Source of the DNA: a virus
Lineage: Duplodnaviria; Heunggongvirae; Uroviricota; Caudoviricetes
IMG/VR virus record: IMGVR_UViG_3300020721_000006
DNA: 64,000 bases
Direction: 5' to 3' (one strand)
Shown: positions 1-64,000 of the stretch, one piece after another
How positions within the stretch are numbered: the stretch's first letter is position 1
How the letters are laid out: the number at the start of each line of letters is the position of its first letter
Notes under the pieces: model-generated
Database searches by the model: none
Seen by the model: the letters and a program-made list of their open reading frames with translations, nothing else
What the model was told of the DNA's origin: nothing
Position numbers and translations under genes: made by a program

Positions 1-76
1 TTCTTACTTAGGTGGTTATAAAGAACCAATTGATATTGAAAAATAGGTAAATACACTATTAGTATTGGAACCTATA

Positions 77-208
77 ATGAAAATAAAAGAAATATTAAGT
101 GAAGCCCCGATTGTTGATTATGAACCATTGGGTAATTTAGAAAACATTTTGGAAATTATGTTTAGCGATGTATTAAATGCTTGTGTTGGCAAAATTTTTG
201 TAATGTAG
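77..208 (+). CDS. short ORF (43 aa) with CTS-like N-terminus MKIKEILSEAP; probable truncated paralog of the protein starting at 1512
   Basis: ATG at 77, TAG at 206-208; N-terminus nearly identical to MKIMEILSEAP of ORF 1512; below ORF-track size cutoff. Confidence 0.25.
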   Translation: MKIKEILSEAPIVDYEPLGNLENILEIMFSDVLNACVGKIFVM

Positions 209-216
209 GATTACCA

Positions 217-1515
217 ATGAAATTAAGAGAATTATTTGAAAGTTCAGTACTACTTGAATACGATAGAAACAAAACCGCATCCGTTTTTGGTAACAAATTA
301 GTTAATGCATTAATTAATGATAATGGTAGAAATAATAAAAATCTAATTGATTTACGTAATGAACTTACATCAGCAGAACAACTACAACCAAATGCGATAT
401 TAAAATCTGCTAATATTATATTAGCATTTATTGAAGATATTGATCCAACTACCCATAAAGAATATACTAGATGGTTATCTACTGTTTATGCCAATCAAGG
501 TATTAAATTTGAAGACCTTAACAGTAAAGGTAAAGATTGGTTGATAACATATACTAACTTAAAAAAGCATCGTATACTACCACCCGAATATAAAGACATT
601 GGAAGAATTACTTTTGATCAATTGGGTGATATTGCATTAAACAAAGAATTCCAAGAAAAGTTATCAGGTGCACAAACACCAACTGATAAAGGTAAATCTA
701 AAGAAATATATAATGATAAACAACTAACAATCATACAACCAGAAGATAAAACAAGTGCTTGTTATTATGGTCAAGGAACCAAATGGTGCACTGCTGCTAC
801 TAATAATAATATGTTTGATCAATATGCTGACGAGGGTCCATTATATATTATTATACCTAAACATCCACAATATGTTGGAGAGAAATACCAGTTACATTTC
901 GAAGCATCACAATTCATGGATGAACGTGATGAAGAAATTGATATTCAAGAATTGTTTTCTAGGTTCCCACAATTAAAAAAAGTGTTTAATCAATACAGAT
1001 ATATATTCAGTGTATATGACTGGTATGGGCACGAATTTATAGGTAAATATCAAAAAGAAAATCTTAGCAAATTTCAAGAAGCTATAAATGAAAAATATAA
1101 AGAACTTGGACAGAAATCAGTTGAAGAACTATTGAATATAACTCCAGAAGTGGTTGCACAAATACCCCATATCGAAACATATATTCATAGGTTATTGACA
1201 GAAGGGTTTTTAGCAAGAAAAATTTCAGCTATTGTTACTAACTTTTCGTTAGTGGCCGACAGCAACAACATGGAACATGCAGTTGATACAATGACACAAC
1301 GTGATGAAAAAATTGAACTTGGACATACCAATGATGATTATGAATTAGAAAAAAGTATATGGACTAACTTTAAAGATAATGTAGCTGCTATGTTATGGGA
1401 TCAATGGCAAGCAATGATTAAATTAAAGGTCCCATCAGTTAGTTTAAAAAATCATCAATTTTCAAAATTATTACTAAAAACAGCATTAGAAGCTATTGAA
1501 GGAATCAAGAAATGA
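217..1515 (+). CDS. hypothetical protein (~432 aa)
   Basis: long ORF; start taken at Met (MKLRELFESS) after upstream short ORF stop; stop overlaps next start as ATGA (1512-1515). Confidence 0.55.
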   Translation: MKLRELFESSVLLEYDRNKTASVFGNKLVNALINDNGRNNKNLIDLRNELTSAEQLQPNAILKSANIILAFIEDIDPTTHKEYTRWLSTVYANQGIKFEDLNSKGKDWLITYTNLKKHRILPPEYKDIGRITFDQLGDIALNKEFQEKLSGAQTPTDKGKSKEIYNDKQLTIIQPEDKTSACYYGQGTKWCTAATNNNMFDQYADEGPLYIIIPKHPQYVGEKYQLHFEASQFMDERDEEIDIQELFSRFPQLKKVFNQYRYIFSVYDWYGHEFIGKYQKENLSKFQEAINEKYKELGQKSVEELLNITPEVVAQIPHIETYIHRLLTEGFLARKISAIVTNFSLVADSNNMEHAVDTMTQRDEKIELGHTNDDYELEKSIWTNFKDNVAAMLWDQWQAMIKLKVPSVSLKNHQFSKLLLKTALEAIEGIKK

Positions 1516-3482
1516 AAATAATGGAAATATTAAGTGAAGCACCACTACCACCTGAATGGGATAAACAAGTTTATACACCAAATACTTCATATAAAAAACG
1601 TATAGAATACGCAGTAGCACGAGCTCAAAAACTTGGTAAAGGTAGCAGTAGAACTGTAGTTGAAATACCATATCAAGGAAGACAAACTGTTCTAAAAGTA
1701 GCACACAATGGTAAAGGCATGGCACAAAATGAAGCCGAAGCTGGAATACTAGATGATTGGTATGTGAAACAAAGTGGCTTAGTCATACCCATTATTGATT
1801 ATGATGAAGACCATTCCCAACCAGTATGGCTACATACCGAAAAAGCAGAAAAAGTAAATGCAAAACAATTGTGTCAACTATTAAGAACCAACGATCTATC
1901 TACACTAATTCGATATGCCAATATGATGGTTGGTAAAATTAGATATGAACAAACTTATATGGATAGAGTTATACAAACTATTACAGAACTATACGGTGAA
2001 GATGGTGCTGAGATATTTTCAGAATATGCTGGTAGTTTGGGTGACCTAGCAACAAATAATGATGTTGATCTTAGAGATTTTAATACACATAAAAATTGGG
2101 GTGTTTATAAAGGTGAGCCAGTTGTAATTGATATTGGTTTTACTAAAGACGTTGCAGCACAATATTATTCAGAAGAAATTGATGAAAGTGAACTAACAGA
2201 ATTATTTGATAATCCATTGCCATTTGAGTGGACAACTAAACTACCAAATGATAGATACGTAGCAAAATTTATGGTAGGGCATCATGAATATAGATTTTCT
2301 GCACATATGTTTCCATATGATGACTTGATGGGTGCTGAAATTGCATTCTGTATGATGGACAACGGTAAGTGTAGAACTGATAATACCGGAACAGGTAATG
2401 CCAACCAGATATATGCTACCGTAATTGAATTGATAAAACAAGTAGCAGATGCTGCAAATTTATCTAGAATAGCATATGATGCTGCTGATGATAAACGTAA
2501 GAGTATATACCCTACCTTAATTAAGAAAGCATTACCAGGATGGGAGTTATCAGAACACGAAGATGACTACTACTATTACGATAAACCAATTAAAGAAGAA
2601 CTTAATGAAGGTATAAGTTCAGTATTATACCATTATACTAGATTACATACTGCTGTTAAAATATTAAATGAAAATCGGTTTATATTGACTTCTAGTATTG
2701 GTAATAGATCTGAAGAAAAATTGATGCCAAAAGGTTACCCATATTACCTAAGCACTACAAGAACAAAAATGGGTGGATATCATCATACACCATATAATGG
2801 TGAGGTTATATTTAATTTAGATGGTGATTGGTATAACAAACGATATAAAGGTAATTCTGTTGATTATTGGGGTGATAGACATAATGACTACGGTAGAGTA
2901 AGTGAAGCTGAAGATAGAATTTTTAGTAAAACACCAACTATTCCAACAACTGGTATTACATCTATTCATGTATACTTAACACTAGATAAACAGTTACAGT
3001 TTTATACTGAAGACGTAAGACTATTATTCAGACTAGCAAAAACAAAAGGTATTCCAATATCATTATATAATGATCCTAAAGCATGGTTATTACAAGATCC
3101 AAAACGTGTTATTAGTATTTCTTCTATATTGTCATCATTAAAAACTAATGATAAAAAACCAAAACCTTATAGAGGTCAAAGTAGATTTCAACCAATGAAA
3201 GAAATACTAGAATTGATATATAAAAATTCTACTAGTCAATTAAGTAAAAATGCTGACAAATTAGTCTACAATCTACGATATTACAATGACACTATAAGTG
3301 GGTTAGAAACTGATATGTTTAATGCACGTAAACCATCGGATAGTGAACGTCCTTTTTTGGATAACTTAATCAAAGCTATGCGTGCTAATGGTTGGAATAC
3401 CACTGCTGATATGGGTAATGCATTAAAAGATAAATGGACAGAAATTCAGAAAAAAGAATATGAAATAAACAAGAAGGTATAA
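1512..3482 (+). CDS. large hypothetical protein (656 aa) with capsid-targeting-sequence-like N-terminus MKIMEILSEAP
   Basis: uninterrupted 1.97 kb ORF, ATGA coupling to upstream gene; no recognisable catalytic motif. Confidence 0.65.
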   Translation: MKIMEILSEAPLPPEWDKQVYTPNTSYKKRIEYAVARAQKLGKGSSRTVVEIPYQGRQTVLKVAHNGKGMAQNEAEAGILDDWYVKQSGLVIPIIDYDEDHSQPVWLHTEKAEKVNAKQLCQLLRTNDLSTLIRYANMMVGKIRYEQTYMDRVIQTITELYGEDGAEIFSEYAGSLGDLATNNDVDLRDFNTHKNWGVYKGEPVVIDIGFTKDVAAQYYSEEIDESELTELFDNPLPFEWTTKLPNDRYVAKFMVGHHEYRFSAHMFPYDDLMGAEIAFCMMDNGKCRTDNTGTGNANQIYATVIELIKQVADAANLSRIAYDAADDKRKSIYPTLIKKALPGWELSEHEDDYYYYDKPIKEELNEGISSVLYHYTRLHTAVKILNENRFILTSSIGNRSEEKLMPKGYPYYLSTTRTKMGGYHHTPYNGEVIFNLDGDWYNKRYKGNSVDYWGDRHNDYGRVSEAEDRIFSKTPTIPTTGITSIHVYLTLDKQLQFYTEDVRLLFRLAKTKGIPISLYNDPKAWLLQDPKRVISISSILSSLKTNDKKPKPYRGQSRFQPMKEILELIYKNSTSQLSKNADKLVYNLRYYNDTISGLETDMFNARKPSDSERPFLDNLIKAMRANGWNTTADMGNALKDKWTEIQKKEYEINKKV

Positions 3483-3503
3483 TGAATAAAATTGAAATCT
3501 ATT

Positions 3504-3560
3504 GATAAATAGATATAGGTCGCGGGATTGCAGTCCCCACCTATTCTAAAGCCTTGGAGG
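3504..3560 (+). promoter_or_regulatory. late-promoter-like GATAAATA box (3504-3511) plus conserved hairpin ATAGGT-CGCGGGATTGCAGTCCCC-ACCTAT (3515-3544) and GGAGG RBS (3556-3560) preceding GIY-YIG gene
   Basis: same architecture found upstream of the other four GIY-YIG genes, with compensatory stem changes. Confidence 0.45.
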
Positions 3561-3568
3561 TCATCAGC

Positions 3569-4237
3569 ATGAATATTTATCAACCTTATACGTATCTATT
3601 AAAATTTAAACCAACTGGGCAAGTTTATTATGGAGTTTCGTATATTAATCATTATAGAGGAAAAGCACATCCATCTCAATTATGGAATACCTACTTTTCA
3701 TCATCTAAATATGTTAAAGAATTAATAAAAATTTATGGACAGGAAATGTTTGATGTGCAAGTTAGAAAAGTATTTGTATGTAGAGAAGATGCAATTAAAT
3801 GGGAACATAAAGTTTTAAAAAATTTGATGCAAAAAACAATCCAATGTGGCTCAATAAAAGTAATGGTGGAAAACAATTTATATCTCAATTTGGTAGAATT
3901 GTCACAGATGAAACCCGAAAGAAAATAGGACTTGCAAATACCGGAAAACTAAACAAAAAGAAGGGAACAACACTTTCAGACGAAACTAGGAAAAAGATGT
4001 CAATAGCATCTACCGGAAGAAAACATTCAGATGAAACAAAGAGAAAGATATCTGAGTTCAATAAAGGAAAACATCAGGGTGATAAAAATCCATTTTATGG
4101 TAAAAAATCATACACCCGAATCAATTGCAAAAATGTCAGAATCTCACAAAGGACACATTCCATGGAATAAAGGAAAGCCTGCACCACTAATTTGTCGTGT
4201 TATAGATAAAAAAGAGATGTCTGTGTTAAAGGTGTAA
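3569..4237 (+). pseudogene. GIY-YIG / NUMOD3 homing endonuclease (Seg/I-TevI-like) split over three frames
   Basis: N-terminal IYQPYTY...YYG nuclease motif; C-terminal repeats of SDETRKKxSxAxTG and NPFYGKK (NUMOD3); needs -1 shift at A AAA AAT (3817-3823) and +1 shift in A6 run (4102-4107); true start ATG 3569 (ORF-track start 3554 is a TTG). Confidence 0.7.
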
Positions 4238-4331
4238 AAGACATCCAGAAAATTAAAAAAATGTCCTCATTGTAATTTTTCAAGTAGAGGGTTACGATGG
4301 GGAAATAACTGTGATAATTGTGTATATAAAA

Positions 4332-4859
4332 ATGGCGAAACTTATGAGTAAAATAGAAAATAGAATAGAAATATATGTAGATTTAGATGAAGTAGTAGCA
4401 AACTTTATGGGATATGCTCGCAAGTTCTTTGACAAACAACTTAAAGACGGTGATAAACTACTAGTGGATGAATGGAACAAATTAAGTAGTAATCCACACC
4501 TATTTAGAGATCTTGAAGTTAAAGATAACGCATACGAATTAATCGATTGGTTGAAAAAGTATCAACAAGAAACTGGATCAGAACTATATTTTCTAACTGC
4601 TATTCCATCAAAGAACACAGTGAAATTTGCTGCACAAGATAAAGTGTATTGGTGTAATAAATATTTTCCAGATATTCCAGTTATAATTGGTCCGTATAGC
4701 CATGATAAACATTTACAATGCAGTGGCAATCATTGTATACTGTTAGATGATAGATTAGATAACTGTACACAATGGCGCGAAGTCGGTGGCCGTGCTCATC
4801 AATATAAAACTTGGGAACAATGTAAAATTTGGTTAGAGCAAGAACTATTGAATAAATAG
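4332..4859 (+). CDS. 5'(3')-deoxyribonucleotidase-like HAD-family phosphatase
   Basis: motif I YVDLDEVVANF (DxDxV) near N-terminus and ILLDDR motif, as in NT5C-type nucleotidases; start could be 4311, 4332 or 4344. Confidence 0.55.
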   Translation: MAKLMSKIENRIEIYVDLDEVVANFMGYARKFFDKQLKDGDKLLVDEWNKLSSNPHLFRDLEVKDNAYELIDWLKKYQQETGSELYFLTAIPSKNTVKFAAQDKVYWCNKYFPDIPVIIGPYSHDKHLQCSGNHCILLDDRLDNCTQWREVGGRAHQYKTWEQCKIWLEQELLNK

Positions 4860-4867
4860 AATTTAAA

Positions 4868-4973
4868 ATTGCTTATTAATTAATTTATATGATAAATAAG
4901 TAATATTAAAGGAATAAAAAATTGCTTATTAATTAATTTATATGATAAATAAGTAATATTAAAGGAATAAAAA
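4868..4973 (+). repeat. perfect 2 x 53-bp tandem duplication carrying late-promoter-like GATAAATA box and AAAGGAATAAAAA RBS immediately upstream of the tail-fibre module
   Basis: copy 1 4868-4920, copy 2 4921-4973, identical; GATAAATA at 4891-4898 and 4944-4951; ATG at 4974. Confidence 0.9.
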
Positions 4974-5210
4974 ATGGCAACACAGATAGGAAATGGAAAC
5001 GTTCTTTTTGGTGATGGTAGTTCACAAACTTCGGCAACACCTACCGGAAATCCAGCAACTGGGCTTGGATTTGTCTATGAAAATTCACAATCTGTAACAC
5101 AAAATTACACAATGACTAGTGGTAAATCAGGTATGTCAACTGGTCCAATTACTTTTGGACCGGGAATAACAGTTACGATTCCTAGTGGCTCAAGATGGAT
5201 AGTATTATAA
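4974..5210 (+). CDS. small fibre-module protein (78 aa), Gly/Ser/Thr-rich
   Basis: ORF directly after late promoter/RBS; motif GNVLFGDGSSQTSATPTG typical of fibre N-termini. Confidence 0.45.
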   Translation: MATQIGNGNVLFGDGSSQTSATPTGNPATGLGFVYENSQSVTQNYTMTSGKSGMSTGPITFGPGITVTIPSGSRWIVL

Positions 5211-5220
5211 AGGATAACAT

Positions 5221-6489
5221 ATGGCAATTATAAACGCAAGTAATACTAGTGGATTAGTTCAAACTGGTGATGCTAGTGGAGTACTTGCCCTTCAAACTGG
5301 CGGAACTACTGCGGTCACTATAGATGCTTCAGGCAACGTGGGGATTGGGACGAGTAGTCCTACACAAAAGCTAGATGTCACAGGAAACATCAACACTTCA
5401 GGTTCATTAAATAGCATCAACACTTTTGGATTCAAAAACAGAATTATCAATGGTGGCATGGCTATAGACCAGCGTAATGCTGGGGCGCAGATAACAGCAG
5501 CTAACTTGGCTCCCAGCGCATACATGGTTGACCGTTGGTCATACTCTGCTTCACAGGCCGCAAAATTTACGGCGCAGCAAAATGCTGGGGCTGTAACAAC
5601 TCCAGTTGGGTTCCCAAATTATCTTGGCATGACAGTTGCTTCGGCATTTACCGTTGGCGCGGGTGATTGGTTTTGTATTGGTCAATCAGTAGAAGGGTTT
5701 AATTTTGCAGACTTGGCATGGGGGACGGCAAGCGCAAAAACCGTAACTCTTTCATTTGTTGTTTATAGCTCTTTAACAGGTACATTCGGGGGCGCACTTC
5801 GCAACAACGCAACGAACCGTTCATATCCATTTACATATTCAATACCGACAGCAAACACTTGGACCACAATATCGGTGACCATTGCTGGCGATACAAGCGG
5901 AACTTGGGTTGGGGCGACAAACGGACTTGGTGTTTCTCTCTTTTTCGGTCTTGGCGTAGGTACTACTTACAGTGGCACGGCAGGAGCTTGGGCGGCAACA
6001 AACTATATATCAGTTACTGGCGCAGTTTCCGTAGTCGGCACATCAGGTGCTACGTTCTACATCACAGGTGTTCAACTTGAGAAAGGATCAACCGCCACGA
6101 GCTTTGACTATAGGCCGTATGGGACTGAGTTGGCGTTGTGTCAGAGATATTTTGAAAAGTCTTTTAATGTAAGTGTAGCCCCCGCCAACGGTACAACGGC
6201 TACGACTTTAATTGATAATGCTGGTTGTTTTGCTAGCATGGCAATAAATGGCCAAGTTGATGGTGGGTTTATATCGTTTAAAGTATCAAAGAGGGCAGTC
6301 CCTACTTTAACTATTTATGGAAATAATAGTGGGTATTGGAACTATTATAGTGGTGGAGCATCTTTATGGGGGGCAAATGCGTATTCCCCTGGTACTTTGG
6401 GTGAAAATGGACATGCTTTTTCGCAACAAGTTGTAAATGCCATAGCTATTGCTGTTAGAGGGCATTGGACTGCTTCAGCGGAGCTATAA
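5221..6489 (+). CDS. tail fibre protein
   Basis: N-terminal [22 protein letters not shown] motif shared with ORFs 6858 and 9798; G/S/T/A-rich beta-rich composition. Confidence 0.7.
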   Translation: MAIINASNTSGLVQTGDASGVLALQTGGTTAVTIDASGNVGIGTSSPTQKLDVTGNINTSGSLNSINTFGFKNRIINGGMAIDQRNAGAQITAANLAPSAYMVDRWSYSASQAAKFTAQQNAGAVTTPVGFPNYLGMTVASAFTVGAGDWFCIGQSVEGFNFADLAWGTASAKTVTLSFVVYSSLTGTFGGALRNNATNRSYPFTYSIPTANTWTTISVTIAGDTSGTWVGATNGLGVSLFFGLGVGTTYSGTAGAWAATNYISVTGAVSVVGTSGATFYITGVQLEKGSTATSFDYRPYGTELALCQRYFEKSFNVSVAPANGTTATTLIDNAGCFASMAINGQVDGGFISFKVSKRAVPTLTIYGNNSGYWNYYSGGASLWGANAYSPGTLGENGHAFSQQVVNAIAIAVRGHWTASAEL

Positions 6490-6492
6490 AAA

Positions 6493-6861
6493 ATGTACAA
6501 ACTAACTAACAACACATCAATAATCCGCATAGAAGATAACGCTTGTATCCCAAACGATCCAACCAACACCGATTACCAAGCCTACCTAGCGTGGCTAGAA
6601 GAGGGCAACACACCCGAACCTGCTGATATACCACCTGTAGTTATACCCAACATCTCAATGCGACAAGCGAGATTAGCACTATTAGCTGATGGCTTACTTG
6701 ATGATATTGAAGCTGCTATGTCTACACCTGAGTATAAAATTTGGTGGGAATATTCAACGGTTGTTGAGCGTAATAATCCGCTTGTTGAGCAAGTGCTAGC
6801 AATCCTCGGCAAAAGTGATGCTGAGATAGATCAAATGTTTATAGGAGCATCACAGTTATGA
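6493..6861 (+). CDS. hypothetical protein in fibre module (122 aa)
   Basis: ORF tightly packed between fibre genes (overlaps next by 4 nt). Confidence 0.45.
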
Positions 6862-8471
6862 GTTCTATCGTAGTTGCTGGAGATACCAGCGGTTCAATCA
6901 CATTACAAGCGCCTGCAGTAGCAGGGAGTACGGTTTTAACTTTGCCCACAACTTCAGCAACTTTAATCACGGACAGCTCGGGAATATTGAACATAGGCTC
7001 AGGTCAAGTCTATAAAGATGCTTCAGGCAACGTGGGGATTGGGGTTATACCTAGCCCAGCCCAGGGAGGGTTATTACAATTAGGTAACACATCACAATAT
7101 GGTTTTCAAGGGCCAATAGGTTATTTAAACGCAAATATATACTTTGGAACTGGGGCTTTTAGGTACTCAATAACAGGCGCAGCTTCGTCATATCAACAAA
7201 ATTCAGGGTATCATATTTGGAGTTACGCGGCTTCAGGTACAGCCAATGCAGCGGTTTCTTTAACAGAAGCTATGCGCATCGACTCCTCCGGCAACGTGGG
7301 GATTGGGACGAGTAGTCCTAGCACTTACGCTGGAAAAGTAGTTTCTTACAATAATACAAATGGTTTAGCGTCATTTACAGCGTTGTCTGGTTTAGCGGCT
7401 ACCAGTGTTATAGAAATACAAGATGGTGCAGCAACTCCAAACAGATGGTGGTTATTATCTGGATTAGGAACAACAACAGATGGAACTTTTTCTATTTATG
7501 ATAAAAGGCAAAGTGTTTCAAGATTAGCCATCGACTCCAGCGGCAACGTGGGGATTGGGACTACACCATCAGGAACATACAAACTTGAAGTAACAGGAGC
7601 TATAGGTAGTTCAACCACCATAAATGCAACAACCGGATATAAGGTTGCAGGTGCAGCTACATCAGGACAATATCTACGAGGTAATGGCACTAACTTTGTA
7701 TCTTCTGCCATACAAGCAGCTGATGTACCCACACTTAATCAAAATACTACAGGCAATGCCGCCAATGTGACGGGAACTGTTGCCGTAGGTAACGGTGGAA
7801 CTGGGTCAACAACATTGCCCACTAATAACGTGCTACTAGGTAACGGCACATCAGCATTACAAGCGGTCGCCCCAAGTACATCGGGCAACGTATTAACATC
7901 AAATGGGACAACATGGCAATCAATCGCGCCAAGTGGTGGCGGTGGCGGTTTCACCAGTATGGTCGTCTTCACAGCATCAGGTACATGGACTATTCCTGCT
8001 GGCATTACTAAGGCGAAAGTGACTATCCAAGGGGCTGGCGGTGGTGGTGGTGGTGGTTTTGGTTATGAAAACGGCGGCGGCGGCGGTGCGACTATAAAAT
8101 ATGTAACTGGATTGACTCCAGGTGGAACTGTTGTTTGTACGATTGGCGCTGGTGGCTCTGGTGCCGTCGCTTGTGGTGCGAATGGTGGTGCGGGCGGGAC
8201 TACATCTTTTGGCGCTTATTGCTCTGTAACTGGCGGAGGAGCAGGGCTTTCGTCAGGAGTCACAGGGTCAGGAGGCGTAGGAACAGGCGGGAATTGGAAC
8301 CTTACTGGATCAGGTTTATTTTCAGGTTATTATATCAACACACCGCCCTCTTTATCCTATATTTCTGATGGCACTGTGGCACGAGGTAGTGGTGGCGTTG
8401 CTGGTAATTATTGTGGAGTACCTACACCAGCTACTGCTGGAATGTCAGGTTTTATCATGATTGAATATTAA
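6858..8471 (+). CDS. tail fibre protein with four SGNVGIGT repeats and glycine-rich C-terminal region
   Basis: repeats DASGNVGIG / DSSGNVGIG x4; poly-Gly tracts [17 protein letters not shown] near C-terminus. Confidence 0.7.
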
Positions 8472-8484
8472 GGAGAAAATATAA

Positions 8485-8736
8485 ATGAAAGCATTAATAA
8501 GCCCTATTGAACCTGTAAACAATTCTGACGGCACAACGGGCTATCGAGTTGCACAAGTTGAAGAAATAACTTTTGATGTAGCTGAACCATTATATTGGCT
8601 TGACTGCGATGCCAACGTGATAGCAGATATTTACTATTTTGATACTACATCTAATAATATATTAATTAAGCCTGTTATTGCTCATACTAATGTATCAAAC
8701 ACACAACCAATATCAACTGGAACACAAGCATTCTAA
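8485..8736 (+). CDS. hypothetical protein (83 aa)
   Basis: RBS AAGGAGAAAAT upstream; TAATG coupling to next gene. Confidence 0.45.
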   Translation: MKALISPIEPVNNSDGTTGYRVAQVEEITFDVAEPLYWLDCDANVIADIYYFDTTSNNILIKPVIAHTNVSNTQPISTGTQAF

Positions 8737-9020
8737 TGGATATTTTGATACTGCCCCCAGCGCATAGCCTAACTTATGACGGTGCAACACTAAACATTTA
8801 TCACGCCAACAAGGGTGAGGGATTGCCGCATCATGTTCACACGTTTAGTCACGCAACCATGTGTCATTCAGGGTCAATCATTGTCCGTAAGGAGGGCAAA
8901 GAAATGATAGTTACTAAAGAAACTCAACCTATAAATCTTACTGCTAATGAATGGCATGAAATTGAAGCATTAGAAGATAATACAGTGTTCTGTAATATGT
9001 TCTCTGAAGGAAAATATTAA
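8736..9020 (+). CDS. small cupin-fold protein
   Basis: His-rich metal-site-like motif GLPHHVHTFSHATMCHSGSII within a ~90 aa beta-rich protein. Confidence 0.4.
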   Translation: MDILILPPAHSLTYDGATLNIYHANKGEGLPHHVHTFSHATMCHSGSIIVRKEGKEMIVTKETQPINLTANEWHEIEALEDNTVFCNMFSEGKY

Positions 9021-9036
9021 GGGCATGGTGATGAGT

Positions 9037-9201
9037 ATGCTAGATAAACTTGAAGCTTCAGCTAGAGCCGCGTCATGTATTTCATATTTAACTAGCGTGG
9101 GGTTAGTGACTGGAAGTCTCTGGGAGTTTTTAAACACTAACGCCGCTGGCTTTGGTGCAGAAAAACTAAAAGAGTTACTTGCTCTTGTGAAGAGTAAATA
9201 A
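9037..9201 (+). CDS. small protein (~54 aa), one hydrophobic segment
   Basis: ORF below track cutoff; stop TAA 9199-9201 overlaps ATG of next gene. Confidence 0.3.
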   Translation: MLDKLEASARAASCISYLTSVGLVTGSLWEFLNTNAAGFGAEKLKELLALVKSK

Positions 9202-9614
9202 TGACTAACGAAAAAATGAAATTAGCTTTTGAGAGAATGGCTGGCATACCTGATGCTTGGACTAACCCAACACTTATGCAATCTCGTAATGGATTTTTTG
9301 CTACATCTGATAAAATATTTAAAGAAAATATTCAAAATATTAACAATGCATTAGAAATTGTTTCTAACATAGGTGGTAAAACATTTGATTGGACCGATGA
9401 CTATATTACCGAAAAAGGCGGTGTAGATGGTTATTTTGTTAATAAATCAGACTTTGGAGTAATAGCGCAAGATGTTCAATCAGTATTTCCACTAGCAGTA
9501 AGAACAAGAACTGATGGAACATTAGCAGTAGATTATATAAAGCTTTGTGCATTAGCATTTGCTGCAATTAGAGAATTAAAAAATGAAGTTGATAATTTAA
9601 GGAAAACAATATGA
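9201..9614 (+). CDS. stand-alone peptidase-S74-like intramolecular chaperone domain protein
   Basis: SDKIFKENIQNI ... GKTFDW ... GVIAQDVQSVFPLAV ... VDYIKL ... ELKNEVDNL pattern matching C-terminal auto-chaperone domain of fibre 9798. Confidence 0.5.
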   Translation: MTNEKMKLAFERMAGIPDAWTNPTLMQSRNGFFATSDKIFKENIQNINNALEIVSNIGGKTFDWTDDYITEKGGVDGYFVNKSDFGVIAQDVQSVFPLAVRTRTDGTLAVDYIKLCALAFAAIRELKNEVDNLRKTI

Positions 9615-9672
9615 TATTAAATGGATCTAATGGAATAAGTGGATTACCAGTCCCATTAGCACTTAGTCAAGG

Positions 9673-9798
9673 TGGAACAGGATGTTGACTATCACTGGTT
9701 GGAGCAAAACTGAAGCAAGATTAGTAAAAGCAATCCAAGAACTCAAAGCCATCATCGACACGCAAAACGCTCGTATAGAAGCACTGGAGGCTAAATAA
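9673..9798 (+). CDS. small coiled-coil protein (41 aa)
   Basis: ORF with TAATG overlap to fibre gene 9798; heptad-like KAIQELKAIIDTQNARIEALEAK. Confidence 0.3.
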   Translation, partial: WNRMLTITGWSKTEARLVKAIQELKAIIDTQNARIEALEAK

Positions 9799-10970
9799 TG
9801 GCTATCACGCTAAATGGAACAACTGGAATCACAACTCCAGGTTTATTAAATACAGGTACAGAAACTATTGTTGACCTTACAACATCGGGCAATACAATAC
9901 TAGGTGATGCTTCAACAGATACTCTCAATGTAGGTAATGGTGGTATTGTCAAAGATGCGTCAGGCAACGTGGGGATTGGGACGAGTTCGCCAACAACAAA
10001 ACTTACAGTCGCAGGTGCAATAACTATCACGGGTGGATTTGCGCTCAGAGGCTCATATAGTGCTGGTGCAATAAACTCAAACTTTGCGGCTGGAGATGGA
10101 GCTTTAACATCAAACACCACAGGCTACTCCAACACAGCTAGTGGGTTGGGCGCACTCCAGTACAACACCACAGGCTACTTCAACACAGCTAGTGGGGTGG
10201 GCGCACTCAACAACAACACCACAGGCATCTCCAACACAGCTAGTGGGTTGGGCGCACTCCAGTTCAACACCACGGGCAACTACAACACAGCTAGTGGGCA
10301 GAACGCACTCAACGCCAACACCACAGGCTACTCCAACACAGCTAGTGGGTTGGGCACACTCCAGTACAACACCACAGGCTACAACAACACAGCTAGTGGG
10401 CAGAACGCACTCTATACCAACACCACAGGCAGCTACAACACAGCCAGTGGGTGGAATGCGCTCCTATCAAACACCACAGGCAACTACAACACAGCTAGTG
10501 GGGCGGGCGCACTCAACAGCAACACCACGGGGTCAGGGAACTCAGCGTTTAATCCAATAAATTCAGCAGGTACTTATGCACCTGTGTTTAACCCAACCGT
10601 AGAAAACAATCGGTTCTGTATGGGTTCAACTGGGGTGACTAATGCCTATATTCAAGTCGCTTGGACAGTCGTATCTGACGCACGTGATAAAACGAATTTT
10701 GCTCCAGTCCCCCACGGCTTAGAGTTTGTTAATCAACTTAAACCTACTGCCTATCAGTTTAAGGAAAATAGAGAAACTGATATACCAACTGGTATTGTTA
10801 GATATGGTTTTAAGGCACAGGATATACTTGCTTTGGAAGGTGACACTCCTGTCATCATTGACAATGAGGATTTAGATAAACTTAGATTCAACTCTGATAG
10901 TCTTATCCCTGTATTGGTCAATGCAATCAAAGAACTCACTGCTCGTCTTGAGCTTTTGGAAGGAAAATAA
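9798..10970 (+). CDS. tail fibre protein with ~10 tandem NTTGxxNTASGxGAL repeats and C-terminal S74-type auto-chaperone domain
   Basis: N-terminal [17 protein letters not shown]; C-terminal SDARDKTNF ... VPHGLEFVNQLKP ... KAQDILALEG ... ELTARLELLE. Confidence 0.75.
   Translation: MAITLNGTTGITTPGLLNTGTETIVDLTTSGNTILGDASTDTLNVGNGGIVKDASGNVGIGTSSPTTKLTVAGAITITGGFALRGSYSAGAINSNFAAGDGALTSNTTGYSNTASGLGALQYNTTGYFNTASGVGALNNNTTGISNTASGLGALQFNTTGNYNTASGQNALNANTTGYSNTASGLGTLQYNTTGYNNTASGQNALYTNTTGSYNTASGWNALLSNTTGNYNTASGAGALNSNTTGSGNSAFNPINSAGTYAPVFNPTVENNRFCMGSTGVTNAYIQVAWTVVSDARDKTNFAPVPHGLEFVNQLKPTAYQFKENRETDIPTGIVRYGFKAQDILALEGDTPVIIDNEDLDKLRFNSDSLIPVLVNAIKELTARLELLEGK
10110..10535 (+). repeat. 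intragenic tandem repeats (~57-nt period, ~7-8 copies) inside fibre gene 9798
   Basis: repeated acaccacaggctac(t/a)(c/a)caacacagctagtggg...gcactc units visible directly. Confidence 0.7.
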
Positions 10971-10971
10971 A

Positions 10972-11172
10972 ATGAATGAAATCACACCAGCACAACAATA
11001 TACATCAACTATGGACTCAGTAAACCTAATTAATGGTGTTAAGCCTGCGATGATGACTGATGTGGAATGGGCAGATTGTATCAAAAGAAACAAAGAACAC
11101 ATTGAAATTATGTTAGCTAAAGATTTCTGGACAACTGAAGATTTAACTCCTTTCAAGGACGCTGTGAAATGA
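10972..11172 (+). CDS. hypothetical protein (66 aa)
   Basis: start at ATG 10972 just after fibre stop; ATGA overlap with next gene at 11169. Confidence 0.45.
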   Translation: MNEITPAQQYTSTMDSVNLINGVKPAMMTDVEWADCIKRNKEHIEIMLAKDFWTTEDLTPFKDAVK

Positions 11173-11498
11173 TTACAAACACTTGGAACATCACAGCACT
11201 AAATTGCAACCCTGATGTAAATGGTATGCTTGATTATGTTGTGACGGCTCATTGGACTCTCAGCGCAACTGATGGTACTTACACAGGCTCAGTTTACGGT
11301 ACAGCATCTTTTGAAGTTGATCCTGATAAGCCTGACTATACACCTTATGCTGACTTAACTTTAGATGAAGTTATTGCTTGGACCAAAGCAGCATTGGGTG
11401 AAGAACAAGTAGCATCATATGAAGCAAACGTAGCAAGTCAAATTGAATCTCAAATAAATCCAACAATCGTAACTCCACCATTACCTTGGACTGTATAA
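11169..11498 (+). CDS. hypothetical protein (109 aa)
   Basis: coupled ORF. Confidence 0.5.
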   Translation: MITNTWNITALNCNPDVNGMLDYVVTAHWTLSATDGTYTGSVYGTASFEVDPDKPDYTPYADLTLDEVIAWTKAALGEEQVASYEANVASQIESQINPTIVTPPLPWTV

Positions 11499-11653
11499 TG
11501 ATAAACTTAAATTTAACAGTACAAGAAATAAACTTAATCCTACAAGCACTAGGTCAAGCACCATATATTCAAGTAGCAGAGTTAGTGGAAAAAATAAAAG
11601 CACAAGCTGTGCCTCAAGTCAAGGCGTTGCCAAAAGAAGAAACTCCAGAATGA
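11498..11653 (+). CDS. small protein (51 aa)
   Basis: TAATG overlap upstream and ATGA overlap downstream; below track cutoff. Confidence 0.4.
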   Translation: MINLNLTVQEINLILQALGQAPYIQVAELVEKIKAQAVPQVKALPKEETPE

Positions 11654-11868
11654 AAATCGACTGGACTTCAGCATCAACTAAAGGTATAGATGAGACTGAG
11701 TCTGACGCTATTGACGGTTGGTGGGAAACACCTACTGGTGCTGAGTTTGGTGCAGAATATCCAGATTTTAGACTATACTTAGATGGGGTTGTTAAAAATG
11801 ATCAACAACAAATCCAAGATTATATCGATGCTTGTCTAGCAGTTAAAGCAAAATATCCAAAGACATAA
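11650..11868 (+). CDS. hypothetical acidic protein (72 aa)
   Basis: last gene of fibre operon, followed by terminator. Confidence 0.5.
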   Translation: MKIDWTSASTKGIDETESDAIDGWWETPTGAEFGAEYPDFRLYLDGVVKNDQQQIQDYIDACLAVKAKYPKT

Positions 11869-11870
11869 AT

Positions 11871-11911
11871 AAAAAACCCCTGAAGTAGATTAGGCTACTA
11901 TAGGGGTTTTA
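11871..11911. terminator. rho-independent terminator (bidirectional-looking)
   Basis: AAAAAACCCCT-loop-AGGGGTTTT hairpin with A-run upstream and T-run downstream, between convergent transcription units. Confidence 0.55.
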
Positions 11912-11913
11912 AT

Positions 11914-12036
11914 TTATAATACATTCCACCAAATCGGAACTGAACCAGTCCCAACTATCATGAAATAACATAATGTTACAAATAATGATAATCCAATAAA
12001 TGCAGTTAAATTTTCAAAGGTTATCAAATCTTTCAT
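11914..12036 (-). CDS. small hydrophobic peptide (40 aa)
   Basis: AAGGAGGA RBS 5 nt upstream of ATG; single predicted TM. Confidence 0.35.
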   Translation of the reverse strand: MKDLITFENLTAFIGLSLFVTLCYFMIVGTGSVPIWWNVL

Positions 12037-12048
12037 AGGCATCCTCCT

Positions 12049-12147
12049 TCAAATAATTGTAAATAAAAATATGGTTACTGATGATACAAATACTACACTA
12101 CAAATCGCTACAACTAAGGTGTTTACATCTATATGTGGATATTTCAT
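12049..12147 (-). CDS. small hydrophobic peptide (32 aa)
   Basis: GGGAGGA RBS; single TM. Confidence 0.3.
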   Translation of the reverse strand: MKYPHIDVNTLVVAICSVVFVSSVTIFLFTII

Positions 12148-12179
12148 TTTTTCCTCCCATACATATAATATATAGCTTT

Positions 12180-12208
12180 ATTATACACCAGTTTATACAA
12201 AAAATCAA
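12180..12208 (-). promoter_or_regulatory. sigma70-like promoter TTGATT-N17-TATAAT (minus strand)
   Basis: -35 at 12203-12208, -10 at 12180-12185. Confidence 0.45.
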
Positions 12209-12298
12209 TTAAAAACACATACTTATAAGGAAAAACACTATCAATAAATAGTAAACAATTATAGATATAATACTTCTATTGTAGTTTAATATAAAACA

Positions 12299-12327
12299 TT
12301 GACATATAATTTCAATAATGGTATAAT
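12299..12327 (+). promoter_or_regulatory. consensus sigma70-like promoter TTGACA-N17-TATAAT
   Basis: -35 12299-12304, -10 12322-12327, perfect consensus with 17-nt spacer. Confidence 0.6.
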
Positions 12328-12360
12328 AATATACATAATGTTATAACTGTGAGTGAATTA

Positions 12361-14181
12361 ATGAAAAAGAAGAAAAATAAAATAGCAAAACCAAAACAAA
12401 TTGATGCTAATCAATTAAGAAACACTGCTGTAGCAATGCATCAACAAAACAAATTAATAGAAGCAGAAAAATTATACAAACAGCTATTAACTATATTACC
12501 AAATGATACTACTTGTTGGACTAATTTAGGAACACTAGAATACCAACGTGGCAACTTTAAAAATGCAATTCAATTCATTGATAAATCATTAAAGATAGAT
12601 CCAAACCAACCATTTGCACATAACAATCGTGGCAACATTCTTAAAGATCTTAATCTAGTCAATGAAGCATTAGAAAGTTATAGCAATGGTATAGCAATCA
12701 ATGATAAACTTCCAGAACTCTTATACAACCGTGCTATTACATTACATGAATTAGGCAGAGTTGATGAAGCATTGGAATCATACACCAAAACTATAGAAAT
12801 TGATAATAATAATATCAAAGCATATATAAATCTTGGTAACATTCTTCATGAATTAAACAGATCACACGAAGCTATAGCAAACTATAATAAAGTAAAAGAA
12901 CTACAACCAGATTTTGCATTAGCTTATGCAAATTGTGGCATTGTTTACCAACATATCAATGATGACGAAAAAGCATTAGAGAACTATACCAAAGCTACCG
13001 CAATTGAACCTATGTCATCAGTATATTCTAATCGTGGTAATATCTATCAAAATCAACATAAACTATTAGAAGCAATAGAAGAATATGAAAAAGCAATCAA
13101 AATAGATCCAACATTTCATACTGCACACGGTAACAAAGCTAATGCCCTATTATCAGTAAGAAGACTAGAAGAAGCTGAGAAATCATATAATACAGCATTA
13201 ACTATTGAACCAGACTTTGCTGATGCACTTTGGAATAAATCTATACTTCTATTATTATATGGACAATATGAAGAAGGTTTCAAATTGTTTGAAAATAGAT
13301 GGCGTTCTGCACTTAAGAACTATTATCGTAGATATGATAAACCATTGTGGAACGGACAATCATTACAAGATAAAACTATTTACATATACCCAGAACAAGG
13401 ATTTGGTGACTTTATACAATTTTGTAGATACCTACCAATGTTTGATAACATGAATTGTAAAGTAATAGTAGAAGTTCCAATACTGCTTCGAGATCTAGTG
13501 AAAACAATAAAATGCAATGCAACATTTCTAGATTCTGAAACATTTGACAAAACTATACCATTTGATTATCATTGTCCTATAATGAGTCTACCAGGTGGAT
13601 TTAAAACCACATTAGATACTATACCAGCTGATATGCCATACTTATATCCAGTTGAATCTAAACAAAAGTACTGGGCAGATAAATTAGGACCAAAAACAAA
13701 AACAAGAGTGGGATTAGTATGGTCTGGTGGATTTAGACCAGAACAACCAGAAACCTGGGCAGCTAACAGTAGAAGAAATATTAAATTAGCAAATCTAGAA
13801 TGCTTTAAAGATATAGATGTAGAATTCTATAGTATTCAAAAGGGCGCAACACCTGAAAAAGAATTAACAGATTTGGTTGCACAGAATTGGGATGGTCCAG
13901 TTATTACTAGTTATACCGATGAATTAATAGACTTTGCTGATACCGCTGCTTTCATAAGCAACTTGGATTTAGTAATATCAGTTGACACATCTACTGCCCA
14001 TGTAGCAGCTGCTATCGGTAAACCAGTATGGATATTTAATAGATTTGATGCTTGTTGGCGATGGTTACTTAACAGAACTGATAGTCCATGGTATCCAACT
14101 GTTACCTTGTTCAATCAAAAAGTTACCAATGAATGGGATGAAGTTATACAAGAAATACACGAGAAACTTAAAACATTATGA
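12361..14181 (+). CDS. TPR-repeat protein fused to glycosyltransferase-family-9-like (heptosyltransferase-fold) C-terminal domain
   Basis: N-terminal half consists of ~34-aa TPR repeats; C-terminal VDTSTAHVAAAIGKPVWIF motif typical of GT9 transferases; start more likely ATG 12361 than GTG 12349. Confidence 0.75.
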   Translation: MKKKKNKIAKPKQIDANQLRNTAVAMHQQNKLIEAEKLYKQLLTILPNDTTCWTNLGTLEYQRGNFKNAIQFIDKSLKIDPNQPFAHNNRGNILKDLNLVNEALESYSNGIAINDKLPELLYNRAITLHELGRVDEALESYTKTIEIDNNNIKAYINLGNILHELNRSHEAIANYNKVKELQPDFALAYANCGIVYQHINDDEKALENYTKATAIEPMSSVYSNRGNIYQNQHKLLEAIEEYEKAIKIDPTFHTAHGNKANALLSVRRLEEAEKSYNTALTIEPDFADALWNKSILLLLYGQYEEGFKLFENRWRSALKNYYRRYDKPLWNGQSLQDKTIYIYPEQGFGDFIQFCRYLPMFDNMNCKVIVEVPILLRDLVKTIKCNATFLDSETFDKTIPFDYHCPIMSLPGGFKTTLDTIPADMPYLYPVESKQKYWADKLGPKTKTRVGLVWSGGFRPEQPETWAANSRRNIKLANLECFKDIDVEFYSIQKGATPEKELTDLVAQNWDGPVITSYTDELIDFADTAAFISNLDLVISVDTSTAHVAAAIGKPVWIFNRFDACWRWLLNRTDSPWYPTVTLFNQKVTNEWDEVIQEIHEKLKTL

Positions 14182-14426
14182 CACAGAATACATTACCAGA
14201 TTTATATAACATATCAGTTGAAGAACTTCCAGAAGACATTAAAGAAAAGTTATATGATATGCTATTTGATAATGAATATAACAATTATGAGGAATTCGAT
14301 GATTTAATAAAAAAGGAACTTGATGAATATTTGTATAGCTTTACGTCTGCTTTATATTTAGAAGGGTACCAATTAACATTTAAATCTGAAGCTCATTATA
14401 CCTTTTTCCTACTCAAATGGATGTAA
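14178..14426 (+). CDS. WF-family small protein (C-terminal YTFFLLKWM)
   Basis: member of expanded family with C-terminal FxxExxxxWFxLRWS signature. Confidence 0.5.
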   Translation: MTQNTLPDLYNISVEELPEDIKEKLYDMLFDNEYNNYEEFDDLIKKELDEYLYSFTSALYLEGYQLTFKSEAHYTFFLLKWM

Positions 14427-14427
14427 T

Positions 14428-14664
14428 ATGTATAAAGTAATGATACCAGAAACAAACAAAATTGGTTACGAATGGACTAAGTTACATTTAATGAAGGCGT
14501 GGTGCAAAGAAACATATGGATATGCTAAGGTAGATAACAAATATATATGGCGTAGTAGAATGGAATATCATGTTGATTGGGGGAAGAATTCGGTTGATAA
14601 AATTGCGTGCTTCTATTTCCAAAAAGAAGAACACGCTACATGGTTTGTTTTACGATGGACTTGA
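14428..14664 (+). CDS. WF-family small protein (AWCKETYG ... ATWFVLRWT)
   Basis: both family motifs present. Confidence 0.6.
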   Translation: MYKVMIPETNKIGYEWTKLHLMKAWCKETYGYAKVDNKYIWRSRMEYHVDWGKNSVDKIACFYFQKEEHATWFVLRWT

Positions 14665-14870
14665 ATACTGCCGTAGTTGATTTAGAAAAATATGATAAGT
14701 TTAGATATAGAGATATCAATTCATATAATGGATTTGCCAGATTAAATGCTACCTATATTTTTAAAAAGAAGTTCAAGATTACCGGTGAACGATTTGTAGC
14801 ATTTAATGAATTAGAACTAACATTTGAAACTGAACAAGCCAAAACTTGGTTCTTATTAAACTTGCATTAA
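14655..14870 (+). CDS. WF-family-like small protein (KTWFLLNLH)
   Basis: start moved to internal ATG 14655 overlapping previous stop. Confidence 0.4.
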   Translation: MDLNTAVVDLEKYDKFRYRDINSYNGFARLNATYIFKKKFKITGERFVAFNELELTFETEQAKTWFLLNLH

Positions 14871-15301
14871 TGTTTTGATACTTTATAAAAAGCAAGATTA
14901 CCAGTCACATCATGATGCATTTTCCAAGTTGGTAATAATATTTTGGCTAATCTGCTATATAACGATTGTCTATTTGAATCTTCGGCAGAAAAAATAACAC
15001 TGTTGACTTCATGTGTATTTAAAAAATCTTTCATTATAGATACAACAGTTGAGAATACAGATTTTTCACTACCAGTACCAGTTTTGCTATAAACCTTTTT
15101 ACCTTTTACTATTTGATAAAATGCAATCTTCCACGATTCACCATAATTAAATGCATCAAAACCATATTTAAGTTTCTTTGAAAAGAATCTGCCAGGTTGA
15201 ACTATTACAAATTCCGCTACTGCTGATTTATTATCATTAACAATCCATTTATATGGAACAGTTGAATCAAATGATTCACTTAGTATTTCAATTATCTTCA
15301 T
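14867..15301 (-). CDS. hypothetical protein with CTS-like N-terminus MKIIEILSES
   Basis: 144-aa ORF on opposite strand inside the rightward array; GGAG RBS. Confidence 0.55.
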   Translation of the reverse strand: MKIIEILSESFDSTVPYKWIVNDNKSAVAEFVIVQPGRFFSKKLKYGFDAFNYGESWKIAFYQIVKGKKVYSKTGTGSEKSVFSTVVSIMKDFLNTHEVNSVIFSAEDSNRQSLYSRLAKILLPTWKMHHDVTGNLAFYKVSKH

Positions 15302-15332
15302 TAATATTTCTCCGATAGTGTATTTATTGGTC

Positions 15333-15361
15333 TTGACAAATATTAGTAATTAACATATAAT
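15333..15361 (+). promoter_or_regulatory. consensus promoter TTGACA-N17-TATAAT
   Basis: -35 15333-15338, -10 15356-15361; ATG 15369 lies at predicted TSS (leaderless-type). Confidence 0.55.
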
Positions 15362-15368
15362 AAAGAAT

Positions 15369-15575
15369 ATGAATACTATAACATTAAACCAAAAACAAAC
15401 TAGAATTTTCTGGAGTGACATTGTTTTTAACAAACAAGTAACTATACACTCTATTGACAAATACATTTATGACACATATAATATCACTAAACGTAGATGG
15501 ACAACCCATAGAACGTTAGAACTAACTTTTGAAGATGAAAAATATATATCCCTCTTTCTTGTGAGGTGGTCATGA
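15369..15575 (+). CDS. WF-family small protein (ISLFLVRWS)
   Basis: family C-terminal motif. Confidence 0.55.
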   Translation: MNTITLNQKQTRIFWSDIVFNKQVTIHSIDKYIYDTYNITKRRWTTHRTLELTFEDEKYISLFLVRWS

Positions 15576-15778
15576 ACGAAAAAGAAAATACATTTAATAT
15601 ATTAGCTAATAAACCATTATTAATTACTAGTTCATTATGCTACGTTGGTATACATAGTTGGAGTAAATGGAACGACCCACACACACGAGCAGTTGCCGGA
15701 TATCAAACTATATTTGAGACAATTCAAGAAAAAACTTGTAGACATTGTAATTTAAGAAAATATAAGAAGTTTAAGTAG
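15566..15778 (+). CDS. hypothetical small protein (70 aa), Cys-containing
   Basis: ORF only. Confidence 0.4.
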   Translation: MVMNEKENTFNILANKPLLITSSLCYVGIHSWSKWNDPHTRAVAGYQTIFETIQEKTCRHCNLRKYKKFK

Positions 15779-15848
15779 AGGGTTTAATGAAAATAGTTCA
15801 AATTCTAGAAGAAGATGATATACTACACCAACTGATTATTGTAGACCA

Positions 15849-16229
15849 TTGATTTTAACTACATTTTCACCACAAAGTGATGTTTATTCATTTTATAATA
15901 CCTATTCTGGTACACCAGAGAACAATGCAAAATGGATAAGAGTAGACCAAAAGTTTGGTGACTTCTGGTTTGGTAAGCCGGTAAAAGAATTAGTTATGGT
16001 GAACCCATATGAATTTATTCGTGGTGAAATACCTAAAAGCCATTTCTATGGTAAAACACGTAAAGATATAGAAAACGAGTATGATGAATATTTAAGTTCT
16101 AATGCAATGCCATACGGAAAATACCAAGAATATACTTTTGCAGAAATAAAAGCGTATGATATATCTTATTTTTCATGGGCTACTGATAAAGAAATAATAA
16201 AGGTTATTGATTATGATAATAAAGACTAA
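15849..16229 (+). CDS. hypothetical protein (126 aa)
   Basis: ORF only. Confidence 0.45.
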   Translation: MILTTFSPQSDVYSFYNTYSGTPENNAKWIRVDQKFGDFWFGKPVKELVMVNPYEFIRGEIPKSHFYGKTRKDIENEYDEYLSSNAMPYGKYQEYTFAEIKAYDISYFSWATDKEIIKVIDYDNKD

Positions 16230-16452
16230 GGTTATTAATGGTTCATACTTCCCTTTCTTAGCAGAAATGCGTGAGATCGAAGATAACGATTATATTGTTA
16301 TCAGACAATGGTGTATAGACCAATTTGGAATACCATCTAAAGCTGGCAGAGGGTTAGATACAACTGCAAGATGGTTGGAACCAATTTTTAGTAATGGTTT
16401 TAGATTTAAGAACGAAGCAGACCGTGTTTGGTTTGTAATGAGGTGGACATGA
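16207..16452 (+). CDS. WF-family small protein (QWCIDQFG ... RVWFVMRWT)
   Basis: both motifs. Confidence 0.55.
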   Translation: MIMIIKTKVINGSYFPFLAEMREIEDNDYIVIRQWCIDQFGIPSKAGRGLDTTARWLEPIFSNGFRFKNEADRVWFVMRWT

Positions 16453-16673
16453 AAATAGAGAAACTTGATAACAATCCTTACCCATATATTATTAGATTTA
16501 GAACCAACTGTGCTCTGACACAATGGGAAGAAATGTATAATTGGTGCACAGAAACGTTTGGCACCGCATACGCAACAGAAGGTATCTGGATTAAACAATT
16601 GAATGGCATACGATTCAAACATAAAGAACATGCTACCTGGTTTGTTTTACGATGGTCTGGTAATGACATATAA
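16449..16673 (+). CDS. WF-family small protein (NWCTETFG ... ATWFVLRWS)
   Basis: start at ATG 16449 (ATGA overlap); ORF-track N-terminal extension MVCNEVD is overlap artefact. Confidence 0.6.
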   Translation: MKIEKLDNNPYPYIIRFRTNCALTQWEEMYNWCTETFGTAYATEGIWIKQLNGIRFKHKEHATWFVLRWSGNDI

Positions 16674-16869
16674 TATAATATTAAATTCAGAACAAACTAA
16701 AAAGTTTTGGAAAGAAGTCTGTGAGAAAGTAAATTGGGAAATGAGTGAGCTTGACCAGTACTTATATGACAAGTATACTATTGTAAAACGAACATGGCAA
16801 TCTAATCGAACTTTACGTCTAACATTAGAAGATGAGAAATATATAACTTGGTTTAGCTTATACTTATGA
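16663..16869 (+). CDS. WF-family-like small protein (ITWFSLYL)
   Basis: internal start chosen to avoid long overlap. Confidence 0.45.
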   Translation: MTYNIILNSEQTKKFWKEVCEKVNWEMSELDQYLYDKYTIVKRTWQSNRTLRLTLEDEKYITWFSLYL

Positions 16870-17138
16870 ATGATTGTGAATTATATTTAAATGAAGAAAT
16901 GTGGGAAAGATTAAGAACATATCTTAATTACCTTGATCCTACTGATGAAATTATGTATTCTAACGGAAATCATAGACAACAATGGAAACGAGAAATTAAG
17001 AAACATTTTAAAGGAAAATACTATGAACATACTAAGGCATCAAGTCGTAAATTTTGGGGTTATATAATGTTTGATAAACCAGAACATAAAACATGGTTTA
17101 TTATCAAAATATCAGCAGAGGAAATGTATGATCATTGA
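16866..17138 (+). CDS. WF-family variant (FDKPEHKTWFIIKIS)
   Basis: ATGA overlap with previous gene; same subtype as minus-strand member ending KPEHKTWFIFKWS. Confidence 0.5.
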   Translation: MNDCELYLNEEMWERLRTYLNYLDPTDEIMYSNGNHRQQWKREIKKHFKGKYYEHTKASSRKFWGYIMFDKPEHKTWFIIKISAEEMYDH

Positions 17139-17367
17139 AAAACCAGGATATGTATTTACTTATAGTATTCAATTTGATTGGTTGTATCCTCATTTAGGGG
17201 AAATTTATGAATGGTGTGAAGATACTTTTGGTGAAGCATTTAATAACTCAGTTCATCAAGCAGTACATAATCCAGCAAAATGGACTAAACAAAGGGGTGG
17301 TGTAAGGTTTACAAAATTAGAACACGCTGAATGGTTTGTGTTACGGTGGAGTGGTATTGACATATAA
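17128..17367 (+). CDS. WF-family small protein (EWCEDTFG ... AEWFVLRWS)
   Basis: both motifs. Confidence 0.55.
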   Translation: MIIEKPGYVFTYSIQFDWLYPHLGEIYEWCEDTFGEAFNNSVHQAVHNPAKWTKQRGGVRFTKLEHAEWFVLRWSGIDI

Positions 17368-17413
17368 TACAAAACACTGTATAATACAGAATAATTAAAA
17401 TATAAGGAATATT

Positions 17414-17923
17414 ATGAATAAAGAAAAATACGTATTTTTTTGGGGCGGAGTTTTCAGCCAATGGTACAAATCTAACTTTACTTTAGATGGAATTACATTT
17501 AATACTGCTGAGCAGTTCATGATGTATCAAAGGGCCATGCTTTTTGAAGATACCGACATTGCTAAACAAATTTTAAAATGCAATGATCCTAAGAAACAGA
17601 AAGAATTAGGAAGAAAAGTAAAGAACTTTGAAATGTCAAAATGGAATGAACATTGTCTTCAATATGTATTCCGTGGTAATCATGCCAAATTTGACCAAAA
17701 CAAACGATTATATGATATGCTAATGAATACTGCTCCTGCACTATTAGTTGAAGCATCACCATTTGATCGGGTATGGGGGATAGGATTAGATGAGAAAGCT
17801 GCCAGTAAAACACCTGAAAGTGAATGGCCAGGCACAAATTGGTTGGGTAAAACATTGACAAATCTTCGTGATCACTTTGAGCATGAGGAATTAATTGAAC
17901 AATGGGAAAAAACTAATGAATAA
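17414..17923 (+). CDS. NADAR-domain protein (YbiA-like, DUF1768)
   Basis: FSQWY ... FNTAEQFMMYQRAMLF ... KELGRKVKNF ... LLVEASPFDRVWGIGL pattern characteristic of NADAR family. Confidence 0.65.
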   Translation: MNKEKYVFFWGGVFSQWYKSNFTLDGITFNTAEQFMMYQRAMLFEDTDIAKQILKCNDPKKQKELGRKVKNFEMSKWNEHCLQYVFRGNHAKFDQNKRLYDMLMNTAPALLVEASPFDRVWGIGLDEKAASKTPESEWPGTNWLGKTLTNLRDHFEHEELIEQWEKTNE

Positions 17924-18167
17924 ACTAATGCTACCATGTGGTGGAACTGCATACTTTGATTATGATAGTGGGTGTAGTTATATATGTTCAACTTGTTATG
18001 CTACTATTGGTAGTATCGGTCAATCACAATCATGTAAAGATGCTGCTCAAATGTATGAGAATTGGCAAGCACTCGGTGGTGGTGGATGGGATTACAAGTT
18101 AGGTAAGCCAGAAAAATCATTAGATGGTGTTGAATATGATTTCAATCCAGATGATTATTTAAGTTGA
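17916..18167 (+). CDS. Cys-rich small protein (84 aa)
   Basis: CGG ... CSYICSTC motif; start at internal ATG overlapping NADAR stop. Confidence 0.4.
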   Translation: MNKLMLPCGGTAYFDYDSGCSYICSTCYATIGSIGQSQSCKDAAQMYENWQALGGGGWDYKLGKPEKSLDGVEYDFNPDDYLS

Positions 18168-18728
18168 TTAATAGAAATTTGGATTACCAATATATAAAAT
18201 CATAGGCATTAATGTATTCTGGTGTTCTTTTAAATAAGTTTCATTGGATTCCATAATAGTAATAGATGTTGGTCCAGCATGACCAGCATCGCTACTAGCA
18301 TATATCCATTCTGCTCTAATTTTGTCTATATCTGGATAATCTCCATTTTGATCCACCACAGTAAATCTTTTAGAATTACGTTGTAAAAATCGTAATAGCC
18401 ACTGTAATCCTTCACTGGTCAATTGCTCATTTGATGAAAATATTACTTTTTTACCTAATACCCCAGTAATAAATGCAATTAGTGCAGTAATTCCACCAAC
18501 TATATTAGCCCGATTACGCATTCCATGTAAAAAATCACCAGACATTAAAATGTAAACTGTGATTTTATCTCCTTTACTAAAGAAGTATAATGTAGCTTCA
18601 CCTGATATGAACTTGTGAACATCTTCACCATCAATGGTACCAATCTTTTTGCTATGTAATAGAATTTGGTCATCTGGCATGGTTAAATCTAATGCAGAAT
18701 GTGCGTAATCAATTTCAAAAATTTTCAT
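18168..18728 (-). CDS. hypothetical protein (186 aa) with CTS-like N-terminus MKIFEIDYAHS
   Basis: isolated minus-strand ORF. Confidence 0.55.
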   Translation of the reverse strand: MKIFEIDYAHSALDLTMPDDQILLHSKKIGTIDGEDVHKFISGEATLYFFSKGDKITVYILMSGDFLHGMRNRANIVGGITALIAFITGVLGKKVIFSSNEQLTSEGLQWLLRFLQRNSKRFTVVDQNGDYPDIDKIRAEWIYASSDAGHAGPTSITIMESNETYLKEHQNTLMPMILYIGNPNFY

Positions 18729-18743
18729 ATATGTATTTAGTAG

Positions 18744-18772
18744 TTGACAGTCTCAAAAAAATATACTATAAT
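18744..18772 (+). promoter_or_regulatory. consensus promoter TTGACA-N17-TATAAT
   Basis: -35 18744-18749, -10 18767-18772. Confidence 0.55.
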
Positions 18773-18803
18773 ATAATCTCAATAACAAACTTAGGAAATA
18801 TAA

Positions 18804-18932
18804 ATGGTTATCGGTGTAATTGATATAATTGGTGATGTAATTGGAACTTTGATATTAGCAGGAACTATTTGGTTCTTCTATCCAACGCTAAAAAATATGT
18901 TTAACGAAATTAGAAACTCATATAAGGATTAA
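18804..18932 (+). CDS. small membrane peptide (42 aa)
   Basis: AGGAAATATAA RBS; one TM (VIGTLILAGTIWFFY). Confidence 0.4.
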   Translation: MVIGVIDIIGDVIGTLILAGTIWFFYPTLKNMFNEIRNSYKD

Positions 18933-18934
18933 AA

Positions 18935-19201
18935 ATGAAAAGATATAATGGTGCACACGGATACCCAGATATGGTTGAGGCAAATGACGGACATTGGGTA
19001 ACGTATGAATCATATTCGTTAGCATTACTAGATGCTAATAAAAGTTCTGAAAGATATTGGGCATCAACTTGTACTAGTGATGATAAGATTAGGGCAGAAT
19101 ATGAAAATCAATTAGCAAAACAACAAACTATTATAACAGTATTATCTGCTATACTGTTTGTATTGGGTATGGGTGCTATATTTACATTTATAGGTGGTTA
19201 A
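18935..19201 (+). CDS. hypothetical protein with C-terminal TM anchor (88 aa)
   Basis: ORF; C-terminal IITVLSAILFVLGMGAIFTFIGG. Confidence 0.5.
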   Translation: MKRYNGAHGYPDMVEANDGHWVTYESYSLALLDANKSSERYWASTCTSDDKIRAEYENQLAKQQTIITVLSAILFVLGMGAIFTFIGG

Positions 19202-19372
19202 ATGAAAAAGTTATATGTTGGTATGTTTGATGTTGTATTAGCAGTAATGGTTATCTCATTCTTTGTATTTGTTGATTCAATTATAATTTTAATTGGATTT
19301 GCTGCTATTATGTACTTAGTTGTAGAACACTATTTAATTATGCGTAGTTGCTACTTATCTAGCAGCAAGTAG
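19202..19372 (+). CDS. small two-TM membrane peptide (56 aa)
   Basis: ATG one nt after previous stop; below track cutoff. Confidence 0.35.
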   Translation: MKKLYVGMFDVVLAVMVISFFVFVDSIIILIGFAAIMYLVVEHYLIMRSCYLSSSK

Positions 19373-19380
19373 GTAGTAAA

Positions 19381-19614
19381 ATGATAGAATATAAAGTAAA
19401 AGTTTGTGATGATAGAACGGAATGGTATTTAAATGACCAATTACATCGAGAAGATGGCCCTGCTACTGAATGGGCTAATGGTCGTAAAAGATGGTTTTTA
19501 AATGACAAAGAATATACCGAAGAAGAATTCCTCAAATCGACTCAACCAGCTAAAGAACTAACTATTGCTGAAATTGAAACATTACTTGGACATCGTGTTA
19601 AGGTAGTAAAATAA
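19381..19614 (+). CDS. MORN-variant-like repeat protein (W-LND-LHREDGPA repeats)
   Basis: repeat WYLNDQLHREDGPATEWANG... Confidence 0.55.
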   Translation: MIEYKVKVCDDRTEWYLNDQLHREDGPATEWANGRKRWFLNDKEYTEEEFLKSTQPAKELTIAEIETLLGHRVKVVK

Positions 19615-19973
19615 TGGATAAAGTATACCTAATAGAAACAGATAAACCATTTTCATGTATACCAGGAAACATTACTAGAACTATGTATTCTGTAGATGGC
19701 AAATACCACAGAGAAGATGGCCCTGCTATAGAATGGGTTTATGGTAATGGTGAATGGTATGGTGAAGAATGGTATTTAAATGGCCAAAAACATCGACTAG
19801 ATGGTCCAGCTATATTGTGGTATAATGGTGAAAAACAGTGGTGGGTAAATGGCGATTTACATCGAGAAGATGGACCTGCTATTATATGGGAAGATGGTTC
19901 TAAAGAATGGTGGTTAAATGATAAAGAATACACCGAAAAAAAGTTTAATAAAATAATAAATGCGAAAGTTTGA
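19614..19973 (+). CDS. MORN-variant-like repeat protein, four ~23-aa repeats
   Basis: repeats EWY(L)NG(Q/D)(K/L)HR(L/E)DGPAI(L/I)W. Confidence 0.6.
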   Translation: MDKVYLIETDKPFSCIPGNITRTMYSVDGKYHREDGPAIEWVYGNGEWYGEEWYLNGQKHRLDGPAILWYNGEKQWWVNGDLHREDGPAIIWEDGSKEWWLNDKEYTEKKFNKIINAKV

Positions 19974-19998
19974 CATTTGATAAAACCGATAGTATAAT
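19970..19998 (+). promoter_or_regulatory. consensus promoter TTGACA-N17-TATAAT
   Basis: -35 19970-19975, -10 19993-19998; shares ACCGATAGTATAATATACACATA with promoter at 26982. Confidence 0.6.
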
Positions 19999-20026
19999 AT
20001 ACACATACTAACAAAGAGGGTAGACA

Positions 20027-20356
20027 ATGAATACTAAAATATATTTTTTATGGGAATATGAGTGGCATTACGGAACACTTTTGAAAGAAAATGCAAAAAG
20101 TTATAAGATTTTCTTTCCAGGTAGCGGTATGCTTTCTGCACATGAAAGACATGTACCTAAAGAAAATTGTGCATTACCAGGTGAGAGTGTTTGTGTAGTA
20201 TGGCAAAAATGGACATCTGCTCGTGGTAGTTATCGGGTTGAACGTGAGTTATATCCACATCGTCGTATCTTAGCAGAGAACGTTGCTAGTGCTGGCCATT
20301 TTAGAGGCGAGCGTGGTCGTGTATGGGAAACCGCACATGGTGTCGAACAAGTTTAA
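20027..20356 (+). CDS. hypothetical protein (109 aa); 3' half noticeably more GC-rich than surroundings
   Basis: ORF with AAAGAGGGTAGACA RBS. Confidence 0.5.
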   Translation: MNTKIYFLWEYEWHYGTLLKENAKSYKIFFPGSGMLSAHERHVPKENCALPGESVCVVWQKWTSARGSYRVERELYPHRRILAENVASAGHFRGERGRVWETAHGVEQV

Positions 20357-20369
20357 CCATCTTATTAAA

Positions 20370-20423
20370 CAACTGAGGAATAAAACAATGACAAAACAAC
20401 TGAGGAATAAAACAATGACAAAA
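20370..20423 (+). repeat. 2 x 27-bp perfect tandem repeat (caactgaggaataaaacaatgacaaaa) duplicating an RBS+ATG+MTKQ start
   Basis: direct inspection. Confidence 0.8.
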
Positions 20424-20442
20424 CAATGGCCAACAAGCTACC

Positions 20443-20538
20443 GAAGAAGAATTTTTAGAAGCCACACAACCAGCCAAAGAACTAACCATAGCTGAAATAG
20501 AAGCATTGTTAGGGCATCGTGTAAAGGTAGTGAAATAA
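20443..20538 (+). pseudogene. start-less duplicated 3' fragment of MORN-like gene 19381 (EEEFLEATQPAKELTIAEIEALLGHRVKVVK*)
   Basis: ~80 percent nucleotide identity to 19518-19614; no in-frame start. Confidence 0.45.
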
Positions 20539-20541
20539 GAT

Positions 20542-20570
20542 TTGACAATTATTGAAACCATTGCTATAAT
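20542..20570 (+). promoter_or_regulatory. consensus promoter TTGACA-N17-TATAAT
   Basis: -35 20542-20547, -10 20565-20570. Confidence 0.6.
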
Positions 20571-20591
20571 CTAATCTTACTAAACGATAAT

Positions 20592-20843
20592 ATGAAACTT
20601 GAAGAAAGATATCCAGATTTAGATACTAGAATTACGAAAATATGTAAAATGCTTTTTGAAAATGGTTATACGGATTTTGCAAAAGTGATGTGGAGAATGT
20701 CTAGTGGAACTAGGAGTAAAGCATTTGATATTGCTAATCAAATGGTAGCTCGTTATGGGTATGAACCAATGTCAATAGAAGATTTTGACGATGCCTGTGC
20801 AGAAATTACAGGTGGTTGCGAAGTAGAATGGGATAACGAATGA
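20592..20843 (+). CDS. hypothetical protein (83 aa)
   Basis: ORF. Confidence 0.5.
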   Translation: MKLEERYPDLDTRITKICKMLFENGYTDFAKVMWRMSSGTRSKAFDIANQMVARYGYEPMSIEDFDDACAEITGGCEVEWDNE

Positions 20844-21016
20844 ACACACTATTAGATGATGAAACATATACAATTGAAGCACGTCTTGAGGCTGCTAAGA
20901 TATTATTGGAAATGAAAGATAAACAAATTAAACAACTTGAAGATATGTTAGCTGAAAACAGATCTACACAATCTTGGATTGATCAAGCCACTTATAACAC
21001 AACGAGTTTACTATGA
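20840..21016 (+). CDS. small helical protein (58 aa)
   Basis: ATGA overlaps on both sides; below cutoff. Confidence 0.4.
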   Translation: MNTLLDDETYTIEARLEAAKILLEMKDKQIKQLEDMLAENRSTQSWIDQATYNTTSLL

Positions 21017-21246
21017 ACGTAAAAATGATAAGAGAACTGGCATTTGATTGTTATACTGGTAAACATCATGAATTTGATGAGATACTATTTGCCGAGATGA
21101 TTGTTAAAGAATTCATTACAATTTGTAAATCAACAGTAAACGATGAGCAAGACTATGAAGATATGGATGAGTATGAAAAGGGTTGGGCTGATTCTGCTGA
21201 TCGTATTATTGAGCTATCAATAAAACATTTTGGAGTCGAAGAATGA
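21013..21246 (+). CDS. FAEL-HFGV family small protein
   Basis: LFAEMIVKEFITICK ... KHFGVEE. Confidence 0.5.
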   Translation: MNVKMIRELAFDCYTGKHHEFDEILFAEMIVKEFITICKSTVNDEQDYEDMDEYEKGWADSADRIIELSIKHFGVEE

Positions 21247-21509
21247 ACGAGAAAATTAGAGAACTTGCTGAACAGTCTGGTTTCTTTCCAGTTCCTGATG
21301 AAATGGAATGGGATTGGGACTATAGAGCAGAAAATGCTCGTTATGAAAGGTTTGCCGAGATGATTGTAAAACAATGTATGAAAATTTGTGAGGATCAAGC
21401 TAGTCTACAATATGATGCATATAGGTTTGATTTTGTAGAACATGATACAAGTGAAACTGCAAGTCAGTGTGCAACACAGATTAAAGAACACTTTGGAGTA
21501 AACGAATGA
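21243..21509 (+). CDS. FAEL-HFGV family small protein
   Basis: MNEKIRELAEQSG ... FAEMIVKQCMKIC ... EHFGVNE. Confidence 0.55.
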   Translation: MNEKIRELAEQSGFFPVPDEMEWDWDYRAENARYERFAEMIVKQCMKICEDQASLQYDAYRFDFVEHDTSETASQCATQIKEHFGVNE

Positions 21510-21736
21510 ATGAAAGAATTAAAGAAATTGCATTAGAATCTTGGGCATATGTATCCTATAATGATGCTCCTAAAGGTATATTAAAAAGAGATTGGTATGA
21601 CCAGAAATTTGCTGAGTTGATTGTAAATGAATGTGTAGCAGAAGCAAAAGATGATTGTGCTGGTTGGTCAGAACGCGACCAGTGTCTTGTGATGCAGGTC
21701 ATGGACAGGATTAAACAACATTTTGGAATAAGATAA
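21506..21736 (+). CDS. FAEL-HFGV family small protein
   Basis: MNERIKEIALES ... FAELIVNECVAEA ... QHFGIR. Confidence 0.55.
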   Translation: MNERIKEIALESWAYVSYNDAPKGILKRDWYDQKFAELIVNECVAEAKDDCAGWSERDQCLVMQVMDRIKQHFGIR

Positions 21737-21927
21737 TGGTAAAAGTAATTTCAACAGAACCACATCCTAGTGTTGTTAAACAAACAGTTTGTAAAAATTG
21801 TGGAGCTATGTTAGAATACGTTCCAGCAGATATACAAACGCGAAAAGAAAGCGACTATACTGGTGGCGTAGATACTATAAGATTTATTAGTTGTCCTCCT
21901 TGTGGTCATAAAAATACAGTAAAATAG
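21736..21927 (+). CDS. zinc-ribbon small protein
   Basis: CKNC ... CPPCGH pairs. Confidence 0.45.
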   Translation: MVKVISTEPHPSVVKQTVCKNCGAMLEYVPADIQTRKESDYTGGVDTIRFISCPPCGHKNTVK

Positions 21928-21934
21928 GATTAAA

Positions 21935-22135
21935 ATGATTAATAAAATGTGTGCATGTCTGGGTCCGATGTATAACGAACCATATTGTCCATGTAAAATG
22001 GTAGATCAAAATTTAGAACGAAGTGATGAATATAAAGAATACATGCTACCTGAAAATGTAGAAAAACGTAATGCAGAATTAAAAATTCAACTTGAAAACT
22101 GCATGGAGATAATGAAAAATTCACGAAAAGATTAA
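21935..22135 (+). CDS. Cys-containing small protein (66 aa)
   Basis: CAC ... CPC motif. Confidence 0.4.
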   Translation: MINKMCACLGPMYNEPYCPCKMVDQNLERSDEYKEYMLPENVEKRNAELKIQLENCMEIMKNSRKD

Positions 22136-22159
22136 AGAAAATCTGAAAAATGACTATAA

Positions 22160-22345
22160 TTGAACAACATAACGAAAACGATAATGATTAAAATTTTACA
22201 ATTCTTATGGCACGGATGCTGGCACAACTGGGAACTCAGTAGCACTGGCGCAAAATCTATTGATGGTAGACCTAACGGATTATACTATATTTATAAATGC
22301 TCTAAATGTAGTAGAATAGAAGAACGCGGAAAAAACAGTTGGTGA
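22160..22345 (+). CDS. small protein with C-terminal CSKCS zinc-finger-like motif
   Basis: ORF. Confidence 0.4.
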   Translation: MNNITKTIMIKILQFLWHGCWHNWELSSTGAKSIDGRPNGLYYIYKCSKCSRIEERGKNSW

Positions 22346-22346
22346 T

Positions 22347-22685
22347 ATGAATCTTAAACAACTTTATGATATTATAGAACGGCAGATGATTCTTTGTGAG
22401 CAAAGACATCAAGATCCAGCTGAAATTAGAGTTTGCATTCCAATTCAAACGGCAAAAGCAATCGGTGGTACACCATGTGCAAATGTCAAACAAGCTAATA
22501 AAGGGTTTGATTGGGATGATAATAAATTTATGTTATATCCAGAAATAGATTTGAGCTTGACAGATCACGATTATCTTGCTATAATGCGTAAAGAAGCTGA
22601 AGAAATCGGCTGGACATCATACGAAGTCGGCAATCTTAAACGTGAAGTTAAACGGTTAACGAAACTATTGGAGGATAAAGAATGA
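22347..22685 (+). CDS. hypothetical protein (112 aa)
   Basis: ORF. Confidence 0.5.
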   Translation: MNLKQLYDIIERQMILCEQRHQDPAEIRVCIPIQTAKAIGGTPCANVKQANKGFDWDDNKFMLYPEIDLSLTDHDYLAIMRKEAEEIGWTSYEVGNLKREVKRLTKLLEDKE

Positions 22686-22906
22686 AAAAAGCAGAACAAA
22701 CAGAAATCATAAAGACAATTAGAGATAGAGATATCGTTCTTGCAATCGAAAATGCATTAAACTACGGTCCTCCACACGATACCTTATTTTTAGCAGCTTT
22801 AACTGAAATAACAGAGTTGCGTCAACAGATTATTGAATTGGGTGGGACATTACCAATGGCACAAACATTGGATGGACGTCCAAATTATCAGAAATTATAT
22901 TTATGA
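22682..22906 (+). CDS. hypothetical protein (74 aa)
   Basis: ORF, ATGA overlap. Confidence 0.45.
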   Translation: MKKAEQTEIIKTIRDRDIVLAIENALNYGPPHDTLFLAALTEITELRQQIIELGGTLPMAQTLDGRPNYQKLYL

Positions 22907-22948
22907 ACAATTTTTTATTATTAAGTAAACCAACAAGAGGAAACTAAT

Positions 22949-23112
22949 ATGACGATTTATTAGTAATTGGTACATTTTTGGTTGGAGTTTTTATTGGTGG
23001 ATTTTTATTCCATATGTTAATAATACGTACTTATGAACTTGAACGAAAATTTGTTATAGAGGTATATGATAAAGCTACTGGACAACTTACTATGGATGAA
23101 CATCCAATTTAG
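22949..23112 (+). pseudogene. frameshifted paralog of the N-terminal TM region of ORF 39045-39392
   Basis: good RBS AAGAGGAAA before ATG 22949; after inserting one T in TTTATT run (about 22958-22963) reads MTIYLVIGTFLVGVFIGGFLFHMLIIRTYELERKF..., cf. MMILLVIGAFLFGMFIGGFLWNKIIMRAYARD. Confidence 0.45.
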
Positions 23113-23150
23113 ATTTATGATAATAGTTAAAAATTATTAAAGGATAAAGA

Positions 23151-23357
23151 ATGACTAAAACAAGAATAGATAATAATGTTAATCATGGGTATAAAAATAC
23201 TCCAAATGAAGTTAGCAGATTAAGTTCAAACAATCCAATTTTAGAAAATAATAAAGAAATTACAGAAGAAACTATGCAATCATTGATTGATAGATGTACT
23301 GCACTGACTGAAAAAACAATGCAATATTTTGCTGATAGTAAGTATGAAAATAAGTGA
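23151..23357 (+). CDS. hypothetical protein (68 aa)
   Basis: ORF. Confidence 0.4.
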   Translation: MTKTRIDNNVNHGYKNTPNEVSRLSSNNPILENNKEITEETMQSLIDRCTALTEKTMQYFADSKYENK

Positions 23358-23631
23358 AGTAGTAATACATCAACATAAAAAAACTTGGGAGATTTTGAAG
23401 AACGAACAATTAGTTAATCAAATGTATGAACTGTATGAAATATTTTTGCATAATACTAAAAATTTTTCAATACAAGCAACTGAAATCTTTGATGAATATA
23501 AAATAACTGATCTCATAATTGACTATAACAGTTATAAAAAAGAATTATTAGAAATATTTACTACAAAAGACCAAGTAATTAAACTTATTGATAGAATAAT
23601 TAGCTATTTGGAATATAATGAATTAAATTAA
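23344..23631 (+). CDS. hypothetical protein; paralog of 33382-33669
   Basis: shared C-terminal ITDLIIDY ... DQVIKLIDRIISYLEYNEL. Confidence 0.5.
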   Translation: MKISEVVIHQHKKTWEILKNEQLVNQMYELYEIFLHNTKNFSIQATEIFDEYKITDLIIDYNSYKKELLEIFTTKDQVIKLIDRIISYLEYNELN

Positions 23632-23660
23632 AGAAACTATTAGAGAATAGAGAATAAAGA

Positions 23661-23831
23661 ATGAATAAAGAATTAGTTTTACTAGTGAGTGGTATTGTTT
23701 TAATTGTGTTTGGAAGCGTGTTCGGTGCAATTGTATATCATAATCATACAAAATATGAATGTGTTAAATTCGCCATAGAAAAAAATATTTCATCAACAGA
23801 AGCCAAATCGTTGTGTGATATAATAAGATGA
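23661..23831 (+). CDS. small membrane protein (56 aa)
   Basis: N-terminal TM; below cutoff. Confidence 0.35.
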   Translation: MNKELVLLVSGIVLIVFGSVFGAIVYHNHTKYECVKFAIEKNISSTEAKSLCDIIR

Positions 23832-23977
23832 TCGATATGACACCAATCTACTTTACAATGCTAGATTATAGTAATAATCCAGAAAATCATTTATCAGGTC
23901 AATTGATATTTATTTTTGGTCTAGTACTAGTCGTAGGAATTTTATGGATGATGAAAATAATAAAAGATCTAAAATGA
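23828..23977 (+). CDS. small membrane protein (49 aa)
   Basis: ATGA overlap; C-terminal TM. Confidence 0.35.
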   Translation: MIDMTPIYFTMLDYSNNPENHLSGQLIFIFGLVLVVGILWMMKIIKDLK

Positions 23978-24029
23978 AATGAAAAAATACCTAAACATAT
24001 TTAGTTTACGAAAATAAAGAAGGATGAAG

Positions 24030-24185
24030 ATGAATGAGTATAAAGCGTATTATATAGCATACGAAAACCGTATAGTTGCTGGGCCGTTTCAGTCAGTTGA
24101 AGCTGCTGTCGATGGTAAGAAAAAACTTAATCCTAATCCTGCGTTAATAGTAGTAAAATCAACAATATTGTGTGAGGAAGTATGA
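24030..24185 (+). CDS. small protein (51 aa)
   Basis: AAGAAGGA RBS; TGA overlaps ATG of 24182. Confidence 0.35.
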   Translation: MNEYKAYYIAYENRIVAGPFQSVEAAVDGKKKLNPNPALIVVKSTILCEEV

Positions 24186-24409
24186 ACGAAAACATTGAAA
24201 ACTTGAAGAAACAATGTTATATTAGTATTGTTGACAGAGATGGCGATATGGAATATAATATGCAAAAATTTGCTGAGTTGATTGTAAAAGAATGTTATCA
24301 AATCTGTAAGGATAATCTTATAGCTGGTGATGACTATGGCGAATTAAATTATAATGATGGTGTTATGGATTGTGGTATTATGATTATGCATCATTTTGGA
24401 GTCAAATAA
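24182..24409 (+). CDS. FAEL-HFGV family small protein
   Basis: FAELIVKECYQICKD ... HHFGVK. Confidence 0.55.
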   Translation: MNENIENLKKQCYISIVDRDGDMEYNMQKFAELIVKECYQICKDNLIAGDDYGELNYNDGVMDCGIMIMHHFGVK

Positions 24410-24606
24410 TGAGCAACATGATTGGTAATTTGTTATATGTGGCGATTTGTGTGCTATTTCTATATTCAATAGTAATATTAATGCTTCAAATGTCACCATT
24501 TATTTCAATTAAAACATTTGTTAGTTATGAATCAATTATTTTTGGAATACTTAAGGTATTGTTAACTATAGTTGGAATGTTGAGTTTATTGTGGGTATGG
24601 AAATAG
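24409..24606 (+). CDS. two-TM membrane protein (65 aa)
   Basis: TAATG start; hydrophobic. Confidence 0.45.
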   Translation: MSNMIGNLLYVAICVLFLYSIVILMLQMSPFISIKTFVSYESIIFGILKVLLTIVGMLSLLWVWK

Positions 24607-24614
24607 GAGCCAAA

Positions 24615-24896
24615 ATGCCGGAAGATAATTCATCAGAATACTATAATAAAAGAGTTCCAGAGTTAGACAAATTAATAAAGAAAATACAACGTGAGATAAA
24701 GAATAAAACAGCAGGTGTTAACAGACCATCGATACAGTATTGGGCAACAATTGATCCAAAAACAAGATTACCTATTATAAATTTTAAGGGTGAGATTGAT
24801 ACAACATTGCCAAATAGTAGCATTGATGAATTAACGATTTTACATGATTTGATATTAAAATACGGAAAGGATATAACACGTGAACGAACTAATTAA
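24615..24896 (+). CDS. hypothetical protein
   Basis: TAGGAG RBS before ATG 24615. Confidence 0.45.
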   Translation: MPEDNSSEYYNKRVPELDKLIKKIQREIKNKTAGVNRPSIQYWATIDPKTRLPIINFKGEIDTTLPNSSIDELTILHDLILKYGKDITRERTN

Positions 24897-25161
24897 CGAT
24901 ATAATGCAACAAGCTAAAATGTATCATGCCGATAGCAATGGCAATTTAGATGTTGTATATGAACATATTATAAGAGCAACCATCAAAAAATGTATTCATG
25001 AAGTATCACAATATAATTCTTTTTCCTTACACGATGGCATCACACCTGACCTAACAGTAGAACAACGTGAGGAAATTGCTTATATAAAAGGAATAGATCA
25101 AGGGTACAATGATGCTGTTCAACAAATTGCAGATGGACTTAGAAACATAATTGGTGTATAA
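24880..25161 (+). CDS. hypothetical protein (distant FAEL-family-like)
   Basis: ORF. Confidence 0.45.
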   Translation: MNELINDIMQQAKMYHADSNGNLDVVYEHIIRATIKKCIHEVSQYNSFSLHDGITPDLTVEQREEIAYIKGIDQGYNDAVQQIADGLRNIIGV

Positions 25162-25355
25162 TGAACAACCAAGATTTAGAATTTATACAAGCAGTTTCTG
25201 ACTGGCGTCTTAATAAACCAAAAAAAGAAATAGCTGCCTGGTGGTGGGAAGAACTTACCAGTGATGGATGGGTTGAATGTGCTGATACAGATAAACCACC
25301 AGAAAATGAATATAGAAGAAATATAACTCCATTAATTAAATTGATAAAAGAATAA
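25161..25355 (+). CDS. hypothetical protein (64 aa)
   Basis: ORF. Confidence 0.45.
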   Translation: MNNQDLEFIQAVSDWRLNKPKKEIAAWWWEELTSDGWVECADTDKPPENEYRRNITPLIKLIKE

Positions 25356-25359
25356 CAAA

Positions 25360-25677
25360 ATGAATGATATTATTATAGAACGACCAACACAATTGGTACA
25401 AGAACCGGTTGCTTGGATGTATGATTGGGATGATGAACATGGCCGAACCCGTATTAATCTATTAACTACAGATCCAGAGCATAGTCATTTACAAACGGCT
25501 TTTAATATTACACCACTCTATTCATCACCACAAACACCAAAACAAGAGCCTTTGAGTGATCGTGAAATTCTTAAAAATACGCCACATTTGGCAAATTTTG
25601 AAAGAACTGGTGTATATGGCTGTTTAATGTTCGAATATGGAGTTAGATTTGCTGAAAAACATCACGATATTAAATGA
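25360..25677 (+). CDS. hypothetical protein (105 aa)
   Basis: ORF. Confidence 0.5.
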   Translation: MNDIIIERPTQLVQEPVAWMYDWDDEHGRTRINLLTTDPEHSHLQTAFNITPLYSSPQTPKQEPLSDREILKNTPHLANFERTGVYGCLMFEYGVRFAEKHHDIK

Positions 25678-25678
25678 G

Positions 25679-25921
25679 ATGAGTGCAGAACGAGAACTAT
25701 TAAGAAAAATTATGGATTCAGGTTTGTTAAATATGGATTTAAGCATAGAAGTAGAAAAACTACTTGACCAACCTGAACCAGAACCTGTTGTTAGAGTTCA
25801 TAGCATACACGCGGACGGTGAAACATTACCTGTATATATTCTGGGTGAGGTATTATCTAATGAACCTAATATTTGGGATTTACCTATAAAATATGATGAT
25901 CTTCTCTACTTAAAAGGATAA
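25679..25921 (+). CDS. hypothetical acidic protein
   Basis: internal ATG 25679 just after previous stop. Confidence 0.45.
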   Translation: MSAERELLRKIMDSGLLNMDLSIEVEKLLDQPEPEPVVRVHSIHADGETLPVYILGEVLSNEPNIWDLPIKYDDLLYLKG

Positions 25922-25924
25922 CAC

Positions 25925-26326
25925 ATGAAAATTAAAAGAAATTCACTGATATATAAAATTGCAGAATTTGGAGATCCATCTGTTGGAATGTACGGAAATA
26001 CATGTGATTTTATAAACAGCCTTATTACTGGAATTGCAAGTTTTAGTATTATGTCCTTTGCTGTAGGGTGTATGATATTTTCAATTTATCATACAATTTG
26101 CTATTTTATAGATCCATCTATTGGATTTCGACCATCAACAGACATATCTAGTGTGATTATGGTTATGGGTTTGTTATTTAATGGAATTGTTCTATTATTT
26201 GGATCTTTTGGATTGTATATGGAGTATAGATGGAACCATCGGGCACTAACAAAATCACCATCTAAGATTACTTTACTTTGGCGTTCATTTCGTGATAAGA
26301 TATGCGTAAAAATTGAATATGAATAA
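25925..26326 (+). CDS. multi-pass membrane protein (133 aa)
   Basis: three hydrophobic segments. Confidence 0.5.
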   Translation: MKIKRNSLIYKIAEFGDPSVGMYGNTCDFINSLITGIASFSIMSFAVGCMIFSIYHTICYFIDPSIGFRPSTDISSVIMVMGLLFNGIVLLFGSFGLYMEYRWNHRALTKSPSKITLLWRSFRDKICVKIEYE

Positions 26327-26359
26327 CCAAACTCATTTTTAAGAAATTTAGGAATTAAT

Positions 26360-26593
26360 ATGACAACATCATTATGTAATTGGTTTTTCTTATTTGTAAT
26401 GTTTATTGGTCCAGTATTATGTATTGTTGCAATGCTTATAATTGGACTAATTGATTCGTTTAAACGCAAAGATACTGAAAACATAGAACAACGTTCAGTA
26501 AAACAATGGCGTGAAAATAATTTAAGAGCTCAACACGAAATGAGAAAAGATTCTGGATGGTATGTATACGATGACAAACAAAGAAAAAGATGA
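26360..26593 (+). CDS. N-terminal TM protein (77 aa)
   Basis: ORF. Confidence 0.45.
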   Translation: MTTSLCNWFFLFVMFIGPVLCIVAMLIIGLIDSFKRKDTENIEQRSVKQWRENNLRAQHEMRKDSGWYVYDDKQRKR

Positions 26594-26759
26594 AAGAATT
26601 GAAGAACTAGAAGATTGGAAAATGAGATTTAATTGGAACCTACACGGTGAAGTTGAATCATGGGGAGATTGGGAAACAGCATATCCTATTGATGCTGCTG
26701 AATTAGAAGAATTAAAAAGGTTGACAAACCGAAATAATGGTAGTATACTACACACATAA
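26571..26759 (+). CDS. hypothetical acidic protein
   Basis: ORF, start uncertain (26562 or 26571). Confidence 0.4.
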   Translation: MTNKEKDERIEELEDWKMRFNWNLHGEVESWGDWETAYPIDAAELEELKRLTNRNNGSILHT

Positions 26760-26782
26760 ACTAAACTATTGAGGAATTTAAA

Positions 26783-26977
26783 ATGTATATGAGAGAATAT
26801 TACCTTGTTGTAACACCGGACGAACAATACGCCCACTTAGAATATGTTGAAGGACCAATGTCTAAAGAACTTGCCATGGAAAAGGCTTTTAATAAAAACA
26901 CATATGATCGTTACGAGGGTGGGAGATATGATGTTGTTGTAAAAATTATTCAAGGGCTTGAATATATCGAAGAATAA
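26783..26977 (+). CDS. hypothetical protein (64 aa)
   Basis: GAGGAATTTAAA RBS. Confidence 0.45.
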   Translation: MYMREYYLVVTPDEQYAHLEYVEGPMSKELAMEKAFNKNTYDRYEGGRYDVVVKIIQGLEYIEE

Positions 26978-26981
26978 GGGG

Positions 26982-27010
26982 TTGACAAAAGGTAAGACCG
27001 ATAGTATAAT
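26982..27010 (+). promoter_or_regulatory. consensus promoter TTGACA-N17-TATAAT
   Basis: -35 26982-26987, -10 27005-27010. Confidence 0.6.
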
Positions 27011-27044
27011 ATACACATAATTTAAAACAACTAGGAGCAACTCA

Positions 27045-27299
27045 ATGAGTTCACATAAAATAGAATATGTCAAATATATTAAAATTTCATATACTATTCC
27101 TTTACATTCAAGTAAAGGAAATTTTATAGCTGATGTAACCGATTCAAAAGAATTCAAAACTGCACATCACGCCGCAAGATGGTATGCCCAAAAATGGTCA
27201 AATAAGAGATGGAGACATTTGCCATATAATCCCGATGATGGTAAACAAGCTGTTGTCGAACGCAGAGTTAAAAAGATTTTTAAAAAATACTTACCATAG
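27045..27299 (+). CDS. hypothetical basic protein (84 aa)
   Basis: AGGAGCAACTCA RBS. Confidence 0.5.
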   Translation: MSSHKIEYVKYIKISYTIPLHSSKGNFIADVTDSKEFKTAHHAARWYAQKWSNKRWRHLPYNPDDGKQAVVERRVKKIFKKYLP

Positions 27300-27310
27300 G
27301 AAATATCATA

Positions 27311-27703
27311 ATGACTTATACAACAACACCATTAGCATCTTATGATACTCTTAATAACCATGTCGGGTTTTATGTTACAATAGGTGTAGCTTTTGTGATA
27401 TTAGCGGTATATAGAAAAGATGATTTCGCATGGATTTCAATAAGTATTTGGGTTATAATTACTGCTATAGTTAGTTGGAATTCTGGTGAAATTAGAGTAT
27501 ATAAAAACAATCCAGTTATTGGGCATTTGGTTAGATTTGAACCAGAAGTATGGGATGAAGAACACCATGGACCAAAAAATCAGGTGTCTCATACTACTGA
27601 AAGAAAAATGTATGTGGTATACCAAGTAGATGGCAATGAAGTAATATTCGATGCCAATAAAGGTGAACCATATCCACAAACAGCAACACTTTATCAAAAT
27701 TAA
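27311..27703 (+). CDS. two-TM membrane protein with soluble C-terminal domain
   Basis: ORF. Confidence 0.5.
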   Translation: MTYTTTPLASYDTLNNHVGFYVTIGVAFVILAVYRKDDFAWISISIWVIITAIVSWNSGEIRVYKNNPVIGHLVRFEPEVWDEEHHGPKNQVSHTTERKMYVVYQVDGNEVIFDANKGEPYPQTATLYQN

Positions 27704-27718
27704 ACAATAGAGATTAAA

Positions 27719-28783
27719 ATGACATATTATATTAAGCAAGGCGACATCTTTAAACCTAGTTCAGAAGCATCTTTAGACATTCGTAATGAATTACCAGTTG
27801 GTAATTATACAATTGGTAAAGATATGTATGATAACTTCTTTTTTCAAACAGTTGATTCATTTACATTACCTAATAAACGCTATGGTGATAATACCAAATA
27901 TAGTGAACGTATCTTTAATACTTTCGTAAAAAGAGAAAATGCAACTGGTGTTCTATTAACTGGTGAAAAAGGATCTGGTAAAAGTCTATTAGCTAAATGC
28001 CTTTCTAGCAAAGCAGCTGAGAATAATATTCCAACTATTATTATCAATGCACCTTGGCATGGTGATGGATTTAATAACCTAATTCAAAGCATCCAACAAC
28101 CATGTGTTATATTGTTTGATGAGTTTGAAAAAGTATATGATTCACAACAACAAGAAGCAGTTCTTACACTATTAGATGGTACATTCCCATCTAAGAAATT
28201 GTTTGTGCTAACTTGTAATGATCAGTGGCGTATTGATAGCAATATGCGTAATCGTCCAGGTCGTATTTTTTATTCTATTGAATTTAAAGGTCTATCTGTG
28301 GAATTCATTAAAGAATACTGTGAAGATAAGTTAGAGAATAAAACACATATCGAAACTTTATGTAAAGTATCAACACTTTACGAGCAATTTAACTTTGATA
28401 TGCTTCAAGGAATTGTGGAAGATATGAATCGATATGATGAAAGTCCACAAGAGGCATTGCAATTATTAAATGCTAAACCAGAGTACAGTAATAAAATGTC
28501 ATTTACTTGTGCTATGTCATTAAATGGTAGATGGTTGGAACAAAAAGAATTCTACTCTAATGGCTGGCAGGGCAATCCATTGTCTTCTCGTAAAAGCATT
28601 GAATATCTTAGAGTTGACGAAGATGGTGATGAATTCTGGGATAATTATGAACAGTTTGAACATAATGATTTAATTAATGTTGATGCAACCGCTGGTACTT
28701 TTACATTTAAAAATAACAACGGTAATGTTTTAATCTTGACTAAAAAAACTTATGCGAAACATAATTTCTTTGATGCATTCTAA
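27719..28783 (+). CDS. AAA+ ATPase (classical AAA domain)
   Basis: Walker A GEKGSGKS, Walker B ILFDEFEK, sensor-1 TCND, arginine-finger/sensor-2-like NMRNRPGRIF. Confidence 0.65.
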   Translation: MTYYIKQGDIFKPSSEASLDIRNELPVGNYTIGKDMYDNFFFQTVDSFTLPNKRYGDNTKYSERIFNTFVKRENATGVLLTGEKGSGKSLLAKCLSSKAAENNIPTIIINAPWHGDGFNNLIQSIQQPCVILFDEFEKVYDSQQQEAVLTLLDGTFPSKKLFVLTCNDQWRIDSNMRNRPGRIFYSIEFKGLSVEFIKEYCEDKLENKTHIETLCKVSTLYEQFNFDMLQGIVEDMNRYDESPQEALQLLNAKPEYSNKMSFTCAMSLNGRWLEQKEFYSNGWQGNPLSSRKSIEYLRVDEDGDEFWDNYEQFEHNDLINVDATAGTFTFKNNNGNVLILTKKTYAKHNFFDAF

Positions 28784-29021
28784 GTTAATGAACAACGATA
28801 ATTCTTGGGGATGGTTAGTTGTATTACTACTAGTATTTACTGGCCATCCATTAGCATTGGTGATATTATGACCGCATTATTTATGTTTAGATGTTTTTAT
28901 ACTTAATATTTGGAATGATATTACATGATATTGACTTAAAACTATTTCTTGCTGCACTTGGAATCCTTATGCTAATTTCAGTTGTAACATATGTTGAAGG
29001 ATATATTGAAGGGTATAGCTC

Positions 29022-29468
29022 ATGAAAATATTTGAAATAATTGCAGACAAACTCTCAAAGTCATATATTTTTGAAATGGCATTTGATAGGAAAGATGTTG
29101 AAGCGAGGATTACATCAATTGCTGATCCAATTGTTGAACACTTAGTTAAAGCTTTAAAATGGGAGGATCCAGTTAATTATGAAAAACATTTAGGTGATAT
29201 AAACAATTGGTTATTTCAAATTCAACGATTGAAAATGAAAAACAATAAAAAACCAACTCAACATGATTATTATACTTGGATGTTTACTGATGTAGCACAA
29301 GACGAATTAACAATTAGTAGATTTGTCAAAGGATTACATAGATATCACCATCTACCAATAATTAAAACTGATGATGAAGTTTTTAATATAATTAAGAATA
29401 TTTTATACCAATTAAGTTATGATTTGGCATTGAATAAATTTGATGATATAAATCATTATTTGAAATAG
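29022..29468 (+). CDS. hypothetical protein with CTS-like N-terminus MKIFEIIADK (possibly DUF29-like)
   Basis: ORF; HLVKALKWEDP motif. Confidence 0.5.
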   Translation: MKIFEIIADKLSKSYIFEMAFDRKDVEARITSIADPIVEHLVKALKWEDPVNYEKHLGDINNWLFQIQRLKMKNNKKPTQHDYYTWMFTDVAQDELTISRFVKGLHRYHHLPIIKTDDEVFNIIKNILYQLSYDLALNKFDDINHYLK

Positions 29469-29476
29469 AAAACAAA

Positions 29477-29662
29477 ATGAAAATTTGTAAACGAAATGAA
29501 AAATGGAAATCCTTCAGCGACTACATCTACAAAACTGTTGCATGGAGTGATGATGAATTACCATATTGTCCGATATGTGGAATGTGTTCATATGATTCAG
29601 ATTATAGTAAAACACACGATTATTTTAAATTAAATGAAGGAATTGAAAAATATGAATTTTAA
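29477..29662 (+). CDS. zinc-finger-like small protein
   Basis: CPICGMC motif. Confidence 0.4.
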   Translation: MKICKRNEKWKSFSDYIYKTVAWSDDELPYCPICGMCSYDSDYSKTHDYFKLNEGIEKYEF

Positions 29663-29816
29663 TATATACACAGTACTAAGACTAATTTTATGTGGTGCCT
29701 TTGGGTTCCTAAGTGGATTTTGGTTAACATTACCACATGCAATAATTTTAATTTTGTTGGCAATAGTGATTTCTGCAATAGCAATGTATGAAGGGGAAGC
29801 AAGTGTCAGAAGGTAA
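29652..29816 (+). CDS. small two-TM membrane protein
   Basis: hydrophobic ORF. Confidence 0.35.
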   Translation: MNFNIYTVLRLILCGAFGFLSGFWLTLPHAIILILLAIVISAIAMYEGEASVRR

Positions 29817-29817
29817 T

Positions 29818-29982
29818 ATGTCTACAATTACAATAGATTTACCAGATGAAATACTATTTCAACTAATGTTGTTAGCTCACGAACGTGATATCACATTGAA
29901 TAAATTAATAGAAAGCATTCTGCGTGAATATATTGATAGAATAGAACCATCTGAAGCAGATAATCAATTGACAGGTTGTTAA
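29818..29982 (+). CDS. ribbon-helix-helix (CopG/Arc-like) DNA-binding protein
   Basis: MSTITIDLPDEILFQLMLLAHERDITLNKLIESILREY = beta-strand + two helices typical of RHH. Confidence 0.5.
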   Translation: MSTITIDLPDEILFQLMLLAHERDITLNKLIESILREYIDRIEPSEADNQLTGC

Positions 29983-29996
29983 CAACCTGTTATAAT
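29968..29996 (+). promoter_or_regulatory. consensus promoter whose spacer is a perfect 20-bp palindrome ACAGGTTGTTAACAACCTGT (candidate operator)
   Basis: -35 29968-29973, -10 29991-29996, palindrome 29971-29990. Confidence 0.6.
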
Positions 29997-30024
29997 AGAA
30001 TTTTTAATTTAAACAGAGAATAAT

Positions 30025-30303
30025 ATGAAAATCAAAACTAGAGTTAAATTTTCGGACAAAGGCCATTTATTAGTTGATGTACCATATAAACATGGTAATG
30101 TAACTTGGGCATTGAACTTCCATAGAAATCATTTTGACTGGATCCTTTTTAATAAACCAGACAAGTATAGTCCAACTAGAGTTACATTGGATCATCACAG
30201 TATTTTGAATGGTAAGAAATTACGTTCACAAATGATTTCAAAGGCAGCTGCCTCTCATCAATATGGTGTTTTAGACAAAATCAAGGCTACCATTAAGGGG
30301 TAA
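30025..30303 (+). CDS. hypothetical protein (92 aa)
   Basis: ORF. Confidence 0.5.
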   Translation: MKIKTRVKFSDKGHLLVDVPYKHGNVTWALNFHRNHFDWILFNKPDKYSPTRVTLDHHSILNGKKLRSQMISKAAASHQYGVLDKIKATIKG

Positions 30304-30305
30304 CT

Positions 30306-30428
30306 ATGAAAAAAATAAAAGATACAATCATTGCCATTACATTGGTAGTGGTTGGATTGACCTTTGCATTTTTAATAGGTATCGGTGCATATGAAACCCT
30401 TACCAAAATAAGATTATTATTACAATGA
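30306..30428 (+). CDS. small membrane peptide (40 aa)
   Basis: one TM; followed by another 31-aa TM peptide 30426-30521. Confidence 0.3.
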   Translation: MKKIKDTIIAITLVVVGLTFAFLIGIGAYETLTKIRLLLQ

Positions 30429-30548
30429 ACATAATATTATATACCATTTTAACGTGCTTGGCTGCTGCAATAATTCATTACGATTTGTATGTAGTATTTG
30501 CAATGCCAATAATATTATAAAAGTTATATCATTTTAAACGGAGAGAAG

Positions 30549-30770
30549 ATGAAAGAGAAAATTAAGGAAATAGCTCAACAAGCTGGATTAGTAGCAGATA
30601 ACAATATATTTAGATTAGAACACTTTGCTGAATTAATTGCAATGGATGTTATATCCATTATCACAAGTCAGCAAAGTGATACCGAATTCTTAGATGATTG
30701 GGATTATGGATATGATGCAGCCTTGGATAAAACTGAAAATGACTTAAGAAAATATTTTGGAGTTGATTAA
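30549..30770 (+). CDS. FAEL-HFGV family small protein
   Basis: MKEKIKEIAQQAG ... FAELIAMDV ... KYFGVD. Confidence 0.5.
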   Translation: MKEKIKEIAQQAGLVADNNIFRLEHFAELIAMDVISIITSQQSDTEFLDDWDYGYDAALDKTENDLRKYFGVD

Positions 30771-30822
30771 TGCGAAAACCTAACAGTAATTATAATTACT
30801 GTTAGGGAATTATATAAGTTTA

Positions 30823-31410
30823 TTATAATTTTAATTTTTTAAGATTAAATGGGAGGCGTCCTGGAACACATTCTTCTGGACAGGATGAGCTTAAGAAAGA
30901 ACGTTGTCCATTATTATACCATTTATAATTTTCTCGTGACTTAGTTCTTTGGGCAATTGCATCAGCCGGTTGTTGTTTTCCACGTTTTACTGCTGCATTA
31001 TTTTCTTTATGTTCCGCAGTTTGTGGTCCATAACGTTGCCCTTTCTTAACAGATGCCATATGCTGTTTGTATTCTGCAGTGCGAACTTTTCCAGAATTAG
31101 CAATTGATAATTTTTTAATAGTTTCAATAGAATGCTTACCACTATGACCAGCTTCTTCTTTAAGATTAGCCCATTCAGTGCTTTCAACTACATTCCATAA
31201 ATTACTATAATATAAACCCCATTCTTCAATTTCGCTCATGCTTTGACATTCTTTGAGAATTATTGTTTCAACATCATATCCATGTTTTTTGATGTGTAAT
31301 TTCCATTTAACTCCAGAACCTTTATAATTGTATGGGTCTGGTTTAGTTGTCATTCCTAAATATTTAAGGCCGGTTTTTCTATGTGTTTTTTGGTATAGAT
31401 AAATAATCAT
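30823..31410 (-). CDS. GIY-YIG homing endonuclease with NUMOD3 repeats
   Basis: IYLYQKTH ... KYLGMT nuclease motif; HSIETIKKLS and KHSxE-type repeats. Confidence 0.8.
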   Translation of the reverse strand: MIIYLYQKTHRKTGLKYLGMTTKPDPYNYKGSGVKWKLHIKKHGYDVETIILKECQSMSEIEEWGLYYSNLWNVVESTEWANLKEEAGHSGKHSIETIKKLSIANSGKVRTAEYKQHMASVKKGQRYGPQTAEHKENNAAVKRGKQQPADAIAQRTKSRENYKWYNNGQRSFLSSSCPEECVPGRLPFNLKKLKL

Positions 31411-31475
31411 GTTGATACTCCATATAGTATTAAAGTAGATGGGAAGTCCAATTCCGCGATCTACACTTATTTATC
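31411..31475 (-). promoter_or_regulatory. HEG leader module: GATAAATAAG late-type box + hairpin GTAGAT-CGCGGAATTGGACTTCCC-ATCTAC + GGAG RBS
   Basis: conserved with 3504-3560, 35563-35665, 47809-47876, 49943-50010. Confidence 0.5.
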
Positions 31476-31484
31476 ATTTTCTTC

Positions 31485-31513
31485 TTGACATTTATACTTC
31501 ATTATAATATAAT
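31485..31513 (+). promoter_or_regulatory. consensus promoter TTGACA-N17-TATAAT
   Basis: -35 31485-31490, -10 31508-31513. Confidence 0.55.
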
Positions 31514-31544
31514 ATACTCTTATAAACTATAAAATATTAAAAAT

Positions 31545-32048
31545 ATGAATGATAAACCATTATGCATAATGCTTGTAGGTATTCCAGGTAGTGGAAAATC
31601 CTATTTTAACCAATATTCATTATATGAAATGTTCCCGCAATTATCACATGATAATACTGTATTTGTGAGCACAGACAAGTATATTGAACAATACGCAACT
31701 CAACACAATAAAACTTATAATGAGGTGTTTCAAGAACAAATTAAACCAGCCACTAAAAATATGTATGACATGGTAGAAGATGCAGTTAATAATAATAAAA
31801 ACATATCATGGGACCAAACAAATACCAGTGTTAAAACAAGATCATTTAAAATTAAAGCAGTTCCTGATACCTATGAGAAAATTGCTGTCATGTTTATGAC
31901 ACCAGAAGATAAAGAACACGCTAGACGATTAGCATCACGACCTGGTAAGAATATACCAGATGAAATAATGGCTAATATGAAAGCACAATTAGAAATTCCA
32001 ACCGAAAAGGAAGGATTTGATAATATTATTTTTGTAGATAACAAATAG
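31545..32048 (+). CDS. P-loop kinase (AAA_33-like; polynucleotide/nucleotide kinase candidate)
   Basis: Walker A MLVGIPGSGKSY at N-terminus, 167 aa. Confidence 0.5.
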   Translation: MNDKPLCIMLVGIPGSGKSYFNQYSLYEMFPQLSHDNTVFVSTDKYIEQYATQHNKTYNEVFQEQIKPATKNMYDMVEDAVNNNKNISWDQTNTSVKTRSFKIKAVPDTYEKIAVMFMTPEDKEHARRLASRPGKNIPDEIMANMKAQLEIPTEKEGFDNIIFVDNK

Positions 32049-32059
32049 AAGGAATAAAA

Positions 32060-32290
32060 ATGCCAAAGAAAATCGAAGCGTTAACAGTACCAACTTTTGC
32101 TGATGTGGAAAAAGATGGGGATTGGTATCATATACTAATACCAGATCATGAAGTGTGTGAAGCACAACTTATAAGATGGGATTTTAATTATGATCTATGG
32201 CAATCGTTAATAATCCCAAATGATAGCAGAGATGAGGCATTTTGTTATTTTATGTATGAAGATGGTATAAGATTTTCTGATACATTTTAA
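32060..32290 (+). CDS. hypothetical protein
   Basis: AGGAATAAAA RBS. Confidence 0.45.
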   Translation: MPKKIEALTVPTFADVEKDGDWYHILIPDHEVCEAQLIRWDFNYDLWQSLIIPNDSRDEAFCYFMYEDGIRFSDTF

Positions 32291-32298
32291 GGAATATA

Positions 32299-32562
32299 AT
32301 GAGCAATCATATTTATTGGGTTGAAGTCCTTGAAAGAGAACCAGGTACCTTAGATAGCAAACAAGTTTTAAATGAATATCCATTCCCAGAGGTACCATTT
32401 GAACCATTTGGGTTTGACTTGGAACTGTTCAAAGAACAACTTAACAAAATTGAAAATAGGCACCAACGGCTTGCTTCACAGAACAGATTTAACTTTATTA
32501 CTGAACGATGGCATCCAAATAATTTTCTTAGAGTTGTAAGAAAACCTTGGAAATATGCTTGA
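32299..32562 (+). CDS. hypothetical protein
   Basis: ORF. Confidence 0.45.
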   Translation: MSNHIYWVEVLEREPGTLDSKQVLNEYPFPEVPFEPFGFDLELFKEQLNKIENRHQRLASQNRFNFITERWHPNNFLRVVRKPWKYA

Positions 32563-32587
32563 CAAACTATACAATAACCAGTATAAT
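32559..32587 (+). promoter_or_regulatory. consensus promoter TTGACA-N17-TATAAT inside 3' end of previous gene
   Basis: -35 32559-32564, -10 32582-32587. Confidence 0.5.
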
Positions 32588-32614
32588 ATAATCTTTAATT
32601 ACACAGGAACATGC

Positions 32615-32806
32615 ATGAGCACATTTTATAAAATAGTTTTATCAATAGTTGTAATTTTTATACAACTATTCTTTATAGCACCTTGGTTGGTTTCACAACC
32701 ATCTGATACTACTGTAATAACTGGTTTTGTTGATTTAATTTTATTGATTCCACAAGGATGGCTATTGGGTAAATGGATTGGTTTAACATTCGATAAGGAA
32801 CAATAA
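32615..32806 (+). CDS. two-TM membrane protein
   Basis: start placed downstream of promoter. Confidence 0.4.
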   Translation: MSTFYKIVLSIVVIFIQLFFIAPWLVSQPSDTTVITGFVDLILLIPQGWLLGKWIGLTFDKEQ

Positions 32807-33186
32807 TGGACTTTACGATAGAACAATATTTAGACACCATTGATTACAAAATTGGTGATGGATCTAAATTTATGTGGTCTTGTTTTGGACCAAAAGCATA
32901 TCAATATACATATGCCGCAATAAACTTTACAAGCTATGTCTTCGAATTAAATATGATTTTTGATACAGAAACTAGAATTGTATATGTAGTTGAGTTTTGT
33001 GTTGTTGAAGGCGATAAAGTATACAAATGTTTCAATCCAGAATTTAAAGAAGCATACGATACAGAAGAAAAAATCAAGAATGAAAGCCTTGGGTTTGAGC
33101 CTATTGAATATGAAGATTATACTGATAGAACACATGAGTTTAAAAATTTAGTAAACAGTTATTTTAACAAAATAGAGATTGTGTAA
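32806..33186 (+). CDS. hypothetical protein (126 aa)
   Basis: ORF. Confidence 0.5.
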   Translation: MDFTIEQYLDTIDYKIGDGSKFMWSCFGPKAYQYTYAAINFTSYVFELNMIFDTETRIVYVVEFCVVEGDKVYKCFNPEFKEAYDTEEKIKNESLGFEPIEYEDYTDRTHEFKNLVNSYFNKIEIV

Positions 33187-33407
33187 TGTGTACACCCAAA
33201 GAAAAAGCAGAAATTGACAAAGAAGTCCACGAATGGTGGTCTAGAAATCAAGATGTTGTAGAAAAAATCAATAATTCAATGAACATGGTTGAAATCAATT
33301 CTGATATAACAATTGACAATTTTTCAGACACTATAGATAAGTTAATTCAAAAATCAGAGAGATACCATAAGGAATTTTTAGATGAAATTAAAGGAAATAA
33401 TACTTAA
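33186..33407 (+). CDS. hypothetical protein (73 aa)
   Basis: ORF. Confidence 0.45.
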   Translation: MCTPKEKAEIDKEVHEWWSRNQDVVEKINNSMNMVEINSDITIDNFSDTIDKLIQKSERYHKEFLDEIKGNNT

Positions 33408-33669
33408 GCCAGAATTAATAAATTGGGACATATTGAAGAACCCAGAAATTGCAAAACCGGTATATAAATTATTTAAATATTACAAAGATATTTCTCATAA
33501 GTTTTCAATTCCATCTACCGATTTATATAACAACTATCAAATAACAGATATAATAATTGATTTACATAAAATTAAACATGATGCATTATTTATATTTTCA
33601 AATACAGATCAAATTATTAAAGTGATAGATAGACTAATTAGTTATTTTGAATATAATGAATTATCATAA
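33382..33669 (+). CDS. hypothetical protein; paralog of 23344-23631
   Basis: shared C-terminal motif. Confidence 0.5.
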   Translation: MKLKEIILKPELINWDILKNPEIAKPVYKLFKYYKDISHKFSIPSTDLYNNYQITDIIIDLHKIKHDALFIFSNTDQIIKVIDRLISYFEYNELS

Positions 33670-33694
33670 TTTTTAACAAAACAGAGAGTAAAAC

Positions 33695-34549
33695 ATGAAG
33701 AAAATTTTAGCAGTATTAGCATTTGCATTTTTAATAACCGGTTGCAGTGATGTTCCGTCTGGATACGTTGGTATTAAGGTAAATCTTCTTGGTTCTGAAA
33801 AAGGGGTAGATCTACAAGAGTTAGGGACCGGTCGATATTGGATTGGTATTAATGAAAAATTATATACATTTCCGGTATTTTCACAGAACCAAGTTTGGAC
33901 AAAAGATAGTAATGAAGGAAGTCCAAACGATGACAGTGTGACCTTTAATACTGAAGAAGGGCTTTCTGTTAACACCGACATTGGTATATCTTATAGTATA
34001 GATCCAAAGCGGGTATCTCTAATCTTTCAAAAATATAGAAAAGGTATAGATGAAATTACTTCTATATACATGAGAAGCATGGTGCGTGATGCATTAGTAG
34101 CAGAAGCATCTTCTAGGTCAATGGAAAGTATTTATGGTAGAGGAAAAACTGATTTTATAGCTGCTGTCCAACACCGGGTTATATCACAAACAGAACCACT
34201 TGGTATAATTGTAGAGAAGATTTATTTAATTGGTGAGTTAAGATTGCCACAAAGTGTTATTTCTTCGATAAATGCAAAAATTGAAGCCACACAGAAGACA
34301 GCACAAAGAGAAAATGAGGTTGCCCAGTCGAAAGCAGAGGCCGATAAATTAGAGCAAACCGCTAGAGGGGAAGCAAATTCAAAATTGCTTTTAGCAGAAG
34401 CGGAAGCCAAAGCTATTAAAATAAAAGGTGATGCTCTATCAGCTAATCCAAAATTGGTAGAATTATCAGCAGTAGAAAAATGGAACGGGGTTTTACCACA
34501 ATATATGATGGGTTCGACAACACCATTTATAAATATGTCTTCAAAATAG
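33695..34549 (+). CDS. SPFH/band-7 (stomatin/HflC-like) lipoprotein
   Basis: signal peptide + lipobox LITGC; SPFH core followed by Ala/Glu/Lys-rich coiled coil. Confidence 0.7.
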   Translation: MKKILAVLAFAFLITGCSDVPSGYVGIKVNLLGSEKGVDLQELGTGRYWIGINEKLYTFPVFSQNQVWTKDSNEGSPNDDSVTFNTEEGLSVNTDIGISYSIDPKRVSLIFQKYRKGIDEITSIYMRSMVRDALVAEASSRSMESIYGRGKTDFIAAVQHRVISQTEPLGIIVEKIYLIGELRLPQSVISSINAKIEATQKTAQRENEVAQSKAEADKLEQTARGEANSKLLLAEAEAKAIKIKGDALSANPKLVELSAVEKWNGVLPQYMMGSTTPFINMSSK

Positions 34550-34557
34550 GTTTAACT

Positions 34558-34584
34558 ACATCCAGACGGTTACCGTCTGGATGT
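34558..34584. terminator. 12-bp perfect hairpin ACATCCAGACGG-tta-CCGTCTGGATGT between convergent genes
   Basis: strong stem, weak U-tract. Confidence 0.45.
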
Positions 34585-34596
34585 ACTATCAAAAAA

Positions 34597-35562
34597 TTAT
34601 TTTGGATGATTGCGATTATAAGTTTCTTTATATTTTAATCTTGACTGCAGTTTTTGTTCGGCGGTCCTACCACTTTTTGTTTGTTTTTCTTTCCGTTTTC
34701 GTTCATTCTCCTGTTCAGGAGTTCTAGCAGCATGAGAATTTTTTAGTTTTAGTGTTATTACTAATTTTTCTTCTGGTGTTTTAGCATCAAATGTAGCTTT
34801 GCGCTTTGCTATAATATCTAATTTTTCTTCTAACGGTTTTGCCTCGATGGTTGCTTTAAGTGTTGTTTTTTGTTTTTCTATTTGAGTTTGTTTTTCTTCA
34901 GGTGACCTAGCATTCTTTGTTTTCCATTCTTTTTGTTTAGTTTCCAATTTTTCTTCTGATGTTCTATTAATTTTAGCTAATCTTTGTTTTTCTTTCGTTG
35001 CTAATTTTTCCTCTGGAGATTTTGCATCTTCTGTAGCTTTTTTCTTTGCATTGACCAATAATCTTTCTGCTGGGGTTCTTGAAGTTTTTGCTAGTCGTTG
35101 CTTTTCTTTAATTGTATAGTTTTCTTCTGCACTTCTAGCTGCTTCTGTAGCTTTTTTCTTTTCTGCAATTAATGTTTTTTCATACAAACATTTAGCCTTT
35201 CTAGTTATTGCAGTTTTTGCAATAGAATCTTCAGTAGCATGAAATTTATTACCACCGTTATTTTTATTAAGCCAATATGGACTTTTCGCTGCATTAATTC
35301 TTGTTAAGAACTTATGTTCCCAAGCGACTGTATCTTTTCTAGTTTTAAATATTTTTCGTATTTGAACAGAAAATAATTCCTTGCCATGTAGAGCAATTAG
35401 ATTTTTTATTTCTTTTGATGATGTAAAATATGTCACCCAAAACTCAGTTGGATTTGCCACATTTTTTCTACTATTTGCATACCTACATCCGTAATAACGT
35501 TGGCCGGTTATTAGAAATGTTATGCAATATGTATACGGGACATAAATAAGTTTGTTGGTCAT
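34597..35562 (-). CDS. GIY-YIG-like endonuclease N-domain fused to long array of ~25-aa RTPEEKL/KEKQRLAK repeats
   Basis: N-terminus homologous to ORF 3569 (PYTY ... TGQ.YYG ... WEHK ... WLNKNNGG). Confidence 0.65.
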   Translation of the reverse strand: MTNKLIYVPYTYCITFLITGQRYYGCRYANSRKNVANPTEFWVTYFTSSKEIKNLIALHGKELFSVQIRKIFKTRKDTVAWEHKFLTRINAAKSPYWLNKNNGGNKFHATEDSIAKTAITRKAKCLYEKTLIAEKKKATEAARSAEENYTIKEKQRLAKTSRTPAERLLVNAKKKATEDAKSPEEKLATKEKQRLAKINRTSEEKLETKQKEWKTKNARSPEEKQTQIEKQKTTLKATIEAKPLEEKLDIIAKRKATFDAKTPEEKLVITLKLKNSHAARTPEQENERKRKEKQTKSGRTAEQKLQSRLKYKETYNRNHPK

Positions 35563-35665
35563 AATTGTTTCCTTAAATAATTGTTAGAATGATTAATGCT
35601 TATGGGAATTTGCCGTTCCGCGATAAGCAACCGATTTTCTCAATCGATGTATTTATTTATATAAA
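35563..35665 (-). promoter_or_regulatory. HEG leader module: TATAAATAAATA late box + hairpin GCTTAT-CGCGGAACGGCAAATTCCC-ATAAGC
   Basis: same architecture as other HEG leaders. Confidence 0.45.
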
Positions 35666-35689
35666 AAACTAATTTACGTCGTTTCTTTC

Positions 35690-35718
35690 TTGTAATAGCA
35701 CAAAAAATGTGTTATAAT
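35690..35718 (+). promoter_or_regulatory. near-consensus promoter TTGTAA-N17-TATAAT
   Basis: -35 35690-35695, -10 35713-35718. Confidence 0.5.
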
Positions 35719-35742
35719 ATTTCAAATAATTTAATTTTTATA

Positions 35743-35763
35743 CCCTCTTCGGAGGGCTTTTCT
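35743..35763 (+). promoter_or_regulatory. leader hairpin CCCTC-TTCG-GAGGG followed by CUUUUCU (attenuator/stabiliser candidate)
   Basis: tetraloop hairpin 17 nt downstream of predicted TSS. Confidence 0.4.
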
Positions 35764-35776
35764 GCGTGGTGAAGAA

Positions 35777-36083
35777 ATGATAGACATAAATGAATACGTA
35801 ATACATACAAAAAAAATCTATATTTGGTAATAACCAAGCAGTCTTCAAATTCCCAAATGGATACGGCGCATCATTAATCCAAGGACCAACAACATATGGT
35901 GGTGATGAAGGATTATTTGAACTAGGTGTGTTGATATTTAGTGATGCCGGATGGGAGTTATGCTATACCACATCAATAGCAGATGATGTTATTGGTAATT
36001 TAAATGAAGATGATGTAGTAGAAATATTAAATAAGATTTATAAATTAAACAAGAGAATAACAAATGAAAATATCCAGGACTGA
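35777..36083 (+). pseudogene. hypothetical protein interrupted by frameshift in A8 run (35809-35816)
   Basis: ATG 35777 reads 17 codons then stops; removing one A joins a clean 100-aa ORF ending at 36081-36083. Confidence 0.45.
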
Positions 36084-36255
36084 ATTAAACAAGATACAAG
36101 AAACATTAAACAAATTTCCAGATGTACAGGAATTTAAAATTATTAAAGAAGGTAGTAGTGGTATTGGGAACATATTAAGTATTATGTTTAACCAAGAAGT
36201 AAACGGTGTAATGGCAGCAGTGCAAATAGAAATATCTGGTGTGGAGGATTGGTAG
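36064..36255 (+). CDS. hypothetical protein (63 aa)
   Basis: ORF; followed in frame, after TAG, by ORF 36256-36438. Confidence 0.4.
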   Translation: MKISRTELNKIQETLNKFPDVQEFKIIKEGSSGIGNILSIMFNQEVNGVMAAVQIEISGVEDW

Positions 36256-36438
36256 TTGTTTATATTGATCTTGATTACCTCACTTAAAGCACAGTTCCAT
36301 CATCAGATTGAATTACACACTATACAAGGCTTGAAAACTGAAAACCAATGCCAGACCATAGGTAAGAAATTATCAGACGAATTTAAGCATTTAAATGCCG
36401 ATATGGATGTAAAAATAATGTGTGAAGAAGGTAAATAG
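36256..36438 (+). CDS. hypothetical small protein (TTG start) or continuation of 36064 past in-frame TAG
   Basis: same frame as 36064. Confidence 0.3.
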   Translation: MFILILITSLKAQFHHQIELHTIQGLKTENQCQTIGKKLSDEFKHLNADMDVKIMCEEGK

Positions 36439-36445
36439 CCAGACA

Positions 36446-36476
36446 AAAGAAAGCCCGCATTTAGCGGGCTTTTTAT
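36446..36476. terminator. bidirectional rho-independent terminator AAAGCCCGC-attta-GCGGGCTTTTT
   Basis: perfect 8-bp GC stem flanked by A-run and T-run; ends both the rightward cluster and the leftward array. Confidence 0.7.
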
Positions 36477-36487
36477 TGCTTAAAATA

Positions 36488-36781
36488 TTAATTCATCTCA
36501 ATTGACAACAATGCCATTGAAAGTAAAGCTTCATTCTTAACACAGATCCAATAAATTCTTTTAGAGTAATGACCTTTACTCTCTACAGTTTCCCATTTAC
36601 CGGCATATTTAATATGACTAGCCATGCACCAAATATACCTAGTAGGACGTGGGTACCGTTCTTCTAAATAATTTTTAATGTTCATGTAATTAGAAATTCC
36701 TTCACCTGCACCAAATCTTACAGCGTGGGTAAATCCATGCTTAAATGCCCTATTTCTTCTATCTAACTTTACTATCTTCAT
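36488..36781 (-). CDS. hypothetical protein (97 aa), last gene of leftward array
   Basis: ATGA overlap with upstream gene. Confidence 0.5.
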   Translation of the reverse strand: MKIVKLDRRNRAFKHGFTHAVRFGAGEGISNYMNIKNYLEERYPRPTRYIWCMASHIKYAGKWETVESKGHYSKRIYWICVKNEALLSMALLSIEMN

Positions 36782-36954
36782 TTACTCCACCTCATTAAGA
36801 ACCAATTACGATCTTCTTCATTTTCAAACCAAAATACGCCAGATTTGTGTGTCCAACGTGTACCACGATTACCAAATGATGATTTCATCCACGCTGCTTG
36901 TTCTTTGACAATAGACGACAAACAGCAATGTTTAATCCAATAATTATACTTCAT
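36778..36954 (-). CDS. WF-family small protein (RNWFLMRWSK)
   Basis: start at second Met (ATGA overlap). Confidence 0.55.
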   Translation of the reverse strand: MKYNYWIKHCCLSSIVKEQAAWMKSSFGNRGTRWTHKSGVFWFENEEDRNWFLMRWSK

Positions 36955-37208
36955 CCCCATCTCAATAAAAACCAATTCATATCTTCTCTATTTTTAAAAT
37001 GAAAATGAGTTCCTGCTACGAGCACACGGTCTCTTCCAAAATTATGACACCAGTCATGAATTGGTGGCAAATAGGTTTCATGCCAACCAGAACCTGGTTG
37101 ATATAAATCATACCAATTAATGCTATAGATATCACACAATGAAAAAATAAGCCCATATTCATACTCTCTATCTAAAAAAGAAAATCTGTGAAACGTATAT
37201 TCTTTCAT
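36951..37208 (-). CDS. WF-family small protein (MNWFLLRWG)
   Basis: start corrected to MKEYTF. Confidence 0.55.
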   Translation of the reverse strand: MKEYTFHRFSFLDREYEYGLIFSLCDIYSINWYDLYQPGSGWHETYLPPIHDWCHNFGRDRVLVAGTHFHFKNREDMNWFLLRWG

Positions 37209-37432
37209 GACCACCTCAATACAAACCAATTATAATGCGCTTCACTTTCAAATGTAAGATATGTTTTTTCTAATGTTGCGTGAAATGGTTCTAACTCTTT
37301 ATTGATATTATCAATTCTAGCAATTCTATCAACATGTAATAATCCAACTAAACTCTTACTCTTAAGAACAGTCTCTTGGTAAAAGTTCAACCACCCTGGA
37401 ACAGTTATATAATTCTTTCTAATCTTTTTCAT
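37205..37432 (-). CDS. WF-family small protein (YNWFVLRWS)
   Basis: family motif. Confidence 0.55.
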   Translation of the reverse strand: MKKIRKNYITVPGWLNFYQETVLKSKSLVGLLHVDRIARIDNINKELEPFHATLEKTYLTFESEAHYNWFVLRWS

Positions 37433-37637
37433 GTCCCCACCTTAAAATAAACCAAGTATAATCTGCATCACTTAATGAATATTGATATGTCCCAGGCACC
37501 CATTTTGCCGACTTGTATCCAATACTATGTAAAAACATCTCGCCACCTTCTCTGGATGTATTTCCAATTCTACTAGAGAAGTGATTACTAAATAATTTTC
37601 GAAGTTCTGGATATGAAACTATTCGTATTGTTTTCAT
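37419..37637 (-). CDS. WF-family small protein (YTWFILRWG)
   Basis: start corrected to MKTIRI. Confidence 0.55.
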   Translation of the reverse strand: MKTIRIVSYPELRKLFSNHFSSRIGNTSREGGEMFLHSIGYKSAKWVPGTYQYSLSDADYTWFILRWGHEKD

Positions 37638-37852
37638 GAAAACCTCAATATAAACCAATTACGGTCTGCTTCATTTTTAAATTTAAATACATTACCGTAA
37701 TTGGTGCTAGTATAAATCCAACTACTGGATTTATTCAAGTTTTGTGGTTTACCCCATTGTTCTTCACACCATTTATACATTTCTTTACGTTTCTTAAAAT
37801 CTTCATCCGTTAAGACAATATGAAATGTATATAATTCTTCATCAATATACAT
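37634..37852 (-). CDS. WF-family small protein (KWCEEQWG ... RNWFILRFS)
   Basis: both motifs. Confidence 0.55.
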   Translation of the reverse strand: MYIDEELYTFHIVLTDEDFKKRKEMYKWCEEQWGKPQNLNKSSSWIYTSTNYGNVFKFKNEADRNWFILRFS

Positions 37853-37857
37853 TATGA

Positions 37858-38127
37858 TTATTTCCTATAAATATTATTACCATTCATGAATTGGACCATA
37901 ACAAATTCTTCTTCTGTATATTGTTTGCCATTTAAAAACCATGCTTTATACCCATTTGGGTATTCAACAGCAGGGCCATCCAGTCTATGTCTTTTGCCAT
38001 TTAACCACCATTCTTTATGACCAGTTATACCTTCATATGCTGGACCATCTTCTCGGTGTAATCGGCCATTTAATCGCCATGATTTAGTACCGTCTGGATA
38101 TTCATATTGTTTTGGTTGTGTTTTCAT
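37858..38127 (-). CDS. MORN-variant-like repeat protein (W-LNG-LHREDGPA x3)
   Basis: same repeat type as 19381/19614 but on opposite strand; start corrected to MKTQPK. Confidence 0.55.
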   Translation of the reverse strand: MKTQPKQYEYPDGTKSWRLNGRLHREDGPAYEGITGHKEWWLNGKRHRLDGPAVEYPNGYKAWFLNGKQYTEEEFVMVQFMNGNNIYRK

Positions 38128-38372
38128 GACCACCTCAATAAAAACCAATTTGCATATGCTTCGTTTCTAAATTTAACTTGAATTGTGCCAATAGTTGTTA
38201 GATAGAATGCCCATTCCTGGTCTTTAAGATAATAAGAATATCCACCGTTCTCTAAACCACCAAAACTTTCAACCAGCCAGTTGTATACCTGATTGGCATT
38301 TGATGGAACTTTTATTTCAATACAATAAAGTTTTTGACCAAGTAAGTCTGTGCTGCATCTAATATTGTTCAT
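38124..38372 (-). CDS. WF-family small protein (NWLVESFG ... ANWFLLRWS)
   Basis: both motifs. Confidence 0.55.
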   Translation of the reverse strand: MNNIRCSTDLLGQKLYCIEIKVPSNANQVYNWLVESFGGLENGGYSYYLKDQEWAFYLTTIGTIQVKFRNEAYANWFLLRWS

Positions 38373-38577
38373 TTGACCACCTTAACATAAACCAATTACG
38401 ATCTTCCTCCGTTAAAAATCTAATGCTAGGATAATCAAATTCTGTATTTACTACATGCCATTTTATTCCATGTTCACCAAATGTATCAGTACACCAATCA
38501 ATATATTCACTTAATAAGAAACGTTCGTTATTTTCTAAATCTATAAGATATATAAAAACTTCATTAAATGCTTTCAC
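38359..38577 (-). CDS. WF-family small protein (DWCTDTFG ... RNWFMLRWS), probable GTG start
   Basis: GTGA overlap analogous to ATGA overlaps elsewhere. Confidence 0.45.
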   Translation of the reverse strand: MKAFNEVFIYLIDLENNERFLLSEYIDWCTDTFGEHGIKWHVVNTEFDYPSIRFLTEEDRNWFMLRWSNEQY

Positions 38578-38816
38578 GACCACCTCAATACAAACCAATT
38601 ACGATCTTCTTCACGTAAGAAACAAAACAAATCACAATCATAGGATTCACGATAATCATGAACCCATCGTTCATATTGTTCACCAAAAGTTTCTTCACAC
38701 CATTCCCATAATGCTTCTGCCCAATCTACATTTTCTTGCAATGTAGATTCTATTTTCAATCTATCATCATAGTATAAATTAACCTGCCAGACAAATTCTT
38801 CTTTATAAAGTTCCAT
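38574..38816 (-). CDS. WF-family small protein (EWCEETFG ... RNWFVLRWS)
   Basis: start at MELYKEEF one nt after upstream stop. Confidence 0.55.
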   Translation of the reverse strand: MELYKEEFVWQVNLYYDDRLKIESTLQENVDWAEALWEWCEETFGEQYERWVHDYRESYDCDLFCFLREEDRNWFVLRWS

Positions 38817-38817
38817 T

Positions 38818-39045
38818 TTAACTCCACTTAAAAATAAACCAGGTCTTGTGTTCTGGTTTTTTAAATGTAATTTTAAATCCATCATACAAATTACCACCAA
38901 TAGTTGCATTAAATTCTGAATTTAACATAGTATCTAACTCTACACTATTGACAATTTTATAATGTTTAACATAATGTTTAATAAAATTTATCCAATATAA
39001 CGGACACCTGTGTAGTTCGCCTGGTAATTGAATTACATTATCCAT
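38818..39045 (-). CDS. WF-family variant (FKKPEHKTWFIFKWS)
   Basis: family motif. Confidence 0.5.
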   Translation of the reverse strand: MDNVIQLPGELHRCPLYWINFIKHYVKHYKIVNSVELDTMLNSEFNATIGGNLYDGFKITFKKPEHKTWFIFKWS

Positions 39046-39392
39046 TATGCTACCGTATATTCAATATCATCTGGTAATTCAAAATGAAAATTAAACTTTG
39101 GAAAACGTTCATGTGCAACCTCTAATGCTTCGTCTACTGATTCACCTTGTGATACAAATGTCCCACATTCTTTAAACCACATCATAATTTGATTACCATG
39201 TTTCTCAACTTCTAATTCTACATACTCATATCCCTCATCACTTTCAACAGTATATGATCTAGTAGCGTTGTCAAATAACTCTATAACTGATTTTGGATCT
39301 CGTGCATAAGCACGCATTATTATTTTATTCCATAAAAATCCACCAATAAACATGCCAAACAAAAATGCACCAATTACTAATAAAATCATCAT
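39045..39392 (-). CDS. N-terminal TM protein (115 aa); paralog of frameshifted 22949
   Basis: ORF. Confidence 0.5.
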   Translation of the reverse strand: MMILLVIGAFLFGMFIGGFLWNKIIMRAYARDPKSVIELFDNATRSYTVESDEGYEYVELEVEKHGNQIMMWFKECGTFVSQGESVDEALEVAHERFPKFNFHFELPDDIEYTVA

Positions 39393-39393
39393 A

Positions 39394-39843
39394 TTATTTT
39401 CCTCTTGTTAGTTTACTTAATAATAAAAAATTGTCATAACTTTGTTGTAAAGCTGGGTTCTCTAATATTTCTTCAGCTTCTTTAATCATTTCTGAAACAC
39501 CAGCTCTCACAGCTTCCATTATAGTAGAAGTTTTCAATCTACACAAGTCTTCCCCATAGACTTCTCTCATACGGTCCCATGCTTCTTTTTGTTCTTGTGT
39601 ATATGGTGGTATTTCTGGAGTATAAGTCAACTTATCTACAATAATAGCAGCAATGCGGTCTTCTGCATAACTTCCAGCAGCAATCATTGGTGCAAATGCT
39701 GGTTCAATGTTATATCGTCTAGATCTAGACCCTGGTTTGCATACTGTTAGATGAGTGCCTTCTGGCCAAGAATCGTTAAATTCATTGTCATATTCACGTG
39801 CAGGAATATATTTTCTGCCTTTTTTGATAAAATAAGTAGTCAT
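39394..39843 (-). CDS. hypothetical protein (149 aa)
   Basis: ORF. Confidence 0.5.
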   Translation of the reverse strand: MTTYFIKKGRKYIPAREYDNEFNDSWPEGTHLTVCKPGSRSRRYNIEPAFAPMIAAGSYAEDRIAAIIVDKLTYTPEIPPYTQEQKEAWDRMREVYGEDLCRLKTSTIMEAVRAGVSEMIKEAEEILENPALQQSYDNFLLLSKLTRGK

Positions 39844-39896
39844 TGATGGTTCCTGTAATCGTTAAAGTTCTATTATAACAATTACAGGAATAGATG

Positions 39897-40160
39897 TCAA
39901 GTAGAAAACTTGATTGTGTAGAATGTGTAATCTGATGGTTTAATATAAGCTGTTATATAATATTCGTATCCAAGGGTATATGGATGGTAATGTTTAACTA
40001 CCTCTATATGTATACAATGATTACTAACCCATTGTCCTTCTTCAGAATTTAGCCAAATATCTAATATTTCATTCTGTGTCGGTGATGTCATATATATTAC
40101 CACTCTATGAAATATTTTTCTTTCATACACGGAGTCGTTAAATATCTTAAAATTATCCAT
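39897..40160 (-). CDS. degenerate WF-family-like protein (YTFYTIKFST)
   Basis: ORF. Confidence 0.4.
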   Translation of the reverse strand: MDNFKIFNDSVYERKIFHRVVIYMTSPTQNEILDIWLNSEEGQWVSNHCIHIEVVKHYHPYTLGYEYYITAYIKPSDYTFYTIKFST

Positions 40161-40163
40161 GTA

Positions 40164-40349
40164 TTATCCCCACTTTAACAAATACCAAGTAAAATCTGAT
40201 TCATTTCTAAAGTAGATATAGTTTTGAAACTGAAACCATCGGTTGGTATCAACTTTAAATTGTTCAGTACACCAGGTAACTTGGTCCCATCGTGTACTAT
40301 TACAACTAGATAGCAGTACACCATAATAATCGTGTAATTCTTCAGACAT
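40164..40349 (-). CDS. WF-family small protein (FTWYLLKWG)
   Basis: family motif. Confidence 0.5.
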   Translation of the reverse strand: MSEELHDYYGVLLSSCNSTRWDQVTWCTEQFKVDTNRWFQFQNYIYFRNESDFTWYLLKWG

Positions 40350-40623
40350 TTTTATAATTGGTACTAGTTTCTTCTTTGTCCCACTTTAAAACAGCCCATG
40401 TATATTTTGCTTTTGCTTCTTCTTCATTGTCATATTTCCAACCAAACTTATTGATTCTATTTTGACTATTCAATATAGAATCATATTCTGTCATCTTATC
40501 TGCCGCTGTCCAAAACCGGTGTCTTAAATTTAAATCTATTTGATAATATTTTTGTTTTCTTACAGAATGTTCAGATAGCGAAAATTTATCAGATTTGTTT
40601 AATAATTTATGGCTATTTCTCAT
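40342..40623 (-). CDS. WF-family-like protein (YTWAVLKWD + tail)
   Basis: family motif with C-terminal extension. Confidence 0.45.
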   Translation of the reverse strand: MRNSHKLLNKSDKFSLSEHSVRKQKYYQIDLNLRHRFWTAADKMTEYDSILNSQNRINKFGWKYDNEEEAKAKYTWAVLKWDKEETSTNYKNV

Positions 40624-40630
40624 TATTCTC

Positions 40631-40861
40631 TTATTTTTCTTCTTTTTTAGGAACTCTTTCAGACCATCTTAATAAAAAGAAATCACGATGGCCTTCATTT
40701 TTAAATGACCATAACCTATCAGTCATAAAAATTCCACAATTAGAGCTTTCACTCCAATCAATCATTTCATCGCGTAAATCATCATTCATTTCATCACGGT
40801 CAAATGATAGACCTGGTAGTTTGAACATTCCCACGGATACGTGCTTCATATAACTCTCCAC
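40631..40861 (-). CDS. WF-family small protein (RDFFLLRWS + basic tail)
   Basis: family motif. Confidence 0.5.
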   Translation of the reverse strand: MESYMKHVSVGMFKLPGLSFDRDEMNDDLRDEMIDWSESSNCGIFMTDRLWSFKNEGHRDFFLLRWSERVPKKEEK

Positions 40862-40878
40862 ATAAAATTAAAAATAAT

Positions 40879-40907
40879 ATTGTATAATAAAACTGGTTAA
40901 ATGTCAA
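40879..40907 (-). promoter_or_regulatory. internal promoter TTGACA-N17-TACAAT (minus strand)
   Basis: -35 40902-40907, -10 40879-40884. Confidence 0.4.
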
Positions 40908-41218
40908 CTCAAAAATTCACTATACTTTAATAAGAAAAAAGTTCTCTTTGGCTCACTATAAAAATCTAAGTGTATCATATTGGAATAATACCCTCTAGAT
41001 GGTTGAATCATATAAGTTTCATCTACAATTTTATTAGCATATTGTTTCATGAATTCATCGTACATTGGATTTTCTATCCATGTACGATGCGACCTTGATG
41101 TAAATCCCAAAACTTTCTTAGTTTTTTCTCTTATGGCTAGAACACTTTTTGGATAATCTTTATACATTTCTATTAATAAATTATGCCATTGCATCTCTGA
41201 TATTATTACTGGTTTCAT
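40904..41218 (-). CDS. WF-family-like protein (RTFFLLKYS)
   Basis: start corrected to MKPVII. Confidence 0.45.
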   Translation of the reverse strand: MKPVIISEMQWHNLLIEMYKDYPKSVLAIREKTKKVLGFTSRSHRTWIENPMYDEFMKQYANKIVDETYMIQPSRGYYSNMIHLDFYSEPKRTFFLLKYSEFLS

Positions 41219-41427
41219 TGCCACCTCATTAAGAACCATTGATAATGCGCTGTACTTTCAAATGTGAGAACACGATCTTGATATATTGCATTAAATTTTT
41301 GTAATTCAGCATTACGAATTTCCAACCACAGTTCTTCATCATTCCCAGACATGCTATCACAATGATCACGAAGATTCAATATTACGGTGTCTGGCATATA
41401 ACTGATACTTATTTTTACTTCATCCAT
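41215..41427 (-). CDS. WF-family small protein (YQWFLMRWQ)
   Basis: family motif. Confidence 0.5.
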   Translation of the reverse strand: MDEVKISISYMPDTVILNLRDHCDSMSGNDEELWLEIRNAELQKFNAIYQDRVLTFESTAHYQWFLMRWQ

Positions 41428-41678
41428 TTTAATCTAAACCATGTCATTTGGGCACGTTTTAATTTCCTAGCATCAAATTCTACATACCATTCTGTCTCAC
41501 GACCGTAATCATTCCAGTGATACCGTTTAATCATTGCCCAACCTTTGCCAGTTATATAGTCGGTAGACCAAAATTTGTGGTCATCTATTGGTCCAAAATG
41601 TTTTATTAACCATTCTTGAAGTTCTGTGTATTCAGGACTATCATATTCTATTAAATCTTTAACTTGTTTTCTAAGCAC
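41415..41678 (-). CDS. WF-family small protein (EWLIKHFG ... MTWFRLKWMK)
   Basis: both motifs. Confidence 0.5.
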   Translation of the reverse strand: MLRKQVKDLIEYDSPEYTELQEWLIKHFGPIDDHKFWSTDYITGKGWAMIKRYHWNDYGRETEWYVEFDARKLKRAQMTWFRLKWMK

Positions 41679-42015
41679 TGTGTTTTATCAAATAAAATGT
41701 TAAATATTCATTATCCAAAATAGCCATATCAGTTGGATATCTATTGTGTTCGCCTTTGTACCATGTATTGGTATTCGCATTTAAGATTTGTATCTTAACC
41801 ATCTTTGGATTGAGTTTTATAACTTTTGCTACTTCTAATCTATTATAGACACTAACAGCTACAAAATCACCAACTTTGATCTTACGACCGATTATATCAA
41901 AATGAACTAGTTCCTTTTTAGGGGTTCTCTTCTTCTCTGTCATATACTTCCCATGTATTATTTTCATAGTCCCAATGTCTTGTATCATAAACTGTATATT
42001 CCAGAGTATAACCAA
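41671..42015 (-). CDS. hypothetical protein (start uncertain)
   Basis: ORF. Confidence 0.4.
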   Translation of the reverse strand: MVILWNIQFMIQDIGTMKIIHGKYMTEKKRTPKKELVHFDIIGRKIKVGDFVAVSVYNRLEVAKVIKLNPKMVKIQILNANTNTWYKGEHNRYPTDMAILDNEYLTFYLIKHSA

Positions 42016-42208
42016 ACAACCCTAATTTAGTATTCAACCCTGCGTGGTCACAGTTAATACTTAAACAAAACTCGATATTAATAATTTGATCTGTGCGATA
42101 TAGATTAAGTTCCCATGCTTTATGGGTTGTAAGTAACCCATTTGTCCCCCAAATCAAATTCCAAGTATTAGACCAAGGATTTGAAATTAAAAAATTAAAA
42201 GTTATCAT
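41918..42208 (-). CDS. hypothetical protein (96 aa)
   Basis: ORF. Confidence 0.45.
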   Translation of the reverse strand: MITFNFLISNPWSNTWNLIWGTNGLLTTHKAWELNLYRTDQIINIEFCLSINCDHAGLNTKLGLFGYTLEYTVYDTRHWDYENNTWEVYDREEENP

Positions 42209-42565
42209 TTATATCACCAAACAAAATGCAAGATAGCCAATATAACACAAATGATGAAAAAGCTGGTCAAGACCGATATGACACCAAAATTGTTTATCAT
42301 TCATATCACGATTACCATAATTCATTTTAATCCAATCGATATGGTAATGTAAAATTATATCAATTATACCAATAAATAATGCTTGGTTGAATGGAACTAT
42401 GAATAAGAAAATAGCATAAGTTAAAAGACCATGTTTAACACTATGCCCTACACCAATCATATTACCATATATGCCTTTTGTCTGAACTTCATCTTGCGAT
42501 TGATTCATGAAATCCACATGGTAATGTTTTAATTGTAAAAATACAAGGACTAATAATATGTCCAT
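42209..42565 (-). CDS. small polytopic membrane protein with His-rich motifs (HYHIDW ... LFHHLCY)
   Basis: three hydrophobic segments, paired His boxes. Confidence 0.45.
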   Translation of the reverse strand: MDILLVLVFLQLKHYHVDFMNQSQDEVQTKGIYGNMIGVGHSVKHGLLTYAIFLFIVPFNQALFIGIIDIILHYHIDWIKMNYGNRDMNDKQFWCHIGLDQLFHHLCYIGYLAFCLVI

Positions 42566-42601
42566 AAAAATCTCCGAATTTAAATTATTAGTATACTACA
42601 G

Positions 42602-42937
42602 TTATTTGTTATTGTCAAGGTTTTCTTCAGCTTGACATATTTGTTTAACCATATTGTAATTGTTCTTGGCATTTAATAATGCTGGATACTTTTCAAGTAT
42701 ATCCTTTTCATTCATCTCTTCTATCATCTTTTGTTTAGCCCATTCTAATATTTGTACTGCTTCAAATGATAAATCTACCGCAGCATCTCCTTGTAATTCG
42801 TACCACGCGGTACCAGAATTATATTCTACTCTACCATTTTTATACCTCATTTGACCACATTCTGCTAATGGGTCTAAATTGGATGAGTTAAAATTATAAG
42901 ATGTTAGATATCGCCCTGTTGTTATTTTATTGATCAT
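42602..42937 (-). CDS. hypothetical protein (111 aa)
   Basis: ORF. Confidence 0.45.
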   Translation of the reverse strand: MINKITTGRYLTSYNFNSSNLDPLAECGQMRYKNGRVEYNSGTAWYELQGDAAVDLSFEAVQILEWAKQKMIEEMNEKDILEKYPALLNAKNNYNMVKQICQAEENLDNNK

Positions 42938-43110
42938 AGTTCTTTCACGTTAAATTTTAATAGTAAAAATGTTAAATCTGAATCATTTGTCAGTCTAAGA
43001 TCCACTAAATTTTTTAAATCCCACCGAGTGCCATAGCCACCCCAATTATTATTGATATACCAAATTACTTCCATTGGGTCTTCAAATTTCCAAATTGGTA
43101 TTGATATCAT
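42934..43110 (-). CDS. WF-family-like small protein (58 aa; TFLLLKFNVKEL)
   Basis: below track cutoff; ATGA overlap with downstream gene. Confidence 0.4.
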   Translation of the reverse strand: MISIPIWKFEDPMEVIWYINNNWGGYGTRWDLKNLVDLRLTNDSDLTFLLLKFNVKEL

Positions 43111-43328
43111 ATTCCAAACTTAATCCTAAATAACATATACTTTTGTTCATTTACAATTATGTAGTTTGCAGTAATATACCCATCTATTGTTATAGATATT
43201 CCATATGTTTTTTCAATATATTCAGACAAATCTGCAAATTTCTTATGACATTCTGTAGATGCAATAGTTCTAATTATTTGATAAAACTTATCACGTTTTA
43301 TACGTTCTTCGGCTAATTTTGGATCCAT
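43107..43328 (-). CDS. degenerate WF-family-like protein (YMLFRIKFGI)
   Basis: start corrected to MDPKLA. Confidence 0.4.
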   Translation of the reverse strand: MDPKLAEERIKRDKFYQIIRTIASTECHKKFADLSEYIEKTYGISITIDGYITANYIIVNEQKYMLFRIKFGI

Positions 43329-43561
43329 TATTTCCACCTTAATATAAACCAAGTGTACACATCTTCTCTAAGATCATAGCAATTTTCTTCCTGCCAATAA
43401 TCCTTAAATCTACGGTTTGCAGTATACCGCCATCCATCTGATTGGTTAATAATCCAATCGTTTATCTCTGGTCTATTAGATCTAATCGTATACCATTTTT
43501 CATTTAAATCTTGGACAACCCGAACATTTTCATATGGTTTTGTAAATGCAGATGGAACCAA
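43328..43561 (-). CDS. WF-family small protein (YTWFILRWK)
   Basis: family motif. Confidence 0.5.
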   Translation of the reverse strand: MVPSAFTKPYENVRVVQDLNEKWYTIRSNRPEINDWIINQSDGWRYTANRRFKDYWQEENCYDLREDVYTWFILRWK

Positions 43562-43597
43562 AATATGATTAAAAAAAGATTTCAGAACACAAATTTT

Positions 43598-43798
43598 TCA
43601 TTCTGAACACCATCTTAATGCAAACATTGTTGAATCAATATCACGATATAACGTTAAAACACCACCTTGCATATTAAATTTCATTTTACGTTCTCGAAGC
43701 CATTCTGCTACATTATTCCATTCTACTGTTGTTAGACCTTTTTCGTTATTACTTAATAAAAAGCTATTATTTTCAAATGGCATTTTACGTATTCTCAT
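43598..43798 (-). CDS. WF-family-like small protein (TMFALRWCSE)
   Basis: start corrected to MRIRKM. Confidence 0.45.
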   Translation of the reverse strand: MRIRKMPFENNSFLLSNNEKGLTTVEWNNVAEWLRERKMKFNMQGGVLTLYRDIDSTMFALRWCSE

Positions 43799-44076
43799 CC
43801 CCACCTCAATGCAAACCAATTACGGTCTGCTTCATCCTTTATTAAAATTCTTTCAGATCCAAGCCAACACCATTTAGGATTTACTTCACCCATACATGCT
43901 ATTTCCTCATATTCATAGTATTCACAACTTGGTCCAAACTGTTCCCAACACCATTGGCGGATATCACGTACTCTAGCCATATTTTCTGATTTATTATAAT
44001 GATACATTAACGCCATATAGGTAAAATATGAATTACCATTGTGTCTACCATCCATCTTTTGTATTTTTATTTTCAT
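43795..44076 (-). CDS. WF-family protein (QWCWEQFG ... RNWFALRWG), first gene of leftward array
   Basis: both motifs. Confidence 0.55.
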   Translation of the reverse strand: MKIKIQKMDGRHNGNSYFTYMALMYHYNKSENMARVRDIRQWCWEQFGPSCEYYEYEEIACMGEVNPKWCWLGSERILIKDEADRNWFALRWG

Positions 44077-44103
44077 AATTTAATCTAAATTTAGTAAATG
44101 TCC

Positions 44104-44132
44104 ATTATATTACAAATGATGTTGAATGTCAA
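44104..44132 (-). promoter_or_regulatory. consensus promoter TTGACA-N17-TATAAT (minus strand) driving the leftward small-gene array
   Basis: -35 44127-44132, -10 44104-44109. Confidence 0.6.
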
Positions 44133-44139
44133 TAAATAA

Positions 44140-44958
44140 ATGATGAGAATACTAGTTACCGGCGCCAACGGGTTCATTGGACGAAATATGCTTGAATGGT
44201 TAGCACAAGAAGAATTCTGGGATGTTGAAATCTGGAACTGGGATCCAAATAACTATCCTGATGTACGACGATATAAATGGGTTATCCACTTAGGAGCGGT
44301 TACCGATACTAGTGATAAAGATGTTGATACCATTATACACAAAAACTATGAGTTTAGTCAATGGCTTTTTCAAGAATGCAATAAAAATAAAGTTCATTTG
44401 CAATATGCGAGTACACATGATGTATATGGAACTAATAAGAATTTTAGTGAATTTGCACCTTGTCATCCACATACCCCATATGCTTGGTCAAAATACTTAT
44501 TTGATAGATGGGTTTTTCAACAAGAACACAGTGTTTATGTCCAAGGATTCAGGTACTTCAATGTATATGGAAAATATATGTATACCAAGGGAAGTCGTGC
44601 AGATATTATGTATAAATGGAGAGAAGAAGCAAAGTCAACTGGAACTATAAAAGTATGGAATAATGCAGAACACATAAAACGCGATTGGGTATGGGTTGGT
44701 GATGTTTGTAGATTACATATTGATTTTATTAAACAAGTCAATGGATCTGGAATCTGGAATGTTGGGACTGGGTTATCACACTCGTATTTTGACATCGCTA
44801 CTGAAATAGCAGAACAAGAAGATGCTGTTATAGAATTTGTAGAAGCTGGTACTACAGAAAGATATGATGTAAAGGCAGATTTGAAACATCTTAAAGCAAC
44901 TATTGGAAAACGTAAATGGTTGAATATATATGAATGGATTGATAGACGAAATGGATAA
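44140..44958 (+). CDS. NAD-dependent epimerase/dehydratase (SDR family; ADP-heptose 6-epimerase-like)
   Basis: N-terminal TGANGFIGRN Rossmann motif, YAWSK (YxxxK) catalytic motif. Confidence 0.75.
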   Translation: MMRILVTGANGFIGRNMLEWLAQEEFWDVEIWNWDPNNYPDVRRYKWVIHLGAVTDTSDKDVDTIIHKNYEFSQWLFQECNKNKVHLQYASTHDVYGTNKNFSEFAPCHPHTPYAWSKYLFDRWVFQQEHSVYVQGFRYFNVYGKYMYTKGSRADIMYKWREEAKSTGTIKVWNNAEHIKRDWVWVGDVCRLHIDFIKQVNGSGIWNVGTGLSHSYFDIATEIAEQEDAVIEFVEAGTTERYDVKADLKHLKATIGKRKWLNIYEWIDRRNG

Positions 44959-44982
44959 ATATATGATTAGAAGGATTAAATC

Positions 44983-45336
44983 ATGAGAGCAAATGAATTT
45001 TTAAAAGAAGCAAAACTTGGTGTAGAAGCTAAACGAGCAATGCGTGAGGGAAGTCGTCCAGGACGTGGGCACAAACCGGAAGCATGTTATAATATGGATG
45101 AAGAATTTGAATTGGATGAAGCTGGAAAAACACCAAAATCAGTTTGCTTAAGTAAAAAAACTGACAAAGAATTAGGTGCTAGTCAACTTTCATCTTGTAA
45201 AGCACAAGGTTTAAGAAAACGTGATACAAAACGTAAGTTTAAAACTGGTGGAAGTGATGTACCAAAAAGTATTAAAGGGAAGAAAGTACGTAGCTCAGAT
45301 TATGGTGGCCCGTTGCCAAAATGGAAAGGTAACTAA
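44983..45336 (+). CDS. highly basic small protein (internal-protein-like), N-terminus MRANEFLKEA
   Basis: Lys/Arg-rich 117 aa; CTS-like start. Confidence 0.5.
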   Translation: MRANEFLKEAKLGVEAKRAMREGSRPGRGHKPEACYNMDEEFELDEAGKTPKSVCLSKKTDKELGASQLSSCKAQGLRKRDTKRKFKTGGSDVPKSIKGKKVRSSDYGGPLPKWKGN

Positions 45337-45914
45337 TGAGATTCCAAGAATTCAAGGTATTAAAAGAATTAGCAAGTCCACTGAGTATTATATCACAGGC
45401 TGCTGATCTCGCTACTAAATATTCAAACCCATTTTCTGCATTAGGGATTAGTAGTGGAAATGATACTAGTGGTAATACTGCTAGTAATCTTCCAGGTGAC
45501 CAAAATATTAAAATTGGGTCAGGTGGTACAGGGTCTATAAATAAAAATGAAGTATCATCATATTTAAAATCAAAAATGGATGATAACCATAGATTAGGTA
45601 TTTTAGCCAATATAGAAGGTGAGTCACATTTTCAACCAGGAGTATTAGGTGATAAAAATACAAGTGGTGGATTATTTCAACATCATAATGAGAGATTTAC
45701 TAATATGGTAAATTACGTTGGAAGTGATTGGGCTACTGATTGGAAAAATCAAATTGATTTTGCATTATCAGAACCAGAAGGTAAACAATATTTGGCAACT
45801 AGATTTAGGACACCAGAACAGGCAACTGAATGGTGGGTTAGAAATTTTGAAAGACCAAAATATGCAACATCTGATACAAATAAACGTATTGGTTATTTAA
45901 AAAATTTTGGATAA
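45336..45914 (+). CDS. putative virion-associated lysozyme-like (tail/ejection lysozyme-type) protein, N-terminus MRFQEFKVLKE
   Basis: C-terminal block ILANIEGESHFQPGVLGD ... SGGLFQHHNERF ... WKNQIDFALSE ... WWVRNFERP resembles phage tail-lysozyme domain. Confidence 0.45.
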   Translation: MRFQEFKVLKELASPLSIISQAADLATKYSNPFSALGISSGNDTSGNTASNLPGDQNIKIGSGGTGSINKNEVSSYLKSKMDDNHRLGILANIEGESHFQPGVLGDKNTSGGLFQHHNERFTNMVNYVGSDWATDWKNQIDFALSEPEGKQYLATRFRTPEQATEWWVRNFERPKYATSDTNKRIGYLKNFG

Positions 45915-45937
45915 CATTATACTAAGTTAAATACCTA

Positions 45938-46507
45938 ATGAATTTAGGTAATATAGTAGGTAATTTAATAATAGCACCACCATCAGTCAAAGGCAACTTT
46001 TGGTATAAAACAGTTATAATGATAGTTGAACATTATAATTATGGAAGTATAGGTCTAGTCCTTAATAAACGTAGTAATCTAACTATTAATGAGTTGGGTG
46101 AAAAAGTAGGACTAGACTTTGATATACCAGGATTTGTTTATAATGGTGGACCAATTAGTCCCAATAGTCTTTCATTGATACATTCAAATGAATGGGAGTG
46201 TAAAAATACATTAAGAATCAATGATAACTTTTCATTAAGTTCATCAGATAAGATTCTGCCAAGACTTGCCAATGGTGACTTTCCAAATAAATGGAGATTG
46301 ATGTTTGGGATGTGTGGATGGGCCAATGACCAACTGCGCTCAGAAATATCGGGAACTCCACCGTATAATCATACCAATAGTTGGTGTACAGCTTCAAGCG
46401 ACATTGATTTGGTATTTGACCAAGATCAAAAAACACAATGGCAAAATGCGTTAGAAAAATCCGCAGAAGATTTTGCAAAATCAATTGAATTTAAAAGTAA
46501 AATATAA
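45938..46507 (+). CDS. AlgH/YqgE-family protein (UPF0301, DUF179)
   Basis: N-terminal LIIAPPSVKGNFWYKTVIMIVEHYNYGSIGLVLNKRSNL closely parallels E. coli YqgE. Confidence 0.7.
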   Translation: MNLGNIVGNLIIAPPSVKGNFWYKTVIMIVEHYNYGSIGLVLNKRSNLTINELGEKVGLDFDIPGFVYNGGPISPNSLSLIHSNEWECKNTLRINDNFSLSSSDKILPRLANGDFPNKWRLMFGMCGWANDQLRSEISGTPPYNHTNSWCTASSDIDLVFDQDQKTQWQNALEKSAEDFAKSIEFKSKI

Positions 46508-46518
46508 GATTACAGATT

Positions 46519-47031
46519 ATGGATTGTTTATTACTAAATGCATCAGGAATGCCTGTTAGTATAATGCCACTCAGCACTATATCATGGCAGGATTCAATAA
46601 AATATATGGTTTTAGAAAAAGCCGATGTTGTGCTGTGGCACGACAATTGGACCATTCGCTCTGCAAATTGGAAAACTAATGTCCCAGCTGTTCTAATGCT
46701 CCGTGAATATTTAAAACCAAAAACTACAGTAAAATTTAGTCGGGCAAGTTTACTGGTAAGAGATGATGGAATATGTCAATACTGCGGAACTACACTTAAT
46801 TTAAAAACTGCTACAATAGATCACGTTATCCCATCATCAAAAGGTGGAAGAACTAGTTGGAATAATTGTGCACTGTCATGTTCAAAATGTAATTCGGAAA
46901 AGGGAAATTCCTATCCATGGAAGAGCCCATATAATACTCCTTATAAACCTGATTATTTTGAATTAGTAAACAAACGTAAGAAATTTGGTTTTGAAGTTAA
47001 ACATAAGGAATGGTTACATTATATTTTTTAA
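46519..47031 (+). CDS. HNH endonuclease
   Basis: CQYCG ... IDHVIP ... [17 protein letters not shown]. Confidence 0.75.
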
Positions 47032-47808
47032 CGTATCTGATACAGTTTCTGGTGTCCTAAGCCAGAAAGTATATCCAGCAAACTTTCCTTTTTGTATAAT
47101 TTCCCCATCATACTTGTTAATAAGACAATAAATATTTCGTGCTTTAGCACCTATATTTGATGCAAAATCTGGTAGTGATATAAAAACATTAATATTTCCT
47201 TTTGGATCTTTTACAATTAATTTTTTACATTGTTCTCTAGTTTTTTCGTTTCCAATTTTACCGTGTAGTGCCAATTTATTTCTTTCATCGGAATTTAAAA
47301 ACCGTTTGGATTGTGCATTAGAGCAAGTAGCTTTATATATATCCGACATAAATTTTCCTTTATTTTTTGATGGTCTTCCTTTCATAGCTAATGATAATTT
47401 TAGATTTTTTCTGCCTGTATTAGCAAGTCTTGTTTTTTCCACTGCTTCTCTAGGCATTATTCTTCCTGTACATATTTTGGACATATGTATTTTATATTCT
47501 TCGGTATGTTTATATCCATGAGCACCTTCACCACCATCAGTTAGATTTCTTAAAATACCAGTTCCATTATTTTTCCTACCATACCATCGAATTACTCTAC
47601 GTTCAATTGCAAATGCTCCAATACTACTTAAATTTGATTCAATAATAACTATTCGTTTTTTATCAGTTGGGACTTTTACAGTATGGTCATTTGAGAAAGC
47701 TCGATAACCAGTTCCCTTGCCAATATAGTAAGGGGTTCCATCTTTTTTACGAAGATATGCGTATACATAAAATCTAAAAATAGGATCGTTGTTTGTATAA
47801 ATATTCAT
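47014..47808 (-). CDS. GIY-YIG homing endonuclease with NUMOD3 repeats
   Basis: FRFYVYAY ... PYYIGKGTG; [11 protein letters not shown] etc. Confidence 0.8.
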
Positions 47809-47876
47809 GTTGATACTCCTTCAAAGTATTAAAGTAGTTAGATGTTGACGCATCGTGAACTACATCTTTATTTATT
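47809..47876 (-). promoter_or_regulatory. HEG leader module: AATAAATAAAG late box + hairpin GTAGTT ... AACTAC + GAAGGAG RBS
   Basis: conserved architecture. Confidence 0.5.
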
Positions 47877-47891
47877 AAAATTATTAAAATT

Positions 47892-48302
47892 ATGAAAAAT
47901 ATACTTTGGAAAATAGCAGGATTTATCTTACTAGGATTGGCATATATCGGAGTAATCACCCCAGGGGTCCCCTTTAGCATTTTTATCGTGGGTGCTGCAT
48001 ATTGCTTTTCTAAAAGCAGTCCTAATATGCATAATTGGATTTATAATCATAAATTATTTGGTCCATTTATTACTAATTGGACACATTATAAGGTATTTCC
48101 AATCAAAGCAAAATACCTCATGGTAGGAATGATGGCTAGTAGTCTAATAATAATGTGGTTTACTACACATAATGAAAAAGCAGTGTTATATGCTGGCATT
48201 ACAATGTTTCTAGTCGTGATATGGGGATGGCGATATCCAGGAAGTATAAAAGAATATGATAATAGAATAGAATTACACAAAAAGATAGGGTGGTTTGTTT
48301 AA
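47892..48302 (+). CDS. YbaN-family inner-membrane protein (DUF454)
   Basis: PGVPFSIFIVGAAYCFSKSSP ... HNWIYNHKLFGPFITNW pattern parallels E. coli YbaN. Confidence 0.7.
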   Translation: MKNILWKIAGFILLGLAYIGVITPGVPFSIFIVGAAYCFSKSSPNMHNWIYNHKLFGPFITNWTHYKVFPIKAKYLMVGMMASSLIIMWFTTHNEKAVLYAGITMFLVVIWGWRYPGSIKEYDNRIELHKKIGWFV

Positions 48303-48337
48303 ATAACATAAATATTCAATAACCTCAAAGGATTTTT

Positions 48338-49051
48338 ATGAAATATATTTTATTACTATTACTAATGGTAGTTGCACCAGTACACGCTGGGGTAATCAAT
48401 GACCAATGTCCACAACTAACTGTAAATGGAACACCATTATATCAACCACATCCAGGTGACCAAGAAATTTGTCATTTGAACTATGCAGTGATTCATAGAT
48501 GTGATGTCAAAGCACCAGTAGCAGTGTTCGAACATCTATCTATGGATGATATGACAGGTCCAGCTAAAAGGAAAGACAACTTCCATCCAGATCCATCTGT
48601 TGCGCCACAATGTTCTGCAACATTAGCTGATTATGCTACTGTTGGTAACAAGTATGATCGAGGACATATGTCCCCAGCTAAGAATAATACACAAAATGAT
48701 GCTGTTATGAGTGAAAGTTTTAATTTGTCTAATATGGTTCCACAAGTTGCCAATAATAATAGAGGAATTTGGAAATCACTTGAAACTATTGAACGGCAAT
48801 GGGCTATGACACCAGGTACTGATTTTTATATTATATCAGGTGGAATTTATGACCCAGGACATTTTGTAACTGGGAATGGATTAGGAATTCCAACTCGATT
48901 ATATAAGATCATAGTTGAAAAGAATAGTAGAACAGTTAAAGCATATTTAATGCCAAATGCGCCATTACCAGTAGCAGATTTACCAAAATACGAAGTACCA
49001 ATGGCTGCAGTTGAAGAAGCAACTCAAATGAAATTTGAGTTGGGTCAGTAA
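48338..49051 (+). CDS. secreted DNA/RNA non-specific endonuclease (NucA/Serratia nuclease family)
   Basis: signal peptide MKYILLLLLMVVAPVHA; catalytic DRGHMSPA and NMVPQ motifs. Confidence 0.8.
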   Translation: MKYILLLLLMVVAPVHAGVINDQCPQLTVNGTPLYQPHPGDQEICHLNYAVIHRCDVKAPVAVFEHLSMDDMTGPAKRKDNFHPDPSVAPQCSATLADYATVGNKYDRGHMSPAKNNTQNDAVMSESFNLSNMVPQVANNNRGIWKSLETIERQWAMTPGTDFYIISGGIYDPGHFVTGNGLGIPTRLYKIIVEKNSRTVKAYLMPNAPLPVADLPKYEVPMAAVEEATQMKFELGQ

Positions 49052-49086
49052 CTCTGATAAATATTAGATATTCCAGGAGAATTAAA

Positions 49087-49455
49087 ATGAAAAGAATGTT
49101 AGTGTTAGTAGCAGTGATATCATTAGTAGGTTGTGCGTATATTCCAAGCAAATGGGATGGAAATGAAGCAAAAGCTATAATTGATATTGAAATGTCAGCA
49201 AAGTATTTTGATTGTGCTAATGTAAAAAGCCAAATCAATGACTTAAATAAACAAGTTGAATGGTTTAATACCTATTCAGTATCACGTGGTTCAAATGATA
49301 TAGTAGCATTATTTGAAGAACTACACAAGACAGTTGCAGAATTTAAAGAACGTAGTGACCGTGGTAAGGTTAGTCCTATGTATTGCTCTTTAAAAAAGAA
49401 AATTATAGAGCAACAAAGCGACATCATTGCCCGCGCAGTGCAAAAAAGATTTTAA
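49087..49455 (+). CDS. lipoprotein (122 aa); candidate partner/inhibitor of adjacent nuclease
   Basis: signal peptide + lipobox LVGC. Confidence 0.55.
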   Translation: MKRMLVLVAVISLVGCAYIPSKWDGNEAKAIIDIEMSAKYFDCANVKSQINDLNKQVEWFNTYSVSRGSNDIVALFEELHKTVAEFKERSDRGKVSPMYCSLKKKIIEQQSDIIARAVQKRF

Positions 49456-49465
49456 GGAGAATAAA

Positions 49466-49699
49466 ATGAGTTTATTAAGTGATATAATTAATAGTGGTCA
49501 ACAATGGGCCATCGATAGAGCTAATTATGCCGTCCAAGTTTCAGAAGCAGTTGCATCTGGTCAATTGAGTGCTGAAGAAGGAAAAGAAATTTTAGCAGAT
49601 CTAATTAGCACAGAAAAACTAGAAGAATCAGCTAATAATGCTCAACTTAGAGCAGCATTGGTAGAATTAGTTACAATCGCCGCTAAAGCTATGGCTTAA
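49466..49699 (+). CDS. hypothetical helical protein
   Basis: GGAGAATAAA RBS before ATG 49466. Confidence 0.4.
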   Translation: MSLLSDIINSGQQWAIDRANYAVQVSEAVASGQLSAEEGKEILADLISTEKLEESANNAQLRAALVELVTIAAKAMA

Positions 49700-49942
49700 T
49701 ACTGCAGTTAACGCATTTATTAAGTCTTCAATCAGTAATTCTTTATCAGTGAACGGATCAGATACCCATATAGTTTCTATAAATTCTTTGCCATGTTTTT
49801 TATAGTGTTTCTTCCAATATGTGCCGGACCCTAGATACTTATAAGGATCAGATTCTGTAGTTTTACCAAAATATTTAAGACCTGTTATTGAATGTTTTTT
49901 AATATAAAGATATGTTGGTGGTATTTCTGTATAAATACACAT
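49667..49942 (-). CDS. short free-standing GIY-YIG nuclease domain (no DNA-binding tail)
   Basis: CIYTEIPP ... LYIKKH ... KYFGKTT motif; real ATG at 49942, ORF-track start is TTG. Confidence 0.55.
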   Translation of the reverse strand: MCIYTEIPPTYLYIKKHSITGLKYFGKTTESDPYKYLGSGTYWKKHYKKHGKEFIETIWVSDPFTDKELLIEDLINALTAVLSHSFSGDCN

Positions 49943-50010
49943 GCTGATGTCCTCCATAGACGTTAGAGTAGTTGGGAACGTCAATTCCGTGAACTACATC
50001 TTTATTTATC
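49943..50010 (-). promoter_or_regulatory. HEG leader module: GATAAATAAAG late box (overlapping hemA stop codon) + hairpin GTAGTT-CACGGAATTGACGTTCCC-AACTAC + GGAGG RBS
   Basis: conserved architecture. Confidence 0.5.
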
Positions 50011-51214
50011 TCGAATACCTTTTCATTACGATAGTCAACGTTTCAACAAGATCGGAAATCATACCATCGGTGTGGTTCGGAGTAGGGGCGAACCTCAATC
50101 GTTCAGTACCAACTTCAACTGTAGGAAAATTTATGGCTTGAACGTAAATGTTATAATCATTTAACAAAATATCACTTATCTCTTTGGCTTTCTTTGCATC
50201 ACCAATTATTACTGGAACAATGTGGGTTTTTCCATCCATCACTGGTATATTGTATTCTCTCATAAGAAATCTTAATTTATTCGCACGTTCTTTAATTTTC
50301 TCTCTTATTTCATTATGATCTTTTAAATATTTCACAGCAGCCAATGCACCAGCACATATTACTGGACTTAGTGATGTTGAGAATATAAACCCAGCCGCAA
50401 TACTTCTGATTGCATCTACTACGATGGCATCAGCAGCAATATATCCACCCTGAACTCCATATGCCTTACCTAATGTTCCATTAACAATATCAACTCGATC
50501 TTGTAATCCAAGTTCTTCTAATAATCCAGCACCAGTTGGACCTATTACGCCTATGGAGTGGACTTCATCAAGATATGTTATGGCATTATACATATCAGCT
50601 AAATCACAAATTTCTTTAATATGGCTAATATCACCATCCATACTGTATACACTTTCAAACACTATACAAGGAGTATTCCCATTTTCAACTGCTTTCTTTA
50701 AACAACTTTCTAAATCTTCTAAATCATTATGTCTGAATATTTGTTTTGGTGCTCTACTATAACTCATACCAACAATTAGACTATTATGATTTTTGCTATC
50801 ACTAATAAATTCAATATTGTTAATGATCTTAGATAATGAAATCAATGATGACTCATTTGCCACATATGCTGAAGTAAATAACAATGCTTTTTCTTTCTTA
50901 TGTAATGATGCCAATTCATGTTCAAGTGCAACGTGGTAATGGCTAGTACCAGATATATTTCTAGTACCACCAGACCCAGCACCAGTCATATCTAATGCTG
51001 TTCTCATTGCATCTAATACTACTTTAGACTGACCCATGCCCAAATAATCATTTGAACACCAATTGACAATGTTCTTAATAGCATATGGGCCATACCATAT
51101 TGCATTAGGAAATTTACCTTGTTCTCGCAGTATGTCATTGAAAACACGATACTTTCCATTATCTTTTAAATTTTGTATTAAATTGTTGAAAGGAGTTTTA
51201 TTAATCATTTCCAT
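50006..51214 (-). CDS. hemA: 5-aminolevulinate synthase (alpha-oxoamine synthase family, PLP-dependent)
   Basis: ALAS-specific blocks: NDYLGMGQ, TGAGSGGTRNISGT, FESVYSMDGD (PLP lysine context), NGTLGKAYGVQGGYIAA, GFIFSTSL, YVQAINFPTV; 402 aa. Confidence 0.9.
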   Translation of the reverse strand: MEMINKTPFNNLIQNLKDNGKYRVFNDILREQGKFPNAIWYGPYAIKNIVNWCSNDYLGMGQSKVVLDAMRTALDMTGAGSGGTRNISGTSHYHVALEHELASLHKKEKALLFTSAYVANESSLISLSKIINNIEFISDSKNHNSLIVGMSYSRAPKQIFRHNDLEDLESCLKKAVENGNTPCIVFESVYSMDGDISHIKEICDLADMYNAITYLDEVHSIGVIGPTGAGLLEELGLQDRVDIVNGTLGKAYGVQGGYIAADAIVVDAIRSIAAGFIFSTSLSPVICAGALAAVKYLKDHNEIREKIKERANKLRFLMREYNIPVMDGKTHIVPVIIGDAKKAKEISDILLNDYNIYVQAINFPTVEVGTERLRFAPTPNHTDGMISDLVETLTIVMKRYSR

Positions 51215-51246
51215 ATTTACCTAAATAGATAATAGAGGAAAAATTT

Positions 51247-51504
51247 ATGGCAGCCAACGGAATTTCAACATTATCTACCAAACAAGCTAAGCAAGAACAA
51301 AAACTTGCAATTGCTGAAGCAAAGCGTCAAGGCAAAACTGTAGCAGTTGATGGAACTATTACAGGTAGTTTAGACAATACTAAAAACTATTACAGACCAT
51401 TACATACATTGGCAATAAACAATTTACCAACAAAGTATAGTGGCAACAATGTAGTAGACAACCCAAATGTTGGTGGGTTAGTTCAAGGCCGTCCCTGGAT
51501 ATAG
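51247..51504 (+). CDS. hypothetical protein (85 aa)
   Basis: AGAGGAAAAA RBS. Confidence 0.45.
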   Translation: MAANGISTLSTKQAKQEQKLAIAEAKRQGKTVAVDGTITGSLDNTKNYYRPLHTLAINNLPTKYSGNNVVDNPNVGGLVQGRPWI

Positions 51505-51514
51505 GAATTAAAAA

Positions 51515-51835
51515 ATGAAAATGAGTGATATTTTACATAGCATAGCAGATATGCTAGATCAAAAAGATGGTGGTTTAGAAGCACCGGAAAATACAGAAAA
51601 ATCAGCAGATGATTTTCAACATGATGTCGATGACGGTGCGGAAAGTGGTGATAAAGATGCCAATATTGGTAATTTTATCCCACCATTACAAACAAAGCTT
51701 GAAATTCTTAAAAAATCTGCTGGAATGGATAACGCATTTAATCAAGATGATGAATTAAATGATATTAAAAAACTTTCAGGTGTTAAACCTATTGCAATTC
51801 AATTTGCAAGTGAAGATAATGATATTGTAGGATAA
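51515..51835 (+). CDS. highly acidic hypothetical protein (106 aa)
   Basis: ORF. Confidence 0.45.
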   Translation: MKMSDILHSIADMLDQKDGGLEAPENTEKSADDFQHDVDDGAESGDKDANIGNFIPPLQTKLEILKKSAGMDNAFNQDDELNDIKKLSGVKPIAIQFASEDNDIVG

Positions 51836-51839
51836 CATA

Positions 51840-54524
51840 ATGTCAATAAGAAAAATTAGAGCAGGACGTATTCCAACTATTTCAGCAAATGAATATATTG
51901 GTGAACGTGGAACTATATTTTGGAATGAAGATACTGGTGAACTACGCTTAAGTGATGGCATTACACCAGGTGGAAATACAGTTATTGTTGGATTTGCGTC
52001 CGAGCAAATAGCAGGAAGTGTAAAACCAGGTGGTGGATTTACTGTTTCAGCCGATGCAACACTTAGTTTGAATGTTGGATCAATGTTTGAATTAGATATA
52101 AACAATGTATTTCAGCTTAAACCTGCCACTTCTTCACAATTGGGTGGCATTAAAGCAGGTCCTGGTATCGAAATTGCATCCGATGGCACGTTACTTATTG
52201 ATAGCGCTGGTCTAAGTTTTAGTTTTGGTGATTTTTATGCATCAGGAAATAATTTTTCAACTGTTAATTTAAATGAAGATGTGAACATCGTATCAAATGG
52301 TACTGGAACTGTTAACATAGTTGGTAATTTTTCAGTTTATAAAACAGACGATACGGTAGCAGGTGCTGAAGCGGTAAGTCCGATTTTTCATATTAGTGGA
52401 GATGGACAAATACAAATGTTAGTTCCATCTGCAGACCAAAATACTGGTGCATTAGAAATAGTTGGTTCATTAGATGGTGTCTATCAAATTCCAGTTAATA
52501 CAGGTGTAATGCTACATATAACAGGTATACCACCCCAAGGAGGAATAGCTACACCGAGTCGTTTATATAACGATGCCCAAGGTTCATATGCATTATATGC
52601 TGGAAGAAGATATAATGGAACAGCGGTGTCACCATTGCCTGTATTAGCAAATGAACCACTTGTAAGATATGCTGGGGTTGGCTATGCTAGTGGTGGTTGG
52701 CCAGGATTTGGGCCAGCTAGAATGGAAATTAATGCTGGTGAAAATTTAACTAATACTAATCAAGGTGGATATTTAACATTCTATGCTACACCAAATGGTC
52801 AAATTGCAAGTACAAATAATACTAAATTAGTTGCTAGAATGGATACTACCAGCGGTATTGTATCATCTAAATTAAATGTTGTAAATTATACCGTTATCAA
52901 TGGGCATTTAAATGCAGTTCCTCTGGTTATTAACGTATCTGGTGCAAGTGGAACAGCAGGAACTGCTACATTAACTTTTTCAACACAACCATTCCCACCA
53001 TTCTTGGTAGGTGGAAAAATTACTGTTTCTAGTATGAATCCAGCAGGATACAATGCGAATTCGGTGACAGTTACTGCATGTACAACGACATCAGTAAGCT
53101 ATAGTAATGCCACTACCGCAACATTTGTTGCTGGGGGAATTATAACTGGATTGGATACTATTGTTCTTAATTCTGGATTGGTTGGTGCAATTGATAATAT
53201 TAACATCGGAACATCAACTCCTGGCACTGGTGCTTTTTCTGCATTATCTGCATCAAATGTCTCATCATCTACTGGAGTAGTTTCACTAGGAACATTTGCT
53301 GGCTCATTCACCGATGGCGTAATCATCGATTATGCAAATAGCATAGGTCGTATTAGTGTAGGAGACAATGATGGAATTACATTTTATAAAAGTGCAAATA
53401 CAACTAGAGCAGCATTACTAGCAATAAATTCAAATGGAAATTTAACATTATCTGGAAATACATTAACTATATCAAATGCAACATGCTATATAGTTAATAC
53501 AACTGCAACAACTGTTAATTTTGCTGGTGCAGCTACCACATTGAACATTGGAAATTCTAGTGGCACTACTACAATATCTGGTAATTTATCTGTTTCTAAT
53601 ACCATATCTGGTAGTGTTAGTGGCAACGCTGGAACTGCGACTAAACTGGCAACAACAACTAACATAAATGGAGTTAGTTTTGATGGATCGTTGTCTTCAT
53701 ACACATTAACAGCTGCAGCAGGAACCTTAACAGGAACTACCTTAAATTCAACCATAGTAAATAGTAGTTTAACAAGTGTTGGAGCATTAACTAGTGGTAG
53801 TATAGGTTCTGGATTTACTGCAATACCTAACTCAGCGTTAGCACATAATAGTACAACTATAGGTACTACTGCGATTAGTTTAGGTAGTTCAAGTACAACA
53901 TTAAGTGGTATGTCTAGTATAACATTTGCTGGTGCAACTAGCGGAACTTCATTATTACAATCTCAAGCAATCGCTGCAACAACAACATTTACTTTACCAT
54001 CAACTACCGGTACATTAATAGGTACAGGCGATACTGGCACAGTATCTAATTCTATGCTATCACATAGCACAATTTCTGGAGTTGCTTTAGGTAATAACTT
54101 AAATTCTTTAACAACAGGATTTGGATTACAATTATCTTCAGGAACAACATATAATGGTAGTTCATCTCTTACATTAAATAAATATTACACAATAACTGGA
54201 CCAGTATCTATAGTATCTAATGCTTATGCGTTAGACTTAGGAACAGCAAATGGTGTTGTTATTTTAGATAACGCTGGTGCTGCATTTACTATTACTATTT
54301 CTAATCCGCTAGCAGGTAGAAATATTCGTGTATTAGTTACATCATTAAAAGGAAATCCAGTAATTACTATTAGTGGATTATCTGCGTCAAATAGTAGTAA
54401 TGGAACACTTACATTCACTTCAAATTATGGTCCAGGTACTACTACATTTGCATTAATTGAATTCATTTGTACCTCTAGTGCTCTGTCTGGGGTTTATATG
54501 AATATATCTGGTGGGGCTAAATAA
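51840..54524 (+). CDS. large fibre-like structural protein (894 aa)
   Basis: N-terminal IRKIRAGR ... GERGTIFWNEDTGELRLSDG domain homologous to N-terminus of fibre ORF 62664; long S/T/G/N-rich beta-rich body. Confidence 0.65.
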   Translation: MSIRKIRAGRIPTISANEYIGERGTIFWNEDTGELRLSDGITPGGNTVIVGFASEQIAGSVKPGGGFTVSADATLSLNVGSMFELDINNVFQLKPATSSQLGGIKAGPGIEIASDGTLLIDSAGLSFSFGDFYASGNNFSTVNLNEDVNIVSNGTGTVNIVGNFSVYKTDDTVAGAEAVSPIFHISGDGQIQMLVPSADQNTGALEIVGSLDGVYQIPVNTGVMLHITGIPPQGGIATPSRLYNDAQGSYALYAGRRYNGTAVSPLPVLANEPLVRYAGVGYASGGWPGFGPARMEINAGENLTNTNQGGYLTFYATPNGQIASTNNTKLVARMDTTSGIVSSKLNVVNYTVINGHLNAVPLVINVSGASGTAGTATLTFSTQPFPPFLVGGKITVSSMNPAGYNANSVTVTACTTTSVSYSNATTATFVAGGIITGLDTIVLNSGLVGAIDNINIGTSTPGTGAFSALSASNVSSSTGVVSLGTFAGSFTDGVIIDYANSIGRISVGDNDGITFYKSANTTRAALLAINSNGNLTLSGNTLTISNATCYIVNTTATTVNFAGAATTLNIGNSSGTTTISGNLSVSNTISGSVSGNAGTATKLATTTNINGVSFDGSLSSYTLTAAAGTLTGTTLNSTIVNSSLTSVGALTSGSIGSGFTAIPNSALAHNSTTIGTTAISLGSSSTTLSGMSSITFAGATSGTSLLQSQAIAATTTFTLPSTTGTLIGTGDTGTVSNSMLSHSTISGVALGNNLNSLTTGFGLQLSSGTTYNGSSSLTLNKYYTITGPVSIVSNAYALDLGTANGVVILDNAGAAFTITISNPLAGRNIRVLVTSLKGNPVITISGLSASNSSNGTLTFTSNYGPGTTTFALIEFICTSSALSGVYMNISGGAK

Positions 54525-54931
54525 TGAAAATAAGAGAAATAATTAACGAAGGGTTAGCGCAAGATAAAGCAAATTTAATAATTAAAAAATTTATACAGTT
54601 TGCACAAGACCATTTAGAGTTAGCTGAATTACCTTCTATTTCTCTAAACACTAATTCACACATAAGTATTGAACATAAATCATTTGGTGGATATAGTCCA
54701 TCTGATAAAAGTATTAATGTTATGATGTCTAATAGACATATACAAGACGTGCTTCGTACAATTGCACATGAACTTACGCATTATAAACAAGATCTAAATG
54801 GTGAATTAAATGCGGATAGTGGCAAAGATGGTAGCCCACAAGAAAATTCTGCAAATTCTACTGCAGCTATAATCCTTAGAAAGTGGGGTAAATTACACCC
54901 AGAATTATTTGGATATGAGGCTATAGAATGA
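54524..54931 (+). CDS. HExxH motif protein (metallopeptidase-like) with CTS-like N-terminus MKIREIINEG
   Basis: IAHELTHYKQ zinc-binding-like motif; TAATG coupling to fibre gene. Confidence 0.45.
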   Translation: MKIREIINEGLAQDKANLIIKKFIQFAQDHLELAELPSISLNTNSHISIEHKSFGGYSPSDKSINVMMSNRHIQDVLRTIAHELTHYKQDLNGELNADSGKDGSPQENSANSTAAIILRKWGKLHPELFGYEAIE

Positions 54932-54957
54932 AAAAAGGCCCGTTAAGGGCCTTTTAC

Positions 54958-55206
54958 TTATTTCTTACCTACAAATTCATTCATGCTATTTGCAATATCA
55001 AGAACTTTTTCAATGGTTGGAAAATCTGGTCTGTCTGGTGGAATAGTAAATCTATCTAGTTGTTCTAGCATCAAATATAGTTCATACTCTCTAAATCGTG
55101 CATTAAAATCACTTATTGCTAAATCTTTAGACATTGCTAGTATATCAGTTCTGATATCATAACCCGTTTTACCACTTGTTTTTACTTCCCTGCTTTGTAA
55201 TGACAT
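54958..55206 (-). CDS. hypothetical protein (82 aa)
   Basis: ORF, AAGGAGAATATT RBS. Confidence 0.4.
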   Translation of the reverse strand: MSLQSREVKTSGKTGYDIRTDILAMSKDLAISDFNARFREYELYLMLEQLDRFTIPPDRPDFPTIEKVLDIANSMNEFVGKK

Positions 55207-55281
55207 AATATTCTCCTTGTGTTCTTTAATTAAATAGTAAAAATGATATTATAGTATATTTTGTTATGGTTGTCAAGTCTC

Positions 55282-55289
55282 TATAAATA
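55282..55289 (+). promoter_or_regulatory. TATAAATA late-promoter box 6 nt upstream of tnpB ATG
   Basis: exact T4-type late -10 consensus. Confidence 0.4.
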
Positions 55290-55295
55290 ATTTAA

Positions 55296-56576
55296 ATGAA
55301 AACAATAATTAAATCAAGTCAACATAATATCAAATTTGCTAATATTGGTAAACAACTGATATTAAAAGAATTCATTACCGAATATGATCGGGTATTGTGG
55401 TGGTTTGTTGATTATTTATGGAATAATAAAATCATTTGGGGCAATAATAGAACTTTAGATATCAAAAATAATAAATTAGATGTTCCAAGTTTTATTTCTA
55501 CCACTGATATCGATTTAATTACCGATCTTTCAGCAAGGGCAATTAAATTAGCGTCAGGGGAAGCTCTGGCAATTATCAAAAGTAGAACAGAAAAACGAAG
55601 AAAACAATTATTTGTTCTCGCTAAACAAATGCGTGCTGGTGATAAATCTATTTCAAAATTACAATCAAAAATTGATAGTAATCCATTATCAAAACCAACA
55701 CGAAATAGCAATAATTTAGTAGCAAATTTGGATAGTAATTGCTGTAAATATATCCCAGATACCACTGGTATCTTTGATGGATGGCTGAAATTATCATCAC
55801 TTGGTAAAAGGTATGGACATATTTATATACCAATTAAAACAACAAGGCATTCAAATCAATTAGCCAAGAAAGGTTATAAAATGATTACTAGTTGGCAGAT
55901 TTCTACTAACACTTTATATTCCAGATGGGAAACTACACGAGAGAAATCAACTGGTAGTAAAATCATTGGTGCAGACCAAGGATATGTTACTTGCTTATCA
56001 TTAAGTGATGGACAAACAACTAGTGCTGATATGCATGGTCATGATTTACATAGTATAATCAATAAGTTATCATATAAAAAGAAAGGCAGTAATGGCTTTA
56101 AACGAGTACAGGAACACCGAACAAATTATATCAATTGGTCCATAAATCAATTGGATTTATCAAATATAAAAGAACTCAGATTAGAAAAGTTATTTCAAAT
56201 GAGAAAAGGTTCTAATATGGGAAGAAATTTAAGTCATTGGACTTATACACAAATCAATGCACAGATAATGAAGCGATGTGAAGAACTGGGTGTCCCAGTA
56301 ATCGAGCAATCGGCTAGTTATAGAAGTCAAAGATGTAGTGATTGTGGATGGACCCAAAAATCAAATAGGAAGGGAAAGGAGTTTATATGCAATCAATGTG
56401 GCGTATGCCATGATGCCGATATAAATGGCGCCCTAAATCATGAAGCCGACTTATATCGGCTCCCTGTTGGTTTTTGGCAGAACAAATTTAATATCAAGGG
56501 GTTCTATTGGACTTCTAGAATGGTATTAGATTTATCTGGTGCGGAGCTTATAGTCCCGCATGTACAAAATGTATGA
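55296..56576 (+). CDS. tnpB: TnpB (IS200/IS605 OrfB-type RuvC-like RNA-guided nuclease homologue), no adjacent tnpA
   Basis: RuvC-I IGADQGYVTC, Zn finger CSDCGW ... CNQCGVC, RuvC-III DADINGALN; 426 aa. Confidence 0.8.
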   Translation: MKTIIKSSQHNIKFANIGKQLILKEFITEYDRVLWWFVDYLWNNKIIWGNNRTLDIKNNKLDVPSFISTTDIDLITDLSARAIKLASGEALAIIKSRTEKRRKQLFVLAKQMRAGDKSISKLQSKIDSNPLSKPTRNSNNLVANLDSNCCKYIPDTTGIFDGWLKLSSLGKRYGHIYIPIKTTRHSNQLAKKGYKMITSWQISTNTLYSRWETTREKSTGSKIIGADQGYVTCLSLSDGQTTSADMHGHDLHSIINKLSYKKKGSNGFKRVQEHRTNYINWSINQLDLSNIKELRLEKLFQMRKGSNMGRNLSHWTYTQINAQIMKRCEELGVPVIEQSASYRSQRCSDCGWTQKSNRKGKEFICNQCGVCHDADINGALNHEADLYRLPVGFWQNKFNIKGFYWTSRMVLDLSGAELIVPHVQNV

Positions 56577-56677
56577 TTTATACAAACTGTATGTCTGTGA
56601 ATATATATTATACTAAATTATATAAAAATAGTCAAGATAATTTAATAATAAAATAAATACAGTATAAGGAACATCGG

Positions 56678-56932
56678 ATGAAAAAATCAACTCGCTCCAT
56701 ACTACAAGAATTAAGTGAAATTGGATTAAGTAGAGATACTAATCTAATAATAGAAAGTCGTGCTTCTAATATAATACAAAGTGCGATAAATCTAATTGAA
56801 CTAATTAAAGAAAACTACGATCCAGAAATCTCTGATGATTTAGAACGTAGATTCATCAATAGTATTAAATCAGGTGATACAACTAAATTCAAAAGGGGCC
56901 TTAAAAAACTACAAGAAAGTAAGAAAATTTAA
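56678..56932 (+). CDS. hypothetical protein (84 aa)
   Basis: AAGGAACATCGG RBS. Confidence 0.45.
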   Translation: MKKSTRSILQELSEIGLSRDTNLIIESRASNIIQSAINLIELIKENYDPEISDDLERRFINSIKSGDTTKFKRGLKKLQESKKI

Positions 56933-56939
56933 CTTTTTT

Positions 56940-56947
56940 GATAAATA
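56940..56947 (+). promoter_or_regulatory. GATAAATA late-promoter-like box
   Basis: 50 nt upstream of ATG 56998. Confidence 0.4.
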
Positions 56948-56997
56948 ATATTATAAACCTACAGAGTGTGGGTTGAAAAGCATATAGGAGAAAGATT

Positions 56998-57450
56998 ATG
57001 CCATCATTATTAGGAACAACAGGCATCGACGGAACAGTGAACACTGGCGTTGCTGCTAATTATTTAAAAACAAAACCAACTACACAACTTGGTACTCGTG
57101 CATTAGTATTTTTAAACATCACTTTGAGTGGTTCAGGTGCACCAGACTTAACTAAACAATCTGGTTCATCAGGTACTTATACTGACCCACAAAGTTATTT
57201 AACTACTCTAGTGCGTACAGTTCAGGGTTATGCTGAAATTTATGCAATCGGTACACCAACTGCAACTGATATTACTATTGCTATCGCTAGCAACACTGCT
57301 AATGATTCAGCTGATGGTAGTAACGTTTCTGATAGTTCTTGGGGTGATATCGAAGTAGCAGTATGGACTGCACTAGGTTCTTGGAATTCACCAATAGGAA
57401 CTAACGTTGTAGCTTCAGCTAAAAGCTTATCAGGTGCTACATTGGTTTAA
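56998..57450 (+). CDS. small S/T/G/A-rich protein (150 aa), probably abundant structural protein
   Basis: late box + strong RBS ATAGGAGAAAG + strong terminator directly downstream. Confidence 0.5.
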   Translation: MPSLLGTTGIDGTVNTGVAANYLKTKPTTQLGTRALVFLNITLSGSGAPDLTKQSGSSGTYTDPQSYLTTLVRTVQGYAEIYAIGTPTATDITIAIASNTANDSADGSNVSDSSWGDIEVAVWTALGSWNSPIGTNVVASAKSLSGATLV

Positions 57451-57470
57451 TAACTAGTTTAAATTAGATT

Positions 57471-57502
57471 AAAAAGCCTCGATTTATTCGGGGCTTTTTT
57501 TT
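57471..57502 (+). terminator. rho-independent terminator AGCCTCG-atttatt-CGGGGCT + T8
   Basis: 7-bp stem (one G.U) followed by eight T. Confidence 0.75.
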
Positions 57503-57518
57503 GTCTGCTAAATATAAG

Positions 57519-57935
57519 ATGATTTATAATTTATATACACTTGTAGATATCACACATACTGGACAATACCGTGCTGAACCTGGTAAGGAAGCTGCTCGAT
57601 GGAAAGAACAAAACTTCAATACCATCATCCAAACATTGGGTATTCGTTCTAATGTTTTCTATAGTATCAACCCAACTCTAGTAGAAGTAAAAGGAAAAGT
57701 TGTTGGGTTTAATACCAATGATATTATAAGAGTATGGAGATTTGATTTTGAATCTGAACGTGATTTTGTTTATGAAAAAGACGGTGATCCTGTTGGATTT
57801 CTTAAAGATGACTTTAATTTAGTTCCATATATCAATGGGTTAGATGAACTAATGGAACAAAAGTATGCAGTATTTGTGACTGAAGGTAAAGGTAAGAATA
57901 TAGTTTTTAACCATTTTCCGATAAATACACTATAA
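57519..57935 (+). CDS. hypothetical protein (138 aa)
   Basis: start at first ATG after terminator (ORF-track start is TTG). Confidence 0.5.
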   Translation: MIYNLYTLVDITHTGQYRAEPGKEAARWKEQNFNTIIQTLGIRSNVFYSINPTLVEVKGKVVGFNTNDIIRVWRFDFESERDFVYEKDGDPVGFLKDDFNLVPYINGLDELMEQKYAVFVTEGKGKNIVFNHFPINTL

Positions 57936-57953
57936 CCTCATTTGGGAGTCACA

Positions 57954-58202
57954 ATGGAGAACGGAATGTCACTAAAACCAACTGATATTGAAAAAGAAAA
58001 CTTAGAGAGTCACGTAGAATTATGTGCATTACGTTATCAAAATTTAGAATCAAGATTACATACAATTGAAACTAAAGTAGAAGTATTAGCTGAAAAAATA
58101 GAAGAAAGTAAAGGCAGTATGAGCAAAGTCATCATAGGTGCAACTGCTACTATTATAGCTGGTATTCTCTCAACTATTGTTACTATATTAATAAAATTCT
58201 AA
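57954..58202 (+). CDS. coiled-coil protein with C-terminal TM anchor (holin/spanin-like topology)
   Basis: GATAAATA box 57920-57927, GGGAG RBS; C-terminal IIGATATIIAGILSTIVTILIKF. Confidence 0.45.
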   Translation: MENGMSLKPTDIEKENLESHVELCALRYQNLESRLHTIETKVEVLAEKIEESKGSMSKVIIGATATIIAGILSTIVTILIKF

Positions 58203-58203
58203 T

Positions 58204-59403
58204 ATGTCAATTTCAGAAGCACCAGTTGCAGCATTTACAGTAAACAATACATTAAACCCAATTCTATGGGATAATGATGAATTACGTTTAGATATTAGAT
58301 ACAAATTGCTATCTATTGCTAAACACTTTGCAGATACTTTAAAAGTTAAACATCTTAACTTAACTGATGTAACAATCAGTGGTTCAAATGCTAGTTTTGG
58401 TTATTCTGAATATTCTGATGTTGATTTACATTTAGTAGTTGATATGCCAAATGATGAAGAATTAGAAGATTACTATAATGCAAAAAAGAATGAGTTTAAT
58501 AACAAATATGATATTAAATTAAAGAGCATACCAGTAGAAGTATATGTACAAAATAGTACACAACCACATCACTCGGCTGGTATATACAGTGTCCTAGATA
58601 ATAAATGGATACATAAACCATCTAAAGTAGTTCCAAAAGCAACTCCACAAGAAGTTAAAAATAAAGCACGAAATTATTCATCAAAAATTAATCAAGCACT
58701 TAGATCAAAAGATTTAGATGAAGCAAAAGCAGCCATGGATGATCTTAAAAGATTAAGACAAGCTGGATTAGAAATGGGGTGTGAAGAATCTGTAGAAAAC
58801 TTAGCGTTCAAGCTATTAAGATCTCGTGGAAAAATAGATAAGCTAAGAAATCACATAGACAAATTACAAAGTGCTGAACTCAGCCTTGGAGAACAAATGA
58901 AAATCAACGATATAGTAAAAGAAGATGGAACACATGCTGTTGTAACTAATTACCAACCAGGTAAATTAGTTTCGGTAACAATGCCAGATGGTACCCAAAT
59001 TCAAAAAGATTTAACAAAAGACCCTACTGCAATTGGTAAAGATGCGCAAGGTAATCCTGTATTTAACTTAACAGGTCAGCAAGGTTCTGCCGGTGCTATG
59101 CAAACAACTGAAAAACCAATTACAACTGGTTCACAGATTAGTATCAATACAAATCCATCACAAATGATGGGAATGGGTGAAACTAGTGAAGAAGAATTAG
59201 AAGATGACGATTTAGTTGATTCTAATAATGAAATTGGTGGTGATCCAACTGATAACTTTATAGATGGTATAATAGATAAAAGATTTGAAAGAGGTGCTCG
59301 TGGTAGCATGAGTAGTAAACAAACTGGTTCATTTGGGCCAGTATCTGGTTTAAAAGAGTCCGACGAACTTTATAAATGGTTAACCATTGCTGGTATAAAA
59401 TGA
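58204..59403 (+). CDS. nucleotidyltransferase-fold (Pol-beta-like) protein with long low-complexity acidic C-terminal region
   Basis: ISGSNASFGYSEYSDVDLHLVVD = GS-x9-13-DxD NTase signature. Confidence 0.55.
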   Translation: MSISEAPVAAFTVNNTLNPILWDNDELRLDIRYKLLSIAKHFADTLKVKHLNLTDVTISGSNASFGYSEYSDVDLHLVVDMPNDEELEDYYNAKKNEFNNKYDIKLKSIPVEVYVQNSTQPHHSAGIYSVLDNKWIHKPSKVVPKATPQEVKNKARNYSSKINQALRSKDLDEAKAAMDDLKRLRQAGLEMGCEESVENLAFKLLRSRGKIDKLRNHIDKLQSAELSLGEQMKINDIVKEDGTHAVVTNYQPGKLVSVTMPDGTQIQKDLTKDPTAIGKDAQGNPVFNLTGQQGSAGAMQTTEKPITTGSQISINTNPSQMMGMGETSEEELEDDDLVDSNNEIGGDPTDNFIDGIIDKRFERGARGSMSSKQTGSFGPVSGLKESDELYKWLTIAGIK

Positions 59404-59615
59404 AAATCGAAGAATTATTAGAAAATATGGAAATCTGGACAACTAATGAAGAAGCCAAGATTTTAAAAAAACTTAAATCGCCAGTAAAATTAAATACACT
59501 TAATGAACACGATAAAGTTAAAGTAGAATATATGATTAGAAAAGGTCTAGTTGAAAAAACTGGGTTTACTGACCCAACAGTGGTAGCAAATGAAAAATTC
59601 AAAAAAGACAATTAG
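59400..59615 (+). CDS. small protein with CTS-like N-terminus MKIEELLENM
   Basis: ATGA overlap with NTase gene. Confidence 0.45.
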   Translation: MKIEELLENMEIWTTNEEAKILKKLKSPVKLNTLNEHDKVKVEYMIRKGLVEKTGFTDPTVVANEKFKKDN

Positions 59616-60027
59616 AGAACTAGCTCAATATTTTGATCAAGAACTACAAACAAAATTACCAATATCAATTTTGCCTAATGGTATGTTGATATATAAAGAT
59701 TATCTGGTTAAACAACTTCCTAATAATAAATGGGGAGTGTTTAATATAAACAGTAAAGATTTAAAAGATCAGTTTCATTTGAAAAGTTGTGCCCTTATAG
59801 CTGCCAAAGCATATAATCACAGATACTTTTACAAATGTAATGAAATTAAGGACTTGGATAACAGTTATTGGGCAAATTATAGCGATGTTATAGTATATAA
59901 AAGTATTATCAACAAAGTCACAGATGACCAGTATCCAATACTATTAACTAGATTAGAAGAAAGTGATTACAGAGCCAACAAAGTTAAGAATAAGATTTCT
60001 AAGTTGTTTAAACACACTTTTGTATAA
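59590..60027 (+). CDS. hypothetical protein (145 aa)
   Basis: ORF. Confidence 0.4.
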   Translation: MKNSKKTIRELAQYFDQELQTKLPISILPNGMLIYKDYLVKQLPNNKWGVFNINSKDLKDQFHLKSCALIAAKAYNHRYFYKCNEIKDLDNSYWANYSDVIVYKSIINKVTDDQYPILLTRLEESDYRANKVKNKISKLFKHTFV

Positions 60028-60030
60028 ATA
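60023..60030 (+). promoter_or_regulatory. TATAAATA late-promoter box
   Basis: 30 nt upstream of ATG 60061 with AAGGAA RBS. Confidence 0.45.
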
Positions 60031-60060
60031 CATTATAAATTATGTTTAAGGAATATTAAC

Positions 60061-61008
60061 ATGCAACTAAAAGAATTATCACAACCAGTAACTAGCAAAC
60101 AATTGAACGAAAGTTTAGCTAAAACCTTTGGTTACAAATTAAAATTAGAACAATTTAATGACGTTCAATTGGGTGATGTGAGGAATAAATTACGTACTGA
60201 ACTTAGCCAAATGGAATTATCAGAAAGCTATGACAACATCTTAGAAAATGCAAAGTATCAAAAAACCAAAGCATTACTAGATGTAGTAAATCAAGCACTT
60301 TCTGAAAGAGCAGAAGAAGCTGAGTTAGCTGAAAATACTGTATCAACTAGACAAGTAAGTCAAGAAGCTATGATTTCTGCAATTCGTCATCGTGCTGAAA
60401 AAATGTCAGTACCAGAAAGCTGGATTAAAACTGCTATCAAAAGAATTCAATTAGGTGAATCTGATAGACAAGAATTGGCTGCTGAATTAACTTTACGTTA
60501 TGATTTATCTGAATCACAAGCAAGCTGGATGTTATTAGAAGGCGAAGAACAAAAGGCAGAAAATATTTTATCAACTAAAGATATGGTTAGTAAAGTTACT
60601 AACTGGATCGAAGATACTGCTGCAATGAAGGCTGATCAATTATTAGAATTACTTGACTCTATAAGAGCAGAACAAGGCAGTGACGTAGCAGGGCAATTTA
60701 ATGAAGTGGTTCAATCAGCATTAGATGGATTATATACAGCATTGGTATCAAGCCGTGAAGGATTGTCTAAAGGATTGGCAATTGTTTCTGGCGAACAAAT
60801 TGAAACAATGGGTGGTGCACCAGGTTCTGATGTAACAGCTGGAATGGGCGGTATGGAAGTACCAGAAATGCCAGGAGCTGAGGGTGGTGTCCCAGGTGAA
60901 GAAGGTGGTGAATTACCTCCTCCAGCATCAGAAGCAGACCGTATGAAACGTGAAAGCGTTGAATATAGTCGTCGTCTAGGAATGTTGCTTACCTCAAAAA
61001 AAAAGTAA
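60061..61008 (+). CDS. alpha-helical, highly charged protein with Gly/Glu-rich C-terminus (prohead scaffold-like)
   Basis: composition and late promoter; no catalytic motif. Confidence 0.45.
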   Translation: MQLKELSQPVTSKQLNESLAKTFGYKLKLEQFNDVQLGDVRNKLRTELSQMELSESYDNILENAKYQKTKALLDVVNQALSERAEEAELAENTVSTRQVSQEAMISAIRHRAEKMSVPESWIKTAIKRIQLGESDRQELAAELTLRYDLSESQASWMLLEGEEQKAENILSTKDMVSKVTNWIEDTAAMKADQLLELLDSIRAEQGSDVAGQFNEVVQSALDGLYTALVSSREGLSKGLAIVSGEQIETMGGAPGSDVTAGMGGMEVPEMPGAEGGVPGEEGGELPPPASEADRMKRESVEYSRRLGMLLTSKKK

Positions 61009-61013
61009 ATCTT

Positions 61014-61370
61014 TTGCGTGAGTTTGCTGATCCATTAGTAGATACTCTATCAAACTATCAAGCACAGGCAGATCATTCTGGACAAACTATAACCATACCG
61101 TGGGAAGCTATTAATAAAGTTATCACACGGTATGGATCACCAGCAATCGATGAAAAATCATTTAGTAAACAATACAATAGCGAACAAGAACAAGGTCTCT
61201 CTGTATTAAATAATATTGTTGATGGGAACAAAGACAGTTTTGACCAATATGGAATTAGATTAGTTCCAACTAATCAACCAGCAGACCAAGTAAATAATCA
61301 ACAAGTAATAGATCAATCACATAGCACAGTTAGTTCAACTGCAATGAGCCAACTTAAAAGGCAAAAATAA
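61014..61370 (+). CDS. hypothetical protein (118 aa)
   Basis: ORF. Confidence 0.45.
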   Translation: MREFADPLVDTLSNYQAQADHSGQTITIPWEAINKVITRYGSPAIDEKSFSKQYNSEQEQGLSVLNNIVDGNKDSFDQYGIRLVPTNQPADQVNNQQVIDQSHSTVSSTAMSQLKRQK

Positions 61371-61373
61371 AAC

Positions 61374-61424
61374 TTTACAAAGTCCTATTAAAGTGGTATA
61401 ATACTATTTTAATAGGACTATTTT
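61374..61424 (+). promoter_or_regulatory. TTTACA-N17-TATAAT promoter embedded in a 12-bp inverted repeat AGTCCTATTAAA / TTTAATAGGACT followed by ATTTTAT
   Basis: -35 61374-61379, -10 61397-61402; stem 61381-61392 / 61408-61419. Confidence 0.45.
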
Positions 61425-61446
61425 ATAATAGGCAACGGATAGGCAA

Positions 61447-62184
61447 ATGACATTATTAACAAATACACCACTAACTCCCCCACCATTCATTGAACGTTTT
61501 CAATATAAAAATTGTAAACAGACCAATGACCCAATATCCAAAAAACGTGTTTATCAAACACCTGATGGAGAATTATTACCAAGTGTAACAACTATTCTAA
61601 GTGCGACCAAGGATATGACTCATTTGAACGAGTGGAGATCCAGAGTTGATCATGATAAAGCACAACAAATCACAACCGAAGCAGCTGGAATTGGAACTTG
61701 TCTTCATACTAATTTAGAAAAGTTCATTTGTGGCTTACCACGACAACCTGGAAACAATCTCATCCATGTTAAAGCACACAAAATGGCTAATATTATTATT
61801 AAAGAAGGTCTTAAGAAAATAGATGAAGTATGGGCTATGGAACAGAGTCTGTATTTTCCAGGATTGTATTCCGGCACCACCGACTTAGTTGCCGTATATA
61901 ATGGAAAACCTAGTATTTGTGATTACAAACAATCAAATCGTTTAAAAAAATTAGAGCATATAGAAGATTATTTTTTACAGTTGCTGTTTTACATAACAGC
62001 ACACAATAAAGTATATGGAACTGATATTAAAGAAGGGCATATTTTTATGTGCACAAGGGGTGATGATCCATATAAAGTCGGTGGAGAAATGTACCAACAA
62101 TTTGATTTAGATAGTTCAAATTGGAATGAATACGAAGATAAAATGTGGACTAAATTAGAGAAGTATTATTTATCTGATAAATAA
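61447..62184 (+). CDS. PD-(D/E)xK-family nuclease (YqaJ/lambda-exonuclease-like)
   Basis: GTTDLV ... ICDYKQS (D ... D-x-K) core, conserved YQTPDG ... LPSVTTIL N-terminal block. Confidence 0.5.
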   Translation: MTLLTNTPLTPPPFIERFQYKNCKQTNDPISKKRVYQTPDGELLPSVTTILSATKDMTHLNEWRSRVDHDKAQQITTEAAGIGTCLHTNLEKFICGLPRQPGNNLIHVKAHKMANIIIKEGLKKIDEVWAMEQSLYFPGLYSGTTDLVAVYNGKPSICDYKQSNRLKKLEHIEDYFLQLLFYITAHNKVYGTDIKEGHIFMCTRGDDPYKVGGEMYQQFDLDSSNWNEYEDKMWTKLEKYYLSDK

Positions 62185-62202
62185 AAGAAATGGAGAGTTA
62201 AG

Positions 62203-62589
62203 ATGACACTTACAGTAACAAGAATAAATGGTTCAAAAACCTTAATTAATACAGTTTACAATAATAACTGCAATTTATATAAAATCATAGTTCAGGACGC
62301 AACACCAACTGTTGTTAATTTACAAAATGAAACAAGTGATTTAAAAATCAATGGTGCAATAGAAGCAATTGTTGATGAAATAAATCCATTAGCATATTAT
62401 GTCCCAAATGCAACCGCTGGTATTATACATGTTGTTATGGATAAATCTATTAATGATTATGCTGAACTTCAACTTAGAATTCAACGTCTAGGAACATTGA
62501 AAACTACAATAATCTCATCAGGTGCAACAGAAAATGTTACTATAAGTGGCACAACTGTTACACTAGCAACATCATTTGTAGTAGCTTAA
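62203..62589 (+). CDS. hypothetical protein (128 aa)
   Basis: GGAGAGTTAAG RBS. Confidence 0.45.
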   Translation: MTLTVTRINGSKTLINTVYNNNCNLYKIIVQDATPTVVNLQNETSDLKINGAIEAIVDEINPLAYYVPNATAGIIHVVMDKSINDYAELQLRIQRLGTLKTTIISSGATENVTISGTTVTLATSFVVA

Positions 62590-62596
62590 TCACAAT

Positions 62597-62622
62597 AAGC
62601 CCTAGTAACATAGGGCTTTTCC
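62597..62622 (+). terminator. rho-independent terminator AGCCCTA-gtaaca-TAGGGCT + TTTT
   Basis: 7-bp stem + U-tract. Confidence 0.6.
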
Positions 62623-62634
62623 TACCCACTTTTG

Positions 62635-62642
62635 CATAAATA
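62635..62642 (+). promoter_or_regulatory. CATAAATA late-promoter-like box
   Basis: 22 nt upstream of ATG 62664, AAGAGGA RBS. Confidence 0.4.
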
Positions 62643-62663
62643 AGACTATAAGAGGATTTATTT

Positions 62664-64000
62664 ATGGCAGTAGTAAGCATCAGTCGAATACAACAACGTC
62701 GCGGAAAAGCGAATAGCGGCACCGGATTACCACAATTAGCAAGTGGTGAGTTTGGTTGGGCAGTTGATACACAAGAACTTTACATTGGTAATGGTTCTGT
62801 ATCAGAAGGGGCCCCAGCAGTTGGAAATACACGAATTTTAACACAACTTGATATAGATAAAATAACTTCTCCATCTAGTATCTTTGGTCAATTAGCGTAT
62901 GTCTATAAATCAAGTGGTGCAATTAGCAATTATTCTTATTTAGAAGGTAGTGGATATACTGATAACGTATATGCAGATATCCCATTAAATTGGATATCTG
63001 GTGGTAATCAACCAATTGCAAACCCAATAGCAAATATAACTGTCACTAATGGTGTTGTTACATCTGTTGTATTATTATTTTCTGGAATCGGAACATCAAT
63101 CAATGCAATATTTGATGATAATGGTGTATTAGGACCTGGATCAGGATTTCAATTACGTGTAACAAGTGTAATTAATAGCACTGGAACATTGATAACACAA
63201 GCAGTAAAAAGAACTATTCAATCTAGATTAGATGACCAGGTTAATTCTAAAGATTTTGGAACAGTTGGTGATGGAGCAGTTGATGATACACAATTTCTTC
63301 AAAATTCTATAAATCAATTATTTTATAATTCTCCACAATCAGCAACATCATCAATAACTGGTATATTATCTATTAATAACAACGTGGTTTTATGTGCGGC
63401 AACTACCGATATGGTAGGTGCAGTAGTAACTGGAACGGGTATACCATATGGAACTTCAATAGTTAGTGTTAATGTTGGAATTAGTTTTACAATGACTGAT
63501 GTCGCGTCTGCAAATGGTTCACAAACATTAACCCTTGCATTGATCCCATCACATAATGTTGATTATAATACCGCTGATAGAGTTATATTAGAGATTCCAC
63601 CAGGAACATATCGTATTACTAATACTCTGTATATTCCAAGTTATGCTACAATAGTAGGTGCGGGAAATTCTAGCACTATATTATATTTTGATCCTAATCT
63701 GGCCGTTACTGCAACTATTACATCTGGCTCATTCATTCTTAATACTATTGCTGCTGATATTTCAATGTCTGGCGCATCAGTCACAGGACCAGGAATCCCA
63801 TTGAATACTACAGTAGTATCAGTTAACCCTGGATATTCAGTTACATTATCTGCAGCTGCAACTGCTGACGAAATTTTGCAAGTGTTTCAAATAATTTTAT
63901 CAGCATCTACCCCTGTTATTCAATATATCAATGATATATCATCAATTGGGGCACCAGGAAATATTGAACAAACTACTTATATAAACCAACCAAGATTTAT
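62664..64000 (+). CDS. tail fibre / tailspike protein with pectate-lyase-like beta-helix domain (partial, runs off window end)
   Basis: N-terminal RIQQRRG ... LPQLASGEFGWAVDTQELYIGNG motif shared with ORF 51840; DFGTVGDGAVDDTQFLQNSINQL pectate-lyase-superfamily signature. Confidence 0.7.
   Translation, partial: MAVVSISRIQQRRGKANSGTGLPQLASGEFGWAVDTQELYIGNGSVSEGAPAVGNTRILTQLDIDKITSPSSIFGQLAYVYKSSGAISNYSYLEGSGYTDNVYADIPLNWISGGNQPIANPIANITVTNGVVTSVVLLFSGIGTSINAIFDDNGVLGPGSGFQLRVTSVINSTGTLITQAVKRTIQSRLDDQVNSKDFGTVGDGAVDDTQFLQNSINQLFYNSPQSATSSITGILSINNNVVLCAATTDMVGAVVTGTGIPYGTSIVSVNVGISFTMTDVASANGSQTLTLALIPSHNVDYNTADRVILEIPPGTYRITNTLYIPSYATIVGAGNSSTILYFDPNLAVTATITSGSFILNTIAADISMSGASVTGPGIPLNTTVVSVNPGYSVTLSAAATADEILQVFQIILSASTPVIQYINDISSIGAPGNIEQTTYINQPRF

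What the first reader, a model, noticed from the sequence alone, without database searches (positions are those of the whole stretch)
77..59615. Nine proteins begin with MKIxEIL(S/N)E, resembling the T4 capsid-targeting sequence of packaged internal proteins
N-termini MKIMEILSEAP (1512), MKIKEILSEAP (77), MKIIEILSES (14867-15301 minus), MKIFEIDYAH (18168-18728 minus), MKIFEIIADK (29022), MKIREIINEG (54524), MKIEELLENM (59400), MRANEFLKEA (44983) and MRFQEFKVLKE (45336) resemble the T4 IPIII capsid-targeting sequence (MKTYQEFIAE, as I recall it). In T4 that sequence directs IPI-III and Alt into the prohead and is removed by the prohead protease after an (I/L)-x-E motif. The set includes a very basic 117-aa protein (T4 internal proteins are small and basic), a lysozyme-like protein, an HExxH protein and a 656-aa protein. 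Such proteins would be co-injected with DNA and are prime anti-defence or host-takeover effector candidates.
Basis: partly seen in the sequence, partly recalled or inferred. Interest (0 to 1): 0.75.

Follow-up and report, generated by a model that had tools for sequence, protein, structure and literature searches.

The report
Shared leader peptide marking virion-packaged phage proteins
About eight unrelated proteins of this roughly 300-kb phage share a nine-residue N-terminal tag like the one phage T4 uses to load proteins into its capsid, so the proteins this phage probably injects into its host can be read from sequence.

Summary
All nine N-termini are present, and the motif M-[KR]-[ILFVM]-x-E-[ILFVM] starts 11 of 141 predicted genes, against about 1 expected.

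Corrections:
- The ORF at 77 is only 43 aa.
- The neighbouring 432-aa gene (217-1515) carries its own leader, MKLRELFESS.
- 18168 and 45336 are weak members.

The leader is a portable tag. It heads unrelated domains here: kinase-like, ADP-ribosyltransferase fold, DUF6934, HExxH peptidase and a basic protein. It is also found in Alishewanella phage Slicko01, in dozens of metagenomic multidomain "polyvalent" proteins, and in IMG/VR contigs. [LI]-x-E, the T4 gp21 protease cleavage motif, recurs at internal domain junctions.

In T4, a leader profile ranks Alt second and gp24 fourth of 237 N-termini.

In jumbo phage PA5oct, which has an S77 prohead protease and a gp23-type capsid protein, leader-like N-termini are enriched among virion proteins found by mass spectrometry (8/91 against 4/258, p=0.003). 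These include homologues of two window proteins.

The best reading is a T4-type capsid-targeting and cleavage propeptide on injected effectors (confidence about 0.6). Packaging, cleavage and the source phage's own protease were not shown.

The parts
77..208 (+). 43-aa ORF that is little more than the leader (MKIKEILSEAP...). Its first 33 nt duplicate the start of gene 1512-3482. An ATAAATA-like motif lies 29 nt upstream.
   Evidence: Also called as a 43-aa gene in metagenome contigs. Profile score 10.6.
217..1515 (+). It is a homologue of PA5oct EST35_0205, a virion protein detected by mass spectrometry that starts MKLFEVFTLYED.
   Evidence: score 17.0; E=2e-23.
1512..3482 (+). 656-aa three-module polyvalent-type protein with leader MKIMEILSE|AP. 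Modules: kinase-like fold (about aa 14-220), DUF6934 (about aa 231-345), and a DarT/Tpt1-like ADP-ribosyltransferase fold plus helical tail (about aa 367-656).
   Evidence: leader pLDDT below 50; kinase fold hits; DarT/Tpt1 fold hits.
2193..2201 (+). Internal leader-like junction L228-T229-E230 (ESELTE|LFDNPLPFEW) in front of the DUF6934 module. Predicted protease site.
   Evidence: P0003 keeps a complete internal 'MKLRELFDNPVPFEW' at the same boundary.
2601..2609 (+). Internal junction L364-N365-E366 (KEELNE|GISSVLYHYT) in front of the ART-fold module. Predicted protease site.
   Evidence: [LI]-x-E precedes this domain in 23 of 24 distinct contexts, N-terminal or internal, against a background of 0.09. 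The Glu is invariant in alignment A3.
14867..15301 (-). 144-aa basic (pI 9.5) DUF6934 protein with leader MKIIEILSE|SF. It is a homologue of the PA5oct virion protein EST35_0349 (MHLFELFDQIE). An ATAAATACACT motif lies 25 nt upstream.
   Evidence: score 12.0; E=5e-7.
29022..29468 (+). 148-aa protein starting MKIFEIIADK. Moderate leader match with no [LI]-x-E at positions 7-9.
   Evidence: score 7.1.
44983..45336 (+). 117-aa very basic protein (pI 9.9) with leader MRANEFLKE|AK. Homologues in IMG/VR loci also carry leaders (MKVMELFLTP, MKIKEILHEN). GATAAATAT lies 28 nt upstream.
   Evidence: (score 11.8).
45336..45914 (+). 192-aa Phage_lysozyme2 protein starting MRFQEFKVLKE|L. Weak leader match. 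Co-transcribed with 44983 by position.
   Evidence: PF18013, E=1.3e-14; score 3.0.
54524..54931 (+). 135-aa HExxH metallopeptidase with leader MKIREIINE|GL. It is the same domain as the C-terminal peptidase of polyvalent proteins P0031 and P0011.
   Evidence: score 7.4; E=4e-25 to P0031 aa 604-734. Homologues start MKIRDLLFEG, MLALDLFEE and MKAREYISES.
59400..59615 (+). 71-aa protein with leader MKIEELLE|NM. It lies in an operon headed by GATAAATACACT at 57922. The IMG/VR homologue starts MKLNELISEF. By position it corresponds to PA5oct EST35_0238, which was detected in virions by mass spectrometry.
   Evidence: (score 14.4).
18168..18728 (-). 186-aa protein starting MKIFEIDYAH. It fits the regular expression but not the independent profile, so it is a doubtful member.
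   Evidence: score 0.0.
33382..33669 (+). 95-aa protein starting MKLKEIILKPE. It is a paralogue of 23344-23631 (MKISEVVIHQ). Weak candidates.
   Evidence: score 5.2.
60061..61008 (+). 315-aa acidic coiled-coil protein with a weak match to a PHROG family annotated 'virion structural protein' (phrog_14154, head and packaging; E=2.4e-8), starting MQLKELSQP. Homologues start MNIKEIKTP and MKLSEMSQT. TATAAATACATT lies 36 nt upstream. Possible core or scaffold-type protein.
   Evidence: (phrog_14154).

Best explanation
The motif M-[KR]-[ILA]-x-[ED]-[LIF]-[LIF]-x-E is a portable N-terminal leader, equivalent in function to the T4 capsid-targeting propeptides of Alt, gp24 and the internal proteins.

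Proposed mechanism (inferred): late in infection the short leader lets otherwise unrelated proteins co-assemble with the scaffolding core of the prohead. The N-termini of the core and scaffold proteins themselves look the same. A gp21-type (Peptidase_S77) prohead protease then cuts after the Glu of the [LI]-x-E that ends the leader. It would also cut the same motif between modules of the 656-aa multidomain protein. This frees the cargo inside the capsid, and the cargo is ejected into the host with the DNA.

The cargo here is a kinase-like domain, a DarT/Tpt1-like ADP-ribosyltransferase-fold domain, two DUF6934 domains, an HExxH peptidase, a small very basic protein and probably a lysozyme. This is the repertoire expected of host-takeover or anti-defence effectors.

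Shown: the leader is real, is more frequent than chance, is modular, and is conserved in orthologues and in many phages. It sits outside the folded domain in the models. Leader-bearing homologues are virion proteins in PA5oct.

Inferred: head-internal location, cleavage by the prohead protease, and injection.
For: 1. Enrichment. 11 of 141 N-termini match, against about 1 expected, and 0 of 351 internal Met positions match. With an independent profile, 6 N-termini reach 10 bits against 3 of 17,036 internal positions.

2. Modularity.
- In Slicko01, eight consecutive genes plus four others start MKIxxLYES....
- Of 37 distinct N-termini among 44 homologues of the 656-aa protein, 22 fit the strict motif, whichever domain comes first. 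By eye about 32 fit a relaxed form.
- An IMG/VR DNA-pattern scan gave 86 matches. Most, about 65 by my reading of the table, start ORFs of at least 60 aa on unrelated proteins, and they often occur in arrays of 5-8 genes.

3. Orthologues of the window proteins keep a leader while the sequence after it varies.

4. [LI]-x-E precedes the ART-fold domain in 23 of 24 contexts, including internal junctions. The Glu is invariant. Homologues in JA11 lack the leader, and Lu11 and HRDY3 carry a different one, so the leader is not part of the fold.

5. AlphaFold models place leader residues 1-13 at pLDDT below 50, outside the kinase-like domain.

6. T4. gp21 cuts after L/I-X-E, and short propeptides target proteins to the core (PMC9026906). 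The profile ranks Alt 2nd, alt.-1 3rd, gp24 4th and the IPs 26-30th of 237 T4 N-termini.

7. PA5oct has Peptidase_S77 and Gp23. Leader-like N-termini occur in 8 of 91 MS-detected virion proteins against 4 of 258 others (Fisher p=0.003). They include EST35_0205, a homologue of window 217 (E=2e-23), and EST35_0349, a homologue of window 14867 (E=5e-7).

8. Slicko01 encodes S77, a T4_CASP scaffold and Gp23. Scaffold and core proteins start with leader-like sequences: MKEDLKQLFES, MAKKIDEILSES, MKAKEMLVEF and MKINDIITEG.

9. ATAAATA(C), resembling the T4 late promoter, lies 25-37 nt upstream of 77, 14867, 44983, 57954 and 60061. The operons they would head cover 77, 217, 1512, 14867, 44983, 45336, 59400 and 60061.
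Against: - No prohead protease, scaffold or capsid gene lies in the window or within 10 kb either side. Two capsid-protein searches did not reach the source genome.
- There is no proteomic or N-terminal peptide evidence for this phage, and cleavage is not shown in any leader-bearing relative.
- The PA5oct enrichment rests on 12 proteins and on a score threshold chosen after looking at the data. Mass-spectrometry detection does not separate head-internal from tail proteins.
- The profile's top T4 hit is UvsY, which is not a head protein, and the T4 IP CTS scores poorly.
- Late-promoter enrichment upstream of leader genes in IMG/VR is weak (18% against 9%).
- The [LI]-x-E in front of the ART fold could be a conserved part of that domain family.
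Confidence: 0.6

Rival explanations
1. The leader does direct the proteins into virions. However, the [LI]-x-E sites are processed by the phage's own HExxH peptidase (54524-54931, the peptidase type proposed for polyvalent proteins) rather than by the prohead protease. Alternatively the proteins sit in a non-head part of the particle and are not cleaved at all.
For: - Iyer et al. 2017 propose that the metallopeptidase domain cuts polyvalent proteins into functional units (PMC5512222).
- The window encodes a stand-alone copy, and 6 of 80 IMG/VR leader loci also carry one.
- The PA5oct mass-spectrometry data do not localise the proteins within the virion.
Against: - The site matches the documented specificity of T4 gp21 (L/I-X-E), whereas the specificity of this metallopeptidase is unknown.
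- The peptidase itself carries the leader, so it behaves as cargo.
- Head-module proteins (the scaffold-position protein and the small protein next to the portal) share the motif.
Confidence: 0.15
2. The leader is a short protein-interaction helix unrelated to virion assembly. It could be a tag recognised by a phage or host chaperone or protease (a degron), an oligomerisation element or a membrane-association element shared by a class of early effectors.
For: - The motif is short and of alternating acidic and hydrophobic character.
- UvsY, which is not a virion protein, is the top T4 hit of the profile.
- 4 of 12 leader-like PA5oct proteins were not detected in virions.
- PA5oct-type phages encode ClpX, ClpA, ClpS and ClpP.
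Against: - Leader-like N-termini are about 6-fold enriched among PA5oct virion proteins.
- Known T4 propeptide proteins rank at the top of the profile.
- The motif is shared with scaffold and core proteins.
- Late-promoter-like motifs lie upstream.
Confidence: 0.12
3. The similarity reflects common descent only. The proteins would be paralogues or recombinants that inherited one N-terminal exon-like segment, and the segment would have no function of its own.
For: - ORF 77 and gene 1512 share 30 of 33 nt.
- 23344 and 33382 are paralogues.
- 14867 is homologous to the middle module of the 656-aa protein.
Against: - At least seven leader-bearing families in the window have unrelated sequence after residue 10.
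- The leader is kept in distant orthologues while adjacent residues diverge.
- It appears on more than 30 different downstream sequences in other phages.
- Another phage lineage has replaced it with a different shared leader on homologous cargo.
Confidence: 0.05
4. The motif is a by-product of translation-initiation constraints and AT-rich codon usage (AUG AAA AUx ... GAA), possibly on leaderless or Shine-Dalgarno-less late mRNAs.
For: - Lys is the commonest second residue (40 of 141), and Ile and Glu are common at positions 3 and 5.
- Some leader genes have the ATAAATA motif abutting the ATG with no Shine-Dalgarno sequence (18168; loci L026, L088).
Against: - The observed count is about 11-fold above the expectation from the position-specific composition of the same N-termini.
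- The peptide motif recurs at internal domain junctions, where no initiation occurs.
- The [LI]-x-E|APLP end of the leader is also conserved at the peptide level in XacN1, a Xanthomonas phage, whose homologue starts MKQVRLSQFLSEAPLP.
Confidence: 0.04

Closest known systems
T4 capsid targeting sequence (CTS) of internal proteins IPI, IPII and IPIII (Mullaney & Black 1996)
   Same: A leader of about 10 residues at the extreme N-terminus of otherwise unrelated, often small and basic proteins. It ends in [LI]-x-E followed by a small residue: MKTYQEFIAE|A in T4, compared with MRANEFLKE|A and MKIMEILSE|A here. The genes are scattered in variable regions. Function in T4 is targeting to the scaffolding core followed by removal by gp21.
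   Different: - One residue shorter, with a different consensus. The T4 IP CTS ranks only 26-30 of 237 with the leader profile.
- The host is a jumbo phage of about 305-332 kb from metagenomes, not a T-even phage.
- The cargo includes large multidomain enzymes.
- No experimental proof of targeting or cleavage exists here.
N-terminal propeptides of T4 Alt (MELITELFDE) and gp24 (MAKINELLRE)
   Same: These are the best sequence matches. They rank 2nd and 4th of 237 T4 N-termini with a profile trained on non-T4 leaders. Alt is a packaged and injected ADP-ribosyltransferase, and the window's 656-aa protein carries an ART-fold module. T4 alt.-1 is a truncated duplicate of the alt N-terminus, like window ORF 77.
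   Different: The window's ART module is DarT/Tpt1-like, not Alt-like. I detected no sequence homology to Alt beyond the leader. The leader register is offset by one residue.
Polyvalent proteins of phages and conjugative elements (Iyer, Burroughs, Anand, de Souza & Aravind 2017)
   Same: Homologues of the 656-aa protein are multidomain proteins with shuffled domain order. Their precomputed Pfam hits include PF18760, PF18765, GNAT families and PF02195, and some carry a ParB-like segment or a C-terminal HExxH peptidase. That paper predicts such proteins are packaged in the capsid and injected.
   Different: In my term searches of that paper I found no mention of a shared N-terminal leader, of [LI]-x-E junctions, or of a link to the prohead protease. 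It proposes self-processing by the metallopeptidase domain. Here most of the cargo is encoded as separate leader-tagged genes rather than as one giant protein.
Propeptides of ejection and inner-body proteins in phiKZ-like giant phages (phiKZ, 201phi2-1, SPN3US)
   Same: Head-internal proteins are processed by a gp21-related protease after Glu at a three-residue motif. Paralogues can share identical N-terminal segments (PMC5694885).
   Different: Those propeptides are mostly 79-127 residues long and the motif is (S/A/G)-x-E or A-x-E. No short common leader across unrelated proteins is reported there.

Membership tests
T4-type capsid-targeting propeptide (CTS) | A short (about 7-20 aa) segment at the extreme N-terminus, shared by proteins that are otherwise unrelated | tested here: met
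   At least 8 window proteins with unrelated downstream sequence share it. The same holds in Slicko01, in 44 homologues and in IMG/VR loci.
T4-type capsid-targeting propeptide (CTS) | The segment ends in the prohead-protease site L/I-x-E | tested here: met
   L-S-E (77, 1512, 14867), L-F-E (217), I-N-E (54524), L-L-E (59400) and L-K-E (44983, 45336) lie at residues 6-11. The site is not present at that position in 29022 or 18168. The specificity is taken from PMC9026906.
T4-type capsid-targeting propeptide (CTS) | The same genome encodes a gp21-type (Peptidase_S77) prohead protease and a scaffolding core | tested here: inconclusive
   Absent from the window and from 10 kb on either side. The rest of the 305-332 kb genome could not be reached. 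Both are present in the leader-bearing relatives Slicko01 and PA5oct.
T4-type capsid-targeting propeptide (CTS) | The tagged proteins are physically present in the capsid | not testable with these tools
   Indirect evidence only. PA5oct homologues EST35_0205 and EST35_0349 and five other leader-like proteins are annotated as virion proteins detected by ESI-MS/MS. Enrichment is 8/91 against 4/258, p=0.003.
T4-type capsid-targeting propeptide (CTS) | The leader is removed in the mature virion, and it is sufficient to package a foreign protein | not testable with these tools
   This needs N-terminal or semi-tryptic peptide mapping and leader-reporter fusions.
T4-type capsid-targeting propeptide (CTS) | Sequence resemblance to the experimentally defined T4 leaders | tested here: met
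   Alt ranks 2nd and gp24 4th of 237 T4 N-termini. The IP CTS ranks 26-30, a weak match. UvsY is a false positive at rank 1.
Polyvalent proteins (Iyer et al. 2017) | Two or more unrelated effector-type domains in one polypeptide, with shuffled architectures among relatives | tested here: met
   The 656-aa protein has a kinase-like fold, DUF6934 and an ART fold. P0002, at 71% identity, carries the same modules in a different order plus an extra domain.
Polyvalent proteins (Iyer et al. 2017) | Association with a zincin-like metallopeptidase domain | tested here: met
   The stand-alone HExxH protein 54524-54931 matches the C-terminal domain of P0031 (E=4e-25) and of P0011 (E=3e-18).
ADP-ribosyltransferase fold (DarT/Tpt1-like) | ART fold with conserved catalytic-type residues | tested here: met
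   The AlphaFold model has pLDDT 84 and pTM 0.79. The top seven PDB hits are DarT and Tpt1 (probability 1.0, E=3e-4 to 4e-3). H, S..R and ExEDR are invariant in alignment A3. Enzymatic activity was not tested.
Protein-kinase-like fold | Bilobal kinase fold | tested here: inconclusive
   The model has pLDDT 79. All top PDB hits are protein kinases, but TM-scores are only 0.3-0.4 and E is about 1e-3. There is no Pfam or PDB sequence match.

The most novel reading that the evidence does not exclude
The leader M-[KR]-[ILA]-x-[ED]-[LIF]-[LIF]-x-E may be a general address label of the wider T4 superfamily, including Rak2-, PA5oct- and XacN1-type jumbo phages and abundant uncultured aquatic phages. 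It would mimic the N-terminus of the scaffold and core proteins. Its [LI]-x-E end would also serve as the cut site that breaks multidomain polyvalent proteins into separate effectors inside the capsid. If so, the complete set of injected proteins of thousands of uncultured phages could be listed from sequence alone. Other lineages (Lu11 and HRDY3, with MKIQLAVA and MELxLALAA) would have evolved their own labels for homologous cargo.
Probability: 0.4. Interest if true: 0.8.

Novelty: new variant of a known kind. Interest (0 to 1): 0.68.

Why it matters
Proteins injected with phage DNA act before any phage gene is expressed. T4 IPI* and Alt show they can block restriction systems or reprogramme the host. 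They are therefore prime candidates for anti-defence factors, and they are hard to recognise by homology.

A sequence tag that marks them would give three things:
- a direct list of candidate effectors in uncultured jumbo phages. Here these include a kinase-like domain, a DarT-like ADP-ribosyltransferase-fold domain, a metallopeptidase and a small basic DNA-binding-type protein;
- a mechanistic link between the polyvalent proteins predicted by comparative genomics and the T4 head-assembly pathway;
- a ready-made targeting peptide for loading foreign proteins into large capsids, as the CTS already does in T4-based vectors.

Tried and rejected
1. Near-identical DNA in the phage collection: none found. 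The 894-aa protein also has no phage hit.

2. Finding the source phage's head module:
- Contig look-ups 10 kb either side of the window show only small ORFs, tail-spike-like genes and RNR genes.
- A capsid-protein profile search (T4 plus Slicko01) returned only T-even and Slicko-like capsids. P0055 turned out to be a T-even concatemer.
- A search with the PA5oct capsid protein returned 8,000 hits. The large contigs I checked (P0257, P0258) are other phages, and L151 (P0257) has 42% GC.

3. Close relatives of the 656-aa protein in IMG/VR: none.

4. XacN1 and PaBG virion proteome papers: no usable data for the relevant genes. PaBG virion proteins lack a leader.

5. PA5oct peptide-level data: the supplements are not held.

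6. T4 late promoter TATAAATA as an exact 8-mer: not enriched in the window. The shorter ATAAATA(C) shows a positional preference upstream of genes, but only weak enrichment upstream of leader genes in IMG/VR.

7. Sequence searches of the modules against PDB: nothing found.

8. The AAA ATPase as a taxonomic marker: too widely distributed to be informative.

9. The codon-bias explanation: rejected.

Full report
**The observation**

The window is AT-rich phage DNA (about 31% GC, with a 41% GC tail-fibre block at 4-12 kb). It has no near relative among sequenced phages. Identical genes occur on metagenome contigs of 305,761 and 331,931 bp, so the source is a jumbo phage.

Three corrections are needed:
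- The ORF at 77 stops after 43 codons.
- The large ORF beside it starts at ATG 217 with a leader of its own, MKLRELFESS. Metagenome gene calls give the same two genes.
- The 43-aa ORF shares 30 of its first 33 nt with the 656-aa gene, and nothing beyond that.

**Is it more than chance?**

I called 141 genes in the window. The pattern ^M[KR][ILFVM].E[ILFVM] occurs at 11 N-termini. The position-specific residue frequencies of those same N-termini predict 1.0. The frequency of the pattern inside proteins predicts 0.12. None of 351 internal methionines is followed by it.

To avoid circularity I built a nine-column profile from leaders found only in other phages (49 sequences). I picked the Slicko01 members of that set by eye. 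Six window N-termini score at least 10 bits: 217, 59400, 14867, 1512, 44983 and 77. Two more score about 7 (54524, 29022). Only 3 of 17,036 internal positions reach 10 bits. On this profile 45336 scores 3.0 and 18168 scores 0.0, so I treat those two as doubtful. AT-rich codon bias alone does not explain the motif.

**The leader is a portable tag**

*Isolated phages.* The 656-aa protein has homologues starting at residue 1 in jumbo phages XacN1 and Xoo-sp13, and in the 141-kb Alishewanella phage Slicko01. In Slicko01, eight consecutive genes and four others begin MKIDELYES, MKIEQLYESILEEG, MKIYNLYSTLLEAPLP and similar.

*Metagenomic homologues.* A search of 5.8 billion proteins returned 44 homologues. 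They are multidomain proteins with shuffled domain order.
- Of their 37 distinct N-termini, 22 fit the strict motif.
- By my reading about 32 fit a relaxed form.
- This holds whichever domain comes first.

*IMG/VR scan.* I scanned IMG/VR for ATGAAAATHNNNGARHTNYTNNNNGAR.
- The 80 loci retained hold 86 matches.
- Most of them, about 65 by my reading of the table, start ORFs of at least 60 aa with a nearby upstream in-frame stop.
- They read MKI[NST]ELL[TSN]E on unrelated proteins.
- They often occur in arrays: eight consecutive genes in L063, seven in L080 and five in L057.

*Orthologues of the window proteins in those loci keep a leader while the following residues differ*:

| Window protein | Leaders on homologues |
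|---|---|
| kinase-like module of 1512 | MKIKELFEAPLPDDWD |
| DUF6934 (14867) | MRIDEIMAATSVPWKW |
| peptidase (54524) | MKIRDLLFEG, MLALDLFEE, MKAREYISES |
| 59400 | MKLNELISEF |
| basic protein (44983) | MKVMELFLTP, MKIKEILHEN |

*The leader is not needed for the fold.*
- Dickeya phage JA11 homologues of the ART-fold domain start directly at the first strand (MKPLYHFT).
- Pseudomonas phages HRDY3 and Lu11 carry quite different shared leaders on homologous cargo: MELxLALAA on 5 consecutive genes, and MKIQLAVA on about 12 clustered genes.
- Alignments to the HRDY3 protein always begin at residue 17-18.

**What the cargo is**

- *The 656-aa protein* has three modules.
  - Module 1: residues 1-13 are modelled at pLDDT below 50. 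Residues 14-220 fold with mean pLDDT 79, and every top PDB match is a protein kinase. TM-scores are only 0.3-0.4, so the assignment is tentative.
  - Module 2 is DUF6934, also found in the 144-aa protein at 14867.
  - Module 3 models well (pLDDT 84, pTM 0.79). Its seven best PDB matches are the DNA ADP-ribosyltransferase DarT and the tRNA 2'-phosphotransferase Tpt1. H, S..R and ExEDR residues are invariant.
- *54524* is an HExxH peptidase, the same domain as the C-terminus of polyvalent proteins P0031 and P0011 (E=4e-25).
- *45336* is a Phage_lysozyme2 protein.
- *44983* is very basic, with pI 9.9.
- *58204* has no canonical leader but starts MSISEAP. It matches the N-terminal domain of P0030 and P0033 (E=1e-48), and Pfam gives it a weak nucleotidyltransferase match.

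This is the domain repertoire of the polyvalent proteins that Iyer et al. predicted to be packaged and injected. In my term searches of that paper I found no mention of a common leader. It proposes self-processing by the metallopeptidase (PMC5512222).

**Junctions**

Where modules are fused, the boundary keeps the end of the leader.
- The 656-aa protein has ESELTE|LFDNPLPFEW and KEELNE|GISSVLYHYT.
- P0003 retains a complete internal MKLRELFDNPVPFEW.
- [LI]-x-E lies four residues before the first strand of the ART-fold domain in 23 of 24 distinct contexts, N-terminal or internal. A 10-residue window contains the motif by chance about 9% of the time.
- The kinase-like domain is preceded by [VILM]-x-E-A-PLP in most contexts.

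These internal copies cannot be translation signals. They look like protease sites.

**Comparison with T4**

From the T4 record, the N-termini are:
- IPII and IPIII: MKTYQEFIAE|A
- Alt: MELITELFDE
- gp24: MAKINELLRE|S

alt.-1 is annotated as a truncated duplicate of the alt N-terminus, which parallels ORF 77.

From the literature (PMC9026906; PMC5694885):
- gp21 cuts after L/I-X-E.
- The propeptides target proteins to the scaffolding core.
- Residues 4 and 7 matter for targeting, and residues 8 and 10 for processing.

Applied to 237 T4 N-termini (registers 0-2), the non-T4 profile gives these ranks:

| T4 protein | Rank of 237 |
|---|---|
| UvsY (false positive) | 1 |
| Alt | 2 |
| alt.-1 | 3 |
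| gp24 | 4 |
| gp22 | 22 |
| IPII, IPI, IPIII | 26, 29, 30 |

The window leader is therefore closest to the Alt and gp24 propeptides.

**An experimental link through PA5oct**

- The 432-aa protein (217-1515) has a homologue in Pseudomonas jumbo phage PA5oct, EST35_0205 (E=2e-23). It starts MKLFEVFTLYED and is annotated "structural protein, ESI-MS/MS".
- PA5oct EST35_0349 starts MHLFELFDQIE and is also a virion protein detected by mass spectrometry. It is a DUF6934 homologue of 14867 (E=5e-7) and of the 656-aa middle module.
- PA5oct encodes a Peptidase_S77 protease (E=5e-24) and a Gp23 capsid protein (E=1e-96) (PMC7318152).
- I fetched the whole PA5oct genome and transcribed its 93 mass-spectrometry-positive genes. 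With my gene calls, profile scores of 3 or more occur in 8 of 91 positive genes and 4 of 258 others (Fisher p=0.003). At a threshold of 5 the counts are 7/91 and 3/258 (p=0.004).
- The positives include the 73-aa protein next to the portal (MKINDIITEG).

The numbers are small and I chose the threshold after seeing the data. Mass spectrometry also does not show where in the particle a protein sits. Even so, the direction is as the hypothesis predicts.

**Head proteins look like the leader**

- Slicko01 has S77, a T4_CASP scaffold starting MKEDLKQLFESVVLNE, and Gp23.
- In PA5oct-type head modules from metagenomes, the small protein after the portal starts MKAKEMLVEF. The protein in the scaffold position starts MAKKIDEILSES. 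The capsid proteins start MxxKLFESNW.

This fits a leader that copies the N-terminus of core proteins and so co-assembles with them. That step is inference.

**Timing**

ATAAATA(C), resembling the T4 late promoter, lies 25-37 nt upstream of 77, 14867, 44983, 57954 and 60061. The operons they would head contain 77, 217, 1512, 14867, 44983, 45336, 59400 and 60061. The motif also precedes the tail-fibre block. The exact 8-mer TATAAATA is not enriched, and the IMG/VR test is weak (18% against 9%). This evidence is only suggestive.

**What remains open**

- The source genome's protease, scaffold and capsid genes were not reached.
- Nothing shows cleavage or head-internal location for any leader-bearing protein.
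- The cutting enzyme could be the HExxH peptidase rather than the prohead protease.
- A non-virion role for the tag is not excluded.

**Verdict**

In 7 of the 10 allowed paper searches I found no description of this leader outside the T-even phages. I rate it a new variant of a known kind: the T4 CTS principle extended to jumbo and uncultured T4-superfamily phages and tied to polyvalent-type effectors.

Noticed in passing
L018 (Lu11, NC_017972 156-170 kb) and L016 (HRDY3, PQ015379 98-111 kb): A second, unrelated shared leader occurs in other jumbo phages. About 12 clustered Lu11 genes (within gp204-gp219) start MKIQLAVA(A/G/T). Five consecutive HRDY3 genes start MELxLALAA. Both sets include homologues of the ART-fold cargo. 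This suggests lineage-specific address labels.
   Followed up: partly
window 77-208: A 43-aa ORF that is essentially a leader alone, duplicating the first 33 nt of gene 1512-3482. It resembles T4 alt.-1, a truncated duplicate of the alt N-terminus. It may be a recombination scar from leader-mediated module exchange.
   Followed up: partly
window 48-57, 15317-15326(-), 57922-57931, 60023-60034, and upstream of 4974, 44983, 48338, 49087, 56678 and 62203: ATAAATA(C/A/T) lies 25-37 nt upstream of many gene starts: 15 of 48 genome-wide copies fall in the 80 nt before genes. It looks like a T4-type late promoter, which would imply a gp55-like late sigma factor in this phage.
   Followed up: partly
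window 36488-44076 (- strand); also 15572 and 16449 (+): A long array of about 30 overlapping small genes (36-150 aa). Many are preceded by a near-identical GTTTnTATTGAGGTGG(T/G)C element directly before the ATG. This is a paralogous or cassette-like small-gene array of unknown function.
   Followed up: no
window 55296-56576: A TnpB / Cas12f-like protein (PF07282 TNB domain, E=1.3e-14) sits between the HExxH peptidase gene and the conserved 56.6-62.2 kb module.
   Followed up: no
window 30823-31410(-), 34597-35562(-), 47014-47808(-), 46519-47031(+): Three paralogous homing-endonuclease-like genes (phrog_314) and one HNH endonuclease are scattered on the minority strand. One contig variant also has a NUMOD3 gene near window position 4,000 (L004).
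   Followed up: no
window 12361-14181: A 606-aa protein with about 7 TPR repeats and a C-terminal segment with a weak glycosyltransferase family 9 match (E=4.7e-5), directly downstream of the tail-fibre block.
   Followed up: no
window 4001-12000: The tail-fibre and tail-spike block has 41% GC against about 31% elsewhere. This suggests recent acquisition of host-range genes from a higher-GC phage.
   Followed up: no
window 21243-21509, 21506-21736, 30549-30770: A family of small paralogues starts MNEKIRELAEQSGF, MNERIKEIALESWA and MKEKIKEIAQQAGL. The leader profile matches them at a register shifted by two residues (12.8 and 8.9 bits). They may be a further class of tagged proteins or an unrelated helix.
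   Followed up: no
window 56678-62184; L029, L070, L074; PA5oct 148-160 kb: This block is syntenic with several IMG/VR contigs and with a PA5oct region dense in virion proteins detected by mass spectrometry (w56678 = gp225, w57519 ~ gp234, w61447 = gp240). It is probably a conserved virion-protein module.
   Followed up: partly
window 58204-59403: A 399-aa protein with a weak nucleotidyltransferase match (PF01909, E=0.005) is homologous (E=1e-48) to the N-terminal domain of polyvalent proteins P0030 and P0033. It starts MSISEAP, which looks like a truncated leader end (I-S-E|A-P).
   Followed up: no
L063 (IMGVR_UViG_3300044655_002353), 4654-10021: Eight consecutive genes of about 220 aa all start MKI[KRGSQ]EL[LF].E. 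Most are preceded by an ACGAGTACGCAGAAnT element that also occurs, with small variations, in L032, L058, L078 and L083. This is a repeated expression cassette for leader-tagged genes.
   Followed up: no

Follow-up and report, generated by a model that had tools for sequence, protein, structure and literature searches.

The locus raises the question of why five endonuclease genes of one virus share the same upstream element, and on which strand that element acts. Within the window, the whole 64-kb stretch of jumbo-phage DNA that was analysed, a module of ~75 nt lies upstream of all five endonuclease genes. A sequence-only reading had interpreted it as a late-promoter box followed by a structured mRNA leader. 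Our analysis indicates that the module most likely encodes a small antisense RNA or a terminator that restrains the endonuclease, rather than a leader hairpin.

Five endonuclease genes share one module

The module consists, in this order, of an ATAAATA box, a bulged hairpin (HP1), a CTCTAA/TTTAAT linker, the SD, CAGC/CAAC, and the ATG. HP1 is built from a 6-bp outer stem, C-G/A-C, a 4-bp inner stem, and C. The genes and the boxes facing them are:

3505..3511, + strand: copy A box ATAAATA, late-promoter-like
3569..4170, + strand: endonuclease gene A, frameshift-split into a GIY-YIG part (3569-3928) and a NUMOD3 part (3844-4170)
30823..31410, - strand: endonuclease gene B, 195 aa
31468..31474, - strand: copy B box ATAAATA
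34597..35562, - strand: endonuclease gene C, 321 aa, SegE-type GIY-YIG
35650..35661, - strand: copy C box TATAAATAAATA, two overlapping ATAAATA boxes
47014..47808, - strand: endonuclease gene D, 264 aa, whose family was used for unbiased retrieval
47869..47875, - strand: copy D box ATAAATA
49667..49942, - strand: endonuclease gene E, a 91-aa truncated remnant
50003..50009, - strand: copy E box ATAAATA

The five sites exist as previously described, with copy C differing in SD (AAGGAA, not GGAG), gap, and spacer. The box lies 3-5 nt from HP1 in the window copies, except in copy C, where the gap spans 28 nt and holds an extra small hairpin (35631-35647), which on the + strand follows the HP1 counterpart and precedes a U-rich tail; the spacer of this copy is also longer. 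At 3569(+), the module is present as stated, but the ORF assigned to it is only the first part of the split gene. The copy E box indeed overlaps the TAA stop (50006-50008) of the 5-aminolevulinate synthase gene, which is genuine (TIGR01821, 560 bits versus a cutoff of 338). All five ORFs match PHROG 314 'homing endonuclease' (E 9e-14 to 6e-5), while gene C alone among them exceeds the cutoff for Pfam SegE_GIY-YIG.

A covariance model built on 50 copies and run with filters off on both strands of the 64 kb matches exactly these five copies (83.5, 82.9, 81.6, 76.9, and 50.2 bits; E 3e-20 to 2e-10); the strongest of the remaining matches has an E of 0.14. A structure-pattern scan of the window found no further true copies, and a comparison of the module with Rfam gave no match. 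The 5' boundary of the module is abrupt at the box, the flanks beyond being unrelated, and no conserved element was found at the 3' end of the endonuclease genes.

The module recurs widely. When viral-contig homologues of one GIY-YIG family were gathered through internal peptide motifs, 72 of the 80 had it upstream, bearing out the earlier proposal that it travels with the endonuclease gene. The link to GIY-YIG enzymes is not specific, since HNH and TnsA/Vsr-like endonuclease genes also carry the module at their 5' side. Additionally, it is found in cultured phages, with Rhizobium phage RHph_I1_18, Variovorax phage V45v66, and Pseudoalteromonas phage vB_Psh_XG4 as carriers.

HP1 covaries and carries its wobbles on the opposite strand

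The compensatory covariation noted among the five copies proves genuine once homologues are added. In the gene-strand alignment, all 11 pairs of HP1 show compensatory changes (178-181 cells; 0/500 shuffles), at 0.65-0.76 compared to 0.05-0.13 in slid controls. The inner stem of copy D (47834-47863), formerly regarded as diverged, is actually compensated, with GATG:CATC replacing GGAA:TTCC and A:T replacing the central G:C; GAT(A/G)/(C/T)ATC is the commonest inner stem across the gene D endonuclease family.

The non-canonical cells reveal the strand. Among 111 distinct copies, the gene strand displays 36 A·C/C·A, 0 G·U, and 3 other cells, the A·C/C·A cells being spread over at least 8 pair positions; consequently, the opposite-strand RNA contains G·U wobbles. 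As the commonest position stems from 14-16 related sequences, the independent wobble events number roughly a dozen rather than 36. Copy E exemplifies the pattern: its CAC variant reads A·C on the gene strand and G·U on the + strand. With the opposite strand aligned by plain MAFFT, HP1 is 99.7% paired, ~30 cells are G·U, and compensatory changes occur at 11/11 pairs; the gene strand reaches 95.5% and shows no G·U. The antisense hairpin has a mean of -9.9 kcal/mol and is followed by 6.1 T per 10 nt, compared to 4.0 on the sense side. HP1 is fully Watson-Crick in most copies and can thus form in the endonuclease mRNA too, and its bulged C-G-C core is conserved in sequence. HP1 is therefore most likely shaped for folding in an opposite-strand RNA, and may have a sense-strand role as well.

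A second hairpin surrounds the SD

A second covarying hairpin (HP2') is present around the SD. It forms an 8-bp antisense helix with compensatory changes at 6/8 pairs (arm permutation test, 0/5000) and holds an anti-Shine-Dalgarno sequence in its loop. One G·U is invariant in 60/60 sequences and equals A·C in the sense strand; the helix and this wobble are found solely on the anti-gene strand. From the 60 antisense sequences, RNAalifold recovers both hairpins unaided (-19.27 kcal/mol, 17/19 pairs compensatory), while the same 60 in sense yield one hairpin (-12.27 kcal/mol) and none in the SD region. The sense counterpart is a marginal hairpin of 3-5 bp (mean -2.45 kcal/mol, z about 0), less stable than the antisense form (-3.9, p 1e-10). 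The sequence-only reading had overlooked this hairpin, as well as a conserved TATTTA(T) in codons 2-4.

Two boxes face each other

The TATTTA(T) element is the complement of a second, outward-facing ATAAATA box (inner box or anti-box). TA[TC]TTA occurs in the first codons of 99/103 copies and in three reading frames (81/13/5). Its distance to the conserved CAGC is 5 nt in 75/103 copies and 4-6 nt in 91, wherever the ATG lies. The outer box shows the same geometry, with 5 nt to HP1 in 63/100 copies. In about 25% of one endonuclease subfamily, the inner box reads TACTTA, the complement of which, ATAAGTA, is a poor late box. The designation of the outer box as a T4/cyanophage-type late box is supported by its match to late promoters of T4-type and jumbo phages, NATAAATA in S-PM2 and ATAAATA, the proposed late promoter of CBB. 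Across the whole window, ATAAATA occurs 48 times, no more often than the ~60 copies predicted by base composition, and its enrichment upstream of genes is only mild. Judged from a 7-nt motif, both boxes are candidate promoters.

The inner boxes and the predicted products of the anti-gene strand are:

3505..3568, - strand: copy A predicted antisense RNA (5' GCUGA ... HP1' ... U-rich tail), -16.7 kcal/mol, z -1.2
3515..3544, - strand: copy A HP1 (ATAGGT/CGC/GGGA...TCCC/C/ACCTAT), selected family-wide on the anti-gene strand
3574..3580, - strand: copy A anti-box; TATTTAT of codons 2-4, read as ATAAATA on the - strand and lying 5 nt ahead of the G of GCUG
31399..31405, + strand: copy B anti-box, ATAAATA within codons 2-4
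31411..31474, + strand: copy B predicted ~64-nt antisense RNA, -15.6 kcal/mol, z -2.9
35542..35548, + strand: copy C anti-box, 12 nt into the ORF (long-spacer 'MTxxxIY' subtype)
35598..35628, + strand: copy C HP1', outer stem GCTTAT/ATAAGC
47797..47803, + strand: copy D anti-box; TATAAATA (47797-47804) lies 88 nt upstream of ORF 47892-48302
47809..47875, + strand: copy D predicted 67-nt antisense RNA, -14.2 kcal/mol, z -2.5
49931..49937, + strand: copy E anti-box
49943..50009, + strand: copy E predicted 67-nt antisense RNA, -16.6 kcal/mol, z -1.9

For copies B, D, and E, the fold predicted for the RNA is identical to the consensus. Copy B comprises G, HP2' (31412-31433; 8 bp, loop CCAUAU after the CU of the anti-SD), HP1' (31435-31464), and the tail ACUUAUUUAU. 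Copy D is composed of HP2' (47810-47832), HP1' (47834-47863), and a U-rich tail, and copy E contains HP2' (49944-49966) and HP1' (49968-49997). In copy A, the second hairpin is weak, and the complement of the box provides the U-rich tail.

A cis-antisense RNA may restrain the endonuclease

We consider it somewhat better than even (roughly 55%) that convergent late-type promoters produce the endonuclease mRNA and a ~65-nt cis-antisense RNA that restrains the endonuclease. Two boxes of the form ATAAATA-N5-G would stand face to face. The outer box would start the mRNA at the base of HP1, while the inner box would start the antisense RNA. The latter would begin with GCUGA, followed by the 8-bp hairpin, whose loop has the anti-SD CUCC(U) on its 5' side. 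A linker of a single nucleotide, the last A of a conserved UUAGA (its UUAG being the 3' arm of this hairpin), would lead into HP1', an 11-bp doubly bulged hairpin, and a U-rich tail complementary to the outer box. Such an RNA would be perfectly complementary to the entire 5' UTR of the mRNA and could block ribosome binding or trigger decay, thereby keeping a toxic nuclease low. Where a genome holds several similar copies, the RNA of one might also act on the others, in the manner of IS10 RNA-OUT on RNA-IN. Further, transcription from neighbouring genes, which as a rule crosses the endonuclease gene in antisense, would be stopped by HP1' and the U tail. Both the synthesis and termination of a discrete RNA at the module and its repression of the endonuclease are suggested by the sequence features. 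The genomic context likewise favours an autonomous cassette. The flanking genes are mostly opposite to the endonuclease gene (both opposite at 36 loci, both co-oriented at 6), and gene B is the sole gene on its strand, both regionally and throughout a contig of at least 305 kb. Homologues that sit co-oriented in tightly packed cyanophage operons lack the module, and the inner box is kept perfect more often beside co-oriented neighbours than in fully antisense contexts. As a terminator, the predicted structure departs from the canonical form, its stem being bulged and its U-tract interrupted, and a simple terminator scan did not flag the module hairpin.

Alternative explanations

The module might instead serve the neighbours only, as a terminator or insulator whose hairpins and U-rich tail end backward transcripts through the endonuclease gene, often followed by a fresh early promoter, without a small RNA or direct regulation of the endonuclease. 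We regard this as possible, though rather unlikely. It accords with the U-rich tail on the antisense side, with a wobble asymmetry that suits any antisense-strand RNA, and with the flanking genes, both opposite to the endonuclease gene at 36 loci and both co-oriented at 6. Moreover, a sigma-70-type promoter (at least 10/12 positions) lies on the opposite strand just beyond the box in 31/110 copies versus 2/109 controls, as in the window, 10 nt past the copy B box:

31485..31513, + strand (that of the neighbours): perfect TTGACA-17-TATAAT, predicted to drive ORF 31545-32048

This arrangement resembles PeSLs, which are composite terminator/promoter motifs. However, this explanation accounts neither for the inner box, kept in three frames at a fixed 5 nt from GCUG, nor for the 8-bp hairpin with the anti-SD in its loop. 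It also leaves unexplained that the module, antisense-only wobbles included, persists beside co-oriented neighbours, where the inner box is perfect in 19/20 contexts, versus 22/35 fully antisense ones; window copies A and E are examples of such persistence. In a variant, the antisense RNA could stem wholly from neighbouring-gene read-through, with no dedicated small RNA.

The mRNA-leader proposal, in which HP1 is a 5'-terminal structure of the late mRNA (a stabiliser, processing site, or protein-binding site) tuning or timing expression, appears improbable. The 5-nt spacing would put a T4-type start on the first base of the stem, HP1 folds in the sense RNA of most copies, its core is conserved as expected for a protein site, and T4 and Aeh1 endonucleases are regulated by late promoters plus hairpins. 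The excess of A·C over G·U, the lower sense pairing, and the marginal sense hairpin at the SD speak against it. Nor does the analogy to I-TevI/seg genes, with RBS sequestration and a late start inside the hairpin, hold as stated, as HP1 contains no RBS. A modified gating scheme, in which the box (AUAAAUA) of read-through transcripts pairs with the anti-box (UAUUUAU) past the AUG, hiding the start in a three-way junction, while late transcripts begin after the box and are hence translatable, is very unlikely. The principle is known for I-TevI, segB, and mobE, five of five window copies fold this way with short flanks (pair probabilities 0.6-0.98), and perfect complementarity between the box region and the start region extends, at its longest, over 6.5 nt on average, compared to 3.9 in control windows. 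With 40-nt flanks, however, the helix is weak (mean 3 expected pairs; at least 4 in 30% of copies), and start-region accessibility shifts merely from 0.48 to 0.58. The boxes do not covary, TACTTA variants add a mismatch, and most copies lack a co-oriented upstream gene for read-through. Least probable of all is a DNA-level element, a cruciform/hairpin or recombination joint aiding shuffling or insertion of endonuclease cassettes. The high similarity of ~75 bp at many loci and across endonuclease families, the abrupt 5' boundary, and PeSL-mediated shuffling as a precedent would fit, but G·T and A·C mismatches disturb DNA pairing to a similar extent, so that the 36:0 asymmetry and the invariant G·U indicate RNA, and the 3' ends of the genes carry no conserved element.

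Comparison with known systems

The favoured pair of endonuclease mRNA and cis-antisense RNA, predicted here from sequence, has counterparts in IS10 RNA-OUT and in the cyanophage antisense RNA CfrI of S-PM2, which starts 57 nt inside the ORF of the F-CphI endonuclease and spans its 5' UTR.

Five endonuclease genes share one upstream module

The ORF starts at 3569 (+), 31410 (-), 35562 (-), 47808 (-) and 49942 (-) are preceded by the same elements in one order (5/5 sites). An ATAAATA box, termed the outer box, is followed 3-5 nt on (28 nt in copy C) by a hairpin, a CTCTAA or TTTAAT linker, the SD, CAGC or CAAC, and the ATG, together forming a module of ~75 nt.

Module-bearing genes of the window (modules: copies A to E)
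3569-4170 (+), gene A
30823-31410 (-), gene B
34597-35562 (-), gene C
47014-47808 (-), gene D
49667-49942 (-), gene E

The big hairpin has an outer stem of 6 bp and an inner stem of 4 bp, with a C-G/A-C motif between them whose central base forms a pair across two bulged C's, and it ends ~15 nt before the SD at the five sites. By motif match, (A/C/G)TAAATA stands 3-6 nt before the hairpin in ~92% of copies. The covariance model of the module, R1, is based on 50 copies, and an unfiltered run over the window finds five sites only (50-84 bits, E 2e-10 to 3e-20); the next match has E 0.14. Sequence reading and R1 thus confirm the shared module that the sequence-only reading had described at five endonuclease genes. 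The inner stem of the fifth copy (D), which had been called diverged, is instead compensated, with GATG:CATC replacing GGAA:TTCC and A:T replacing the central G:C. Rfam 15 gives no match at gathering score across the whole window, a permissive Rfam scan of copy B on both strands returned a chance lncRNA match only (E 9.3), and a tRNA/tmRNA scan found none. GGAA-loop-TTCC hairpins with flanking complementarity, recovered by a pattern scan at 61267 (-) and 48584 (-), look like chance matches because they come without box, endonuclease gene or covariance-model match.

ATAAATA is not over-represented in the window overall and is mildly enriched upstream of genes, so that the assignment of the boxes as putative promoters draws on analogy with NATAAATA in S-PM2 and with jumbo phage CBB, which carries ATAAATA upstream of structural genes and has a gp55-like sigma factor.

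All five genes match the homing-endonuclease family PHROG 314 and qualify as GIY-YIG homing endonucleases, defined by the catalytic domain, usually accompanied by NUMOD modules. Pfam SegE_GIY-YIG passes its threshold for gene C and stays below it for gene A, which holds NUMOD3 in its frameshifted tail, while the assignment of genes B, D and E comes solely from PHROG and the family alignment. Genes A (frameshifted) and E (a 91-aa stump) look inactivated; their modules are intact and keep the inner box described below, and copy E keeps the antisense-only wobble.

The window comes from a jumbo phage with 33% G+C that has not been cultured (ENA ERZ27271887, contig k141_174181 of 305,761 bp; exact protein in 34 data blocks). 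It has no close cultured relative, and its first 20 kb yielded no megablast match among cultured phages. Its AAA ATPase shares 35-50% identity with Microbacterium phage Pumpernickel and Rak2/CBB-like jumbo phages. A tandem gene array suspected at 36.5-39 kb was dropped, as there is no DNA-level tandem repeat in that interval. Several further features were observed.

Further features of the window
4892-4898 and 4945-4951 (+), two occurrences of TGATAAATAAGTAATATTAAAGGAATAAAAAAT at a distance of 53 nt, ahead of ORF 4974-5210 and the tail-fibre gene 5221-6489; apparently a late-type promoter/RBS unit in duplicate
46519-47031 (+), HNH endonuclease ORF without a module of its own, HNH domain resembling Cas9/IscB; converges on gene D and overlaps its 3' end by 18 nt
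50006-51214 (-), 5-aminolevulinate synthase (TIGR01821, 560 bits against a cutoff of 338), an unusual phage auxiliary metabolic gene and a hint of a haem pathway, or a host, of alphaproteobacterial type; the box of copy E overlaps its stop codon
55296-56576 (+), 426-aa TnpB/Cas12f-like protein (PF07282 TNB domain, PHROG 'transposase'), which adds another kind of nuclease gene, mobile or RNA-guided, to the window

The module travels with endonuclease genes of several families

In IMG/VR, a pattern that fixes the inner stem only (TCGCGGAA-N4-9-TTCCCA) returned, among the matches listed, 35 with ATAAATA upstream; all 35 have a perfectly paired outer stem, in more than 10 stem sequences. Circularity was avoided by an unbiased set of 80 viral-contig loci of the gene-D family, retrieved by internal peptide motifs only. 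R1 matches directly upstream and on the same strand in 72 of these 80 loci (~90%), confirming that the module travels with the endonuclease gene. The big hairpin keeps a conserved sequence at hundreds of unrelated loci. The flanks upstream of the box are unrelated from locus to locus and no conserved element was found at the 3' end of the endonuclease genes; thus, the mobile unit consists of the module and the ORF.

The proteins encoded after 48 motif-selected copies belong to several folds.

Proteins downstream of the module among 48 motif-selected copies
GIY-YIG proteins: PF01541, PF19835, PF22945
HNH proteins: PF01844, PF13392, PF14279
TnsA/Vsr-like endonuclease: 1
NUMOD3 modules in downstream proteins: 15

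On many viral contigs, a stretch of a few kb holds two or three endonuclease genes with modules, and such neighbours often belong to different nuclease families and differ in stem sequence. The module was located in three cultured phages, Rhizobium phage RHph_I1_18 (MN988519, 80286-80380), Variovorax phage V45v66 (PV558790, ~85989-86079) and Pseudoalteromonas phage vB_Psh_XG4 (PP712099, ~56128-56226), to which a blastn search using a second consensus added none. The module is absent from the endonuclease homologues of the cultured T4-like cyanophages S-SRM01, S-N03 and ACG-2014f, which are packed co-oriented into operons. Among 185,579 bacterial and archaeal genomes scanned, it was present on only two short MAG contigs, which argues that the module is phage-restricted.

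Covariation assigns both hairpins to the antisense strand

The sequence-only reading had noted compensatory changes among the five copies. With homologues added, this covariation holds firmly: among 64 distinct sequences of the unbiased set, read on the gene strand, all 11 pairs of the big hairpin show compensatory changes (178 cells), without a single G·U. Their covariation score of 0.647 compares with 0.195 for shuffles (0/500) and ~0.06-0.11 for slid controls. Across 111 distinct copies, the unpaired cells on the gene strand comprise 36 A·C or C·A, zero G·U and 3 others, the A·C/C·A cells being spread over at least 8 pair positions and both arm orientations. A cell with A·C on one strand has G·U on the opposite one, single transitions make both equally, and DNA tolerates neither; thus, pairing appears to have been selected in RNA transcribed from the strand opposite the gene. 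Consequently, the earlier interpretation stands as far as a mobile, covarying regulatory module is concerned, and its strand assignment does not. Compensatory covariation as such is blind to strand, which is revealed by the asymmetry between G·U and A·C.

In alignment A7, a plain MAFFT alignment of 60 antisense-strand sequences (56 from the unbiased set), pairing in the big hairpin reaches 99.7% and includes ~30 G·U cells, and 11/11 pairs show compensatory changes. Moreover, the SD region forms an 8-bp helix on this strand between the conserved GCUGA and UUAG, with 6/8 compensatory pairs and one G·U that is invariant in 60/60 sequences; the alternation of CAGC/TCTAA with CAAC/TTTAA in the window is one compensation of this helix. 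Unprompted, RNAalifold folds the antisense sequences into both hairpins (-19.27 kcal/mol, 17/19 pairs compensatory), whereas the same 60 sequences in sense give one hairpin only (-12.27). The arms of the second hairpin pair better with their own partner than with those of other copies (3.92 vs 2.66; 0/5000 permutations), and the SD region is more stable in antisense than in sense (-3.9 vs -2.45 kcal/mol, p 1e-10). A sense SD hairpin of 3-5 bp, tried as a translational attenuator, is marginal (z ~0), is not predicted by RNAalifold, and is better explained on the antisense strand. Taken together, it is very likely that the hairpins work in antisense-strand RNA.

An inner box faces outward from within the endonuclease ORF

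The first codons of 99/103 distinct copies include TA[TC]TTA, which falls into the three reading frames 81/13/5 times and yields N-termini such as M-x-I-Y and M-Y-L in different protein families. The use of three frames and of different protein families argues for a nucleotide rather than a peptide signal. Its complement is ATAAATA, identical to the outer box, and this inner box faces outward on the antisense strand. It keeps its distance from the conserved CAGC whatever the position of the ATG, at 5 nt in 75/103 copies and 4-6 nt in 91/103; in ~25% of one subfamily it reads ATAAGTA. The outer box likewise lies 5 nt from the hairpin in 63/100 copies. Given these equal spacings, the module can be described as two face-to-face ATAAATA-N5-G units ~75 bp apart.

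On the antisense strand, the big hairpin is followed by the complement of the outer box and of its A-rich spacer (ACUUUUAUUUAU), giving 6.1 T per 10 nt compared with 4.0 on the sense side. The hairpin has a mean of -9.9 kcal/mol in antisense, with a bulged stem and an interrupted U-tract; a simple terminator scan of 30.6-50.4 kb did not flag the module, which we attribute to the bulged stem. The RNAs predicted for copies B, D and E (64-67 nt) adopt the consensus fold with z of -2.9, -2.5 and -1.9, while those of copies A (pseudogene) and C (long-spacer subtype) fold less cleanly. The antisense strand offers a conserved secondary structure of its own, two hairpins with G·U on that strand only. 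By geometry, the predicted RNA spans the whole 5' UTR and is complementary to the RBS with the anti-SD exposed: at the top of the first hairpin, CUCC(U) lies partly in the terminal pairs of the stem and partly in the loop, on its 5' side.

Module-bearing genes tend to run opposite to their neighbours

The genes flanking module-bearing endonucleases are both on the opposite strand at 36 loci and both co-oriented at 6. Within the window, genes B and D have both flanking genes on the opposite strand, and gene B stands alone on its strand in its region of the jumbo-phage contig, which spans at least 305 kb. Just past the box, on the opposite strand, a near-consensus sigma-70 promoter (at least 10/12) is present in 31/110 copies (28%) compared with 2/109 controls.

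Perfect TTGACA-17-TATAAT promoters in the window
31485-31513 (+), abuts copy B
32559-32587 (+)
44132-44104 (-)
39900-39872 (-)

These four promoters fall within a 20-kb stretch of small ORFs, and the divergent module/sigma-70 arrangement of copy B recurs at many unrelated loci (31/110). A perfect inner box is kept in 19/20 co-oriented contexts vs 22/35 fully antisense contexts, a difference that is suggestive only, as the sequences are related.

A candidate antisense regulator and its alternatives

We propose that the module is a self-contained control cassette. The outer box would transcribe the endonuclease gene, and the inner box a ~65-nt two-hairpin RNA that would end at the large hairpin and its U-tail. 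Fully complementary to the endonuclease 5' UTR, this putative RNA may block the RBS or destabilise the mRNA and thereby repress the endonuclease, and the large hairpin would also stop transcripts of neighbouring genes that run backwards through the endonuclease gene. To this main reading, a discrete antisense regulator of the endonuclease, we assign a probability of roughly 0.55. Its most far-reaching version is tentative, with slightly less than even odds: an undescribed, very widespread ~65-nt two-hairpin cis-antisense RNA family, housed in a portable promoter cassette and captured by at least three unrelated homing-endonuclease families, in which the RNA would be an 'antidote' allowing either gene orientation, would, given several near-identical copies per genome, inhibit in trans according to copy number in the way of IS10 RNA-OUT, and would be unprecedented as a conserved non-coding RNA family specific to homing endonucleases.

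The main rival is a terminator or insulator for the neighbouring genes, sometimes combined with an early promoter in a PeSL-like arrangement. It accounts for the orientation bias but leaves three things unexplained, namely the inner box, the first hairpin of the antisense RNA, and the persistence of the module in co-oriented contexts. The mRNA-leader hairpin favoured by the sequence-only reading is disfavoured. An I-TevI-like gate, in which box and anti-box (the inner box) would form a long-range helix, as would suit a late start within the inhibitory structure that leaves late transcripts alone translatable, was demoted and is likewise disfavoured; the helix is good with short flanks but weak with 40-nt flanks, and zero covariation supports it. 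A role at the DNA level is contradicted by the wobble asymmetry.

The antisense-regulator reading would have several consequences. What keeps free-standing homing endonucleases from harming their carrier phage has been explained in only a handful of T4-type cases, all of them with mRNA hairpins; here, one conserved module accompanies ~90% of one endonuclease family as well as unrelated HNH and TnsA-like endonucleases in environmental phages. Should it be a discrete antisense regulator, homing endonucleases would be added to the selfish genes that small antisense RNAs keep in check, alongside transposases and type I toxins, the position of genes sitting backwards inside operons would be explained, and a strongly covarying candidate RNA family without an Rfam entry would be at hand in three cultured phages. 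The module is thus a strong candidate for a new, very common phage non-coding RNA tied to selfish endonucleases.

Comparison with known systems

In IS10/Tn10, an outward promoter inside the 5' end of the transposase gene produces RNA-OUT, a stable stem-loop RNA of ~70 nt directed against the 5' end of RNA-IN including its RBS; RNA-OUT holds down an enzyme that may do harm and can work from one copy on another. The module resembles this arrangement in combining a mobile nuclease gene, a putative outward promoter just inside its 5' end and a short predicted RNA complementary to the RBS. In contrast to RNA-OUT, with which it shares neither sequence nor structural homology, it has two hairpins rather than one and phage late-type boxes rather than sigma-70 promoters, and its predicted RNA would terminate at a hairpin for which the complement of the sense promoter serves as U-tail. 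P22 sar RNA, a phage antisense RNA of 68-69 nt, likewise pairs with the RBS region of its target mRNA, but this target is an antirepressor gene, not a nuclease, and there is no homology.

The I-TevI, I-TevII, I-TevIII and segB genes of T4 and mobE of Aeh1 are controlled by a late promoter and an RBS-sequestering mRNA hairpin, which contains the RBS and the late start (PMC2988022). The module shares with them a T4-type late box directly upstream of the endonuclease gene and an RNA structure that presumably restricts synthesis, whereas its main hairpin lies upstream of the RBS and is selected on the opposite strand. The analogy with T4 I-TevI and seg genes drawn earlier therefore fails at its defining feature, RBS sequestration, since the main hairpin stops ~15 nt short of the SD and the sense SD hairpin is marginal.

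The plastic genome regions of T4-type phages contain repeated PeSLs, short conserved motifs composed of a terminator and a promoter (PMC2839356, PMC4122927). The module recalls them in that a strong sigma-70 promoter comes after the antisense hairpin and U-tail in 28% of copies. PeSLs, however, bear an early promoter and adjoin small ORFs of whatever kind, whereas the module has late-type boxes, is tied to endonuclease genes and carries an early promoter only sometimes.

Judged by its description, the module is very probably the element of the marine 'fractured genes' of Dassa et al. 2009, where 5'-UTR hairpins with TATAAATA and two complementary conserved motifs precede GIY-YIG/Vsr-like endonucleases and are read as mobE-like mRNA translational hairpins (PMC2677866, in the passages describing the element). 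As described there, both concern free-standing endonucleases of several families from marine metagenomes, with a hairpin before the start codon, a late-promoter box and complementary motifs; covariation or strand analysis, an antisense promoter and a second hairpin do not feature in those passages.

The closest precedents in function are cis-antisense RNAs such as CfrI of cyanophage S-PM2, an experimentally detected phage antisense RNA (Millard et al. 2010, according to the relevant passages of PMC2984593 and PMC12197685). P22 sar, too, is listed in PMC12197685. In S-PM2 (NC_006820), CfrI (136544-136741, -) is annotated as beginning 57 nt inside the ORF of F-CphI (136684-137112, +), a free-standing homing endonuclease, and as covering its 5' UTR. 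As predicted for the module's RNA, the antisense 5' end thus lies in the 5' part of an endonuclease ORF and the transcript spans the 5' UTR. CfrI differs in its length of ~200-225 nt, against ~65 nt, and in extending into psbA, and F-CphI is co-oriented with its neighbours. The F-CphI leader consists of the psbA terminator hairpin directly followed by TATAAATA and gives no covariance-model match to the module. F-CphI/CfrI would therefore represent the logic of the module in non-homologous sequence.
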